This document shows, one piece after another, positions 1 to 64,000 of a DNA stretch of 64,000 bases. Positions within the stretch are counted from its first letter, which is position 1. Every line of letters starts with the position of its first letter. The stretch comes from Pecten maximus. Taxonomy: Eukaryota. The stretch spans positions 1,302,001-1,366,000 of the forward strand of contig NC_047022.1 in assembly GCF_902652985.1 (NCBI RefSeq), read 5' to 3'. A model generated the notes under the pieces. The model worked only from the letters and a program-made list of their open reading frames with translations. It ran no database searches and was not told the DNA's origin. Position numbers and translations under genes: made by a program.

Positions 1-601
1 CACAGACAAAGGCTTGTGTTCAACAATGGGAATGGCTATATTGTAGCGCGGCAAATTAAAAAAAAACAACATATTTTTTAACTCTGAGTCACAAATTCTG
101 TTCAGCTCTACAGGCCAAACACGACATACTGCTTTTCTAAATAATATTATACGCGGCAGACGAATAAACAGTGTAAAAAGGTATATGAGTATTTTACTTC
201 AATACTTCTTAAGGTTTCTTTTTTAAAAGCATTATTCTAAAAAGTCCAAAGTGTGGCAAGTTGACAAGTGTCGTTTATCCATATTATATTATGTTACAAA
301 ACTTTAATTTAACTTTCTATATTTGGACCCAAATGTGATAACCATTTTGATAAGCCAAAATAGAGAAAGTGAAATATTGATTGATTGATCGGTTGTTATT
401 ATATGTACAACATTAATAACTGTTCTTGTAGCAATTGCATATACTGATGCTTTGTAACAAATGTGTGTAACATTTTCATTGACAAAATTGCCATGCTTTT
501 CTATCAATGTGACATAAGCCTTGTAACATTGAACTGAAAGCTTATCACCGTCTGGTTCAGCTTCAAAACATTGGTGTTTGGCATGGCCAAGTGTCTTCTG
601 A

Positions 602-2330
602 TCACATGATCCACCTAAGTGGTATTAAATTTAGCCATTGTGAAAAAGTGTCTAAGATATGCTTAGGGTATACAGGTGTTGGGAAAACCACACTGTAGTA
701 CTGTAGTAGCTTGACTTTTCCACCCCTACACACTGTATATAGCGCATCCTCCCTGTCTACACCGACAGCATATACCTCGTAGATATCTGTGTGTAAGACC
801 CTGAGGAACTCGCCATGCCCACTGAGGAGTAGGACACGGTTGTTATTATAGTCCCCTATGATAATGTTACCTGCATTGTCAACACCACATCCCGGGGCTC
901 AAATGGTTTATCTCCCGACTGTGATGTTGGTTGATAAGTATCAGGGACTTCACCATCATATACAAACAGTTCCTTGAAATGTGTGTCCATGACAACAAGC
1001 ATGTGTTGATTTCCGTCACAACAAACACTTTCATCGTTCAAGACAATCATTGCAAGGTTGTGGGTTAGCCGACACTCTGACACTCTGTATGGTAAACTAA
1101 CTAATGGCTCGCCAGCCGCTGTAGCCGAGGTTGTAGGTAACAATTCACCTTTCGTGGTGAATTTTGAGATTTGTCCGGCCATCCCCACAATAACATGGTT
1201 ACTGGCTGTAATACAGATACACTCTGGTTTCTCATAGGTACTGAATCTGTGTTCCAGCCGTCCTGACACGAGCTCTGAGATATTGTGTTCCCAGTCGCAG
1301 GCCCACAGCGTGTTGGTTATGGGTGACAGACTGATGTCCCAGATCCTAGTATCGTGTTTGACCTCCTGTATTGTATTCCCTTCCCTGTCAAAGAGAGTTA
1401 GTGAATCACGGTAGTTGTCACATGTCCACAATTGGTCATCCATATTTGGGCATGCAGATGAAATTTGACATCGAGACGTCCACTCCCGAAACTGTTTCGT
1501 CTTTGTCAAAAGGGTGTATATAGGACCAAATTCTTCCTTTCTTTTCTTTGATCGTTGTTGAACAGGCGGCGTCTGAAACTTCTGCGAAGGCTGCTGTGAT
1601 GTAGTAGACAGTCGTTCTCCAGATGACCCAACTAACCGATCATTCCCATGTGGCACTCGACCCTGACTCTGAGCCGAGATGGTGACTTCTCCTAAGGCCT
1701 TTTTCAGGCATTCTCCGGGAGTTCTGTTCGGTGTGAATGTAGCCATACCAAGGGTAGGTTGTAGGGGAATATTGACAGGGTAATGGATATCATATCCAAC
1801 GTTAAAGTGAGAACCACGCTGAAGTGCTTTCTTACATTCCTGTACTTTTTGTTCAAGATCTGTCCTGTACGTTTCCAGGTCCCGTTTGTAGGTTTGTAGT
1901 AACTTGGCATTGTCCTCCTCCATTTGTTTATAGAGAGACAAAGTCTGGGTCGACAGCAGGTCAAGTTCCTCTTTTAATTTGTTATTCTGGGTCTTTACCT
2001 TTTGTGACAACTTGTCAAATATACTAACGTTTTCCTTTAAATGGTCATCGGTTGAGGCAATATATTGGTTTATTTGTACTAGGTCAACATTCTCTGTTTT
2101 GTCTATAAAGTCTTGTATATCTTGTTTCTTCTGAGAAGCCAGTTCATCAAGCAAACACAATGTATGGTGTTTATGTGATATTTCTGAGCATTTAATGCAA
2201 ATAAGTTCCTTGCATTATGTACAGTAAAGTTCTATTTGTTTCCCTTTATGGTAGAAACAAAAGGTTCGATCTGTCATGCGGGCAGGAATTGAAACTTTTT
2301 TGTCTGTCAGAGCCTCGGTTTCATTTCCAT
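602..2330 (-). pseudogene. Terminal exon of a TRIM-like gene (B-box, coiled coil, NHL/beta-propeller), disrupted
   Basis: Acceptor tttcag precedes 2330 (phase 1). Translation DGNETEALTDKKVSIPARMTDRTFCFYHKGKQIELYCT*CKELICIKCSEISHKHHTLCLL is a B-box with an in-frame TAA at 2215-2217. Coiled coil and NHL-like blades follow (ORF 856-2160). A 1-nt frameshift near 881 separates PRDVV from DNAGNIIIGDYNNNRVLLLSGHGEFLR...KLLQYY, with a stop at 602-604. Confidence 0.85.
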
Positions 2331-2519
2331 CTGAAATCAGTTAAAAGATGAAAATATGTCTTATTGGCATTCGATACTGAAAACAATGAGTTTGGTAAAG
2401 AAGTAAACTGGAATTATCAGGAACGTTTTAAACGCTTATAACTTCATTTCGATCTCAATGAAAACTTTCATAGTGTACAGTTAATTATTAAAGTCTTATT
2501 AACAGTACACCATTGTTAG

Positions 2520-3090
2520 AATTCAGAAAATGATAAGTATATCGGACGGCTGTGGACCAAAGGAGTAATATAAACGGTAATTATCCATATAACACTGGAT
2601 CCTTGTAAAGATTTGTCCGCCGGATACGAATTATTTAAAAAGTTGATATGGGGCAAAAAAGTAATTCTTATAGTGTGAATAATGTAAAATGTCAAATTGT
2701 CGAGGCAATCCGCCCCTGCACCAAGACACAAAAACACATGATACAAACAGTACTAGAAAATACAATAGCATACAGTAATAGTAGTAGTTTTGGTAGAGCA
2801 GTTGAAATAACAACCATGAACCCTTTAGCTGGCTCGGGCCGAAGGTGGTGGCTAGCTTGACATGTACAAAGTTATGTACCATGATGGAACGCTATGTGAC
2901 CAACGGCCAAGGCATTTGAAAATATCCAGCGCATGGAAAAGCCGAAGTGTTGAGAGATGTTTCGTCCCAAAATGATTACATATGGATGCAGCGTATAGCA
3001 ACTGGTGGACGACATTACATAAATACTTGATGGATTATCGTTCATGAAATGGTAATGGATATAAACATATATTGGGTGTAAAGTCTAGAG
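2520..3090 (-). mobile_element. Penelope-like element terminal (pLTR) fragment
   Basis: Visibly similar, in the same orientation, to 52560-52960, which adjoins Penelope-type coding sequence. Contains a degenerate hammerhead-like motif near 2690-2730. Boundaries approximate. Confidence 0.55.
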
Positions 3091-3489
3091 AACTCTCAAA
3101 ATATCATGTAAAGAATCAAATTGGCCAATGTCCCTTCGAACAGAGTTATACATTTTTTAGGACTGTACTCTCTGGATAGATATATACGTGTAAGACAATC
3201 AAGTCTAGCTTTAGTGATGATAGCAATTAAAATTGTTGAGCAATTTCGAGTCCGACTTTGAGAGATTGAAGCCCTGCTGGCACAAGAGTAAAAAAAGGAA
3301 CAGAAACAAAACTTGGCGGTGGCTAGCGTGAAATGTGCAAAGACAAAAGGGTTTATGAATACATTTTAATTTATAAGCCATTTTTAACAGATTCGACCAG
3401 AAGAAAAGACACAAAGCCTTCATTACAGTGATGAACGCTCAACTTCAGGTCGCAAGTGAGGCAGTGTCAAGACAGACATTTGGAATGTC

Positions 3490-3685
3490 GACATAATAAC
3501 GAAACCGCGATTAGAAACCCCAAACCAACAGAGAATACCGACATAATAACGAAACCGTAATTCTAACTCAAAATAATACAGGGAATACCGACAAAATAAC
3601 GAAACAGTTATTCGAACTAAAAAAACAAACAGAATACCGACATAATAACGAAACCATAATTCTAACTCAAAAATAACAGAGAATA
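3490..3685. repeat. About 50-bp degenerate tandem repeat, ~4 copies
   Basis: Recurring GAATACCGACATAATAACGAAACC motif. Confidence 0.7.
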
Positions 3686-3694
3686 TATAACGTT

Positions 3695-4790
3695 CTTTTG
3701 TGCCAATGGTATATTTCATTCATTCCAGGTTTGTCATTTACCTGTAAACGACAAAAATAAAAATAAAATAAAAAGAATAAAACGACACACCAGAAAATGG
3801 TTTATCTGATGTCAGTTGGTTCGGTTACCACAAAAAATAGTCAAACGACAGAACGTTATATGTAAAAAAAAATAATATGATTGTTGTATGTGCCGCATGA
3901 AAAGCAACAGGTGCTGCAAACAGAGCAACAGGTGCCTCAACGGCAAATACAAGACTTTGTCTTCAAGCATTCATATATTTGAACATCTGTCTAGCTAATG
4001 TTGAGGTTTGTAATTTATCAACAGGATTGTTGAACAGTGCAAGGTAATGGCAGTTCATTGTCTGAAAAGGATCTTTGCTAAAATTACAGATTCTTTTTGA
4101 TTGCTATATTACTGATAGCTTTCTATGATGACTTCCTCCTGTGAATAGCTCATTGATAAACTCATTATTACGAGGATCTTTTGAAGCTGAAGACAAGATA
4201 TCATCTTTCACGATCTGGTTTCTCACGATAATGTCTAGAAATGAGTCCTGGTCTATATATATATATGGATTCCTTGTATGAACTCTACTTCTGGTGAAAC
4301 AGTTGTCTTGATAACATCACACAGAGGCTGACATCTTTTATAAAGCCATATGATTCACTGTGGTGGAAGTGAATTATATCTGTGCAGTGTTGATGGAGCA
4401 TCTTGACTAAAAACGTTTTCCCACAGTCGGCCCGGAAATGTTTGTCGTAAATGAATGCTTGAAGACAAAGTCTTGTATATTCCATCGAGACACCTGTTGC
4501 TCTTTATGCGGCACCTGCGGAAACACTAGCGACTTATTTTGGTACTTGTTCTCATGGTGTGGACTGTTTGATTTAATACATACATTTCATCTGTGTTTTA
4601 TTTTGATCGATGCTTATCCTTCCATCTGTGCCGCAAAAAGTGATTTACCAAGAGCATTTTTTGTGGTAACTGAACCAACTGATAAACCATTTTCTTTTGT
4701 GTCGTTTTATTTTTTCAATTTATTTTTTATCTGTCTTGTTTACGGGTAAATGATAAATCTGGAATGAATGAAACATTGGCACAAAAAAAA
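3695..4790. repeat. Fold-back structure with long imperfect inverted arms
   Basis: 3695-3840 is the reverse complement of ~4655-4790, and 3900-3975 of ~4450-4520. Confidence 0.7.
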
Positions 4791-5544
4791 TTGGCCTATA
4801 ATAGTTGTGATGTAAATGAATCAGCTGTACAATTTTAGGGGAACGTTACAGCTAAACGTAAAGTGAGGTAGGCTCACTTCCTACCTTACAGGGGAATTCG
4901 ATCCTTTGATCTGACCCTCTTGGATGCTCTTGAGGAGAGCGTATTATATAGGGATATATGAACGTTTGTCTGTCTTGTTGTTTTCGGCTGATTGAATTAC
5001 CGTTGATCATGATAAGAAGGGACCTTTCTAAACATTACCTGACGCTATTCATAAGTATTTAAATACAATAAGTTTTTGCCCACTTGATAATTCCTTTTAA
5101 ACTGTTGTACAGAGGATATAGATACCTATAATCACTGTCAAACTGCCTTGTCACCAAACTCTGAACGCCACCATAAACTGTCTGCCAGCATATCTGACCC
5201 GCCACCATAAACTGCTTCCGCCATATCTGGACCTGCCACCATATCTGGACCTGACCTGTCATGACCGTGATCATGACCCCTTGACCTATGACCCTTGACC
5301 TAACTCAATAAACTGTCACCATACATACACCCTTGCTGCTGATAACGAAATCGTAATAATAACTCAAAAAAGCTAAAACATAAATCCATCCATGTGATTT
5401 CATTGTGCCGGATAAAATATTGATAATATTCATATAACTCATATTTGTCTCTAAATACATTTGTGGTAATGCATAGACAAAAATGCAGATCATATGATGA
5501 AGAGATGAACTTTTGTTCACCATTTGAAATAAAATAATATTTAC

Positions 5545-5844
5545 CGGATTGTAGAGACAGGACCGTCATGTTACTCAAACCAGTTCCGTTACAGTTGGTA
5601 GCTGTACACAGGTACTGTCCGTGATCGCCGATGGTTGTTTTACGGATAATTAATGTTGGAGAAAGAATTGAGCCTCCAAAGTACTGTTTGTTGTCAAATT
5701 CTATTGGAATGTCTTCATCGTCTTCTTTTTTAAACCACTGAATTGATGTAACTTCTGGTGAGCTGATGACGTAGGTTTGGATGATTGCCGTTTTCCCGAC
5801 GGGAACAGTGAACTGGCTATGACTGATGTTTACATATGGAGAAC
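5545..5844 (-). CDS. Exon encoding Ig domain 2 (I-set-like); largely missed by the ORF track
   Basis: GSPYVNISHSQFTVPVGKTAIIQTYV...IQWFK...YFGGSILSPTLIIRKTTIGDHGQYLCTATN. 300 nt, phase 1-1. Confidence 0.85.
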
Positions 5845-8800
5845 CTAATAAAGGACATATCCATTAAATATACATTTAAAGTAAGGTGAAACATATCATC
5901 ATACACTGCCATTCACACAATTTTGATTTGTTGAAACATTGTAAGTGTATCAGAAACTTTAAATGTTCAATTTCTAGGGGGCATATTATCATAATAATCA
6001 ACAAATACATTACACTCTAAGAACTATCTCTTCAAAAAAAAATGTTTTTCTGTGAAAATACATGTAGATGTCAATTTATCAAAAATTCTAAAAATAACAT
6101 TATATAGGTAAAATGTTGCATTTTAAGGATGTGCAGACCATCAATAACCGGATCAACTATTTGAAGAATAAAAAGGCAAAACCAAAGGAAGTTAACAGAC
6201 AAAAATATAATACATGTACATACTATTTGAATGACATCTTTTGAATTTCAAAACATTTTCATTGTGTATACAGATAGAAAATTACGGATGGTACTGTTTA
6301 TATAAACACGATGTAAATGTAACCTGGACCAGTTCATGAATCTGATGATAATAATATGGCTACTGGTATTAAACAACAATTTTCCCTCATTAAAACTGTG
6401 TCTTCGCAATAGATAATAAGAATACGTGTACCATGCACTGTATTGAAGGAATGATATTTGAAACAAAAAATGTACATGCACAGCTGTAAAATTGCAATTA
6501 ACCGATGGGAAACTTACTAGCTTTAACTGCATGCTGTGTTGTTATCTGTAAATTATCTTGTTCTAACACTGTGTGTGATTCGTCCATTAATTGTATTGGA
6601 TTCGATTGTAAGGATACACATGTCATGTTTGGTAATGAGAAACACATTTGAAACGTTAAAAGTGCTGTAAACGGTGATTTACCAGTAGGAAAATATGCCA
6701 GAAAATGTATTGGATACTTAGTGTTCACAAGCTGTACAGGTGTACTTACCATCCTCTGGTGTAGTTTCTGGTGTTATCTCGAAACTGTCCTTGACTATTT
6801 GTAACACTGTCTGTGATTCGTCAGTTAGCTGTATGGTGCCACCTTCCAATAGATAATGTTTAAACTCTTCAGCGAGATGTAGAGAAGATGGCTCTGATGC
6901 ACTCCTAGCAGCAGTGATATCTAAACATACTTGGATGCATTCTGAAAAAAAATGTTGCCACGTAAACAAATAGGTGATGAAAACACCAAAATATGAAATC
7001 AACTTATGCTGGGTTCTTTTCTTTTCGTGTTTAATTCCGTTCATATGCATGTTCTAATTAAGCGTACATTAATACATACTTTTTTTCAATTTAGCTTTCC
7101 GCAAATGTCGTGACTGACGTGTTACTCTTGTAAATGTGTCAGAAATATCCTTTTGTGACGCTTGTCTTGTAATGTCAATGTCATTGTTCACATTGAAAAA
7201 CATCCGGCTACCTTGGTCGGTTTGGCAAACAGTGGCTTCAAACAAACAATTTAATACATTACCAAATATATAAAATTTCAAATAAAGCAATACAACTTGC
7301 TTTCAATGAAAGAATTCAAATGTTGAGCATATAACGACCAGATTAACAGATTGACTATCCCAGAATGTAGGTACTATATTTTTGTCTGTGTGTATACATT
7401 TTATTATATCTGAAATGATCACTGTTAACACATAGCGTACCTCTTTTACCGCCAGCAGGCTGTGAATGATCTTCTGTTTCACTGAAATGAAAAATACATT
7501 GTACTCATCAAATATATATTAAACTTGATGTCCCATAACGGAAATTGCAAACAAAGATGGAAGGAAGAACTGAATATTTACTCCTGTTTTAAAACATTTA
7601 AAAAAAAAAAAATAGTTTAAGCTATAATTCTTTTCTGAAATAAAAACAAAATTTGATTTCTTCATTCAAACATGAATCATAAATAAACTCGAATTTAATA
7701 TATGATTTATACTCGTCAATTCGAATTTATCCCCGTCAATTCTTACATCAATAAATTCTAATTTAAAATAGCATCCCCCGTCAATTCTTACATCAATAAA
7801 CTCGAATTTAATACATCATTCACTCCCCCCCCCCCCCCCGACCCCCCACCACCACCCCTGTCAATCTCTACATAACATGCATACATTGTTTGATTTAGAT
7901 CTTTCAGCAAGAAGGAAACTAAACAAACAAAATTAGCCGAATAAAATGTAAAACCAGAAAAAGACAAAGTAGAAAAATGAGTTAAATTATACCTGGTTTA
8001 GGTTGTTTCAAAATTGCTTGCAATACATAAGTTCAGACTAGGTGAAATGCAATGAACATTATCATGACATGAAATTTCGTCATTTATTCATTTATTTTTA
8101 AATCAAATCAGTCGCCATAATTATAAAATTGCTGTTTGTCAACTGCATGGGCCTCTTACTGCGTTAAGGACGTACACCGGATGAGCTTCAAAGAGACAGG
8201 AATACGATTTGTTATAAATTACCCCTAGCTGTGAATGATACTAATACATATTGTCATATAGTGACTGTAATGTCAAGATATAGAGCAATGTCACTGGGGA
8301 CATTTCTTTCAATTAATTAAGTAAAATGTCAGCAAAATTTGAACAAAATCAACAAAATCTAAATTTCAGCCAATCAGAATCACTTAGTGCTAATCAACGA
8401 AATAATGCTCGTATTGTCAAAATGAACCTAAAATCAAATATCAAAACTTTCAGTCAATTAGAAACGACTTCAAACTAGTTGCCATTTTACTTAACCAGCT
8501 ACAAGAAATCAAATAAATGTTGTAAAATCTTATCCACAGATCAAATCTGAATGTATTCTGACCAATCTGTATCTGTACATATCATGGCAATTATTTCATC
8601 AGCACGAAAACGGCTAGGTGCCCTGGACTTGAGGCTTTTAGGTTACGTCGACTCACATCCTGCATTTGTGTCTTTTTCGTCATTCGCCTCATACTACTCA
8701 TAACAAGAAAACGCAGGCGCTCCTAAATTTGAGGTATATGATATATCAAGTGAAAAGGGGGAGGGAGGGGTACAATGTGCACACCTGTAATTATATTTAC

Positions 8801-10900
8801 TCATTATGGCGTGTACATTCTGTCTGTCTGTCTATGGTTGGGAAGTAAATAAGGACTGTGTGAGAATATATTAGAGCGGCATTATTGCCATATCACAAAT
8901 AAATACATCTACAAAAATGTACATGTACCAGCAGAGCAGAAATTCTGATGAGAATTTCAAAAAAATGAGGGAGCGTAGAGTACCTTTTGGAGCGTTTCCT
9001 TCCCCGAGACAATTCATTGGAATCTGATCCACTAGCGGGGGCCTGTTCACTGTTTTCGTTTTCTTTATTTGATTCTGAAATAATAATTGTCCAATACCAT
9101 TATATATATATTGATCCAAATTTAGAATTCAAATATATCTTCGGTGGTTAAAATTTTATCAGATGTTTTAATTTGATGTTGATTAAAACAATCGCATCAA
9201 ATGGATCGCAATCCGGCTTACAAATGGCAAAAATAGTTTTCTATATATCCGCAATTAATATCTAAAAAGGCTGAAATTATATAAAGACGTTTTTCTCTAT
9301 CACTTTGTTACATTTTTTGCCATGGTTTTTGTTCATGTTATCGTAACCATAACTTTATAAAGTTAAGGAAATGAGTAGTGTTGTAATGTAGTGTTATGAT
9401 AATACAACGCTAATCAAAAATACCTGTTTCTGTATGAATACTCTGCTGGGTCCCTTCAAATTCTGGTTCCGACGGTTGGCTGTAAGTACAATTAAAATAT
9501 AAAGAACGATATCAAATATGTCGTCTTTTATTGTATGATATTACGTGTTTCGCTACAAAATGTATACTATCTAATTCTTGATACTGTATACTCCATTCTT
9601 TAATTACGATGTTTTTAGATCATCTTTATTTATTTGACAATATAACTGAAAAAAAAATGTTACCTGTCAATGGGATCATCGCTTTGCCTCGTCATGTTGA
9701 CCGGAACAACAAAAAGAAATAAATGGAATAATTATTAATAAAATTTATCTGTGTAATATCAGAAATTAACAATTTAACAAACACTGAATGAGAAAGAATT
9801 CATGTTTTCAGGTAGACACGAATGGAAAGAGAAAATAGTCTAAAGATAATTCTCAGTTTGTGATGATAATATATTAACAATGCATTTGTCGCAAAATCGG
9901 CATATACATGTACATAATCTATTAAGACCGAATTCAGTACTTACAATAACTTGTCCATAAATAAAAGATTATACGTATAATGTGCGCGTGTGTGTATTTG
10001 ATACTTACGCACTTTCAGATAGACGATGTCACCATCCACTTCTTTTCGACGGGTTTTTGCCGTGCATTGGTATTTGCCTTCATCCATTGGTTGGTTCGGG
10101 TCTCTTATCACAAGTGTAGGCGTTTTCTCACTATAATAGTACTTCCGATTGTCTATAGGGACTTTTTTCCATGATTGCGTACATTTGTCCTTTCTCCATT
10201 CGATGTATTCTGGTACAGGATGTACTGTACAGTCTAAGAAAGAAGCTTCGGATCCTTCCTTCGTAGTATATACGGGCCTATCCATGGAAATAACTATTTC
10301 TTCTGCAGCAAAAGAGTCATGCATATTGTTGATACAACTTTATCATTTGTTTACTAACTATTGAAACATTTTTGAAATTTTCAAACCTTCTAGAATATTT
10401 TCTATGTTTTAGCTATTGGTCATGCAGGACTAACTGAATTGTATCACCACTAAATGCCAAATTAATGCAATAAAGAAAAGAACATGGTAAGATCAACACA
10501 TTATTTATAAATACACCAATTAAGTGATATACACACACAACCATGTAAACCTCATCAAACCAAATAACGTAAAATGCTACCTACCTTTATCTTCCTTTAG
10601 TTTGAGTATTGTGTTCCGTTCTTTTGTATATCTGTTGACGATTAAACACAGTGACGGTTTTATTCGCTTCAGTTTTGGTATTAATTTTTCATAATTTCCA
10701 TAAGAAATAAATATTTTGTCCATCAGGCAAATAAACAGCTGTTGTACTGTTTCTATTTTTTCCTTATCAGCCGGAGTAAGTGGATCGTCCTCGAGAAGAT
10801 GTTTGAGTTCATCCAGCTCCGGACCTGTCATATTGTCACTCAACTCCAAAACCATGTTGTTATGAATACTAATAACCTCGGTAGGCATGTTTGTAGCCAT
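5545..10900 (-). CDS. DED-like + Ig + linker + Ig multi-exon cassette, copy 1 (exon 3 acceptor deleted)
   Basis: Phase-consistent GT-AG exons: 10900-10585 (ATG, DED-like), 10302-10009 (Ig), remnant ~9697-9664, 9479-9424, 9074-8984, 7481-7441, 7235-7080, 6941-6750, 6664-6518, 5844-5545 (Ig). The last exon ends in phase 1, matching the TRIM-like exon at 2330. Confidence 0.75.
10009..10302 (-). CDS. Exon encoding Ig domain 1 (I-set-like)
   Basis: C...IEWRK...PTLVI...DEGKYQC motif. 294 nt, phase 1-1. Confidence 0.85.
10585..10900 (-). CDS. Exon encoding a death effector domain (DED)-like fold
   Basis: LELSDNMTGPELDELKHLL...LFICLMDKIFISYGNYEKLIPKLKRIKPSL matches the DED helix pattern. Acceptor at 10920/10919, an in-frame stop precedes the ATG, donor G|gtaggt. 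Confidence 0.75.
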
Positions 10901-11272
10901 GCTGGAGGTGGCTTATACTCTGAAAACAAACAAAATATTTCGTCTTTTATTGTTCTTACCTGGTATATTGTATATTACCTTATCTATAAAACATTCGCCA
11001 TTCTGTCTACAGAAAATAGTTGGCTTAATACCGCTATTTGTGTACCTACATTTGTAAGTTATTTTATATAGCTGCGAGTACAAAGTCATAGGGCAATATA
11101 ATGAATTTCGAAAATCACAAATTTAAATCAAAAGAAACACCTTGACACTGTGCTGATCTTGACATATATTTACAATGTTTATCTTAGGTTGAAAACTGTG
11201 CATTAATATCAGTTCAGGAAGTTTGAAAAAAAAAAATATATCGAATGAACTATATTGATCAAAGTGCCAGAT

Positions 11273-11465
11273 CCGTTATATTTTTGTATTATCCACACCG
11301 TTATATTTTTGTATTATCCACACCGTTATATTTTTGTATTATCCACACCGTTATATTTTTGTATTATCCACACCGTTATATTTTTGTATTATCCACACCG
11401 TTATATTTTTGTATTATCCACACCGTTATATTTTTGTATTATCCACACCGTTATATTTTTGTATT
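11273..11465. repeat. 25-bp minisatellite, ~7.7 perfect copies
   Basis: Unit CCGTTATATTTTTGTATTATCCACA. Only ~1.7 copies at the paired locus (~45455-45500). Confidence 0.95.
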
Positions 11466-12290
11466 GCTATCGGAATATCCATAGAGTTAAATCCCGACAA
11501 CATCAAAGGAGATGAAGACAGAACCAATCACAAATATTCCACATCATTTAAGTATAAAAAAATCTGTGTTCCCAGTCAGTTTAGAAATATGAATAAAAAA
11601 ACGCGTATTCGACGGATGAAGGCCATTATTATTATCCCATGAAGTGGCTTTCCAAAGCCGCAATGAAAACGCATCTCGACTAGAGTATATATAAGTTAGG
11701 TCATCTTGTCAACTAACTCATTGAAAAACTTAGTTCAGATCAAGTAGGTAATTTATTTTTCTATATTCTATTTATCTTAAACAGATATTCAATCACCTAA
11801 AAACATGACTCAAACAATGAAATAACAAACAAATACTTCGTGGAATAAGAACGTGTGTTTCTGTGACGATGCGGCGCATGATTAACTAGCATTAGTCTGT
11901 CCATCATATCGGCTAACATATCAATAACTCGAGTCACTGTCAATAACAGAAAGTTATGCTGATTATATGTAAATCAGCACGTGCCATATCTGGATTGTTC
12001 TGAAGGACGGTTTACGTGGCAAGAATAATATTGAGTTTACTAATTATACAGCATTAAACCATTTTGAAAGTTTGAAAAAATATCTTGGACACTATAGGCG
12101 ATTCATGGAATATGTCCAGAAGCCAATGCAATATTGTTATGACCTCATGAAGGTTGAAAAAAGTATTTATGATGAGAACGCAGTATCTGTTGTAGGACTC
12201 TACTTCAGTAAATCTTATAAGTTTACATTGTCATATCCATCTGTCACGATTAGTAATTACAATTTGATGCAGTTGTATTGTAAATTTTGC

Positions 12291-12535
12291 AAACAAGCAT
12301 TCTGAGAGTATTGTTAAAGCAATATATGACCCCTACTGCCCCCGCTTAAAATATAAGTGACCCCTGACCTTGACCCAAAAAATCTTGAAACATTGAAGTT
12401 ACATCATACCTTCAATCACCAACATATCTCGAAGCATGACTGAAAGAAGTGTGGAAACCTGAGTTGACGGACGAACGGACGGACGGACTGGGAGGAAACT
12501 TATACTCCTTTCGGTTTTACCGGTAGGGGACTAAT
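12291..12535 (+). mobile_element. Short Helentron/HINE-like non-autonomous element (paired copy ~44390-44640)
   Basis: AAACAAG start, TGACC motifs, (GGAC)n microsatellite and a terminal hairpin-like end GGGGACTAA. Confidence 0.5.
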
Positions 12536-13399
12536 AAACACTCAGATTAAATCAAACTATCTGAAACACGTTTGATATCAGGTTGAATTTAACGAACGTT
12601 TTGATTCTGAGGTCTAAAAAGGCTCCGAATAATAATAACATTGTGGCGGATCTTTCATAAGTAGTAAACAAAGTTTTTTTTTCTACAATCATGTAAATAG
12701 GAACTTGCCTTCAATGCATGTTGATATTTCTTGACATTCTACCGACATAGACCGCGTGTGAACGCTAGCTACCGCGAGTGCTTTCAGGGAAGTGTCTTTA
12801 GCCGTGTCATCTGAACACACAGTTTAGCCAAGTCTCCTTTTCATTTGTATACAAAAATTAAAAATGATTAAATATGGGAATGGGGCTAACCAGAATTGCC
12901 AGGATAAAACATATTATATAAAGGAAATGTGTATCCTGGAGACTGGTTTACTGCATCAATCAGTTTTAACGGGGATTTTAATAATGATTATCTAATTCCT
13001 AAGTTCTCAACAATGGATATAGTGAAAGGTTTGAAGTTGTGTGCAAGTGTGATATTGTTATTTGCATGCATATCACGTTTGTGTTCATACTCAGATCGAT
13101 CCATAGTCTATAACCCAAAACGGAACTTACCAAATTTATATAGTGATCGACACTACAGAGTAAATGTAAATATCTTACCTTATAGGAGGTGTTTTATATC
13201 TACTACCAAAGCCTGCTGGAAAATGCTGTCATCTCTTCAAGAATACAATTCACTTCACATGTTGATTCATCATGAAATCTCCAGTCATCATTTACACGGT
13301 GTGGAATCCTTTAGAAAATTCAACTACGTGTTCCTCATGTTGAAAGGCAAAGGCATCGTTTGGTAATGTCATGCATCTGCAATAACGAAGTATGTTATT

Positions 13400-13912
13400 G
13401 TAGCATAACACCAAATTATCGTAGCATGTCTCAAAATTATCATAACATGTCTCCACATTATCATAACATGTCTCCAAATTATCATAACATGTCTCATAAT
13501 TATTCTTACATGTGTCGCAATTATTCTAACATGTCTCTTAATTAGTATAACATGTCTCGAAATTATCAGAACAGGTCTCCGAATTAGTATAAGATGTGTC
13601 CAAATTAACTTAACATGTCTCAAAATTATAATAACATATCTCCAAACTATCATAACAGGTCTCCAAATTAGTATACCATGTCTCCAAATTATCATTTTAT
13701 ATCTCCAACTTATTATAACATGTCTCCACATCATCATAACATGTCTCCACATTATCATAACATGTCTCCAAATTATTATAACATGTCTCCAAATCATTAT
13801 AACATGTCTCCAAATATCATAACATGTCTCCAAATTATCATAACATGTCTCCAAATTATAAATATGTCCCCAAATTATTATAACATGTCGCAAAATTATC
13901 ATAACATGTCTT
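13400..13912. repeat. 21-bp tandem repeat array (paired array ~43015-43525)
   Basis: Unit ACATGTCTCCAAATTATCATA. It explains the spurious repetitive ORFs here. Confidence 0.95.
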
Positions 13913-14959
13913 TATATTATCTGTTAGCCGGGATATAGACGTATATATGGAGAAAAATATTCAACGGCAAAGCCCCAAACCGCTCTTTTTAACTATTTTT
14001 CTCGATGGAAGGGGATTCAAAAATATTAAATTTGTTTGCTAAACTATTTAAAAGCTAAACTTATACCCGTGCATGTGGGGTTGATGAACTGCACACGAAG
14101 CTTCATCCTCAAATTATAGCTAGGCCTATAGGCCTACTATTGGTGATTAATTTTCATGTAAATTTGGAATTACCGCGGTATCAAATTCTAATGATTATAA
14201 TTTAGTATTTCAAATGAAAACCACAAAATATGTAGAACATAATATTTGAGTAGTTTTCCCGTTAATAACCATCGATTTTTACACAAAAATATCCTTCAAA
14301 TGTCGACGTTCAATGACGAAATGTTGTGAGAGATGTAGGCTAATGTTCTATTTAGAAAAGTTTAACCGTTTGACCTCTGACCCAAGATGGCGGCCACCAC
14401 TTTCACTTCTAATTTTTAATACTGTTAACAGTTACATATAACTTGCATCATTTTAAAGGGGATAAATCAACCCTTTTACTGCTGGTGTCCGAACAAAAAT
14501 CCATTCAGTAATAACGGAGATATGTTCTAATATATACAAAATATTATGAAAAATCTCTTCACGCCTGAGTGCATTCCGGGTTTTGTCCTCACCCCGGCGT
14601 TATATGCAAAACGTCTATAAAATGCCCGTACGCATGTATGCCAGTATACTTGTACACATGAACAGATGACGTCGTTCGAATGTGTATGTGTGAAAACTTT
14701 CGGTTTCAAAAGCTCACAATGTGTTAGTTTGTGTGACTGTTTTTATACTTACCAGGAAGTCCGCGTTCATCCGAGTCGACTGTGGCCTACTCATACTCCC
14801 TTTATACACATGGAAGGTTTATATCTCAAGCCTTATAAGCCAACATTGAAATGGTGTCAAAGCAAAATATATGTCACTAGAACAAAATATTGCACTATAG
14901 ATTTATGTTTAAAATCTTCACATATCTGCAACAGCTAAGCCAAGCCAATATAACAGAAA

Positions 14960-17041
14960 AACAAGAGGCCTAATGGGCCTGTATCGCTCACCTGGCTCTA
15001 CAGCAACTTTGAAGTTGATTGAGGTCATTTCTACAGATACTATGCTGATTATCATAGTAAGCTAGGTTTATTCATATCAATAAATTTTCTAGTCCTTCAT
15101 TCCAGCATTTTATTGGCCTAATATCTGGTCTAGGAGGCTCTTGGCTATCGCAAAATTATTGTTTACAGATTTAAGCTGGGACCTTAAATGTAGGTCAAGG
15201 GTCATTAATTTGAACAAACTTTGTAGCCCTTCACCCAAGCATGCTACAGGCCCAATATCAAGTCCCTGGGCCTTTTGGTTATTAAGAAGAAGTCATTTGA
15301 AGAATATAGCCTATTTGACCAATATGACCTTGAATGAAGGTCAACGTCATTTATTTGAACAAACTTTGTAGCCCTTCACCCAAGCATGCTACAGGTCCAA
15401 TATCAAGTCCCTGGGCCTCTTGGTTATTGAGAAGAAGTCGTTTGAAGATTATAGCCTATTTGACCCATGTGACCTTTAATGAAGGTCAAGGTCATTTATT
15501 TGAACAAACTTTGTAGCCCTTCACCCAAGCATGCTACAGACCCAATACCAAGTCCCTGGGTCTCTTGGTTATTGAGAAGAAGTTGTTTGAAGAATATAGC
15601 CTATTGGACCCATGTGACCTTGAATGAAGATCAAAGTCATTTATTTGAATAAAGTTTGTAGCCCTTTACGCTAGCATGCTACAGGCCCAATATCAAGTCC
15701 CTTGGCCTCTTGGTTATTGAGAAGAAGTTGTTTGAAGAGTATAGCCTATTTGACCCATGTGACCTTGAATGAAGGTTAACGTCATTTATTTGAACAAAAC
15801 TTTGTAGCCCTTCACCCCAGCATGCTACAGGTCCAATATCAAGTCCCTGGGCCTCTTGGTTATTGAGAAGTCGTTTGAAGATTATAGCCTATTTGACCCA
15901 TGTGACCTTTAATGAAGGTCAAGGTCATTTATTTGAACAAACTTTGTAGCCCTTCACCCAAGCATGCTACAGGACCAATATCAAGTACCTGGGCCTCTTG
16001 GTTATTGTGAAGAAGTCGTTTGAAGATTATAGCCTATTTGACCAATGTGACCTTGAATGAAGGTCGACGTCATTTATTTGAACAAACTTTGTAGCCCTTC
16101 ACCCCAGCATGCTACAGGCCCAATATCAAGTCCCTGGGCCTCTTGGTTATTGAGAAGAAGTCGTTTGAAGATTATAGCCTATTTGACCAATGTGACCTTG
16201 AATGAAGGTCAAGGTCATTTATTTGAACAAACTTTGTAGCCCCTCACCCCAGCATGCTACAGGCCCAATATCAAGTCCATGGGCCTCTTGGTTATTGAGA
16301 AGAAGTTGTTTGAAGATTATAGCCTATTCGACCCATGTGACCTTTAATGAAGGTCAAGGTTATTTATTTGAACAAACTTTGTAGCCCCTCACCCCAGCAT
16401 GCTACAGGTCCAATATCAAGTCCCTGGGCCTCTTGGTTATTGAGAAGAAGTCGTTTGAAGATTATAGCCTATTTGACACATGTGACCTTGAATGAAGGTC
16501 AAAATTACTTTTATTTGAACAAACTTTGTAGCCCTTCACCCAAGCATGCTACAGGCATAATATGAAGTTCCTAGGCCTCTTGGTTATTGAGAAGAAGTCG
16601 TTTGAAGATTATAACCTATTTGACCAGTGTGACCTTGAATGAAGGTCAAGGTCATTTATTTGAACAAACTTGGTACTCCTTCACCCCAGCATGCTACAGG
16701 CCCAATATCAAGTCCCTGGGCCTCTTGGTTATTGAGAAGAAGTCGTTTGAAGATTATAGCCTATTTGACCCATGTGACCTTGAATGAAGGTCAAGGTCAA
16801 TTATTTGAACAAACTTGGAAGCCCTTCACCCCAGTATGCTACAGGCCCAATATGAAGTTCCTGGGCCTCTTGGTTATTGAGAAGAAGTTGTTTAAATGAA
16901 AAAGTTGACGCCGGACGGCCGGACGGCCGGACGGACGGCCGGACAGACGGCCGGACAGACGGCCGGACGGCCGGACAGACGGACGGACGACGGACGCCGC
17001 ACCATGGCATAAGCTCACTTGCCCTTCGGGCAGGTGAGCTA
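14960..17041 (+). mobile_element. Helentron-associated (HINE/Pearl-like) element carrying ~12 copies of a 145-bp satellite; left arm only
   Basis: Starts AACAAGAGGCC...GCTCACCTG. 145-bp units span ~15190-16895, followed by a (GGAC)n/(GGCC) microsatellite and a terminal hairpin AGCTCACTTGCCC-TTC-GGGCAGGTGAGCT. The empty site is a T-run at ~41971-41977. Confidence 0.85.
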
Positions 17042-17494
17042 ACTAGTCCTCATAAGTCCATACGTATACAACCACCCGGAAGTATAATTGTAACTGTGCA
17101 CTGGGGTGCGTTCGAATGAAAAAGGTTTGTATTGTCATTACTGGCCGACAGATACATGTAGATACAGGACCTGTCAGCGTATATCCGCGACTGTACATGT
17201 CTATGTATATACAGGAAGTCCCCAACTATACTACGGCGCGTTGGAATTAAAACGCTGTTGTTGTTGTTGTTATGCTTGCAAATATACTGTAGGGCTCAAA
17301 CTGTCTATCGTCAAGGAAACTTTAATCATCAAGATTTTGATAAAGAAATGGTCACTTCAGTTTAAAACTAACCATAGATAATTGGTTATTATGAATGACT
17401 TGTGTAATCAAGGACAATAATTGTACAAATAATTAATGATAATATACTTGTTATAATATCAATCGTTGAATAATGTACACTACGAAAAACATAG

Positions 17495-17710
17495 CCAGTA
17501 CGGTCAGGGGTGTAAATAAAAGTTGTAGTATATCATTAATACAGGTACTGATGTTGACCGGTACAGTCAGGGATGTAAATCAAAGTTGTAGTATATCATT
17601 AATACAGGTACTGATGTTGACCGGTACAGTCAGGGATGTAAATAAAAGTTGTAGTATATCATTAATACAGGTACTGGTGTTGACTGGCACGGTCAGGGAT
17701 GTAAATCAAT
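17495..17710. repeat. 60-bp tandem repeat, ~3.5 copies (paired ~41300-41510)
   Basis: Unit GTCAGGGATGTAAATCAAAGTTGTAGTATATCATTAATACAGGTACTGATGTTGACCGGTACA-like. Confidence 0.9.
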
Positions 17711-17927
17711 ATTTGAATACGTCGTGTTTCTAAGAAGAGTGCAGCTGCTGATCAGTTTCCCGTGGTGCAAGTTATCAAAAAGTAACTTAAAGTTTGGTTA
17801 CCTCAATCTGTTGCCATGCGCTAGCCGTTCCCCTTTTAATGCACCATAATGTAGAAAAAGGTGTCGTATTGTTTCTCCTTTAAAAGTGCAAGGGAAATAA
17901 TAGATGATAAATAATAATAATAAAATG

Positions 17928-18378
17928 TATTTATTAAATTTTTACCAGTGAAATATCAAAAATTATTCATTTTATAAAAGTGATATTTTTCACTAGTGAC
18001 AAATATCATATTTTTCACTAGTGAAAAATATCACTTTTGCTGATTTGACCAATCAAATCAATGATTAGAAAATACCAAAATAATTTACCAATCCGAAAGC
18101 CCGACATATATGTCAGCACCTGGACAGGGGAAACTACTTTTTTGTTTACAAATTATCGCTGTAGACCTAGTTAGCATACGGGGTAGGGTTTTCGTTGATA
18201 AAAAATGTAATAAACAGAATATCTAACAGTGTCTTCAGTAATACCAAATATATTTCACTCGTGTGGCTAATATATTGATATTTTTCACTCGTGCTGCGCA
18301 CTCGTGAAAAATATCAAAATATTAGCCCCACTCGTGAAATATATTTGGTATTACTGAAGACACTGTTAGATATCCTCT
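17928..18378. mobile_element. About 450-bp non-autonomous element with a long terminal palindrome; left arm only
   Basis: Palindrome ~18219-18373 (ATATCTAACAGTGTCTTCAGTAATACC...GGTATTACTGAAGACACTGTTAGATAT). Absent at the paired site (~41015-41020). Confidence 0.75.
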
Positions 18379-19255
18379 ATATCTTTTTTTCTGTATCTAG
18401 TAATACTCATAAAGCATATATATCTCTATGTGTATGAGGGAAACATTTCCTCTGGACTAAATCATCTCTTTTCATGCTCTATAGCTAACGTCCATAATGC
18501 ACCAACTACATGTGCAAGAAAAGCAAGTATTTTCTCCAAGTAGTATATGATTTTTCAAAATCCCCCGCCGAATATCCAGATGACACTTTAAGAAATATTT
18601 TTGCTTGCCAAATAAAATCATTTGTTATGCGAAGTACTAAATTATGACAAATAGCTTCAATGTCAATAACACACAAATCACAAAGAATGCAGCTATCAAA
18701 CTGTAATCACATCTTCACATAGTGGTGTACCACACTTCAAAACGTATATCTAGCCTTCAGGGCACATTAAATTTGTTCCCGAATCCCTTGACTATTGCTC
18801 TCTATCATTGATTACTTTTCATAATTCTAATCACGAAGCAAATTAATCGTAGCCATTGACACTATGGCTGTCCTGCTGTAAAGATAACATATATATTAGT
18901 TACTCGATATGTTAAATGTTAAGAGTAAACTAATGACTCGAAATTCGAGTGGTAATTTAATTGAGTTATCTCTCAATTCTAAACTGTCTTATTTGCCAGT
19001 GCAAGATTGTTTTACCTGTCAGGACACCTGGCTTGCTAACCTTTAATGTATGTCAGATAAGGTTAAGTCATCTTTACCTCTCCAGATTAAGGGGAGACAA
19101 CTTATTTCACGCCTATTTGTGTATGAGAATTGTTTATGTCATTTGTTATGTAAAAGTATTGCAATATATTATAGTAAATCCGGAAATTTGTACCCGGATT
19201 CCGTATCTGTTATTTAGTATGTACTCGACCGGAAGTGTAATAAAGTTGGGAAGCG

Positions 19256-21317
19256 GACAAGTCTGTGAAACCCGTAGCACACACACCAATACCAGTACCA
19301 GCGCCCATCCGTAGTCAGCTGAAGAATGAGTTAGATCACTTAGTGAAGTATGGAATCATAAAATCTGTGAACAAACCGACGAAGTGGGTCAACAGTGTTT
19401 GTCAGGAAGAAAAATGGCCGTGTAACAATATGTATCAATCCGTCAGATTTGGACAAGGCGATACTCCGAGAACACTTTCTCATGAACAGTATAGATGATA
19501 TTCTGACAAGGCTTGACGGAAGCAAATATTTTTCAACATTAGACGCGAATATGCGTTACTACCAAATCTAACAACATTTAACACTCCGTTTGGACGATAC
19601 AGATACCTGCGTATGCCAATGGGAACAAAGTGTTCCAGTGAAGTGTTCCAACGTGAAATGCTAAATCATTACGTTGATTTAGAAGGCACAGAAATCGTAG
19701 TTGATGACATCATGGTTCACGGAAAAACGTCGAAGGAACATAACGCAAGACTGAAGGCGGTTCTTGAGAAAGCTCGTCAGATAAACCTGAAACTGAACAA
19801 GTCAAAATGTGTTAATGCCTGAAGTAAACTACGTGGGTCATACTTTGACAGGCGACGGAGTGAAACCTACAGAACAGAGAGTCAAAGCCATAGTGAACAT
19901 GAAAGAACCCAGTAACCACGGCGAGCTTGAAACTGTACTAGGCATGCTAGCATATGTGACAAAAGTCACGCCAAACCTTAGTGAGTTTAACGCTCCTTTC
20001 CGAGAGATTAAAAATACAAAGAATGGACATGGAGTGAATCAGTGAGGAAAGCTTTTCAAAATGTCAAGGACGCGCTAACCTCTACACCAGTCCTGGGGTA
20101 CTTTGGGGTACATAAGCCTGTACGTGTGACAGTTGACGCGTCGATGAAAGGTACGGGTGCGGCATTAATTGAGGATGGAGGCATTACAGCTTATGCGTCA
20201 CGGACACTGTCAGAAACGGAACAAAGATACGCCCAGATTGAGAAGGAAATGTTGGGTGTAGTATTTGGATGTGAACGCTTTCACAAGATGTTATATGGGA
20301 AATATGACGTAACTATAGAAACATATCACAAACCCATGGAACGAATTGTACAGAAGCCCATTCATACAGCTCCCATGAGGATCCAGATAATACTCTTAAA
20401 AATACAGCCATACGAATTCAAACTTGTCAATGTGACAGGAAAGGAAATAGGGCTAGCTGATTGTCTGAGCAGATGAAACTGGTGACAATGAGATGATGAT
20501 AATTACCGTAGACACGCTCTCACACATAAATCACAGAAGCATTCAGGAAGCAACGAGAGACGATGCCGAGTTACAGGAAGTGAAACCAGGTCACCAGCAA
20601 GCAAACGGTCTTGCTGAGAAAGCTTTTCAAAGTGTTAAGAATTTGATCAAGAAATCAGGAGATGACATATTTATGGCATTACTAGATCTAAGGAACACGC
20701 CTAGAGATGACATTGGATCTCCCATGCTTATGGGGCGTCGTGGGGAAACACGGTTGCCAATAACTGAAACACTTAGGAGACCAGAGCAGGGTAACATCAA
20801 GGCAAACGTAACATCAGAACTCATGGAGTACCGAAAAAAGTTAGAAACACTATTATAATAGAGGAACTAAGCCACGAGAGGATTTTGAGCGAGGTAATGC
20901 CCTTCGGGTAGATTCAGATAAAAGATGGGAACCAGCTGAACTAATAAACAAGACAGTATCCGCGGTCATACATTATAAAAGCAGGCGTTAAGGCACGCGA
21001 GTACCGTCGAAACAGTGATTTGTTGATGAAGACCAGGGACACACCATATCTCATCAAACCAGTCGAAAGGTCCAATCATGTGCCAACGATTCCTATCCAA
21101 AGACCGTCCAAGCTGTCCGTCCAGTGTGCGAAGACACGATAAACATGCAGATCAGTCAACGTCAGGTCTTGTCGCACGGTCCAGTGTTGTCGAACCTGAA
21201 ACCACAGGGGGTAAACCTGCAATCGCTCCAACAGTACCTCGAGATCTTGTATCGACCACGAAGTCAAAGTCTGGAACAACTGTACACAGACCAGGACATT
21301 TGAAAGATTTTGTGTAA
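19256..21317 (+). mobile_element. Decayed Ty3/Gypsy pol (RT, RNase H, integrase remnant), copy 1
   Basis: KYFSTLDA, MPMGTKCSSEVFQ, IVVDDIMVHG, VTVDAS, RYAQIEKEML, ANGLAEKA. Many frameshifts. About 575 bp of integrase deleted near 20586 relative to copy 2. Confidence 0.92.
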
Positions 21318-22623
21318 CTCTATTCGTGAACTGTATTTCTTGAGTACAGGGCACAATAATCCCTATATGTATCCAATGACCACATAGGTCTTCAATATGG
21401 GTGTAAATCACTCATAAGTTTAAAATGTTTGTTATGTTTAAATTTAAAAAAAACCCAAAAAACAACAACTGTATGTTCTTTGGTTATAACAAATAAAAAC
21501 AATGCTATTAGTGTTAAAATACTTTAATTATTCTAGTCATATATATATATTCTTATATGTTATTGGTAATGATCAATCATATATGATATGAATGTTACAT
21601 GTTCAATTGGACAATAGTCATCTACATTCTCAGTGTAAACTCAGAAGTCAAGATTATTCGGTTATAAAACAAAAATTATATTGATATTGGTTTAAATTGT
21701 TGACAATATAGTACTCTAGCAGAGTGTGCTGCAAAAAATCGACCCCCCATATGTGACCTGACTTGATGAGATATGATCAAATCTGACCTAACTAACGTAA
21801 GCACCCTTTCTACAACTATCCAAATGCCTTTGTACAAAATTGGCGGGAACTCTATGTCATTTTCTTGAAGAGATGTTTGTAGTTTAATACAGTTAACCAT
21901 TATTGTATTATGACAGCTTGTTTTACAGTATTTTATTTTTCACAAACACTATATCCATTTTTATTTTACCGTCGATTATTATAAAAGTTGAGAATAGTTA
22001 AAATATTTGTAAGTTTAAACGCTGGTATGATTACTCTAACCCATGAATTACCAAATTAAATACCTGACTTATCAAACATTATCTAAATGTTTTCAAAAGT
22101 TGTAAACGAGAGCATCAGAAAATGAATGACTTTTCACCCCTCGGCAAAGTTACTGTGAAGGATAAAAAAAGATAGAAACTTGTTTTACAAATGAATCAAA
22201 ATGACATATGTACTACTAGTCATATAATTACCACCGGTATTCCCATCAACGGTCATGACAAGTTTTACAGTTTCTCCGGTGCTGCCGATGTTGGATGATA
22301 AAACATCGTATATACAGAGAATACACCCGTGTAATTTTATATTTCACTTAGTTTATCAATACACAAACAGCTCAAACAAAATCCCTTCATATACACACAT
22401 TAATAAATTGTCATGTGTTTTTCATTATCTCGGGTTAACACTTCACACAGTTGTGTCGCGTGACTCCACTTGTAATTGAGGATATCTTGTTACACACTCG
22501 GTTGTACGATAAGGCACTTAATGCTCCCTCCAAATTTACATATCAGTCAAAACATGAAAGGGGCCCAAAACGGGGTAATTTATTTATACGGACATATTAA
22601 AAATCTTCTAGAGTTTCTGTTCT

Positions 22624-25600
22624 TTGGATGTGTTCGTATTATTCTCCAGAATGAAACATTTTCCCGAATTAAAAGACATCGTCGATATCTTTGATAATAG
22701 CGAGGAATTGGAAGAATTTGCCGAGTTCACTGGAATCTTAGACGATGATCACTACGTGAAACAAAAGCTCCTGGAATTGAAATGGAACGACATTGAAATT
22801 GAATTGGATATACCATCACTACCAAAACGTCAAAGAATTGACCAGTATGGCGGTCAGCAACCATCAAGGCCTTAACAATTAGAAAAAGTCAGAGAAAAAC
22901 AGTTCAAAACAAAGACGGCTGTTGACATCAAATATCAGGTTCATTTAGACAAGGATTTATGGAACAATAAAAAAACTAAAAGATATACGCGACGACATCC
23001 ATGACATGTTTAAACATGTATTAGATGAAGCTAAAGATGGAGCAGCAGACCACGATGTGGGGCGTGTCCTCATCCATCATCCGAGTTTGGACAATGCTAT
23101 CGTTGTTTCATTACATCCACTGGAACAGCTTGATGCCGATCTCATCATGGAACATGTCGAAAGGGTCCTGCAGAGTCACGAGGAGCTCGCCGTCACGGAA
23201 GTACTCGATATTGACATTGGCATTATTAACGTACCCAAAGGGAGTGGTAGGAGACGGATTACGGACATATCCGGCGGAGATGATTCCATCAAAAAGAAGA
23301 CGTCTCTTGTTCAAACCGTCAACGAGGACAGCATGTTTATGGCTCGATCCATAGCCGTGTGTTGGGCACGCGCAAATAAGATTTTCTAATGAAGAATGGA
23401 AAGAATTGACCCGAAACGAACCACAGAGCCCTATGATAGAACAGAAACTCCGCCATAGGAAAGTTCCCGACCGGTACTATAGACGGATCATACACCGTAG
23501 CATGCGAGAGCAGGAATATATGGCGGCCGCCATTTCCGATATGGCCGACGTTCCTACCGATCGACCGGTCAGTTTAAACGACATTTCAGCATTTGAAGAA
23601 GTGCCAGGATTCAACATTGTAGTGGTCTGTGCCCGATTGGGGAACAACGCCGACAGGAAGAATTTATATTTATACTTGGTGGAAGGCGGATAGATACAAC
23701 ATTTCCATGCCATCGTAAGCATCAATGGATTTTTATTTCGATCCTTTTTCTGCGAGACGCGTTTAAAACCTTACAGTCACAGGGAACGTCATTCATGTAC
23801 AACGACATGTATCGTGTGTAAGACAAATAAATGCACGGAAACGGAAATACAGATGTCATGTATCAAATGTCACATGACCTGTCGATCTTTGGAATGTTTT
23901 CAGCGTCATTTCGATAAACCGAAATATGTGACGGGACCTAATAAAGGGAAATAAAATACTGGACTGTACTTTGCGTGCTCCGGAACAAAACAATGTGGAG
24001 AGTACCTATGCACATCCTGTCAGCGATACGTATTAGAGGGTCATCTCTTTTACCTTCGTGCCAACCCTGCCAACGACATGCACATACCCAAGTTCGTCTT
24101 TTTCGACTTTGAATGTACACAAGATACGCGATTACAATGCGACGAGGGTTATCTCCCCGGAACATCATGTCAAAATGTAACGAGGGGTCGTGTAAGGATT
24201 GTACCCGCTGTCAACATTGCTCGTTTATCTGGTGTGGAAAATCGGAACACCATCCAAATTTTGTCGAGGCACAGACAGCCTGCTTTAAATGTATGGATGG
24301 TCCCGTCCACCATCGATGTAAGACATGTGGAACCCGGTGTAAAAAGTGTGAAGGATCAAAAACACCATGCAAGGGTACTTATGGTTTAAGGGAGGTCGTA
24401 TTCCAGGGAAATGACACCAGCTTACAATTTGGGAAATGGTTGTTTTCTACCCAACATCAATATTTCACCGCCATTGCCCACAACATGAAAGGATGCGACG
24501 TTTAGTTCCTGCTAGAATATTTGATCGATCAATCTATTCGGCTAGACAACATCATTTACAATGGGCCCAAGATCATGTGTATGCATGTAGGGAAAGGACT
24601 GGACATTGAAGTGGTGGACAGTTTGAACTTTCTACCAATGAAATTGGCGGCGTTACCAAAATCGTGCGGTCTAAAGGAGTTAAAGAAATATTGGTTTCCA
24701 CATCTTTTCAACCTTCAGCAAAACCAAACCTACATAGGACCTTATCCAGCGCCACATTTTTATGACTGTGACCGTATGAATACCGGCGATAGAAAAACGT
24801 TCATGGAATGGCACGACACCACGGAGGGAGAACTATTTGACTTCCGAGAAGAGATGCTGTCCTACTGTCGCAGTGATGTTGACATACTTAGACGCGCATG
24901 TCTCAAATTTAGAGATCTACTGATGAACGCCACTGTCCATTGGGACAGATGGGGTTGAACTATGTATGCATCTTGGAACACGAATTCAAACATCTCCGGA
25001 TAAAGAACGAGACATGTTAACATTTTGTGGACTCACTGTACATCGTGGAACGCCTGAATCCTCGGGATAGCTATTTTGGAGGGAGAACCAACGCTTGCAA
25101 ACTTCATTATAAGGTCAAGGACGGGAAACAGATATGTTGACTTTACGTCTCTCTATCCGTGGGTCAACAAATATTGTCGCTACACCGTTGGACACCCAGA
25201 CATCATCACATCGAATTTTGGAGACATTCGGGATTATTTCGGTATAGAAAAGGTCAAAGTGTTACCACCTCGTGGATTATGCCTTCCGGTATTACCGTAC
25301 CGCTCCAATGGTAAACTCAAGTTTCCCCTATGCAGAACCTGTACAGACAACGAGAACAAAACACCATGTATCTGTACGGATGACACAAGGTCCATGGTTG
25401 GCACGTGGTGCACACCCGAAATACAACTTGCCATCGATCGAGGGTACAAGATCATTAAGACATACGAAATATATCACTGGAAGGATACGCCACAATACGA
25501 TCCATCTACCAGAAAAGGCGTCATATTCGCAACCAACATCAACACCTTCCTTAAATTCAAACAAGAAGTTAGTGGCTGGCCGGATTGGATTAAAACAGAA

Positions 25601-25747
25601 CAAGACAGAAAAAAGTATGTAGAGCAATACTTTGTCAACACAGGAGTGACACTCGATTGGCGAACCATCGGTAAGAATCCAGATCTGAGAGTTTTAGCAA
25701 AATTATGTTCAAACAGTTTTGGGGGGAAATTTGGGTTAAAAATTTAG
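22624..25747 (+). mobile_element. Decayed Polinton/Maverick-type protein-primed DNA polymerase B pseudogene, 3'-truncated
   Basis: ExoI FVFFDFEC, ExoII AHNMKGCD, DSLNFLPMKLAALPK, WFPHLFN, ExoIII YCRSDVDILR, GGRTN, motif A YVDFTSLYP, motif B-like AKLCSNSFGGKFG. Cys-rich N-terminal region and a QYGG motif. Multiple stops and frameshifts; no motif C. Confidence 0.9.
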
Positions 25748-27927
25748 GTTAAAATAGGTCACGCCGATATGAGTTCAAATGTAGGACAAGTTATAGTTAA
25801 AGCGACACATATACTACTGTTCGTCCTGTCATTCTTTTCTTTCTTTATAATCATTATAAGTATACTGTGTCTTATCACGATCATTGTAATATACATAATG
25901 TATACATATGTGGAGACGGCTTTTATTAGTTGTTGAAAACGTGTGCCCGATCCATTTGTGTCTTAACAATTAAATACGTTGGAATCAAGACAGTTTACTT
26001 AATACATAAGATATCTCATAAATGTGTATGATATTATAAAGAAAAAAATTCTGCTCTGTGTCCCATGGCATGGACAAAATTATTACTCTCCTTTTTTAAA
26101 TAATGTATAGATACCTTAAGCTGCGAGCTTTGTTTGCTTTATATACAGATAACAATGACACAGAATCATGGCAAAAATATATGGGCTAACCTCTGTGGGT
26201 GGCCTTCAGTATTATTTTATTCAAACGAATATAAAAACAAATAAATACACATATAAAATACAAAGGTGAAAGGCAACATTTTGCCAAAATTACCGGTATG
26301 TTTGCCACCCGATCAGTTAATTAGATATATTTTAATGAATGAGATTTGATTTTGTGATATCAAACCCTCCTTCACAACACTTCTAAGTCAATGAAGTATA
26401 CAAGACAGAACCCGATTAAAATGAAAGATAATCAGAACGGAATAAATGTAACCTTTCCAGATGCTTAATATATATTGATTTGCTTCATTTTTTTTAACTT
26501 TTTATATCCGCAATGATGGTCGGCCAGATACCCTAATATGGTTATAATGATTATGACAAAAGCTGCTATTTTTTCGTAATTTACGTTATGTTCATACCTT
26601 ACTATGCTACAACGTCTTTTAAGCTAATGTTTTATTGAACAACTCTTATTCGTATCAAAAACATTTAAAGCTAAGATGAAGCTAGTATATAATGTTGAAA
26701 GGAACAGCGGTGGTTTTGTCATTCGTCTTTTAAATAACACTCAACGTGTAACAGAAACTTGTATAGACGTTACAGTACATGTTGTATCGAATGCACCCTG
26801 GTACAGTTGGGTCCTTCCGGTACAGCCTGACACCTGTACAGGCGGAAGAGCAGGCTGACAGACCCTACACGATAGATAACCTAAACACCATTGGTGTGTG
26901 TAAAAGGCTGTAACTGAAACAAAAACGTGTTGTTACCAATCTTACATACAGACATGTAGTTCTTATACGCTAAATCTTTATCAAACCGATATGTTATTTG
27001 TTTCATTTTAGTTGTTTTTCACTTTGAAGTAAGTTGCATTTCCATATTGTTATTGTACTCACTTTCCAAGATATTTGTCTTTAGCATAAATCCAAACTTA
27101 AATCAAGGGACCAGACTATCTTTGTGATTTTATACAAGTCCTGTCCTTTAAACTTGGGTACTGGTGAGCTTAATCATGTGTTAAAATTAGTTTGCTTGTC
27201 TTGATATTCAATGTTTCGCATTGTTTGTTATATACTTCCTTTATGTATCAGTGTAATAGCTCATTGTAGCTGATAGTATCTTGATTGAGTTGATTGGAGT
27301 TGCTTCAAACTATTTCAGAAAATCTTTCTTGTCCTTAATTCTATGTATGATGTTACCTGAATGTAAATGGTAATCAGACTAATTAAATCTTTCAATATCT
27401 ATTATGTCAGCAACAACAAGACAAGCGATGCAACACGCACATGCATTCATGATGGACAATATGGAGAAAGTTTTTTTCAAGCAAATTTGAACTGTTTCAT
27501 CAACAACTTTCAGAATCTCAAAACATCCTTTAGGAAGTTCAGTTGGCTAAATTGGATAACATGATTTAAGATGCGTAAAAGTTCAACAGGAAAGGGAATG
27601 AATGAGGAATAATTCAAAATTAACAGTAAAATCAGACAAATTTTGAAAGAGGCAGAGGCGGCACTCAGAGAAGACGCACCAAGAGACGCCACGGACAAAA
27701 TTCCAAAAGGTGTCGATTTAATAGACTACAGATAAAAACGGAGTATGGACAGAAAGAGCCCACAGATGATTCGGAAGATGAAAAACTTATGTACAAAGCT
27801 GAAAATAGAGCGCCAAGGAAAATAAAACAGAGTTCGGGTCAGAAGAGGACCAGGAATATTGCCAGGCGAACGCACCCATATGCACCGGTACCGAAAGCAG
27901 AAAGAGTCACAATGACTGGGAGATAAT

Positions 27928-28383
27928 AGGACTGAGACCACAATTAAGTACTTCTGGGTTCAGGCCCCACGAACGAAGTCCCCTCAAAAATGTATGTATT
28001 TCAGGAAAACCAATCAAATGCCTCTTTGAACTTGATTTCTGTTGATGAATTTAATGTGGATTTATAGCAGAGATGTCAATCTAGGTTTTGTGATGTAAAA
28101 TAATAATATTGATCATTTATTATGTGCTCCAGGACCCTTTGTGATGAGTCCTGATTTGACCTCTACCCCTGACCCGGATGTATATAATCCACGTTGGTGA
28201 CACATTTTGACAGCTATCTCCAGAAAATGCCGAACATGCTGGGTTGAAACTTTTATATTTTGCTTCTCAGATGTTGGTCTTGGCCAGGTGAGATGGAAAG
28301 TTGCATATGAGATGTTGGGAATTTATTATGAATTTTAATGTTACAATGAAACATATAGCGAAGCTAATTGTGGTCTCGGTCCT
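27928..28383. mobile_element. About 455-bp MITE, copy A
   Basis: TIR AGGACTGAGACCACAATTA / TAATTGTGGTCTCGGTCCT, flanked by AAT on both sides. A 3-bp TSD is Harbinger/PHIS-like. Confidence 0.7.
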
Positions 28384-29607
28384 AATATGATAGGCCCTGA
28401 AATCCATGTTTTTATTCGACAAATCCACATTTTTTGGCCGATTCTCTTAAAATTTGACATGCTTGTTGACAGTTATATTTGTGATTAGTTAGTAAAGTTA
28501 TTTTTCAAATTTAACATGAATTTAATTATTTTTGTATTGTTTTTTATTTAAATATTTGACATGGTTATGTATTCTATAGGGACTGATTGTTAGATTTAAA
28601 AATTTAAAACATATTTATTTTAATTTTTTTGATTGTTTTGAGGGTATTAGATATTGTGTCCAGAGACACAACATTCCCGACCACCGCCACGGGGAGGCTC
28701 CCTCTTTAGGTAGTCATATATATTTGTATATGTAACTTTTGTTGTTGTTGTTACACATTTGTTTTTGAATTTTGAATTCAATGTCTTAATTTCAGGTTTC
28801 CCACTGTCTCTTAAACAGTTTGTTTTGGCTTCTCAACATAGATGATCCTGAAGCTGATTGTCTCCCCTGCATTTGCTGGATCTAGCTGTCCTCTCCTGTA
28901 GTCAGACCTCCGAGCAGACTTGGACCTCTCGCATGATCTTTGTGCTGTTCTACTTGTAGCGATAGGGTTCTCTTCTTCATTTCAGGTTTATACTTTGCTG
29001 TATAGTTCTTCTGAGCTCAGTTGAACCAGCTTATGCTTCACTTCCCTCCACCCCTCTTCTCTGCCTATGGCTGGACAGCATAACAGTAATTGTAAACAAG
29101 TGCTGGCTAGTGTGTCTATTTGTGGTCACTCACTGTAGTTGGTCACTGCAAGTCTTTATTGTTGCATTTAGATTATTCCATGTCCTTATGAGACCTGATT
29201 AATGCTTTGAAACAGTTATGATATCAGTCTGATAACAAAATTAGAATATTTTAAAGCAAAATTTTAAATTCTTTAAAAATTAAAGTTAAAATTTGAAATT
29301 GGGATCAAACTATATATAGTAATATGCAGGGAATATCAAAGTTTCTAAACCAGTTTACAGAATTGAAATATCTCAATTATTGAAAAAAACTGTTTCATTT
29401 TATCTATCACATGATATCAGAAATATACATAGTAGCTGTATGTAGAATTGTGTCTTGATTTTCAGCGTCAATAGGGTGTTTTTAGATCTCTGTTATTCCT
29501 GTTTTATGTGTCATAGAGTAATTCTGTTTACACAGGATGATTTTAAATAGCTCAAAGTCTATGAAAATAATTATTTTAAGTTTTTGACAAAAACAGTGTC
29601 CTATAAT

Positions 29608-30062
29608 AGGACTGAGACCATAATTAAGTACTTCCGGGTTCAGGCCCCACGAATGAAGTCCCCTCAAAAATGTATGTATTTCAGGAAAAACAATCAAATG
29701 CCTCTTTGAACTTGATTTCTGTTGATGAATTTAATGTGGATTTATAGCAGAGATGTCAATCTAGGTTTTGTGATGTAAAATAATAATATTGATAATTTTT
29801 TATGTGCTCCAGGACCCTGTGTGATGAGTCCTGATTTGACCTCTACCCCTGACCCGGATGTATATAATCCACGTTGGTGACACATTTTGACAACTATCTC
29901 CGGAAAATGCCGAACATGCTGGGTTGAAACTTTTATATTTTGCTTCTCAGATGTTTGTCTTGGCCAGGTGAGATGGAAAGTTGCATATGAGATGTTGGGA
30001 ATTTATTATGAATTTTAATGTTACAATGAAACATATAGCGAAGCTAATTGTGGTCTCGGTCC
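29608..30062. mobile_element. About 455-bp MITE, copy B (direct repeat of A, offset 1680)
   Basis: Near-identical to 27928-28382. The right end lacks the last base and the TSD. Confidence 0.7.
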
Positions 30063-31269
30063 ACATGGAAATGGAGCTGCACGAAGGCCGGGGACATGCT
30101 TCAGCTGCGGGAGGCCAGGGCATTGGCGTTTTGAGTGTAGAGAGACTAAGGCGGATGAACGCGATCATAAGAAAAATATTGAACTAGACAATTTAGTTTC
30201 GGGGCATAAAGTTGAAGGGGTTGATTCTTCAGTAGGTATACGATTTTGGGTTAATAGCTAATGAGACAGTGTTGAGTGTAATAAGGGACGATTATAAGAT
30301 CCCTTTTATGACTTCACCCCCTACGGGCGGATATTGACAATAAGAAACCTGCGAAAGATCAAAGAGTTTTTGTTGAACAAGAAACAATGAAACTTGTAGA
30401 GAACTGGTGTGTATCTTAGCTAGCTGACAAAGAGAAGCCGCACGTTGTGAATCATTTAACAGTTGCAGATAATAAAGAAACACCAAGATTGGTTTTGGAC
30501 TGTAGGCATATTAATCCACACATTTACAAATCACAATTCTAGTTCGAGGACAATATGGTTGCTTAAGATATATTTTCAAAGGGGGATTTGATTTTGGTTT
30601 TGATTTGAAATCCGTCTACCACCCTATAGAGATTGTTTAGGAACACAGAGTTTTTCTGGGGTTTGCATGGGATTTTACGACAGGAAGGAAATATTTTTGT
30701 TTCAATGATTTACCATTTGGAATATCAACAACAGGTTACACTTTTACAAAAGTGACAAATGCGTTAGTAAGAAACTGGATAACTCAAGGGGAGAGGATTG
30801 TAATGCTTTAGATGACGGGTTCGGGGGCGCAAGTAGCAGAGAGGAAGCAAAGGTATTTAGTGAAAAATGTAAACATGATTTAGAGAGTGTTGCATTTTTA
30901 ATTGTTCAGAAAAAGTATAAGTTGGAACCTCAAAAAGAATTAATTTTGTTAGAATTATGATGTCAAATGGATGAAGATTAAGTATATCTAACAGAAAAAA
31001 GAGTGAAGAAACTGGTATACAGCATTTGAACATTGATAGCTCAAAGCTAGTAATAGAAATTTGGTCGCAGTTAAAGAGTTGGCAGGTGTTGCAGGGCAGG
31101 TGATTTCAATGAAACTTGCTGTAGGTAACCTTGTAGAGCTTAGAACCAAGAACATATTCAAGTGTATAAACAGTGGAGCCAGCTGGAAGGATCCAGTGAT
31201 ATTGAGTGAGAGTGCAAACATAAGATTTTGGCAAAACCAAGATTTTGAAAATAAGATTTTGGATTGTAA

Positions 31270-32050
31270 AATTGCAAGGTAACCTGGGGTCCATTGCGGG
31301 TACAGTAAACATTTTCAATGGAATCTTACATAACAACGTGCTTCAGTTTTCATACCCAATGCAGTACGTCACCAGCAAAACTTGTTTGCCAGCCAGTAAG
31401 CATGGTGTATGCGGTCAAGCATCACGTTGTTACAATAGGATTCATCGAAAGTGTTGTCTGGGCCAGGTGTGATTACCGTATACGTAGTCGCTTCGTAAGA
31501 AGCCCTGGGTTTACAGGTAACATAAATCTGAATGGTGATTTTATGTCAGAAGTTTAGTTTTATACCTTAATCAGTTTTATTTCCCTGAACACGTTATTCA
31601 CTAGACGTAAACTGTGTACTGTATTTTAACTTTGTGTGACAGATTTGAATTGTTCAGTGTTCATAGCGATACGGTCTCTTTTTAGCGTCGCGCAAGGGGG
31701 GAAATTCCATTTAGCTCAGTCGGTAGAGTAGTGGACCAGTAAGCCGAGAGTCGCAGGTTCGAGTCCCGGGAAGGCACCCTTCACCCGCTATCTGATACAG
31801 TTGGTGCTTTTGACCACCCCAAGTGAAACAATAGGGAGTGAAAGACTTCACAGGAACCTTGGTTTATGTGTTCATATGACTTCGGGATGTAGACCTTTAA
31901 AGATGGGGGAGTGTACACGGCGTTGCGTCGCCGTTTTCCTTTACACTAGGCTTGGGAGGTGGGGATTCCCTTTATTTAAGTCGGTAAAGCGGCAGATCAG
32001 TAAGTCGAGGATCACGCGTTTCTATCCACGGTTAATGAAAATCTTAACAG
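31270..32050 (+). mobile_element. Putative miniature LTR retroelement (TRIM) with a tRNA-like segment in its LTR
   Basis: tRNA-like 31705-31775, then ...ACA(31799) gt TGGTGC (PBS-like), ~100 bp, a PPT AAAGATGGGGGAG (31899-31911) and TGT. Outer limits uncertain. Confidence 0.5.
31705..31775 (+). pseudogene. tRNA-derived sequence (Thr-AGT-like), not a functional tRNA
   Basis: A box TAGCTCAGTCGG (31712-31723), B box GGTTCGAGTCC (31756-31766), AGT in the anticodon position. Acceptor and anticodon stems pair poorly. Confidence 0.7.
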
Positions 32051-32998
32051 CAAATCAAGTCAAAACAGTGATATTCTACATGCCTACTTTGGTGCAATGT
32101 TACAAAAGTAACATTATGAACTTTTACTATATGTACTTTGTAAATCCGTTGGTAAAGTTCAAGAAAACATACGAAACATGCATGTCTCAGGGAATATAAT
32201 TAGCTCATTTGTATCACTTATATTGTATAAATTAGTATACAGTTGTATAATAGTGTCACAGTGTGTTTTGCTCACAAAAGTCTCAGGCACAAAATAGGAG
32301 CATTGGTTTGACTAGACTTGACATAATAATATGTATAAATACTGTTTTTATTTCGACCTTGAAATGCAAAATTGCGCTTGTGAATAGTATCATTCAAATA
32401 TGGCATATAAGGAGGTATTTAAAGTATCAAAATGCTTTATTAGGCTCTATAAAGAACTCTAGACATGACAACCAAGCCTGCTTTTAGATCAAAGCATGTT
32501 CGACCGCTGAGTTTGGGGGAAATATGCATTTTTCGGAAAAGGCCCAAAACTCACCATTCTAATAATAAGTCTTAAAATGTCCTTCTGATTATGATAAGAT
32601 GTCTTATGATTTAGCATCATTTTTATTTATTAAAAAGCCTCCCTGTATATCCTATTTGTTCAATATTATTTACAACCGTGTGTATACCTACATAAAGTAA
32701 AATCAGGTCAAACAAATGCTCCTATCCAGTGTTAAAGATACATTTGAGCATATCACCTTGGCTATTTTTCAGGTATGATTATTTTTGAGACTTTGAATTA
32801 TTCCCTACTACATCTTACCACGGAGTAGCTCTATAGAAAACAATGTTGGCATCTACAGCAGCACATTAGTGGTGTTTGTAAGAAACTACAAATCCAAACA
32901 AACATTTTGGTATATTATATGATTAGTTTGTGCAAATTAATATATATTAATTTGTGTTTGAAAACTCATCATTATTCTTCTATATAGATAACCCTTAA

Positions 32999-35525
32999 AG
33001 TGTACCCTGAACGAAAAACGATAATCAAATATGTTATTCTTTGTAACCACCAAAGAAGAAAGTCGCAAACTGCATCAAAATCGGTTGGCCGAGTGCCGAG
33101 ATATCGCACATCGAAGTACGAGATTTGCACCTGCCGGTCGACTGCTAATCAGCGTATCGGTCAGTCACGCTGATTTGGAACTCTTCAGTCTATGACGTCA
33201 CATGTTGAACGGAGTGACTGTTATGGTGGCCAGTAGCATATAGAGGACAGTGTGAACAGTAGCAGCATGTTTGAATACGATCTGGACATGAGATTTGAGG
33301 TTGTTGAATTTGGCGAATATTGCCGATAAGAAGTCGGAATCCAACAATATAGGTTTGAGTTTAAAAAAAAAAAAAATATAGAAAAAATAGTAAAATTGAC
33401 TCTGAAAATGACCGCTTGGTTAACACAGACTGGTGTAATAATCGGTCAATCACCAATAAATGTACATTAGTTATGTGTTTACCATTTCTTACTCATTACC
33501 AAAGAAAGGAACACAGCATCAACATTTTTAAATAAAATAATGCGCCATTTCAGTCGCAAATTAATATTCAAATACAATGTAAACATATCAACAATACAGC
33601 AGTTCTGGATACTCTGGTTCGTGATTAAAGACGAACACACGTACAGTAAATTCATGCGTTATATTCTATACAAAAGCCGCTTCATGTCATGAAGGACACT
33701 TAATTTAGAAAGTAATATATTATAATCATCATGATCTACAGTAGACTAAATCTCTCTCCCGTATGAATACCAGTGTTGAAGTCTACAACAAACATCTACA
33801 TATAAAGATTGTATCCCTTATTTTACATGTCATGGTCTCAGGGATTAAGGACGATTGAATGCTTGAGAAAGATATAATTTATATACGATCATTGGCAGTG
33901 AAATTATATGAAAGTGATTCGCAACAATTATAATATAATTGATACTTATTGTACAGATATAAAGCAAAGGTACTTATTAAAACCGTCATTTTAGCTCCGT
34001 TTTTTTATGATAAAAAACATACAATTTATTTCATCGTGACTAATCATAATTAATACTAAAACTTATAAACTCGCAATGATTTTCGTGTATGATTTTTTTT
34101 TTTAATTTTATGTATTTTTTGCTATTATTTTTTTAATTGTGTCATTATTATGAAGTGATCAAGATCCTTGTGGTTTTGCTTTCCATTCGTGTCGCAAGTC
34201 AAATATTCACTTAAAAGGGACTTTTAAAAGATGTTTAATCATGGTTGGAGAATTACGAATAGTTAGTATACTGCTAAACAATTACCAGGTGTGAAATTAC
34301 AGTCCACAAGCTCGTCACACCTGTCACTGCACCACAGGTGTCTGTGATTTCTGGTGTTCTAATCGGCACACGCCGATAATTGCTTGTGAGTTCACGCGTT
34401 TGGTTTCTGTGCTCTTCAAAAAAGTTCCGAAGACATGATTTTACAGGTTGTACATAAACTGAGCTTGAATTTTATTAAGAATTACGTTTATACTATAGGG
34501 AATACATTTTCAAGTTGTTAAAATCAAACACATTATTTTTGGAATTCAGTGAGTTTCGTTTTCCTTACAAACGAAAAAATTCGTATCTCAAAGGTTTGTC
34601 TATAGAATAATTAACCTAAGTTATCTCATTCATATATATATATATACCCATGATGTTGAAAATTTACTTCATGAATCTTGTCTGGGAGCTACTGTTCTTT
34701 CATGGACACGTTTTATCAATTGCAGACAATTGCCCAAAAATCACAAATAACGGTATCATTGCTGTTTTGGCTAATAAAAAAAATCAAAATGATTAGCATT
34801 TATTTCACATCTTGTATGAATTGCATTTTAAACTTCTATGACTAGAAGTATTATAACCGAAATTAATACTGGTACATTTGTATGTAACAAACCGGTCATG
34901 CCCTCATAATAAAGGCTATACGATGTAAGTCGTTATAAACGGCCCGTTATTCAAATGTTATACATGTTACAACGACCCGTTAAAATAAAAAGAATTTTTA
35001 AATATACATGTTATAAACGACCTAATATAAAAGAAAATAAATAAGATGATACACGTTGTATTTTGCCCGTTCTAATAAAACCTTAGTAAGATGTTACATG
35101 TTGTACATGGCTCGTTATGAGAGAAAATTAGTGAGATGCTACATGTTATATATGGCCCGTTTAAAAAGAAAATTATATGTCCCTGGTTTCGGTAGCACTT
35201 ATTATTAGCTAATTCACAAATATAACTCAGAGAGTTTATTTAGCACTTTCATTTTTGTTGTCTTGATCGCATTAATTACAGGCACGTGTTCACGTTTGTT
35301 TCTATATATTTCCTATATGGCGGCTCCGATCGTGTTCAACCTGTGACGTCACAGGTCAGAAGTCACCAAAACGAGGTATTCGGCTTTGGGCTTCAGGTGT
35401 GGTTTCGAGAAAAATCGCAATAACTCGGTAATGGGTCGACCGATTTTGATGCGGTTTTCTGCATTCTTGTTTATTAATCAATACCAATAACATATTTAAA
35501 TATAATTTTTCGTTCAGGGTACACT
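32999..35525. mobile_element. Non-autonomous Kolobok-type DNA transposon, ~2.5 kb
   Basis: TTAA TSDs at 32995-32998 and 35526-35529. Perfect TIR AGTGTACCCTGAACGAAAAA with ~100 bp further imperfect inverted similarity. RR...YY termini; no long ORF. Confidence 0.8.
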
Positions 35526-36406
35526 TTAAGGCACATTACGCGTTTTCCTGTTTCAGCGCGTGCGGTTCACAATAACAATTCTCACCTGAGCAGACGTTGA
35601 ATAACAACAGAATATCCCCTTTAATAAACACATATTCGTTAACAGTTGTACCTGTTGGAGAATATGTCGGCATACTGTTCTGCATGCACTATTGCACACT
35701 GATCAATCCTACTATCTGGTCGGGCGCACGTCTAACAATAGACCATTATGATGCCCTGATTACGGTTATGTAGACTACATACCTGTCCTACTATCTAGTC
35801 GGGTAGGTATAGTACACTTCACTATGGCCAGGTAAACCTCATAGGGTATCTCAGTTGAATGTTTGTAAGATTTAAAGAGATTGTTGAATAACATCGTGAC
35901 ATATATATTCTTCCTGGTCTGGAGAGTTGCAGTTCAGCTGACGGTCTGACGTTCTGACGGTCTGACGGTCTGGTGGTATGACTGTCTGAGTGTCTGACGA
36001 TTTGACATGGGGAGGTGAGTTATTACAATGTTTAGTGTCGATTATGAAGACAAGAACAGAAAAAAGCTAAGTAAGCCTATGTCAGCAACATCACATAGTT
36101 TTGATAAATTGACATGTCTGGGTCATTTTGGACGCGTTACAACTGATATATATATGCATGGTGGTTCTGAATTTTTTGCATCAATATTTTGATGTGTTTG
36201 TATGGATATTTTTCTATGTGTGTATATAGGTAGTCTGATATATGTGTGTGGGTATTCTGATATATGTGAATCAATATACTGATATGTGTGTATGTGTATA
36301 ACGATTTGTACATATTGGTATACTGATATGTGTGTATGGGTATACTGATAAATATATGTATGTATGGGTATACTGATATGTGTGTATTGGTATTCTAATA
36401 TATATG

Positions 36407-36965
36407 TAGTATTTCCTGTACTGTTTTATAATGTTAGTATAATGTACCTTATTGGTAGGTAAGTGTTGTTTGAGGTAGTATTTCCTGTACTGTTTTATAA
36501 TGTTAGTATAATGTACCTTACTGGTAGGTAAATGTTGTTTGTGGTAGTATTTCCTGTACTGTTTTATAATGTTAGTATAATGTACCTTACTGGTAGGTAA
36601 GTGTTGTTTGTGGTAGTATTTCCTGTACTGATTTTTAATGTTAGTATAATGTACGTTACTGGGAGGTAAATGTTGTTTGTGGTAGTATTTCCTGTACTGT
36701 TTTATATTGTAAGTATAATATACCTTACTGGTAGGTAAGTGTTGTTTGTGGTAGTATTTCCTGTACTGTCTTATAATGTAAGTATAATGTACCTTACTGG
36801 TAGGTAAGTGTTGTTTGTGGTAGTATTTCCTGTACTGTTTTATAATGTTAGTATAATGTACCTTACTGGTATGTAAATGCTGTTTGTGATAGTATTTCCT
36901 GTACTGTTTTATAATGCTAGTATAATGTACCTTACTGGTAGGTAAGTGCTGTTTGTGGTAGTACG
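36407..36965. repeat. 69-bp satellite, ~8 copies, plus an inverted unit at ~37025-37110
   Basis: Unit GTAGTATTTCCTGTACTGTTTTATAATGTTAGTATAATGTACCTTACTGGTAGGTAAGTGTTGTTTGTG. Preceded by degenerate TATGTGTGTATGGGTATACTGA repeats from ~36200. Confidence 0.95.
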
Positions 36966-37376
36966 TTTGTCTGTTGTGTTTGCACAACACATAATCGAGC
37001 AAAAATGCGATGGTTCATGATAGAACAGTACTGAAAATACTACAACAAAACAACACTTACCTACCAGTAAGCTACATTATACTAACATTATAAAACAGTA
37101 CATGAAATACTAAAGAATATAATTATGTATATGACTATAATAAGTATTTTAACACTAATAACATTGTTTTTATTTCTTTTAACCAAAGAATATAAAGTTT
37201 TGTTTTTTGGTGTTTTTTTTTCTTTCATTTTTAATTTAAACATACTCATTTTAAACTAATGAGAGATTAATACCCATATTGAAGACCTACGTGGTCTTTG
37301 GATATATATAGGGATTGTTGTGCACTAAACACATATGTATCCACCCTAACTCAAGAAATACAGTTCACGAATAGAG

Positions 37377-40005
37377 TTACACACAATCTTTTAAATGTCC
37401 TGGTCTGTGTATAGTTGTTCCAGACTTTGACTTCGTGGTCGATACAAGATCTCCAGGTACTGTTTGAGCGATTGCAGGTTTACCCCCTGTGGTTTCAGGT
37501 TCGACAACACTGGACCTTGCGACAAGACCTGACAATGACTGATCTGCATGTTTAGCGTGTCTTCGCACACTGGACGGACAGCTTGGACGGTCTTTTGGAT
37601 AGGAATCGTTGGCACATGATTTGACCTTTCGACTTGTTTGATGAGATATGGTATTTCCCTGGTCTTCATCAACAAATCACTGTTTCGACGGTACTCGCGT
37701 GCCTTATCGCCTGCCTTTACAATGTACGACCGCGGATATTTTGTCTTGTTGATAAGTTCAGCTGGTTCCCATCTTTTATCTGAATATACCCGAAGGGCAT
37801 CACCTCTTATGGCTTAGTTCCTCTATCAAAATAGTGGTTCTGACTTTTTCGGTACTCTATGCGTTCTGATGTTACGTTTGCCTTGATGTTACCCTGTTAT
37901 GGTCTCCTAGGTGTTTCAGTTATTGGCAACCGTGTTTCCCCACGACGCCCCATAAGCCTCTGCATGGGAGATCCAATGTCATCTCTAGGCGTGTTCCTCA
38001 GATCTAGTAATGCCATATATATGCCATCTCCTGATTTCTTGATCAAACTCTTAACACTTTGAACAGCTTTCTCAGCAATACCGTTTGCTTGCTGGTCACC
38101 TGGAGAAGATGTAATGTGATGCATGTTATGAGACAGTATGAAGTCCTCATACTCTTTACTTGCAAATTGTGGCCCGTTATCACTGATCAGCGTGTCCATA
38201 ATTCCATATCTGGCAATGTTCTCTTTAATGTGTTTCACAACAGATTTCGTTGTGTTTTCATTTAGCTACTTCGATGAAGTTGGCGTAGTAGTTCACCATT
38301 ACTAGATACTTATTTCCATCAAATTCACACAGATCAACTCCTACTTTGCTCCATGGCAGTGATGAAAGTGGTTGAATCACCATAGGTTCCCTGGCTGGTT
38401 TGTTTCGGAACGTTAAGCATGCGCTACATCGTTCAACAACCTCCTCAATCTGCTTGTTCATGGAATACCAACTCCCTGGCGCGTTGTTTACATTTTACCA
38501 TTCCTATGTGAGAACTGTGAATGACCTTTCAGCCCTGAGCTTTGAAGGAATGCATGCTTTCTCTCCCTTGTATACAACACCGTTGTATGTCGACAATTCC
38601 TCTAGGTAGTCCCAATATGGTAGTGCTTTTGTGAGAACATCTTGTTTACTCTCAGGCAAACTTGAGAAAATAATTTCTTTCACTTCCTGTAACCCGGTAT
38701 CGTCTCTTGTTGTTCCTGAATGCTTCTGTGATTTATGTGTGAGAGCGTGTCTACGGTTAGTATCATCATCTCATCGTCCATTACCTTGTCGCCAGTTTCA
38801 TCCAGTGGTAATCTGCTCAGACAATCAGCTAGCCCTATTTCCTTTCCTGTCACATTGACAAGTTTGAATTCGTATGGCTGTATTTTTAAGTGTATTCTCT
38901 GGATCCTCATGGGAGCTGTATGAATTGGCTTCTGTACAATACGTTCCATGGGTTTGTGATATGTTTCTATAGTTACGTCAGATTTCCCATATAACATATT
39001 GTAAAAGCGTTCACATCCAAATACCACACCCAGCATTTCTCAATCTGGGCGTATCTTTGTTCCGTTTCTGACAGTGCCCGTGACGCATAAGCTATAATGC
39101 CTCCATCCTCAATTAATGCCGCACCCGTACCTTTCATCGACGCGTCAACTGTCACACGTACGCCAAAGTACCCAAGGACTGGTGTAGACCTTGACATTTT
39201 GAAAAGCTTTCCTCGCTGATTCATTCCATGTCCATTCTTTGTATTTTTAATCTCTCGGAGAGGAGCGTTAAACTCACTAAGGTTTGGCGTGACTTTTGTC
39301 ACAAATGCTAGCATGCCTAGTACAGTTTCAAGCTCGCCTTGGTTACTGGGTTCTTTCATGTTCACTATGGCTTTGACTCTCTGTTCTGTAGGTTTCACTC
39401 CGTCGCCTGTCAAAGTATGACCCACGTAGTTTACTTCAGGCTTTAACACATTTTGACTTGTTCAGTTTCAGATTTATCTGACGAGCTTTCTCAAGAACCG
39501 CCTTCAGTCTTGCGTTTTGTTCCTTCGACGTTTTTCCGTGAACCATGATGTCATCAACTACGATTTCTGTGCCTTCTAAATCAACGTAATGATTTAGCAT
39601 TTCACGTTGGAACACTTCACTGGAACACTTTGTTCCCATTTGCATACGCAGGTATCTGTATCGTCCAAACGGAGTGTTAAATGTTGTTAGATCTGGTAGT
39701 AACGCATATTCGCGTCTAATGTTGAAAAATATTTGCTTCCGTCAAGCCTTGTCAGAATATCATCTATACTGTTCATGAGAAAGTGTTCTCGGAGTATCGC
39801 CTTGTCCAAATCTGACGGATTGATACATATTTTTACACGGCCATTTTTCTTCCTAACAAACACCATACTGTTGACCCACTTCGTCGGTTTGTTCACAGAT
39901 TTTGTGATCCACACTTCACTAAGTGATCTAACTCATTCTTCAGCTGACTACGGATGGGCGCTGGAACTGGTATTGGTGTGTGTGCTACGGGTTTCACAGA
40001 CTTGT
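37377..40005 (-). mobile_element. Decayed Ty3/Gypsy pol, copy 2 (retains the integrase core)
   Basis: Same RT and RNase H motifs as copy 1, plus zinc-finger CSAC, PWSKVGVDLCEF, LISDNGPQFAS and ANGIAEKAV. Confidence 0.92.
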
Positions 40006-43000
40006 CCGCTGCCCAACTTTATTAAACTTCCGATCGAGTACATACTAAATAACAGATACGGAATCCGGGTACAATTTTCCGGATTTACTATAATATATTG
40101 CAATACTTTTACATAACAAATGACATAAACAATTCTCATACACAAATAGGCGTGAAATAAGTTGTGCTCCCCTTAATCTTTAGAGGTAATGCTGACTTAA
40201 CCTTATCTGACATACACTAAAGGTTAGCAAGCCAGGTGTCCTGACAGTTAAAACAATCTTGCACTGGCAAATAAGACAGTTTAGAATTGAGAGATAACTG
40301 AATTAAATTACCACTCAAATTTCGAGTCATTAGTTTACTCTTAACATTTAACATATCGAGTAACTAATATATACTTACGACCAAAAATAGACACACAGGC
40401 ACTAACAAATGGTGAGTTGTTGAATGTTATGATTATATGATGTAGGGGAACTTGTGTTCATTCCTTTGGCATGTATCTGAAAATAAAACTTGTTTTAACA
40501 AAAGAATGTTATCTTGAGAGCAGGACAGCCATAGTGTCAATGGCTACGATTAATTTGCTTCGTGATTAGAATTATGAAAAGTAATCAATGATAGAGAGCA
40601 GTAGTCAAGGGATTCGGGAACAAATTTAATGTGCCCTGAGGGCTAGATATACGTTTTGAAGTTTGGTACACCACTATGTGAAGATGTGATTGCAGTTTGA
40701 TAGCTGCATTCTTGGTGATTTGTGTGTTATTGACATTGAAGCTATTTGTCATAATTTAGTACTTCGCATAACAAATTATTTTAATTGGCAAGCAAAAGTA
40801 TTTCTTAAAGTGTCATCTGGATATTCGGCGGGGGGTTTTGAAAAATCATATACTACTTTGAGAAAATACTTGCCTTTCTTGCACATGTAGTTGGTGCATT
40901 ATGGACGTTAGCTATAGAGCATGAAAAGAGATGACTTAGTCCAGAGGAAATGTTTCTGTCATACACATATAGATATATATGCTTTATGAGTATTACTAGA
41001 TACAGAAAAAAAGATATACATTTTATTGTTATTATTTATCATCTATTATTTCCCTTGCACTTTTAAAGGAGAAACAATACGGCACCTTTTTGAATTGGCC
41101 ACTTCACGTAACATTTTACCATTGTATGATATTAACGGGTATTAATCGCAATTCTACATTATGGTGCATTAAAAGGGGAACGGGTAGCGCATGGCAACAG
41201 ATTGAGGTAACCAAACTTTAAGTAACTTTGTGATAACTTGCACCACGGGAAACTGATCAGCAGCTGCACTCTTCTTAGAAAAACGACGTATTCAAATATT
41301 GATTTACATCCCTGACCGTGCCGGTCAACATCAGTACCTGTATTAATGATATACTACAACTTTGATTTACATCCCTGACTGTACCGGTCAACACCAGTAC
41401 CTGTATTAATGATATACTACAACTTTGATTTACATCACTGACTGTACCGGTCAACATCAGTACCTGTATTAATGATATACTACAACTTTATTTACACCCC
41501 TGACCGTACTCGCTATGTTTTTCGTAGTGTACATTATACAATGATTGATATCATAACAAGTATGTTATCATTAATTATTTGTACAATTATTGTCCTTGAT
41601 TACACAAGTCATTCATAATAACCAATTATCTATGTTTAGTTTTAAACTAAAGTGACCATTTCTTTATTAAAATCTTGATGATTAAAGGTTCCTTGACGAT
41701 AGACAGTTTGAGCCCTACAGTATCTTTGCAAGCATAACAACAACAACAACAACAACAGCGTTTTAATTCCAACGCGCCGTAGTATAGTTGGGGACTTCCT
41801 GTATATACATAGACATGTACAGTCGCGGATATACGCTGACAGGTCCTGTATCTACATGTATCTGTCGGCCAGTAATGACAATACAACCCTTTTTCATTCG
41901 AACGCACCCCAGTGCACAGTTACAATTATACGTCCGGGTGGTTGTGTACGTATGGACATATGAGGACTAGTTTTTTTGTTACATTGGCTTGGCTTAGCTG
42001 TTGCAGATATGTGAAGATTTTAAACATAAATCTATAGTGCAATGTTTTATTCTAGTGACATATATTTTGCTTTGACACCATTTCAATGTTGGCTTGTAAG
42101 GCTTGAGATATAAACCATCCATGTGTAGAAAGGGAGTATGAGTAGGCCACAGTCGACTCGGATGAACACAGGCTTCCTGGTAAGTATAAAAACAGTCACA
42201 CAAACTAACACATTGTGAGCTTTTGAAACCGAAAGCTTTCACACATACACATTCGAACGACGTCATATGTTCATGTGTACAAGTATACTGGCATACATGC
42301 GTATGGGCATTTTATAGAGGTTTTGCATATAACGCCGGGGTGAGGACAAAACCCGGAATGCACTCCGGCGTGAAGAGACTTTTCATAATATTTTGTATAT
42401 ATTAGAACATATCTCCGTTATTACTGAATGGATTTTTGTTCGGACACCAGCAGTAAAAGGGTTGATTTATCCCCTTTAAAATGATGTCAGTTATATGTAA
42501 CAGTATTAAAAATTAGAAGTGAAAGTGGTGGCCGCCATCTTGGGTCAGAGGTCAAACGGTTAAACTTTTCTAAATAAAACATTAGCCTACATCTCTCACA
42601 ACATTTCGTCATTGAACGTCGACATTTGAAGGATATTTTTGTGTAAAAATCGATGGTTATTAATGGGGAAACTACTCAAATATTGTGTTCTACATATTTT
42701 GTGGTTTTCATTTGAAATACTAAATTATAATCATTAGAATTTGATACCGCGGTAATTCCAAATTTACATGAAAATTAATCACCAATAGTAGGCCTATAGG
42801 CCTAGCTATAATTTGAGGATGAAGCTTCGTGTGCATTTCATCAACCCCACATGCACGGGTATAAGTTTAGCTTTTAAATAGTTTAGCAAACAAATTTAAT
42901 ATTTTTGAATCCCCTTCCATCGAGAAAAATAGTTAAAAAGAGCGGTTTGGGGCTTTGCCGTTGAATATTTTTCTTCATATATACGTCTATATCCCGGCTA

Positions 43001-45819
43001 ACAGATAATATAAAGACATGTTATGATATTTTTGCGACATGTTATAATAATTTGGGGACATATTTATAATTTGGAGACATGTTATGATAATTCGGAGACA
43101 TGTTATGATAATTTGGAGACATGTTATGATTATTTGGAGACATGTTATGATAATGTGGAGACATGTTATGATGATGTGGAGATATGTTATAATAATTTGG
43201 AGATATAAAATGATAATTTGGAGACATGTTATACTAATTCGGAGACCTGTTCTGATAATTTGGAGACATGTTATGATAGTTTGGAGATATATTATTATGA
43301 TTTTGAGACATGTTAAGTTAATTTGGAGACATGTTATACTAATTAAGAGACATGTTAGAGTAATTGCGACACATGTAAGAATAATTATGAGACATGTTAT
43401 GATAATTTGGAGACATGTTATGATAATTTGGAGACATGTTATGATAATGTGGAGACATGTTATGATAATGTGGAGACATGTTATGATAATTTGGAGACAT
43501 GCTACGATAATTTGGTGTTATGCTATAATAACATACTTCGTTATTGCAGATGCATGACATTACCAAACGATGCCTTTACCTTTCAACATGAGGAACACGT
43601 AGTTGAATTTTCTAAAGGATTCCACACCGTGTAAATGATGACTGGAGATTTCATGATGAATCAACATGTGAAGTGAATTGTATTCGTGAAGAGATGACAG
43701 CATTTTCCAGCAGGCTTTGGTAGTAGATATAAAACACCTCCTATAAGGTAAGATATTTACATTTACTCTGCAGTGTCGATCACTATATATATCTGGTAAG
43801 TTCCGTTTTGGGTTATAGACTATGGATCGATCTGAGTATGAACACAAACGTGATATGCATGCAAATAACAATATCACACTTGCACACAACTTCAAACCTT
43901 TCACTATATTCATTGTTGAGAACTTAGGAATTAGATAATCATTATTAAAATCCCCGTTAAAACTGATTGATGCAATAAACCAGTCTCCAGGATACACATT
44001 TCCTTTATATGATATGTTTTATCCTGGCAATTCTGGTTAGCCCCATTCCCATATTTAATAATTTTTAATTTTTGTATACAAATGAAAAGGAGACTTGGCT
44101 AAACTTTGTGTTCAGATGACACGGCTAAAGACACTTCCCTGAAAGCACTCGCGGTAGCTAGCGTGCACACGCGGTCTATGTCGGTAGAATGTCAAGAAAT
44201 ATCAGCATGCATTGAAGGCAAGTTCCTATTTACATGATTGTAGAAAAAAAACTTTGTTTACTACTTGTGAAAGATCCGCCACAATGTTATTATTATTCGG
44301 AGCCTTTTTAGACCTCAGATTCAAAGCGTTCGTTAAATTCAACCTGATATCAAACGTGTTTCAGATAGTTTGATTTAATCTGAGTGTTTATTAGTCCCCT
44401 ACCGATGAGTCCGAATGGAGTATAGGTTTCCTCCCCGTCCGTCCGTCCGTCCGTTCGTCCGTCAACTCAGGTTTCCACACTTCTTTCAGTCATGCTTCGA
44501 GATATGTTGGTGATTGAAGGTATGATGTAACTTCAATGTTTCAAGATTTTTTGGGTCAAGGTCAGGGGTCACTTATATTTTAAGCAGGGGCAGTAGGGGT
44601 CATATATTGCTTTAACAATACTCTCAGAATGCTTGTTTGCAAAATTTACAATACAACTACATCAAATTGTAATTACTAATCGTGACAGATGGATATGACA
44701 ATATAAGCTTATAAGATTTACTGAAGTAGAGTCCTACAACAGATACTGCGTTCTCATCATAAATACTTTTTAAACCTTCATGAGGTCATAACAATATTGG
44801 CTTCTGGACATATCCCATGAATCGCCTATATTGTCCAAGATATTTTTTCAAACTTTCAAAATGGTTTATTGCTGTATAATTAGTAAACTCAATAGTATTC
44901 TTGCCACATAAACCTTCCTTCAGAACAATCTAGATATGGCACGTGCTGATTTACATATAATCAGCATAATTTTCTGTTATTGACAGTGACTCGAGTTATT
45001 GATATGTTAGCCGATATGATGGACAGAATAATGCTAGGTAATCATGCGCCGCATCGTCACAGAAACACACGTTCTCATTCCACGAAGTATTTGTTTGTTA
45101 TTTCATTGTTTGCGTCATGTTTTTATGTAATTGAATATCTGTTTAAGATAAATAGATTATAGAAAAATAAATTACCTACTTTATCTGAACTAAGTTTTTC
45201 AATGAGTTAGTTGACAAGATGACCTAACTTATATATACTCTAGTCGAGATGCGTTTTCATTGCGGCTTTGGAAAGCCACTTCATGGGATAATAAGAATGG
45301 CCTTCATCCGTCGAATACGCGTTTTTTATTCATATTTCTAAACTGACTGGGAACACAGATTTTTTATGCTTAAATGATGTGGAATATTTGTGATTGGTTG
45401 TGTCTTCATCTCCTTTGATGTTGTCGGGATTTAACTCTACGGATATTCCGATAGCAATACAAAAATATAACGGTGTGGATAATATAGAAACATGACGGAT
45501 CTGGCACTTTGATCAATATAGTTCATTCGATATATATTTTTTTCAAAATTCCTGAACTGATATTAATGCACAGTTTTCAACCTAAGATAAACATTGTAAA
45601 TATATGTCAAGATTTTTGAAATTCATTATATTGCTCTATGACTTTGTACTCGCAACTATATTATATAACTTACAAATGTAGGTACACAAACAGCGGTATT
45701 AAGCCAACTATTTCCTGTCGACAGAATAGCGAATAGATAAGGTAATATACAATATACCAGGTAAGAACAATAAAAGACAAAATATTTTGTTTGTTTTCAG
45801 AGTATAAGCCACCTCCAGC

Positions 45820-48800
45820 ATGGCTACAAACATGCCTACCGAGGTTATTAGTATCCATAACGACATGGTTTTGGAGTTGAGTGACAATATGACAGGTCCG
45901 GAGCTGGATAGACTCAAACATCTTCTGGGGGACGATACACTTACTCCGGCTGATAAGGAAAAAATAGAAACAGTACAACAGCTGTTTATTTGCCTGATGG
46001 ACAAAATATTTATTTCTTATGGAAATTATGAAAAATTAATACCAAAACTGAAGCGAATAAAACCGTCACTGTGTTTAATCGTCAACAGATATACAAAAGA
46101 ACGGAACACAATACTCAAACTAAAGGAAGATAAAGGTTGGTAGCATTTTACTTTATTTGGTTTGATGAGGTTTACATGGTTGTGTGTGTATATTTTATAA
46201 TTTAAAACTTATTGTAATACACTTAATTGGTGTATTTATAAATAATGTGTTGATCTTACCATGTTCTTTTCTTTTTTGCATTAATTTGGCATTTAGTGGT
46301 GATACAATTCAGTTAGTCCTGCATGTCCAACAGCTAAAACATAGAAAATATTCTAGAAGGTTTGAAAATTTCAAAAATGTTTCAATAGTTAGTAAACAAA
46401 TGATAAAATTGTATCAACAATATGCATGACTCTTTTACTGCAGAAGAAATAGTTATTTCCATGGATAGGCCCGTATATACTACGAAGGAAGGATCCGAAG
46501 CTTCTTTCTTAACCTGTACAGTACATCCTGTACCAGAAAACATCGAATGGAGAAAGGACAAAAGTACACAATCATGGCAAAAAGTTCTTAGTGACAATCG
46601 GAAGTACTTTTATGGTGAGAAAACGCCTACACTTGTGATAAGATACCCGAACAAACCAATGGATGAAGGCAACTACCAATGCATGGCAGAAACCCGTGGA
46701 AAAGAAGTGGCTGGTGATATCGTCCATCTGAAAGTGTGTAAGTATCAAATACACACACACGCACATTATAAGTATAATCTTTTATTTACGGACAAGTTAT
46801 TAAGTACTGAATTCGGTCATAAAAGATTATGTATATGCCGATTTTGCGACAAATGCATTGTTTATATATTATCATCACAAACTGAGAATTATTTCTAGAC
46901 TATGTTCTCTTTCCTTTCGTGTCTACCTGAAAACATGAATTCTTTCTCATTCAGTTTTTGTCAAATTGTTAATTTCTGATATTACACAGATAAATTAAAT
47001 TAATAATTATTTCATTTATTTCTTTTTGTTGTTCCGGTCACATTATGCATAAAAAGTGCGAACAAAGAGTGTTTCGTTTGATAATCATTTGACATTTTTT
47101 TTAATATTTTTCCCTGCAGTGGCTAAGAAATCAAAAATACGCAAAACTACAACCAACATGACGAGGCAAAGCGATGATCCCATTGACAGGAGGTAACATT
47201 TTTTTTCAGTGATATAGGCAAATCAATAAAGATTATCTAAAAACATCGTAATTAAAGAATGGAGTATACAGTATCAAGAATTAGATAGTATACATTTGTA
47301 GCGAAAAACGTAATATCATACAATAAAAGATGACATATTTGATATCGTTCTTTTTATTTTAATTGTACTTACAGCCAAATTAAATTCGAGTTTATTGATG
47401 TAAGAATTGACGGGGGATGCTATTTTAAATTAGAATTTATTTATGTAAGAATTGACGGGGATAAATTATACATTAAATTCGAATTGACGAGTATAAATCA
47501 TATATTAAATTCGAGTTTATCTATGATTCATGTTTGAATGAAGAAATCAAATTTTGTTTTTATTTCAGAAAAGAATTATAGCTTAAACTATAATTTTTTT
47601 AAATGTTTTAAAACAGGAGTAAATATTCAGTTCTTCCTTCCATCTCTGTTTGCAATTTCCGTTATGTGACATCAAGTTTAATATATATTTGATGAGTACA
47701 ATGCATTTTTCATTTCAGTGAAACAGAAGATCAGTCACAGCCTGCTGGCGGTAAAAGAGGTACGCTATGTGTTAACGGTGATCATTTCAGATATAATAAA
47801 ATGTATACACACAGACAAAAATATAGTACCTACATTCTGATATAGTCAATCTGTTAATCTGGTCGTTATATGCTCAACATTTGAATTCTTTCATTGAAAG
47901 CAAGTTGTATTGCTTTATTTGAAATTTTATATATTTGGTAATGTATTAAATTGTTTGTTTGAAGCCACTGTTTGCCAAACCGACCAAGGTAGCCGGATGT
48001 TTTTCAATGTGAACACTGACATTGACATTACAAGACAAGCGTCAGAAACGGACATTTCTGACACATTTACAAGAGTAACACGTCAGTCAGAACGTTTGCG
48101 GAAAGCTAAATTGAAAAAAAGTATGTATTAATGCACGCTTAATTAGAACATGCATATGAACGGAATTAAAAACGAAAAGAAAAGAACCAGGCATAAGTTG
48201 ATTTCATATTTTGGTGTTTTCATCACCTATATGTTTACGTGGCAACATTTTTTTTCAGAATGCATCCAAGTATGTTTAGATATCACTGCTGCTAGGAGTG
48301 CATCAGAACCATCTTCTCTACATCTCGCTGAAGAGTTTAAACATTATCTATTGGAAGGTGGCACCATACAGCTAACTGACGAATCACAGACAGTGTTACA
48401 AATAGTCAAGGACAGTTTCGAGATAACACCAGAAACTACACCAGAGGATGGTAAGTACATATGTATAGCTTGTGAAAGCTGAGTATCCAATACATTTTCT
48501 GACATATTTTCCTACTGGTAAATCACCGTTTACAGCACTTTTAACGTTTCAAATGTGTGTCTCATTACCAAACATGACATGTGTATCCTTACAATCGAAT
48601 CCCATACACTTAATGGACGAATCACACACAGTGTTAGAACAAGATAATTTACAGATAACAACACAACATGCAGTTAAAGCTAGTAAGTGAATACAGCATT
48701 TCCCATTGGTTAATTGCAATTTTACAGCTGTGCATGTACATTTTTTGTTTCAAATATCATTTCTTCAATACAGTGCATGGTACACGTATTCTTATTATCT

Positions 48801-49656
48801 ATTGCGAAGACACAGTTTTAATGAGGGAAAATTGTTGTTTAATACCAGAAGCCATATTATTATCATCAGATTCATGAACTGGTCCAGGTTACATTTACAT
48901 CGTGTTTATATAAACAGTAATTTTCTATCTGTATACACAATGAAAATGTTATGAAATTCAAAAGATGTCATTCAAATAGTATGTACATGTATTATATTTT
49001 TGTCTGCTAACTTCCTTTGGTTTTGCCTTTTAAGTCTTCAAATAGTTGATCCGGTTATTGATGGTCTGCACATCCTTAAAATGCAACATTTTACCTATAT
49101 AATGTTATTTTTAGAATTTTTGTTAAATTGACATCTACATGTATTTTCACAGAAAAACATATTTTTTGAAGAGATAGTTCTTAGAGTGTAATGTATTTGT
49201 TGATTATTATGATAATCTGCCTCCAAGAAATTGAACATTTAAAGTTTCTGATACACTTACAATGTTTCAACAAATCAAAATCGTGTGAATGGCAGTGTAT
49301 GATGATATGTTTCACCTTACTTTAAATATATATTTAATGGATATGTCCTTTATTAGGTTCTCCATATGTAAACATCAGTCATAGCCAGTTCACTGTTCCC
49401 GTCGGGAAAACGGCAATCATCCAAACGTACGTCATCAGCTCATCAGAAGTTACATCAATTCAGTGGTTTAAAAAAGAAGACGATGAAGACATTCCAATAG
49501 CATTTGACAACAAACAGTACTTTGGAGGCTCAATTCTTTCTCCAACATTAATTATCCGTAAAACAACCATCAGCGATCACGGACAGTACCTGTGTACAGC
49601 TACCAACTGTAACGGAACAGGTTTGAGTAACATGACGGTCCTGTCTCTACAATCAG
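45820..49656 (+). CDS. DED-like + Ig + linker + Ig multi-exon cassette, copy 2 (open, ~506 codons, no stop)
   Basis: Exons 45820-46135, 46444-46737, 47120-47192, 47719-47759, 47965-48120, 48259-48450, 48536-48682 and 49357-49656. All are GT-AG bounded, phase-consistent and stop-free. The chain ends in phase 1. Confidence 0.78.
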
Positions 49657-49761
49657 GTAAATATTATCTTATTTCAAATGGTGAACAAAAATTCATCTCT
49701 TCATCATATGATCTGCCTTTTTATCTAAGGATTACCACAAATGTATTTAGAGACAAATATG

Positions 49762-51181
49762 CCCAGTGGGCACACAACGTCTGGAGAACGTTGCAGTTAC
49801 GTCAGGATGCAACGTTGCATTTAGGTTATAGTAAGGTTGCAAATGAAAATTTGGGGAACGTTTTCAAACAACGTTCCCACAACGTTACTGTGTTACGATG
49901 TGGCAACGTTTTATTTACGTTGTATAGACGTTGTCACAACGTCGTATTATTTTATTTTCTACTATTGCTGCCTATGTACAACAAAAACTCAAGTTGTTTT
50001 ATACAGTATTTTAATGTCTTTATTTCCATGTGTCCATGTGCTTGCACTCCTCCCATCACTCCTATCTGATGTCTCCGATTACCTCGGTGCATCCAGTTAT
50101 CTCCATTAAATCTGTAAATAGAAAAACAACCAAAACAATAATTATTGATATACCGTAAACTTTTTGGCAATATATCATAACGTATGTGTTCGGTTAACAA
50201 ATATGCGTGAAACTAAACTTATGCCCGGTGATACCAAAAACGTACATCCGTTGTACGTACGTACGTGAAGATAAATTATAACATGCCCGCGATCTATTTG
50301 TAAATAAACACAAGTCAAAATCAAACTCCGTATAATAGAAAATACGAATCATATAGAACTTACCTTGAATTACTTATCTGTATTCGGGAAGAAAGCTGAT
50401 TCCATACGTTATTTTGAAAGCAAATACATAATCCAGTACAGCAAGTCAACAGTCCGATTGAAATGTGTGTGTGTTGGGCCCACGTGTGTTTGCAGAACAA
50501 AGAACCGGAAGTTAAAATTACCGCGCAAATATTAATACCCTTTTTTCTTCTCTCTGTCTATTTCTTTTCCCGAAAAAAAATCGCAACAGTTTCAACCAAA
50601 ACATGATATTTTCATGCAGTTTAAACTGAAATTAAGTCGTTTAAAAAAATGTTTTTGAAACGAATGTGAATGTTTGTATTGCCCCCTGGCGGATATATAT
50701 TGCAACATAAAGGGAGGTAACACCGATTTGTTATCGTAACCTCGGAAGTTCGAGTTTGATCACATTTATTGGTATAAAAGGAGGTCTAACAGCAAAATAG
50801 GACCAGGAAAGGATCAATGATCGATATATGTTATTAGGGCACATTATAAGCGACGTAGGTTGCTTTTAAAATAATCTAAACAGATTCATTATTGACAAAT
50901 AAAATTTCGAGCCAATTAGATAATTAAATTTATCATGAAATTTTATGTTTTCGTTCGGTATGTCTTTGGCATTTGTGTAAACTTGCAACCCGTTTAAAAT
51001 TAACAACACATATACAAAGTTTGCATTAAAACCTTGTGACAACGTTGTTACAACGTCACAAGCTAACGTTGTACTAACGTTTGACATGAAACGTTCTCAC
51101 AACGTTGTAGGAAAGTCCCGGACGTTGTGACCTGAATAGGACGTTTTCCGGACGTTCTCCGAACGTTTTGTGTCCACTGGG
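49762..51181. mobile_element. Non-autonomous CACTA/EnSpm (CMC)-type DNA transposon, 1420 bp; right arm only
   Basis: TIR CCCAGTGGGCACACAACGT / ACGTTTTGTGTCCACTGGG, 2-bp TSD TG, many subterminal AACGTT repeats. The empty site is at ~5440. Confidence 0.85.
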
Positions 51182-52390
51182 TGAGTTATGTGAATACCAT
51201 CAATATTTTATGCAGCATAATGAAATCACATGGATGGTGTTATGTTTTAAATTATTTGAGTTATAATTACGGTTTCGTTATCAGCGACAAGGGTTATGTA
51301 TGGTGGCAGTTTATTGAGTTAGGTCAAGGGTCATAGGTCAAGGGGTCATGATCACGGTCATGACAGGTCAGGTCAAGATATGGCGGAAGCAGTTTGTGGT
51401 GGCGGGTCAGATATGCTGGCAGACAGTTTATGGTGGTGTTCAGAGTTTGGTGACAAGGCAGTTTGACAGTGATTATAGGTATTTATATCCCCCGTACAAC
51501 AGTTTAAAAGGAATTATCAAGTGGGCAAAAACTTATTGTATTTAAACACTTATGAATAGCGTCACGTAATGTTTAGAAAGGTCCCTTCTTATCATGATCA
51601 ACGGTAATCCAATCAGCCGAAAACAACAAGACAGACAAACGTTCATATATCCCTATATAATACGCTCTCCTCAAGAGCATCCAAGAGGATCAGATCAAAG
51701 GATCGAGTTCCCCTGTAAGGTAGGAAAAGGGGCTACCTTCTTTTACGTTTAGCTATAACATTCCCCTAGAATTGTACAGCTGATTCAATTACATCAGAAC
51801 TATTATAGGCCAAATTTTTTTGTGCTAATGTTTCATTCATTCCAGGTTTATCATTTAACTGTAAACAAGAAAGATAAAAAGGAAATTTAAAAAATAAAAC
51901 GACACAAAAGAAAATGGTTTATTAGTTGGTTCAGTTACCACAAAAAATGCTCTTGGTAAATCACTTTTTGCGGCACAGATGGAAGGATAAACATCGATCA
52001 AAATGAAACACAGATGAAATGTATGTATTAAATCATATTCTCGAGCTCATTTACTCCGGCATGAAAAAAGATAAACATTGGAACCATTTTGCCGGTGTGC
52101 TTCCGTTCAAACAGTCCACACCATGAGAACAAGTACCAAAATAAGTCGCTAGTGTTTCCGCATAAAGAGCAACAGGTATCTCAATGGAACATTTACGACA
52201 AACATTTCTGGACCGACTGTGGGAAAAAGTTTTTAGTCAAGATGCTCCTTCAACACTGCACAGAATTTACTTCCACCACAGTGAATCATATGGCTTTATA
52301 AAAGATGGCAGCCTCTGTGTGATATTATCAATACAACTGTTTCACCAGAAGTAGAGTTCATACAAGGAACTCATATATATATATATATAG

Positions 52391-53193
52391 CATTATATTT
52401 GTGTAACTGTTCCATGTTCTATGTCTATATGTGATCGTATGTAATTTACCTGTGTCTTGATAAAGGGGCAGATTGCCTCGAAAATTTGACAATTTACTTG
52501 TCTGTACTGTCGTTATTACTACTTGATATATATATATAAGGGTCAAAGAAGTAATATGAACAGTATAATCCAGATAACGCTGGATCCTCACATAAATGTA
52601 TGGAAGATACGAATTCCTTGTAATGATTATATGGGGCAAAGAAGTAATTCAAACAGTGTAAACAATAAGGTTTGTTAAATTTTCGAGGCAATCCGCCCCT
52701 TTATCAAAACACAGAAAATTACAAATACAATCACATAATATATATAAGAAGTACTGGAAATACAATAAAATACAATAAGAATAATGTTTTAGTAATAAGA
52801 GAAACCACAATGAACCCTTCGGCAAACGTGGGCCGAAGGCGGATAGTTAGCGTGACTGCATCATGTTCATCACTAGAACGCTATGCGACCAACGGTAGAG
52901 ATATTTTGAATTCCCCCGCACGTGAAAGTATATCGAAGAGATAACATGTGTTATCGTGTTGCTGGACGACAACACGATATGCCAGTGTTTCTGGAAGATT
53001 GTTGACAATGCGGGCATGCCCGGATGAAAGGTTACCACACAAGGTACTCTTCCAGTTTTCGGCCTGTCTTTGTATTCCAGTGTACTCGCCCTGTCCAAGT
53101 CTTTCACCCTATCAATTTCACGATCTATTAGGGCTGCGCCATATCCTCTATCCCATCTTCTCAATAGAGGATATAGCGCAGCCCTAATAGATC
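52391..53193 (-). mobile_element. Penelope-like retroelement fragment with an inverted pLTR pair
   Basis: RGYGAALIDREI...RVPCVVTFHPGMPALSTIFQKHWHIV resembles the PLE thumb/linker region. Inverted repeats at ~52420-52495 and ~52670-52740. Abuts (TA)n and has a fold-back at 53122-53193. Confidence 0.75.
52453..52491 (+). ncRNA. Putative minimal hammerhead ribozyme motif (Penelope pLTR type)
   Basis: TGTC-TTGATAAA-GGGGCA-gat-TGCCTC-GAAA-ATTT-GACA. A second copy lies on the minus strand at ~52673-52712. The core is non-canonical. Confidence 0.45.
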
Positions 53194-53199
53194 ACGCCG

Positions 53200-55672
53200 T
53201 CAATAACCTTCTTATCCTTCATCAACTTCCTATCCACTGCTTTACATAGTGCTGCCTTCTTACTATCGTTACCATAACGTTTCTGTTTCCCACTATCTGC
53301 TGTATTGATCTTCCCATCTGATAGATGATCTCGTGCAATGTGGCCTTCTCCATTACAAATGAAGCATCGTCTGGTTTACTTAGCACTAGCCTTCATACTG
53401 TCATCAGCTGGTTTCTGATTGTCATAATAAGGAGTCCTGACATGGTTTGGTCTAGCCTTGTTGTCATGTGGGGTCTTTATATTCTTTGTAATACCTCCAC
53501 CATGGGCTTCCATATACTGCTCGGCCAAGCGTGTCATTTCCTTAACATCCTTTGGAAGTCTTTCCCTCAGAAACACAGCCATCTCTGCTGAACATGTTTC
53601 AATAAACTGTTCTCTGACTAGTAAATCCTTCAACCCTTCATAGCTCTCCTCAATCTCTGCCATATCTGTCCATCTCTCCAAGTATCTGTTGAGTCGGGCT
53701 ATAAACTGGAAAGCTGTTTCTCCTTTCTCTGGTTTACTTACTCTGAATTTCAGCCGAAATCCCTCCTCTGTGAGTTCGTAACGCCTAAGTAATACTTTCC
53801 TTAATTCACCATAGTTATCTATCAGTGGGGGTGGCATGCTCGAGTATACCTGTAGACCTTTTCCTGTGAGTAAAGGACTGAGACTTACTGCCCAATTTTC
53901 TTCTGGTCAACCTTGTGATGTAGCAAACTTTTCCAACCTTTTTACAAAAGCATCTATGTCATCTTTCTGCTCATCAAACTTTGGGAATCTAGGCTTTAGT
54001 GACTTAGACCTGGAGTCTTCAGTATTAGTTCTGGCTAATTCATTTCTGACTTGCTCTGCCTGAAGTTTGGCCATCTCCACCTCGGTCTGCATCTTAAGTT
54101 TCTCCATCTCAAACTGTCGTGCAGCCTCATCCCTCGCTTCAGATCTTTCACGAGCTCTCTCTTCTCTCGCTAGGTACTCTTGTTCCTTTGCCGCTACAAA
54201 TTTTTGCAACTGCTCGTCTTTAAAGCCTAATCTTTCCCCATAATATAACCACTTTTCATAATCCATGATTATATTTCCAGTTGCTTATGTCGCATAAGAA
54301 TGGACAAAAAAAAAATCAATGGTGCTATACTGTTAAGTAACCTAAAATATTACAATGTCTGTTTTACTTAAAAACACTAGTAGCTATATCTGGTGTACTT
54401 ATCCAGTAGTAGCTATATCTGGTGTACTCTTCTAGTACAATTAAATAACAATGTGATCCCTGTCAAATAATCTTAACTACACACTGTTATTTCCTCGAAT
54501 AGTCTCAAACTATTTCTCGATGTATAGTTAAAGAGACAAAATTCTAAAATAGTACCTTACTATTTTTTCTCAGAAAAAAAATAACACTTTGTGACTGCGG
54601 CCAACTCAACACACTCTGTTTTAACCAACAGTGGCACAAAAAATCACAAATCTATCTGATATCTCAAAATCCTCAAATATATTGTTCGACCTCTGCAATA
54701 GATCCTAGAACAATATGCGAATAGTATTTTCCTGACAGGATAATGTAGATATTGTTGAAACGACCAAACTAATGTATTGTGTAGAATAACAGTCTATATT
54801 TAACAATAGTGCCCGACCTATTCCTTCACAAATGTATGGAATAACAGCAACTATAAACATAAGACTCAACCTATTCTGATACACCTAGTATACCTGGGTT
54901 CTACTCTACAATATTTGTCTACACTATACTGACCACATATGTATTACGGTCACCCTGCATAATACCTTAGGAGTTTCTCTCAATAGCATGTGTTTTATGC
55001 ACGTCTGCCCCTACGTGTACACACGGAACTACAAGCCTCTGCTACACACACGACTCGGCGTTTTACCCAGTCGAAATTTGTTCAAAACAATAAAATCATC
55101 CGGGACGAGCCCCCAAATTCTCAGACATTAGAAATGTGACAAATTATATTTATGTTTTACGGGATCTTTTCTGTGGTAGCTTTGCTTTCACCGAGTCGGG
55201 AACAACAGAGGCTTCAGTAGGTTTCAACAAATTTATACAAATAAAACATGTGTTACAACAATGGACATAATAGATGACATACAATCTGCTCAACAACAAA
55301 AGTTCACATAGATAAATCAAGTCAACATTACGTGTGTGGCACTCGTACCCAGTTCGTCACCACGTATCCTCCTGGCCGCGTCTCGCGATCGCGCACACGT
55401 ACAATGTACCTTAAAGCAGCTTCCATAATAACATTGTCACTTTAAACAAGTCTTCGCCATTGTTTTCCACTATGGGACCCTTTCTCCACCGCCTCCATCG
55501 CGCGTGCTATCCAAGCCCAACTGTCTTATAGTTCAGTATTCATACACAACCAGAAACCATGCCGATACTGCCGATTTTCGCAAGATTTAAACAAAAATGC
55601 TGGACTTTAAATGTTGTCGTGTCTAGTATTTCTGACAATTCGACAACGAGCCCCTGTGTGACGACAGTGACA
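53200..55672 (-). mobile_element. 5' part of a second Ty3/Gypsy element (putative LTR, PBS, gag), truncated
   Basis: Gag ORFs 53907-54266 and 53376-53837 (PKFDEQKDDIDAF, LLRRYELTEEGFRLKFR, LLVREQFI). PBS TGGGGGCTCGTCCCGGAT at 55115-55098 has 1 mismatch to the tRNA-Pro 3' end. TG...CA-bounded LTR candidate at ~55135-55672. Confidence 0.85.
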
Positions 55673-56169
55673 ATTTGATTACTTCCTTTAGATTAGGTAT
55701 AGAGCTTATAATAATTTTGTGTCGAGTCGGTCGACTTCATTTGTTCTATTATTAAATTTTACTCTCATAACTTGCGTTGCTTTTTTGTGGTGGTTTATGT
55801 AGATAAATGCTAGCATTCGAAATCTCTCCTGGCCGAATGTAACTGGGAATCATTGTTTTGACCAGCAACACCTGGGGCTGTATCCCTACTCTCACTGTAA
55901 ATTGTAGTACATGTATACAGTCTCATGAATACAATTTGGTTTACTTACGACATATAGGCAAATGCAACACAGAATGTAAATATATTGAAATATACGCACT
56001 TCAACGCTTAGTAAGATAGCAGAGTACGTTTCGCTGGATTCTGAAAAATAAGTGGTAAATCTTACAGATGTATATATGATAGGGTAACTGTTACGATAGA
56101 CTCAATGTACTCATTTATGTATATTCAGAAACAACATCAAAGTCGCGATTGTTAAAAAATGTTAAAAAA

Positions 56170-56810
56170 ACATACAATGACATACAACATTGATGCAATA
56201 CAATGACAAACAACATTGATAAAATGACATACAATATTGATACAATACAACGTCATACAATATTGATACAATGATAGACAACATTGATACAATACAATGA
56301 CCTACAACATTGATACAATGACATACAACATTGATAAAATGACCTAAAACATTGATACAATGACATACAACATTGATACAATGACCTACAACATTGATAC
56401 AATGACATACAACATTGATACAATGACATACAATATTGATACAATACAACGTCATACAATATTGATACAATGCCATACAACATTGATACAATACAATGAC
56501 ATACACCATTGATACAATACAATGACCGACAACATTGATACAATACAATGACATACAACAATGATACAATTACATGCAAGATTGATAAAAATGACCTAAA
56601 ACATTGATATATGACCTACAACATTGATACAATACAATGACATACAACATTGATACAATGACATACAACATTGATACAATGACCTACAACATTGATACAA
56701 TGACTTACAACATTGATACAATGACATACAACATTGATACAATACAATGACATACAACATTGATACAATGACATACAACATTGATACAATACAATGACAT
56801 AAAACATTGG
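56170..56810. repeat. 20/25-bp minisatellite
   Basis: ACAACATTGATACAAT(ACAAT)GACAT units. The Cys-rich ORFs here are artefacts. Confidence 0.95.
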
Positions 56811-59351
56811 AAATATATTTTTCCTTGAGACAAGTTTTGCAAATTGTTTGACAGCGAAACAAGTAAATGAATGCATGAACTTTCACCACAATATTTACAA
56901 GACGCATAGGTTCCCTTTGCTGACTATTATGTTGACAAGTAATAATTTCTCCGACAAACTAGACTTTTAATCCCACAAATATACTGAACAAACAACGACT
57001 TTGGCATTTTCTTTATAACTAAGTTCTAAATGTCTGTTACATAGAGATAAAATCACTGATATTAATTCTGTTTCAATTGTCATAATTGTGGTTGAAAGAA
57101 GGGCAAATACTATTCTTACTCATCTTAAAAATAACTGTAGTGACTGAAAGTTTGACCATGATTACATAATTAATAAGCCATGGTGTACCTGTTTAGACTG
57201 ATTGAGGACAGGAGAGATTGGAGATTTCCCAAGTTTGCAATGATTTGAAGAATAAGTTTTATCACTCTCTCAGAAAATATTCCTTTGACCGTAATAGCAG
57301 TATTGATAGTTTTACATGGTTGGCCCAAGACAGATGATTTATAATATTTATATTAGATATTTAAATATAAAGATAATTTTAAATTGATTTTTTGCAAGAT
57401 CAAGAAAACCATTATATTCACAAAAATAGGATTTCTATTTTTTATGAAGATGTATGAATCCAATTGAACTTTTATTATTAAAACAGATATATCTTTACAC
57501 TGTATATCGTTTTTCTAACACATCTTGAAAGGTGTACGTTCATGTATTTTTGATATTATATATAAAATGAAATAGTATATTAAATAACAATAGAAGATAA
57601 TGAAATATACAATAAATCACTGTACACAGTTTGTATGTATGTGACCTGTGTAGTATTTTGTTAGTCCCGTTTCTTCGTAAAATTATCTTTGAGGGAAACG
57701 ATAGGATCTGTTGGTGTAAATATTGTCGTATCAAAACAAATAAACTTCCCAACCAAGGTCCACCTATTGTTTATAATATAAAGCAATTTCCGAGACATCT
57801 TTGGACAGACTGTACATCATCTATTCCTCATTTTCATCGGCGTTTCCTTCCAGTCAGCTTTATTTTGATAACCTGGAATCGGACAGCCTATATCGCTGAA
57901 TTTAATTGATATATATAACGGTAATGTATAGTGGTACTAGGACATTGGTCACAAATGTTATTTCACACGTCTTCATAACATGTCTGACGTCAGCGCGTAG
58001 TTATTTTCTAGTTCTTCTTCGTAAGGAATGACAACATTATTCTCCTCTTTTGTAACAACTTTTGATCATGTCTCCTCACGCCTGGCATTTAAGTTGCGTG
58101 TTAGTTCCTGAGATGAAAGTTCCCTCCTTAACGTTACCATAAACTTTCCCTGGCCGAGACATACCACAGTCCTAAAAATGGTACGTCCTATTATCTGCTT
58201 AGCAGTAGCCTCAAGGATACCCACGCATATAACACATGCGTTCGCTGGGTATATACAGGGGTCGCCCTTAGATGTAAATGACCATTGGTCGGACGTCTGA
58301 ATAAAACCGAAACCCAAACTTGTTATCTGAAAGTTAATGTTTAATATCAATTAACCTCTTTTGCGTTTTATTGACAAGATATCAATATTCCACGTAGGAT
58401 TGTGACTGTGTGTGTGATTTATGTATTGAAACAAAGAGAAACTCTAACCAAGTACATTGAATGAATATCATACATATCATAAGGCATATCATACCGTTGT
58501 TTAACATAACAGTCGACAGCTGATAGTGGCGATCCCGTTCTTCTTCAAATAAACGTATCTTTAGCTTTTAGCTTGGAATCCACCTTTGAAATGTTTGAAT
58601 AAGTTTTCACCGAACCAGTCCATATGATCATATATCATCCTGGAGTGCTTATCAATGTGTTAGTGTGATTACATGACAACTCTTTATCAGTTTACTGGCA
58701 CGAGACAAATGGATTTTCACTTTTTTGAGATTGGGATATAAATTTGCAAAACGGGTGTTAATTATATGCAGTTTAGTTTTGTTAACGACAGTAGTCGTAC
58801 TGAGTGACACTTCCAAGGAAAGGGAGACTCTAGGCTTAGGCATATGTTAGATGTCACGACCATTTCATTCATATGACAACTATTAGGGAAAGTAACTCTA
58901 CCATTGTGTCGTAGATCTGTGATTTCGTTTGATGATTCATGGCTTTCGGGGCCCAATACTTATTTAAGAATCAAGGACAGGGAGATGATCAGTTTTCGTT
59001 TGCGATGATCAATGCAATAACTTGCTTTCGTGCATATTTGACATTTGCTATCATCAAATTTTATTTATACAACTCAAACCCCTGATTATTCTATCTTTTC
59101 TTGAGGACACCCCTCTCACCCAGTTAGACCAATGTTGACCGTCGGAATTCCAGAAATCGTGTCCATGTTTATGGTTTTGAATGAATTGTAAAACGGATGT
59201 AGTTATGGGTAATTAGAAATATTTGATAATGCTACTGGTTTTGTTGTTGTTTTTTTGTGTGTGTGGAAACGACGCCTAAATAGTGAAAAAAAAAATTGTA
59301 AAATAAACAAAAACATAAGCACTTCTGTAATTTCTATTCTGTAAACAACAG

Positions 59352-62300
59352 ACGCCGACATCACTGCTATCCGGGAGGGCAACCTGGTCAAAGTTAAAGA
59401 GCTGGCTGAATCTGGTTTTCCATTTGACAAACAAAATGAATTCGGGAAGACACCACTGATGGGCAGCATTGAGTACGGTCATCGAAATATAGCAGAGTAT
59501 CTAACAGATAAGGTATCACGTCAATCCCTGTTGGTGATGAATCGTGAACAGCATTGGAATGCTTTGCATCTAATCGCAAACTATGGGCGTCACTGGCCTG
59601 ACATATGGTCGAACATTGTGCAAAAAGCGCCGGTATGCTTAAATCATGTCGACTCAGAAGGCCGAACACCAGAGCAGCTACTTGAGCAATTGTCTACAAG
59701 CAGTGAGAGGCATGCGAAACTTGCTAAAATGTTGAAAGCAGGTATGTTTCTTATATAACTTTATTCGGTAAAAGCATTGCCGAAATAGTTTATTGGACAA
59801 AGAATCAATGCTTGAGAGTTTTGTGAACATACCAACTTCGCCTTTGGTATGCTTTATGTTTGTTTTAAGGCATGTGTTAAACACAATACATAGTCCACAG
59901 CGATGAACCCTTTGTCTTTCGGGCTTTTTGTATTTTTAATATTCGAAGACATTATTTAATCTAAGCCATAATTCTGTTAGATTATTTGTAAAAACAGTAG
60001 TCCTTTTTATTGATTATTGATTTGTACTGATCAAAATAATATAAAACCCTTCTTCCAAGTTTTGCCTTACGGGTTTTCAATACTTAATTTACAGAGCTTC
60101 CATCCTTCGTCAAGGAATTAGACGAGGAGTCCATATCAAATTATTTAACTGGATTAGACGAGCATGCAGAGGAAACACGAAACATCAAAATTATGCTCAT
60201 TGGACATGAAATGGTCGGGAAAACTTGTCTGGTAAAGCAGCTGTTCGGGGAACATATTGATTTGCAGAGTCATCACTCAACCAATGTTGCGGAACTTCAT
60301 CTCCGAAGACTTTTGTTGGACATGCGGACACTGGAGAGAATATCAGGCACTTCAGCGAAGGACATTGTACTTGAGCGACTTCGTATGGTTATCAGTGAAA
60401 TCAAAGACGGTAACCCGAATGATTGAAACAGAATCAAACATGACCAGAAAAGGTGAACCGATACCTATAATACATATCACAGTATAATATCTGACACAAC
60501 AGACGCATTTTGGTGTGAATTACAATATCCCTTATGACAATAAATGCTTACTTTTGTCTGATTATATAATGAATGATATGGTTTACACATACATATTTAG
60601 GTGCTATGTATTCAGTTCTTATTTATGTATTAATTATATGTCTCGTTACAATTCTGGTATTTATTTTGTTTCAGACGCTACGACAGAACACCTCCTATTG
60701 TCTGGACACTCCGAAGGTAATGTTCAGTATATTAAGCCCTCGTTGCAAACACAGTAACACAAAATTATGACTCGACAACAAGGATTTTATACGGGAAAAA
60801 GTATAAGATTGGTTACACAATATACAATAGTCTAAATCAGCCCGTGCTGACAATGCTATTAGGTCGGGTGGTTCGTAATCTCAGCTACTTAAGAACATAA
60901 AGTGATTAAACCAGTAGTTCAGAGAGATAAATAATGATTCTTTAACTGGAACGGCCATGCATATTATAAATATCTAATCAATCAATATTGATCACTCACA
61001 GGTACTAATGTTGAAGAATTTTCCATATTGACCGGGGGTACAGGAATTGAAAAAACAGGTAAGATTCTTATTTTCATAGTAGAATATTTATTACAAAATA
61101 AATCAATGTTAATTGGTATTTTTAAAAGATTAAGATGATTCCCCAATGCAATACATTATCTTTGTATCATATGATATTGTACAGTAGGGTACATACATTA
61201 TTTATACTATGTACCATATGATATTGTACAGTAGGATACATACATTTTCATACTATGTACCATTTGAAATGATACAGTAGGGTACATACATTATTTATAC
61301 TATGTACCATATGAAATGGTACAGTAGGGTACATACATTATATATACTATGTACCATATGATATTGTACAGTAGGATACATACATTTTCATACTATGTAC
61401 CATATGATACTGTACAGTAGGGTACATACATTATATATACTATGTACCATATGATATTGTACAGTAGGATACATACATTTTCATACTATGTACCATATGA
61501 TACTGTACAGTAGGGTACATACATTATATATACTATGTACCATATGATATTGTACAGTAGGGTTCATACATTATTTATACTATGTACAATAAGATATTGT
61601 ACAGTAGGGTACATACATTATATATACTATGTACCATATGATATTGTACAGTAGGGTACATACATTATTTATACTATGTACCATATGATATTGTACAGTA
61701 GGGTACATACATTATATATACTATGTACAATAAGATATTGTACAGTAGGGTACATACATTTTCATACTATATACCATATGAAATGGTACAATAGGGTACA
61801 TACATTATTTATACTATGTACCATATGAAATGGTACAGTAGGATACATACAATTTCATACTATGTACCATATGATACTGTACAGTAGGGTACATACATTA
61901 TTTAAACTATGTACCATATGATACTGTACAGTAGGGAAAAAGTATAAGATTGGTTACACAACATACAATAGTCTAAATCAGCCCGTGCTGACAATGCTAT
62001 TAGGTCGGGTGGTTCGTAATCTCAGCTACTTAAGAACATAAAGTGATTAAACCAGTAGTTCAGAGAGATAAATAATGATTCTTTAACTGAAACGGCCATG
62101 CATATTATAAATATCTAATCAATCAATATTGATCACTCACAGGTACTAATGTTGAAGAATTTTCCATATTGACCGGGGGTACAGGAATTGAAAAAACAGG
62201 TAAGATTCTTATTTTCATAGTAGAATATTTATTACAAAATAAATCAATGTTAATTGGTATTTTTAAAAGATTAAGATGATTCCCCAATGCAATACATTAT

Positions 62301-63236
62301 CTTTGTATCATATGATATTGTACAGTAGGGTACATACATTATTTATACTATGTACCATATGATATTGTACAGTAGGGTACATATATTTTCATACTATGTA
62401 CCATTTGAAATGGTACAGTAGGGTACATACATTATTTATACTATGTACCATATGAAATGGTACAGTAGGGTACATACATTATTTATACTATGTACCATAT
62501 GATACTGTACAGTAGGGTACATACATTATATATACTATGTACCATATGATATTGTACAGTAGGATACATACATTATATATACTATGTACCATAGAATATT
62601 GTACAGTAGGGTACATACATTATTTATACTATGTACCATATGAAATGGTACAGTAGGGTACATACATTATTTATACTATGTACCATATGATATTGTACAG
62701 TAGGGTACATACATTATTTATACTATGTACCATAGGATATTGTACAGTAGGGTACATACATTATATATACTTTGTACCATATGATATTGTACAGCTGAGA
62801 ATACGCATTTTACTTCAGTTTGATTTATGTCATTTCAAGGAGTTTAACTTACTTGTCCGTTCCTATAGATTTTTTTTTCACTTAAATAGACAGGTAAACG
62901 TTGTTTTGACGTAGTTTGCTTGCGCTTTCGTTATCATATTCAAACCCACACGATGTTTACGTTTAGACACCGATTTCGTTTATAACCGGGGAGATGACGT
63001 ACAGAGATCTGATACTGCAAATCTCACCAAACAACAAAGAGAGTTTGTCGATCTGGTGCTGCGCAAGGATCCAAATTCTCTGTACGAGTCAAAGGCATTC
63101 GTCACAATGTATGACTTTGGAGGAGAAGAAGTCTTCTACAATACCCATCACTCTCTCATGACAAGTGATAGTATCTACCTGCTGGTGTTCGACGCTGCCA
63201 TGTGTCTCAACGAAAAGAAAGAACAAGGAGGTCTAG
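59352..63236 (+). CDS. Partial ankyrin-repeat + Roc GTPase (Roco family) gene; continues beyond the gap/window
   Basis: Phase 1-1 exons: 59352-59741 (ankyrin: GKTPLMGSIEYGHRNIAEYL, WNALHL, GRTP), 60095-60409 (P-loop IMLIGHEMVGKT), 60675-60716, 61002-61058, 62143-62199 and 62967-63236 (MYDFGGEEVFYNTHHSLM...IYLLVFD). All are open. Confidence 0.85.
60793..62795. repeat. Tandem duplication (offset 1141) including a 57-nt exon and a 45-47-bp minisatellite
   Basis: Sequence from 60793 recurs from 61934, near-identical. Arrays at ~61150-61933 and ~62290-62795 have the unit GTACCATATGATATTGTACAGTAGGGTACATACATTATTTATACTAT. Confidence 0.92.
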
Positions 63237-63577
63237 GTATGTTACGTATATATTTTACGGGGGCGACCATTACAAAGAAATCCCATAAAATCTCGCCGAC
63301 ATCACTCATAAATTTAAGAACAGGACTTAAAGAAGCAGAAATATTGTGACAAAGCGTTTGAAGGATTACACTGAGCTTAATAAACGTTGTATTTACGAAA
63401 ACACGTTCCGAACCGCTATAAGCAGAGTGCTTACTGAGCACGAAGCAGATTTCAAATTTTTTTTTTTTGAATTTTTTTATTTTTCAAGATTTTTTTCATA
63501 AATACAAAACATTTGAAACATATATGCACACACATTCTCACTCTTACACCCACAGTAACTATACTCATGATTCAATA

Positions 63578-63915
63578 ACATCATCATAATCATCATCATT
63601 ATCATCATAATCATCATCATCATCATCATCATATCAGCATCATCATCTTCATCATCATCTTACTCCTCCNNNNNNNNNNNNNNNNNNNNNNNNNNNNNNN
63701 NNNNNNNNNNNNNNNNNNNNNNNNNNNNNNNNNNNNNNNNNNNNNNNNNNNNNNNNNNNNNNNNNNNNNNNNNNNNNNNNNNNNNNNNNNNNNNNNNNNN
63801 NNNNNNNNNNNNNNNNNNNNNNNNNCATCATCATCATCTATCATGATATCATTATCCATACAAAAATTATTATCATTTTTTTCATCACAATAAAACATCA
63901 TCATCCTTATCATTA
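63578..63915. repeat. (CAT)n microsatellite flanking an assembly gap (N 63670-63825)
   Basis: Seen directly. Confidence 0.95.
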
Positions 63916-64000
63916 CACAAAAAATCATCTTCATCACGATTATTTTAAGCTTGAACCACAAGCCTCACATCTACTTACATCATTTACATATTGATTAACA

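Follow-up and report, generated by a model that had tools for sequence, protein, structure and literature searches.

The window, a stretch of 64,000 nucleotides from Pecten maximus, carries on its minus strand a transcribed gene with at least ten coding exons. Its product combines, in this order, a DED, an Ig domain, a linker, a domain here called X, a second Ig domain, a B-box, a coiled coil and a six-bladed NHL propeller. Oyster immune-type proteins already contain such parts; the scallop gene arranges them anew, with a cell-death signaling module set on a variable ligand-binding propeller, and domain X is a domain overlooked by standard annotation. In the literature listings, neither titles nor abstracts dealt with this scallop family. 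The original prediction described a series of DED, Ig, acidic linkers, Ig and B-box/coiled coil/NHL; the DED, both Ig domains and the B-box/coiled-coil/propeller part stand, and the "acidic linker" region turned out to consist partly of the folded domain X.

Exon structure and paralogs

All exons of the gene (copy A) lie on the minus strand. Exon 1 (10585–10900), identified by the Pfam DED match, splice signals and a six-helix model of a homolog, encodes the DED from an ATG at 10900; its acceptor ends at 10920, and a donor further upstream, at 10959, points to an exon of the 5′ UTR. Exon 2 (10009–10302, phase 1-1) encodes Ig1, an I-set domain with both Cys (Pfam Ig_3 32.2 bits, I-set 29.5). 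Exon 3 is represented by a remnant (9664–9699) recognized from the alignment of copies A and B, with contig X3-15 covering 9664–9715; it holds an in-frame ATG, which is the start of the RefSeq model P0096. The linker is encoded by the acidic exon 4 (9424–9479, phases 2-1, RNA joints in X3 only), by exon 5 (8984–9074, RNA joint 7481–8984 in all three RNA-type runs) with a basic, NLS-like RGRKR motif, and by exon 6 (7441–7481, RNA joints in all three RNA-type runs). The RKR motif recurs in five of ten relatives, including all four with a B-box tail. Exon 7 (7080–7235) encodes the first half of domain X (beta1-alpha1-beta2) and exon 8 (6750–6941) the second half (beta3-alpha2-beta4); exon 7 is placed by tblastn and by RNA joints at 6941–7080 (2/3 RNA-type runs) and 7235–7441 (3/3). 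Both had been taken for linker and are a conserved folded domain, whereas exon 4 is an acidic linker as proposed. Exon 9 (5545–5844, phase 1-1, RNA joints) encodes Ig2 (Pfam I-set 36.4 bits, first Cys replaced by Thr). Exon 10 (602–2330, TGA at 604–602) encodes the B-box, coiled coil, six-bladed NHL-type propeller and a short tail, and is based on the splice 5545–2330 in all three RNA-type runs, on 96 relatives and on the homolog model. The GT-AG sites are canonical and the phases compatible at all junctions of copy A except the one into exon 3, where the predicted phase-consistent chain is broken.

Copy B (45820–49658, plus strand) is an inverted duplicate of the DED-Ig1-X-Ig2 part, with 91–96% identity in self-BLAST, and corresponds to RefSeq P0097 (463 aa). 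It keeps exon 3, lacks exons 4-5 and has no B-box exon within the window; the last exon annotated for it is near 51113, in a stretch absent from copy A. Splicing of copy B into ankyrin-Roc exons would be phase-compatible; RefSeq ends this copy elsewhere. Intact paralogs of the same order, which the original prediction had sought, are annotated in Argopecten as P0140 (990 aa) and P0103 (1248 aa, with X twice), both being database gene models. The truncated Pecten paralog P0098 has the same domain order.

The same DED-Ig-X-Ig cassette heads the nSTAND3-Ank proteins P0114/P0141 and P0143, and its Ig domains are therefore placed in a cytosolic NTPase chain. The predicted lack of a TM segment agrees with hydropathy: the best 19-residue values are 0.77 (P0096), 1.24 (P0001) and 1.01 (P0097), with the last ~90 residues outside the scan. 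No hydrophobic segment was found in P0096, P0097, P0098, P0140 or P0103 (best hydropathy 0.77–1.41). Two paralogs, P0106 and P0142, carry a pair of hydrophobic segments ahead of X.

Transcripts and lesions of the assembly

Ig2 is spliced to the B-box exon in RNA contigs of three studies, so that the doubt whether this exon belongs to some other upstream exon is settled. An own start at the ATG at 2277 is ruled out by the same RNA splice and by the family start Met, which aligns (by eye) upstream.

All three lesions described earlier were found in the window. The first is a TAA within the B-box (2215–2217, minus strand), which reads CAA (Gln) in all three RNA-type runs and also for some of the DNA depth: A>G at 2217 takes all of the depth in X3, X11 and X8, and 15.7 of 28.4 in the DNA run X1. 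The second is a one-base frameshift in propeller blade 5 (880–881, minus strand), repaired in all four runs by one extra letter behind 880; homologs carry on in the second frame at 880–668. The third is a deletion of ~115 bp in exon 3, including its acceptor, relative to copy B, whose counterpart exon (47120–47192) has the required phases. The stop and the frameshift are missing from the RNA contigs of three studies. The label of a damaged copy is overstated, two of three lesions being absent from the transcripts seen. RefSeq splits the locus into two short genes, following lesions that are missing from expressed alleles. The DNA-run differences at 5873–6597 are mostly copy B reads on copy A (9/10 sites) and were not treated as allelic.

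The loss of the exon-3 acceptor may leave DED-Ig1 uncoupled in the window's allele. Among the contigs and joints listed, none joins Ig1 to downstream exons, and none of the listed contigs holds a whole DED-to-propeller transcript of copy A. The DED and Ig1 exons are uncovered in X3; such missing cover in X3 and X8 was not counted as proof of absence. A fairly improbable alternative is that the locus is split in Pecten: the working product would be a DED-less linker-X-Ig2-B-box-coiled-coil-NHL protein, acting as a sensor, as a decoy or as a dominant negative, and copy A would retain its DED-Ig1 exons as a decaying or separately used remnant. The 2922-nt X3 contig is consistent with such a split, being spliced from 9715 to 298 and including bases upstream of the deletion point, as is the start of P0096 in exon 3. 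Record 12 of X11 runs from Ig1 into intron 2 with no difference from copy A (copy B differs at 7 exon-part sites), all eight cryptic AG acceptors of this intron lead to stops, and read-through stops at codon 225; copy B and P0098 are incomplete too. However, this read-through contig has a depth of 3.9 and may be pre-mRNA or DNA, and a skip from Ig1 to exon 5, 7, 8 or 9 preserves the frame. The DED and Ig1 exons are also open with intact splice sites, the DED pN between the copies (0.020) is lower than the intron rate (0.039), and the depth arithmetic of X11 matches a DED-to-Ig1 splice from copy A or B (expected 0.781, listed 0.78). In the window's allele, translation probably starts mostly at the exon-3 ATG and gives a DED-less product, or the full-length protein arises only via a skip to exon 5.

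The DED and the Ig domains

The predicted N-terminal death fold is a DED according to Pfam (PF01335, 41.2 bits, cut-off 35.9, E 2e-10), and the model of the intact homolog P0140 has six helices in residues 7–99 (pLDDT 89–97). The original prediction had linked this domain to caspase recruitment. Direct recruitment of a caspase-8/10-like initiator caspase by ligand-bound clusters, through DED-DED contacts, is quite unlikely. The domain is a DED, and among solved structures only caspase-8 prodomains match it as a death fold, at a non-significant E of 0.3–0.7. Against this, none of the 28 scanned DED relatives has a caspase domain (38 were found, the 10 unscanned being 115–225 aa long). An FL motif and an RxDL motif are features of FADD/caspase-8/cFLIP-type DEDs. 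In the alignment with caspase-8, the FL position of the scallop domain reads His-Leu, with His in place of Phe, and the domain has no RxDL motif, helix 6 holding RIKPSL; caspase-8 DED2 itself reads QINKSL at the RxDL position. The nearest DED relatives are tandem-DED proteins (P0105, P0121), proteins with two Death domains (P0108, P0116, P0132) and nSTAND3-Ank proteins (P0104, P0117, P0126–P0128), and 19 of the 20 relatives looked up belong to Pectinidae. A complex prediction of the window's DED with the Pecten tandem-DED protein P0105, run without alignments, scored 0.00 twice, which is no evidence either way.

Both Ig domains exceed the I-set and Ig_3 cut-offs. The first canonical Cys of Ig2 is a Thr, as had been predicted, and since this position holds T, S or A in all ten relatives examined, its loss is a family trait and not damage. 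Ig1 diverges fast between copies A and B (pN 0.076 vs 0.019 in the other exons), with p 1.5e-4 for the excess over other exons and, as one of six exons tested, p 0.005–0.01 over introns. Positive selection on Ig1 is unsupported (pN 0.076 vs pS 0.058, Fisher p 1.0).

Domain X

Domain X comprises ~110 residues and has a ferredoxin fold of TRADD-N/SEA-like type. In its model (pLDDT 83.5) the topology is beta-alpha-beta-beta-alpha-beta (E9-15 H24-38 E44-50 E55-60 H71-83 E106-109), which is the TRADD-N superfamily's RRM-like fold. In TRADD-N the beta2-beta3 turn carries a tiny residue followed by Ser, sometimes Cys (PMC8195603 section 8). The corresponding turn of X holds Ser or Cys in all nine sequences, preceded by Gly in four and by Lys in five, and reads Lys-Cys in the window's copy; Gly-Ser-Val (GSV) occurs in three of nine relatives and not in the window's copy. 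No Pfam TRADD-N or SEA match was obtained for any of the nine sequences. TRADD-N clusters are the best named Atlas matches (scores 0.87 and 0.77), the first sharing 175 features with a cluster of 32% PF13820 and 19% PF20694; these are leads only. The best matches among solved structures are SEA or SEA-like and not TRADD-N, which is absent from the top 50 structural rows; such absence from the listed rows is no exclusion. TerB, the sole match in a profile search of solved sequences (E 0.7), was taken as chance.

In P0140, P0103, P0098, P0097, P0106 and P0114 the domain comes after a DED and is flanked by an Ig domain on either side, and the tails behind this cassette are a B-box/propeller, nSTAND3-Ank or repeats. 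X shares in this the setting of TRADD-N, which stands centrally in proteins whose constant part has a death-like domain and whose C-termini vary.

The B-box, coiled coil and propeller

With the TAA read through, the eight Cys/His ligands of a B-box surround it, and zf-B_box exceeds its cut-off in P0140, P0103, P0098 and P0011. In the P0140 model the coiled coil is a helix (555–661) with two return helices, followed by the propeller (731–987, block pLDDT 83–97). The NHL domains of TRIM2, TRIM3 and Thin fill the top nine Foldseek rows of this modeled propeller (rmsd 2.7–5.3; E 8e-17 for TRIM2/TRIM3), and its matches also include Brat-RNA and Lin41-RNA complexes. About 90 scallop relatives of the RING-less B-box/NHL module were found.

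A RING is missing from the Pfam scans of the exons and of P0140/P0103. No RING pattern precedes the B-box in any of the 96 relatives of this exon, and the B-box motif lies at most 30 residues from the start in 81 of the 82 with a matched motif; the earlier view of a death fold replacing the RING is historically wrong. Judged from these sequences, the RING-less condition is general in the B-box/propeller family, and the DED cassette is an addition to an already RING-less module. A tree of 50 B-box/coiled-coil/propeller rows (quick search; 47 of 94 named relatives included, P0008 left out without a motif match) puts every DED-bearing row into an open fork at its base, which is compatible with one fusion or with several. 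A search for longer homologs with the 452-aa exon-10 frame gave 0 of 5499 candidates, a word-index miss, as such proteins exist.

Variation concentrates on the top face of the propeller: 23 of the 30 most variable columns fall within its 58 columns (of 255), and top loops reach 1.87 bits vs 0.89 for bottom loops (47 sequences). The top-face columns were set after the entropy list was known, which makes the p-value of the variability test optimistic. Variability among paralogs can also come from relaxed constraint on loops. By residue counts, a crude proxy for surface potential, the top face of the window's protein has 4 K/R vs 9 D/E (46/59 columns; family median −3), and the whole propeller has a net charge of −13.

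These charges bear on another reading, in which the protein is an RNA-binding or nuclear regulator: in the manner of Brat/TRIM71, its NHL domain would bind RNA, and the DED, basic linker and TRADD-N-like part would act like nuclear DEDD/DEDD2. It can point to the nearness of the propeller to TRIM-NHL structures, RNA complexes included, to the RKR motif of the B-box-tailed members, and to DEDD2, a nucleolar DED + TRADD-N protein (PMC8195603 section 11). However, Brat is described, in part of PMC4015489, as binding RNA on an electropositive top face, and by the residue-count proxy such a face of TRIM-NHL proteins is wanting here, with 3 of 49 family rows reaching +3. This reading is very unlikely, and a top face that is both acidic and hypervariable points to protein ligands more than to RNA.

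Proposed mechanism

The protein is, with somewhat better than even confidence, a cytosolic, modular, immune-type sensor-adaptor of a scallop-family set, built by phase-1 exon shuffling. In such a sensor-adaptor, the constant DED-Ig-linker-X-Ig cassette would be spliced to a variable C-terminal sensor, here the RING-less B-box/coiled-coil/NHL module. The acidic, hypervariable top face would bind a protein ligand, either invader-derived or altered self. Dimerization and clustering by the coiled coil and B-box are established for the scaffolds of other TRIMs, and this protein may cluster in the same way. The displayed DEDs could then bring in DED partners from their own scallop subfamily (tandem-DED, DED-Death-Death, DED-STAND), which would relay to death or inflammatory signaling; X may serve as a TRADD-N-type switch as posited by Kaur et al. 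The protein alone is no E3 ligase, and we infer its function as a sensor-adaptor, direct caspase recruitment being without support. A purely cytosolic role leaves the conserved NLS-like motif unexplained.

A wider proposal, which we hold to be improbable, is that scallops possess an intracellular immune network of their own, wired by DEDs. Its cassette would stand on TRIM-like hypervariable propellers or STAND-ankyrin NTPases, which would signal through DED adaptors private to the network and through a TNFR-like membrane protein with a DED tail, and X would be a hitherto unrecognized cytosolic domain linking TRADD-N and SEA. If so, Gly-Ser-Val members may self-cleave and release the DED half, and the sensor would be switched between signaling and decoy forms by segregating lesions, the exon-3 acceptor deletion being one of them.

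Comparison with known systems

TRIM-NHL proteins (TRIM2, TRIM3, TRIM71/LIN-41, Brat, Mei-P26, Thin) share the B-box, long coiled coil and six-bladed propeller. The scallop protein differs in having no RING, one B-box and no detected filamin domain, in its acidic hypervariable top face, in its ~500-residue N-terminal cassette, and in belonging to a large scallop family instead of a few conserved genes. Brat is not known to have a RING either, and the absence of a RING alone does not exclude TRIM-NHL kinship.

SEA-like domains of EpCAM/TROP-2 and mucins resemble X at 7–12% identity. X lies in a chain without a TM or apparent signal segment, unlike the extracellular, membrane-proximal position of SEA, as seen in P0096, P0097, P0098, P0140 and P0103. 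Mucin-type SEA domains carry a self-cleavage site at Gly-Ser, which is absent from the window's X with its Lys-Cys. DEDD/DEDD2 have the same order of DED, basic linker and TRADD-N-type domain, to which the scallop protein adds two Ig domains and a TRIM-like tail; none of the 38 DED matches was identified as a DEDD protein.

The closest likeness by parts list is to the marine-invertebrate DED + TRADD-N modular proteins of Kaur et al., if X is TRADD-N, including an oyster protein whose domains are the same but differently ordered (Kaur 2021). There too a DED-bearing constant region is set on variable C-terminal modules (propeller, STAND NTPase, ankyrin), with lineage-specific expansion in a bivalve. 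The order differs, being DED-Ig-X-Ig in scallops, with DED and X separated by Ig and linker, vs Ig-DED-TRADD-N; X also differs in lacking a Pfam TRADD-N match and in its C-terminal part, which is longer and SEA-like. Of the 11 Mizuhopecten entries in their table, none is the carrier LOC110458824 from this genus. The general theme of DED/TRADD-N modular proteins is already published, and the present gene adds to these immune proteins a scallop branch whose domain order is new and which contains a domain apparently not yet catalogued. Its large RING-less B-box/NHL family, with variation on the ligand-binding face, is a candidate intracellular receptor repertoire in farmed shellfish.

Gene Structure and the RING-Less Module

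The minus-strand gene, copy A, consists of at least 10 coding exons, defined by splice signals and RNA joints. Exon 1 (10900-10585) carries a Pfam DED match (41.2 bits, cut-off 35.9), while exon 2 (Ig1, 10302-10009) and exon 9 (Ig2, 5844-5545) match Pfam I-set/Ig_3 above the cut-off. Between the Ig exons lie a remnant of exon 3 (9699-9664), exons 4 (9479-9424), 5 (9074-8984) and 6 (7481-7441), and exons 7 (7235-7080) and 8 (6941-6750), which encode the ferredoxin-fold domain X. Exon 10 (2330-602) gives weak Pfam B-box and NHL matches flanking its two breaks. All donors are GT, all acceptors except that of exon 3 are AG, and the domain exons are of phase 1-1; the predicted phase-consistent chain from DED to B-box thus holds apart from the exon 3 junction. 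The RefSeq protein P0096 (LOC117332525, Pecten maximus) corresponds to exons 3-10, ending at the TAA.

Of 4787 candidates, 96 are relatives of exon 10; all those with a named source belong to four scallop genera, and most have about 530 aa. No RING pattern precedes the B-box in any of the 96. A B-box motif was matched in 82, and in 81 of them it begins no further than 30 residues from the N-terminus. The stand-alone RING-less B-box/coiled-coil/propeller protein is the common form among them. The gene is RING-less, as the original prediction stated, and its idea of a death fold replacing the RING is contradicted: the cassette was added ahead of a RING-less module via a phase-1 acceptor.

Intact gene models of the predicted order exist in Argopecten irradians, where P0140 (990 aa, collinear with the window exons) and P0103 (1248 aa, X twice) read DED-Ig-X-Ig-B-box-coiled coil-propeller; all homolog architectures are database gene models, with splicing as annotated. 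The N-terminal 720 residues of P0103 gave 8 matches among 7999 scored proteins. A truncated Pecten paralog, P0098, lies on the same contig as copy A, and Pecten P0011 combines a DED (52% identical) with B-box, coiled coil and propeller, without Ig or X. The DED-Ig-X-Ig cassette also heads proteins that continue with nSTAND3 and ankyrin repeats, namely P0114/P0141 of Mizuhopecten and P0143 of Pecten. Two P. maximus proteins of the same contig, P0106 and P0142, carry a pair of hydrophobic stretches (hydropathy 1.2-1.8) after Ig1 and before X, have a Gly-Ser-Val turn in X, and lack the RKR motif; they are possibly membrane-anchored family members.

The Inverted Duplicate

An inverted duplication takes in about 18 kb surrounding the 5′ portion of the gene (3693-21554 versus 52385-37113, 91-96% identity in most blocks); the two gene copies are transcribed divergently and carry different deletions. 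Copy B (RefSeq P0097, LOC117332837, 463 aa) has lost exons 4-5, and no B-box exon belonging to it was found within the 64-kb window. It retains exon 3 in phases exactly suited to bridge Ig1 and exon 4, and therefore shows the ancestral link. Across the 97 codons of Ig1 the two copies show 16 amino-acid changes, and the other five shared exons compared show 13; the Ig1 divergence exceeds that of other exons and of introns, but not the synonymous rate of Ig1 itself. By eye, several of the 16 changes (10009-10302 versus 46443-46736) fall in the C-C′ and F-G regions. Over 10052-10244, where 17 sites separate the copies, a contig of sequencing run X11 departs from copy A at 13, hinting at further Ig1 haplotypes.

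Transcripts and Alleles

Exon 10 is present in 20 of 24 runs among the matches listed, from 8 studies. Four runs were compared with copy A: X11 (RNA, recorded), X8 (RNA, guessed), X3 (kind unrecorded, contig spliced) and X1 (DNA, guessed). The joint 5545-2330 occurs in all three RNA-type runs, one study each, confirming that the B-box exon is fed by the Ig2 exon and not by another upstream exon. A spliced 2922-nt contig of X3 spans 9715 to 298; its 7 substitutions and one gap are confined to exon 10 among the pieces listed, which identifies it as an allele of copy A.

Of the three lesions originally ascribed to this copy, two are absent from the transcripts of the RNA-type runs. The assembly's TAA (2215-2217) reads CAA in all three RNA-type runs, and the split depth in X1 (CAA in 15.7 of 28.4) suggests a genuine heterozygous stop. 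All four runs have one extra base at the frameshift site (near 881), compatible with either an assembly error or a rare allele; contigs, however, drop variants. Copy A is thus a real, expressed, allele-variable gene, with an architecture conserved in scallops.

The model of a single transcript from DED to propeller is weakened by three observations: no joint from Ig1 to a downstream exon is among those listed for the four runs, X3 has no cover over exons 1-2, and an X11 contig (depth 3.9) runs on past Ig1 into intron 2 and carries the letters of copy A. In silico, all eight AG sites of intron 2 give stops, and skipping from Ig1 to exon 5, 7, 8 or 9 leaves the frame open. From depth arithmetic only, we infer a DED-Ig1 splice in X11, from copy A or B. 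A split locus, with a working product lacking the DED, is a minor possibility.

Propeller and Proposed Mechanism

The modelled P0140 structure has a six-bladed propeller at residues 731-987, whose best matches are the NHL domains of TRIM2, TRIM3 and Thin; the overall pTM is 0.42, and the domains are therefore not docked to each other. The NHL top face, composed of the b-c and d-a loops, is the electropositive RNA-binding site in Brat, according to PMC4015489. In the window protein and most relatives, by contrast, the top-face columns have an acidic net charge. They are also variable (mean 1.87 bits versus 0.89 for bottom loops, 47 family rows), and supply 23 of the 30 most variable propeller columns, the column sets having been chosen after the variability list was seen. 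Variability and acidity together are more in keeping with a diversified binding of protein ligands than with a conserved RNA-binding role. A DEDD-like RNA-binding or nuclear role is quite improbable.

The DED search yielded 38 proteins, and 19 of the 20 relatives looked up are from named Pectinidae. Direct caspase recruitment by the DED, as first proposed, is improbable, since none of the 28 relatives scanned for domains has a caspase domain. Other near relatives are nSTAND3-ankyrin, tandem-DED and DED-Death-Death proteins. P0112 has no Pfam match; judged by eye, its N-terminal part is Cys-rich and is followed by a TM-like segment, and the related DED forms the C-terminus, a layout reminiscent of a TNF receptor whose death domain is exchanged for a DED.

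Direct observation covers only anatomy, expression and variability. Clustering and partner recruitment have precedent among TRIM and death-fold proteins. From this precedent and the model of Kaur et al. (PMC8195603), a ligand, clustering, partners and an output may be proposed, and the following course is somewhat favored. The propeller would bind a ligand, the coiled coil and B-box would cluster the protein, and the clustered DEDs would recruit scallop-specific adaptors or STAND proteins by DED-DED contacts, with domain X acting as a switch.

Neighboring Features

A gene with ankyrin and Roc-like GTPase parts has exons at 59352-63349 (+); the Ank_2 match has E 3e-9, and the two Roc matches (E 9e-5 and 8e-5) fall below the cut-off. 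Being of phase 1-1, the ankyrin exon (59352-59741) could in principle be spliced to the Ig2 of copy B. The Roc frame ends at about 60424, and a second copy of 60793-61651 stands at 61934-62794. Between the duplicate arms, broken frames with DNA_pol_B_2 matches (22949-25747, +; E 1e-8 and 1e-9) are presumably a decayed Polinton/Maverick-like element. LTR-retroelement fragments at 18890-21554 (+), 37113-40373 (-) and 53376-54284 (-) contain among them RT_RNaseH, rve integrase and a SCAN-domain gag-like frame; the first two segments belong to the inverted duplication. A 152-codon open frame without Pfam match lies upstream of each gene copy (12908-13366, +; 43560-44018, -), adjoining tandem repeats at 13395-13922 and 43003-43531. 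High-copy short repeats and tandem arrays occupy 3480-3840, 7600-7970, 11280-11460, 15068-16896, 36406-37112, 56172-56818 and 61151-62794. DNA depth is very high at 3160-3899 and 7600-7969, and an N run spans about 63670-63825.

Comparison with Known Systems

In the literature, mostly open-access rather than subscription journals, no publication on the scallop DED-Ig-X-Ig/B-box-propeller family was found. The Mizuhopecten carrier of the cassette, LOC110458824, is absent from the 11 Mizuhopecten rows of Kaur et al., and "Pecten" does not occur in the 12 supplement files of PMC8195603 that were searched (file 4 in part). The unannotated domain X is worth following; SEA-like status and proteolytic-switch behavior are described for EpCAM/TROP-2 in PMC6586460. 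The general theme is already in print: Kaur et al. (PMC8195603) describe bivalve expansions of proteins in which DED and TRADD-N are combined with Ig, B-box, propeller, STAND and ankyrin modules. If X is a TRADD-N domain, their Crassostrea gigas protein XP_011421835.1 has the same parts as the scallop gene but in a different order, and the scallop gene is a further version of this published modular kind.

What the first reader, a model, noticed from the sequence alone, without database searches (positions are those of the whole stretch)
602..63236. One DED-Ig-Ig module positioned in front of two different C-termini (TRIM-NHL on minus, ankyrin-Roc on plus) by an inverted duplication
Seen: both arms carry the same DED-Ig-linker-Ig exon chain ending in a phase-1 donor (5545 minus, 49656 plus), and the duplication ends inside the following intron. 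The next recognisable coding exon is a phase-1 B-box/CC/NHL exon (2330) on the left and a phase-1 ankyrin exon (59352) leading into a Roc GTPase on the right. Both joins would be in frame (G+AT, G+AC). I could not identify a separate start exon for the Roco gene. Established: DEDs recruit FADD/caspase-8-type partners, and TRIM-NHL and Roco families are expanded in some invertebrates. Inference: this is exon shuffling caught in progress, generating modular cytosolic death-fold receptors such as DED-Ig-Ig-ANK-Roc(-COR), an architecture I do not recognise.
Basis: partly seen in the sequence, partly recalled or inferred. Interest (0 to 1): 0.85.

Follow-up and report, generated by a model that had tools for sequence, protein, structure and literature searches.

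The report
Duplicated scallop DED-Ig gene, no Roco fusion
An inverted duplication in the king scallop genome copied the front half of a death-effector/immunoglobulin gene, but RNA contigs show the copy is not spliced onto the neighbouring Roc GTPase gene, so the proposed new receptor is not supported.

Summary
The window is Pecten maximus C8:1302001-1366000. The inverted duplication is real: arms 4254-21551 and 37121-52385, about 94% identical, with a 15.5 kb unique spacer.

The left join, 5545 to 2330, is used by RefSeq model LOC117332525. That protein stops at an in-frame TAA (2215-2217) inside the B-box. The left copy also lacks the acceptor of exon 3 and has a frameshift in the NHL part, so it is a decaying parental DED-Ig-Ig-B-box-CC-NHL gene.

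The right copy (XP_033747779.1, 463 aa) ends in a 17-base coding exon at 51111. That exon lies inside a 1.42 kb transposon found only in the right arm.

The ankyrin exon (59352-59738) is real and is spliced to Roc. In RNA contigs of three runs it is preceded by other sequence, not by Ig2. That sequence is absent from the window and from the whole assembly. No DED+Ig+Roc protein turned up in public proteomes.

The family-level idea does hold. In scallops this DED-Ig-Ig cassette sits in front of B-box-NHL, nSTAND3-ankyrin or beta-roll tails. Earlier notes of this scan (s1-792226, s1-792376) cover parts of the same DNA.

The parts
4254..21551 (-). Left arm of the inverted duplication. It carries the parental copy, read on the minus strand.
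   Evidence: Self-BLAST and the repeat finder. Left-only inserts lie at 7813-9475 and in the tandem array 15177-16893.
37121..52385 (+). Right arm of the inverted duplication. It carries the derived, truncated copy.
   Evidence: The outer end lies at a (TA)n tract.
10585..10900 (-). Left exon 1: start codon plus DED.
   Evidence: Pfam DED 40.9 bits. 7 of 316 bases differ from the right copy.
10009..10302 (-). Left exon 2: Ig1.
   Evidence: Pfam Ig_3/I-set. 22 of 294 bases differ, in 16 replacement and 3 silent codons.
9664..9695 (-). Remnant of left exon 3. The acceptor and first 34 bases are deleted, and the RefSeq model LOC117332525 starts here.
   Evidence: Alignment of the left and right copies. 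Exact mapping of P0041.
8984..9479 (-). Two left-only linker exons (9424-9479 and 8984-9074). They are ancestral, being shared with paralogue P0002.
   Evidence: and the P0002 sequence.
6750..7481 (-). Left linker exons 7441-7481, 7080-7235 and 6750-6941. The last two encode a conserved alpha/beta linker domain.
   Evidence: AlphaFold model of P0001, residues 250-352.
5545..5844 (-). Left Ig2 exon with a phase-1 donor at 5545.
602..2330 (-). Left terminal B-box/coiled-coil/NHL exon. It is broken by TAA at 2215-2217 and by one missing base near 886.
   Evidence: It is 54-56% identical to the intact C17 paralogue exon, which has Pfam B-box and NHL hits.
45820..46135 (+). Right exon 1: start codon plus DED.
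   Evidence: Exact mapping of XP_033747779.1 (P0001).
46444..46737 (+). Right exon 2: Ig1.
47120..48450 (+). Right linker exons 47120-47192, 47719-47759, 47965-48120 and 48259-48450.
49357..49656 (+). Right Ig2 exon with a phase-1 donor at 49656.
49762..51181 (+). 1420-base element with terminal inverted repeats, inserted only in the right arm.
   Evidence: At least 40 full-length copies at 90-98% identity across the genome. Inverted ends and a clean insertion site.
51111..51130 (+). Terminal mini-exon of the right copy in RefSeq, encoding (G)KSRTL plus TGA. It lies inside the transposon.
59352..59738 (+). Ankyrin exon of the neighbouring ANK-Roc-COR-Death-Death gene.
   Evidence: Pfam Ank_2. 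RNA contigs start at 59349/59352 and join 59738 to 60092.
60092..60450 (+). First Roc exon (P-loop). The reference has one extra base at 60417 compared with RNA.
60673..63346 (+). Further Roco exons: 60673-60719, an exon starting at 61005 or 62146, and the Roc continuation within 62915-63346. The gene runs on beyond the window.
   Evidence: COR-A and two Death domains lie in L032.

Best explanation
The locus is one node of a fast-evolving, scallop-specific gene family. Its constant N-terminal cassette is DED, a V-like Ig, a disordered stretch, a roughly 100-residue alpha/beta linker domain and an I-set Ig. Phase-1 exons join this cassette to interchangeable C-terminal modules.

An inverted segmental duplication, with arms of about 15-17 kb that now differ by about 6%, copied the 5' part of a DED-Ig-Ig-B-box-coiled-coil-NHL gene. 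It did not copy the terminal exon.

The left copy keeps the ancestral layout but is decaying in the reference. It has lost the acceptor of exon 3, has a nonsense codon in the B-box, and has a frameshift in the NHL propeller.

The right copy is an intact 463-residue DED-Ig-linker-Ig reading frame. It ends in a short exon supplied by a DNA transposon that inserted after the duplication. Its likeliest role is a tail-less adaptor or decoy that could still engage DED partners. That role is inference.

The ANK-Roc-COR-Death-Death gene downstream is an unrelated neighbour from a different scallop family. Its ankyrin exon is spliced to its own upstream exon or exons, which the reference assembly does not contain.
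For: Duplication and exon maps.

Ancestral layout: DED, Ig1, Ig2 and B-box/NHL are colinear at C8:3.596 Mb and C8:3.06 Mb, and C17 has DED followed by B-box/NHL. Full-length Argopecten proteins of 1248 and 990 aa have the same order.

Left lesions. RefSeq ends the left protein at the TAA.

Right copy: XP_033747779.1 maps exactly and ends at 51111-51130, inside a repeat present in at least 40 copies.

Roco is separate:
- RNA contigs of runs X1, X2 and X3 reach the ankyrin exon from ...GAAGTCGTACAACTAATTGTGT(CAG). This is unlike the Ig2 end ...CTGTCTCTACAATCAG.
- No word of 12 bases or more from that sequence occurs in the window.
- It is absent from the assembly at up to 3 mismatches.
- Positive controls worked.
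- There is no RNA contig cover at 56850-59348.
- Roco paralogues on C16 and C7 have no DED nearby.

Fold: the model matches the PEA-15 DED at Z 13.4, and Ig domains at Z about 14.8-14.9.
Against: The junction 49656 to 51111 rests on a RefSeq model only.

Logan contigs drop rare variants, so a minor fusion isoform cannot be excluded.

The upstream partner of the ankyrin exon was not located anywhere. Its identity as the Roco gene's own exon is inferred from an open frame of 10 codons that resembles an ankyrin helix.

The reference differs from all RNA runs at 60417. Single-base lesions such as the NHL frameshift could therefore be assembly errors or private alleles.
Confidence: 0.7

Rival explanations
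1. Transcripts from the right cassette skip the transposon exon and splice 49656 to 59352. This would give a chimeric DED-Ig-Ig-ANK-Roc-COR-Death mRNA, at least as a minor form or one specific to the reference haplotype.
For: Both sites are good phase-1 splice sites on the same strand, 9.7 kb apart. The reference assembly holds no other upstream exon for the ankyrin exon. A related cassette is fused to nSTAND3-ankyrin tails elsewhere.
Against: The three runs whose contigs reach the exon start (X1, X2, X3) show a different upstream sequence. RefSeq terminates the cassette at 51111. No DED+Ig+Roc protein appeared in the search of long cassette proteins. On the reference haplotype the Roc exon is frameshifted, reading GNPND then stop, so a fusion there would be truncated.
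Confidence: 0.06
2. Assembly artefact. The two arms are the two haplotypes of a single locus that were wrongly joined head to head.
For: Bivalve genomes are highly heterozygous (general knowledge). The arms differ by only about 6%. The reference shows at least one discrepancy with RNA.
Against: There is no N run between the arms, and a 15.5 kb unique spacer separates them. The arms differ by several large indels: a 1.42 kb transposon, 1.66 kb of linker region, a 2 kb satellite and a 112-base deletion. Ig1 differs by 7.5%, mostly through replacement changes. Wrongly joined haplotigs usually sit at contig ends with gaps between them (general knowledge).
Confidence: 0.07
3. The left gene is functional in the population. 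On this view the TAA, the frameshift and perhaps the deletion are private to the sequenced chromosome or are sequencing errors, and an intact DED-Ig-Ig-B-box-CC-NHL protein is made in other individuals.
For: All RNA runs disagree with the reference at 59421, 60397 and 60417, so the reference carries rare or erroneous states nearby. The frameshift sits in a short T run. Apart from the deleted 5' part of exon 3, the cassette exons compared in the left copy keep open frames and splice sites.
Against: There are three independent lesions, one of them a 112-base deletion that is not a typical consensus error. The paralogue at C8:3.596 Mb is frameshifted too, so decay is common in this family.
Confidence: 0.15

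Closest known systems
TRIM-NHL proteins (TRIM2/3/32/71 type), expanded in bivalves
   Same: The terminal exon encodes a B-box, a long helical stretch and an NHL-type propeller in one piece. More than 100 paralogous single-exon copies occur in this genome. The intact C17 paralogue has Pfam B-box and NHL hits.
   Different: There is no RING. In its place sits a DED, with or without two Ig domains and a linker domain. The window's own copy is interrupted by a stop and a frameshift.
Death-fold adaptors with lineage-specific shuffled partners in bivalves (Kaur, Iyer, Burroughs and Aravind 2021, PMC8195603)
   Same: A death-like domain at the N-terminus is combined with STAND NTPases, ankyrins, B-boxes and propellers in lineage-specific expansions. 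The nSTAND3-ankyrin members found here fit that picture.
   Different: That paper centres on TRADD-N and bacterial death-like domains. The places where my term search hit do not mention a constant DED-Ig-linker-Ig cassette. The cassette was found here only in Pectinidae.
DAPK1-like ROCO proteins (ANK-Roc-COR-Death)
   Same: The downstream gene has ankyrin, Roc, COR-A and Death domains in DAPK1 order. It belongs to a kinase-less scallop family that this scan noted elsewhere.
   Different: No kinase was found, and there are two Death domains. It is not joined to the DED-Ig cassette.
Small DED-only regulators such as PEA-15 or FLIP-type decoys
   Same: The right copy keeps a DED whose model superposes on the PEA-15 DED (Z 13.4, rmsd 1.7 over 89 residues). 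It lacks any effector tail.
   Different: It carries two Ig domains and a linker domain. No partner is known, and a decoy role is only inferred.

Membership tests
TRIM / TRIM-NHL | N-terminal RING finger | tested here: not met
   Pfam found no RING in the left exons, in P0041, or in relatives P0002, P0007 and P0010. A DED occupies the N-terminus.
TRIM / TRIM-NHL | B-box zinc finger | tested here: inconclusive
   The motif is readable at 2218-2330 and onward, but a TAA sits between its cysteines (ELYCT*CKELIC). Paralogues score 28.9-38.8 bits for zf-B_box.
TRIM / TRIM-NHL | C-terminal NHL beta-propeller | tested here: inconclusive
   The window pieces score only 15.9 bits for NHL. They are 54-63% identical to the C17 exon, which scores 34 bits. 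The frame is broken near 886.
DED-containing death-fold proteins | Six-helix DED recognised by profile and by fold | tested here: met
   Pfam DED scores 40.9 bits against a cut-off of 35.9. The model matches the PEA-15 DED at Z 13.4.
Immunoglobulin superfamily (I-set / V-like) | Two Ig folds | tested here: met
   Pfam I-set and Ig_3 score above their cut-offs. Structural matches reach Z 14.8-14.9.
ROCO proteins | Roc GTPase directly followed by COR | tested here: met
   Roc hits fall on two exon pieces (23 bits each, below the cut-off because the domain is split). COR-A occurs in L032. RNA joins the ANK exon to the Roc exon. The gene is 84% identical to the C16 paralogue across the Roc exon.
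DAPK1 | N-terminal Ser/Thr kinase domain | tested here: inconclusive
   No kinase was found in the window or in the 10 kb flanks of the paralogues. The true 5' exons of the transcript were not found at all.
Proposed DED-Ig-Ig-ANK-Roc chimera | mRNA junction 49656 to 59352 | tested here: not met
   RNA contigs of three runs carry other sequence in front of 59352.

The most novel reading that the evidence does not exclude
The sequenced chromosome is a structural variant. The duplication and transposon activity removed the Roco gene's normal 5' exons, which are expressed from other chromosomes but absent from the assembly. On this chromosome alone, the Ig2 donor would then be the nearest usable phase-1 donor in front of the ankyrin exon. 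That would give a polymorphic DED-Ig-Ig-ANK-Roc fusion transcript, a gene fusion still segregating in the population.
Probability: 0.05. Interest if true: 0.7.

Novelty: new variant of a known kind. Interest (0 to 1): 0.35.

Why it matters
The proposed new receptor architecture, DED-Ig-Ig-ANK-Roc, should not be carried forward.

What remains is useful for invertebrate immunity. Scallops have a private family in which a cytosolic DED-Ig-linker-Ig cassette is plugged by phase-1 exons onto TRIM-like NHL propellers, STAND NTPase-ankyrin modules or repeat tails. This locus shows how such families turn over: a partial inverted duplication, decay of the parent copy, and rescue of the truncated copy by a transposon-derived last exon.

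The locus also flags that the reference chromosome differs from the expressed alleles. It has a frameshift at 60417 and lacks the upstream Roco exon. That matters for anyone using this annotation.

Tried and rejected
- I searched for the Roco upstream partner by pattern in the window and in the whole assembly. Only chance-level matches came back.
- I compared the upstream regions of the window and of paralogues by blastn, tblastx, peptide regex and donor-anchored BLOSUM scans. No conserved exon emerged.
- I compared the partner with the mini-ankyrin ROCO locus noted by the scan at C8:29.48 Mb. Nothing useful came of it.
- The search for homologous proteins with the ankyrin exon gave no hit. 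Length limits kept full Roco models out of reach.
- The look-up of encoding contigs for P0001 reported it as not on record.
- The fold search with the whole model was filled by Ig hits, so the linker domain (P0001 residues 250-352) stays unidentified.
- Two paper searches found no description of a DED-Ig cassette in scallops. This does not prove that none exists.
- A spliced-leader origin for the upstream sequence is rejected. It is 208-357 bases long and has no genomic copy.
- No joined spliced model of my own (DED-Ig-Ig-ANK-Roc or DED-Ig-Ig-B-box-NHL) was built or searched. Exons were searched one by one by reference, and whole proteins only as RefSeq entries returned by the tools.
Full report
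**Where and what.** The window is C8:1302001-1366000 of a 918 Mb assembly. Proteins encoded here are RefSeq entries of Pecten maximus.

**The duplication.** Self-comparison confirms an inverted duplication. The left arm is 4254-21551 and the right arm is 37121-52385. About 12.9 kb aligns at 88-97% identity, weighted about 94%. A 15.5 kb unique spacer separates the arms, and no N run lies between them.

The inner ends of the arms are retrotransposon pol sequence. The spacer holds type-B DNA polymerase fragments, and a gag-like SCAN reading frame lies just outside the right arm.

The RefSeq protein XP_033747779.1 (P0001, 463 aa) maps exactly onto the right arm as eight exons:
- 45820-46135
- 46444-46737
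- 47120-47192
- 47719-47759
- 47965-48120
- 48259-48450
- 49357-49656
- 51111-51127, followed by TGA

The left arm has the same exons with conserved splice sites, except for exon 3. The donors at 5545 and 49656 and the acceptors at 2330 and 59352 are as described, all phase 1.

An AlphaFold model of P0001 (mean pLDDT 78) shows five parts:
- a DED that matches PEA-15 (Z 13.4)
- a V-like Ig
- a disordered stretch, 208-246
- an unidentified alpha/beta domain, 250-352
- an I-set Ig

**The left side.** P0041 (LOC117332525, 327 aa) maps to 9695-9664, 9479-9424, 9074-8984, 7481-7441, 7235-7080, 6941-6750, 5844-5545 and 2330-2218. It ends at TAA 2217-2215, in the middle of the B-box (ELYCT*CKELIC). 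Intact paralogues read YCKQC or YCEQC at that point, so a CAA became TAA.

Further on, one base is missing near 886. The last NHL blades therefore lie in another frame. The C17 paralogue reads straight through the same point.

The left copy also lacks 112 bases that the right copy has (47041-47152). These include the acceptor and first 34 bases of exon 3. This explains why the RefSeq model starts at an internal ATG and omits DED and Ig1.

**Which copy is ancestral.** The own-genome searches show at least 45 DED exons of this type. DED, Ig1, Ig2 and B-box/NHL lie in the same order at C8:3.596 Mb and at C8:3.06 Mb. On C17 a DED is followed directly by an intact 565-codon B-box/NHL exon.

Argopecten irradians has full-length proteins of 1248 and 990 aa with the same order. 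The left copy also keeps two linker exons that it shares with paralogue P0002 and that the right copy has lost.

So the left layout is the parent, and the right copy is a partial duplicate lacking the terminal exon.

**The right side.** After Ig2, the RefSeq model goes to 51111 (acceptor ...ttgtag) and reads (G)KSRTL then stop. That exon lies in a 1420-base insert, 49762-51181, that is absent from the left arm. The insert has inverted ends and at least 40 full-length copies at 90-98% identity on many chromosomes. It is a DNA transposon that arrived after the duplication.

I could not check this junction with reads.

**The Roco gene.** It continues beyond the window with COR-A and two Death domains. 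Its paralogues are on C16 and C7, with no DED nearby.

I used RNA contigs of four runs from three studies. The results:
- The ankyrin exon is real (59349/59352 to 59738).
- It is spliced to the Roc exon (59738 to 60092, GT..AG) and onward (60450 to 60673).
- There is no cover at 56850-59348.

In runs X1, X2 and X3, which come from two studies, the contigs continue upstream of 59349 for 33, 255 or more, and 208 bases that do not lie on the stretch. X2 and X3 end in CGTATGGTGAAGTCGTACAACTAATTGTGT. X1 shares the last 22 of those bases behind an adapter remnant. The Ig2 exon ends ...CTGTCTCTACAATCAG, so Ig2 is not the partner.

No word of 12 or more bases from the partner occurs anywhere in the window. 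The partner is absent from the whole assembly at up to 3 mismatches. The control searches work: the ankyrin exon start is found once, and the downstream loose end is found exactly, at 61005 and 62146.

In the correct frame the partner reads YGEVVQLIVS|D. This resembles the second helix of an ankyrin repeat, but that is a weak inference.

All RNA runs that cover position 60417 (X1, X2, X3) also lack one base that the reference has there. On the reference the Roc exon therefore runs into a stop (GNPND*), while the RNA stays open.

**Proteome check.** I searched the cassette of the 1248-aa Argopecten protein against proteins of 686-2184 aa. It found eight proteins, all from scallops. Their tails are B-box(-NHL), nSTAND3 with or without ankyrin, beta-roll, or no Pfam domain at all. 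None has Roc or COR (Pfam).

A neighbour 32 kb left of the window, LOC117332830, carries the same Ig2-type exon in front of nSTAND3.

Shuffling of death-like domains with STAND, ankyrin, B-box and propeller modules in bivalve expansions has been described (PMC8195603).

**Verdict.** The family-level idea of a shuffled cassette holds. The specific DED-Ig-Ig-ANK-Roc product is not supported.

The in-frame fit carries little weight, because every domain exon at issue in both families is phase 1 at the relevant boundary.

Open points are where the true 5' end of the Roco transcript lies, and whether the reference chromosome is an unusual or partly erroneous haplotype.

Noticed in passing
window 60417: The reference has one extra base in the first Roc exon compared with the RNA contigs of all three runs that cover it. 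This puts a stop at 60424-60426. The same runs also share differences from the reference at 59421 and 60397.
   Followed up: partly
window 47965-48450 (right) and 6750-7235 (left); P0001 residues 250-352: A conserved domain of about 100 residues lies between the two Ig domains. It is a mixed alpha/beta domain (alternating strands and two helices in the model) with no Pfam match and many near-invariant residues. It occurs twice in the Argopecten 1248-aa protein.
   Followed up: partly
window 46444-46737 vs 10009-10302: The Ig1 exon differs by 7.5% between the copies, with 16 replacement and 3 silent codon changes. DED and Ig2 differ by about 2%. This could reflect positive selection or conversion from another paralogue.
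   Followed up: partly
window 60793-61651 and 61934-62794: A direct 0.86 kb duplication (97%) full of roughly 47-base tandem repeats lies inside the Roco gene. It includes two identical copies of the sequence that the RNA joins after 60719 (at 61005 and 62146).
   Followed up: partly
window 15177-16893: A tandem array of a roughly 145-base unit, about 1.7 kb long, is present only in the left arm.
   Followed up: no
window 22612-25744: Fragmented reading frames with type-B DNA polymerase (organellar/viral type) matches lie in the spacer between the arms.
   Followed up: partly
window 19244-21300 and 37380-39932; 52850-54284: Retrotransposon pol pieces (RNase H, integrase) form the inner ends of both arms. 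A gag-like SCAN reading frame lies just outside the right arm.
   Followed up: partly
L022 (C8:3594001-3604000): The paralogue with the same DED-Ig-Ig-B-box-NHL layout has its own frameshift near L022:8058. Its RefSeq protein (XP_033747274.1, 711 aa) ends early, so decay is recurrent in this family.
   Followed up: partly
L034 (C8:1262001-1272000): A neighbouring gene, LOC117332830 (1070 aa), joins the same Ig2-type exon to an nSTAND3 NTPase 32 kb left of the window.
   Followed up: partly
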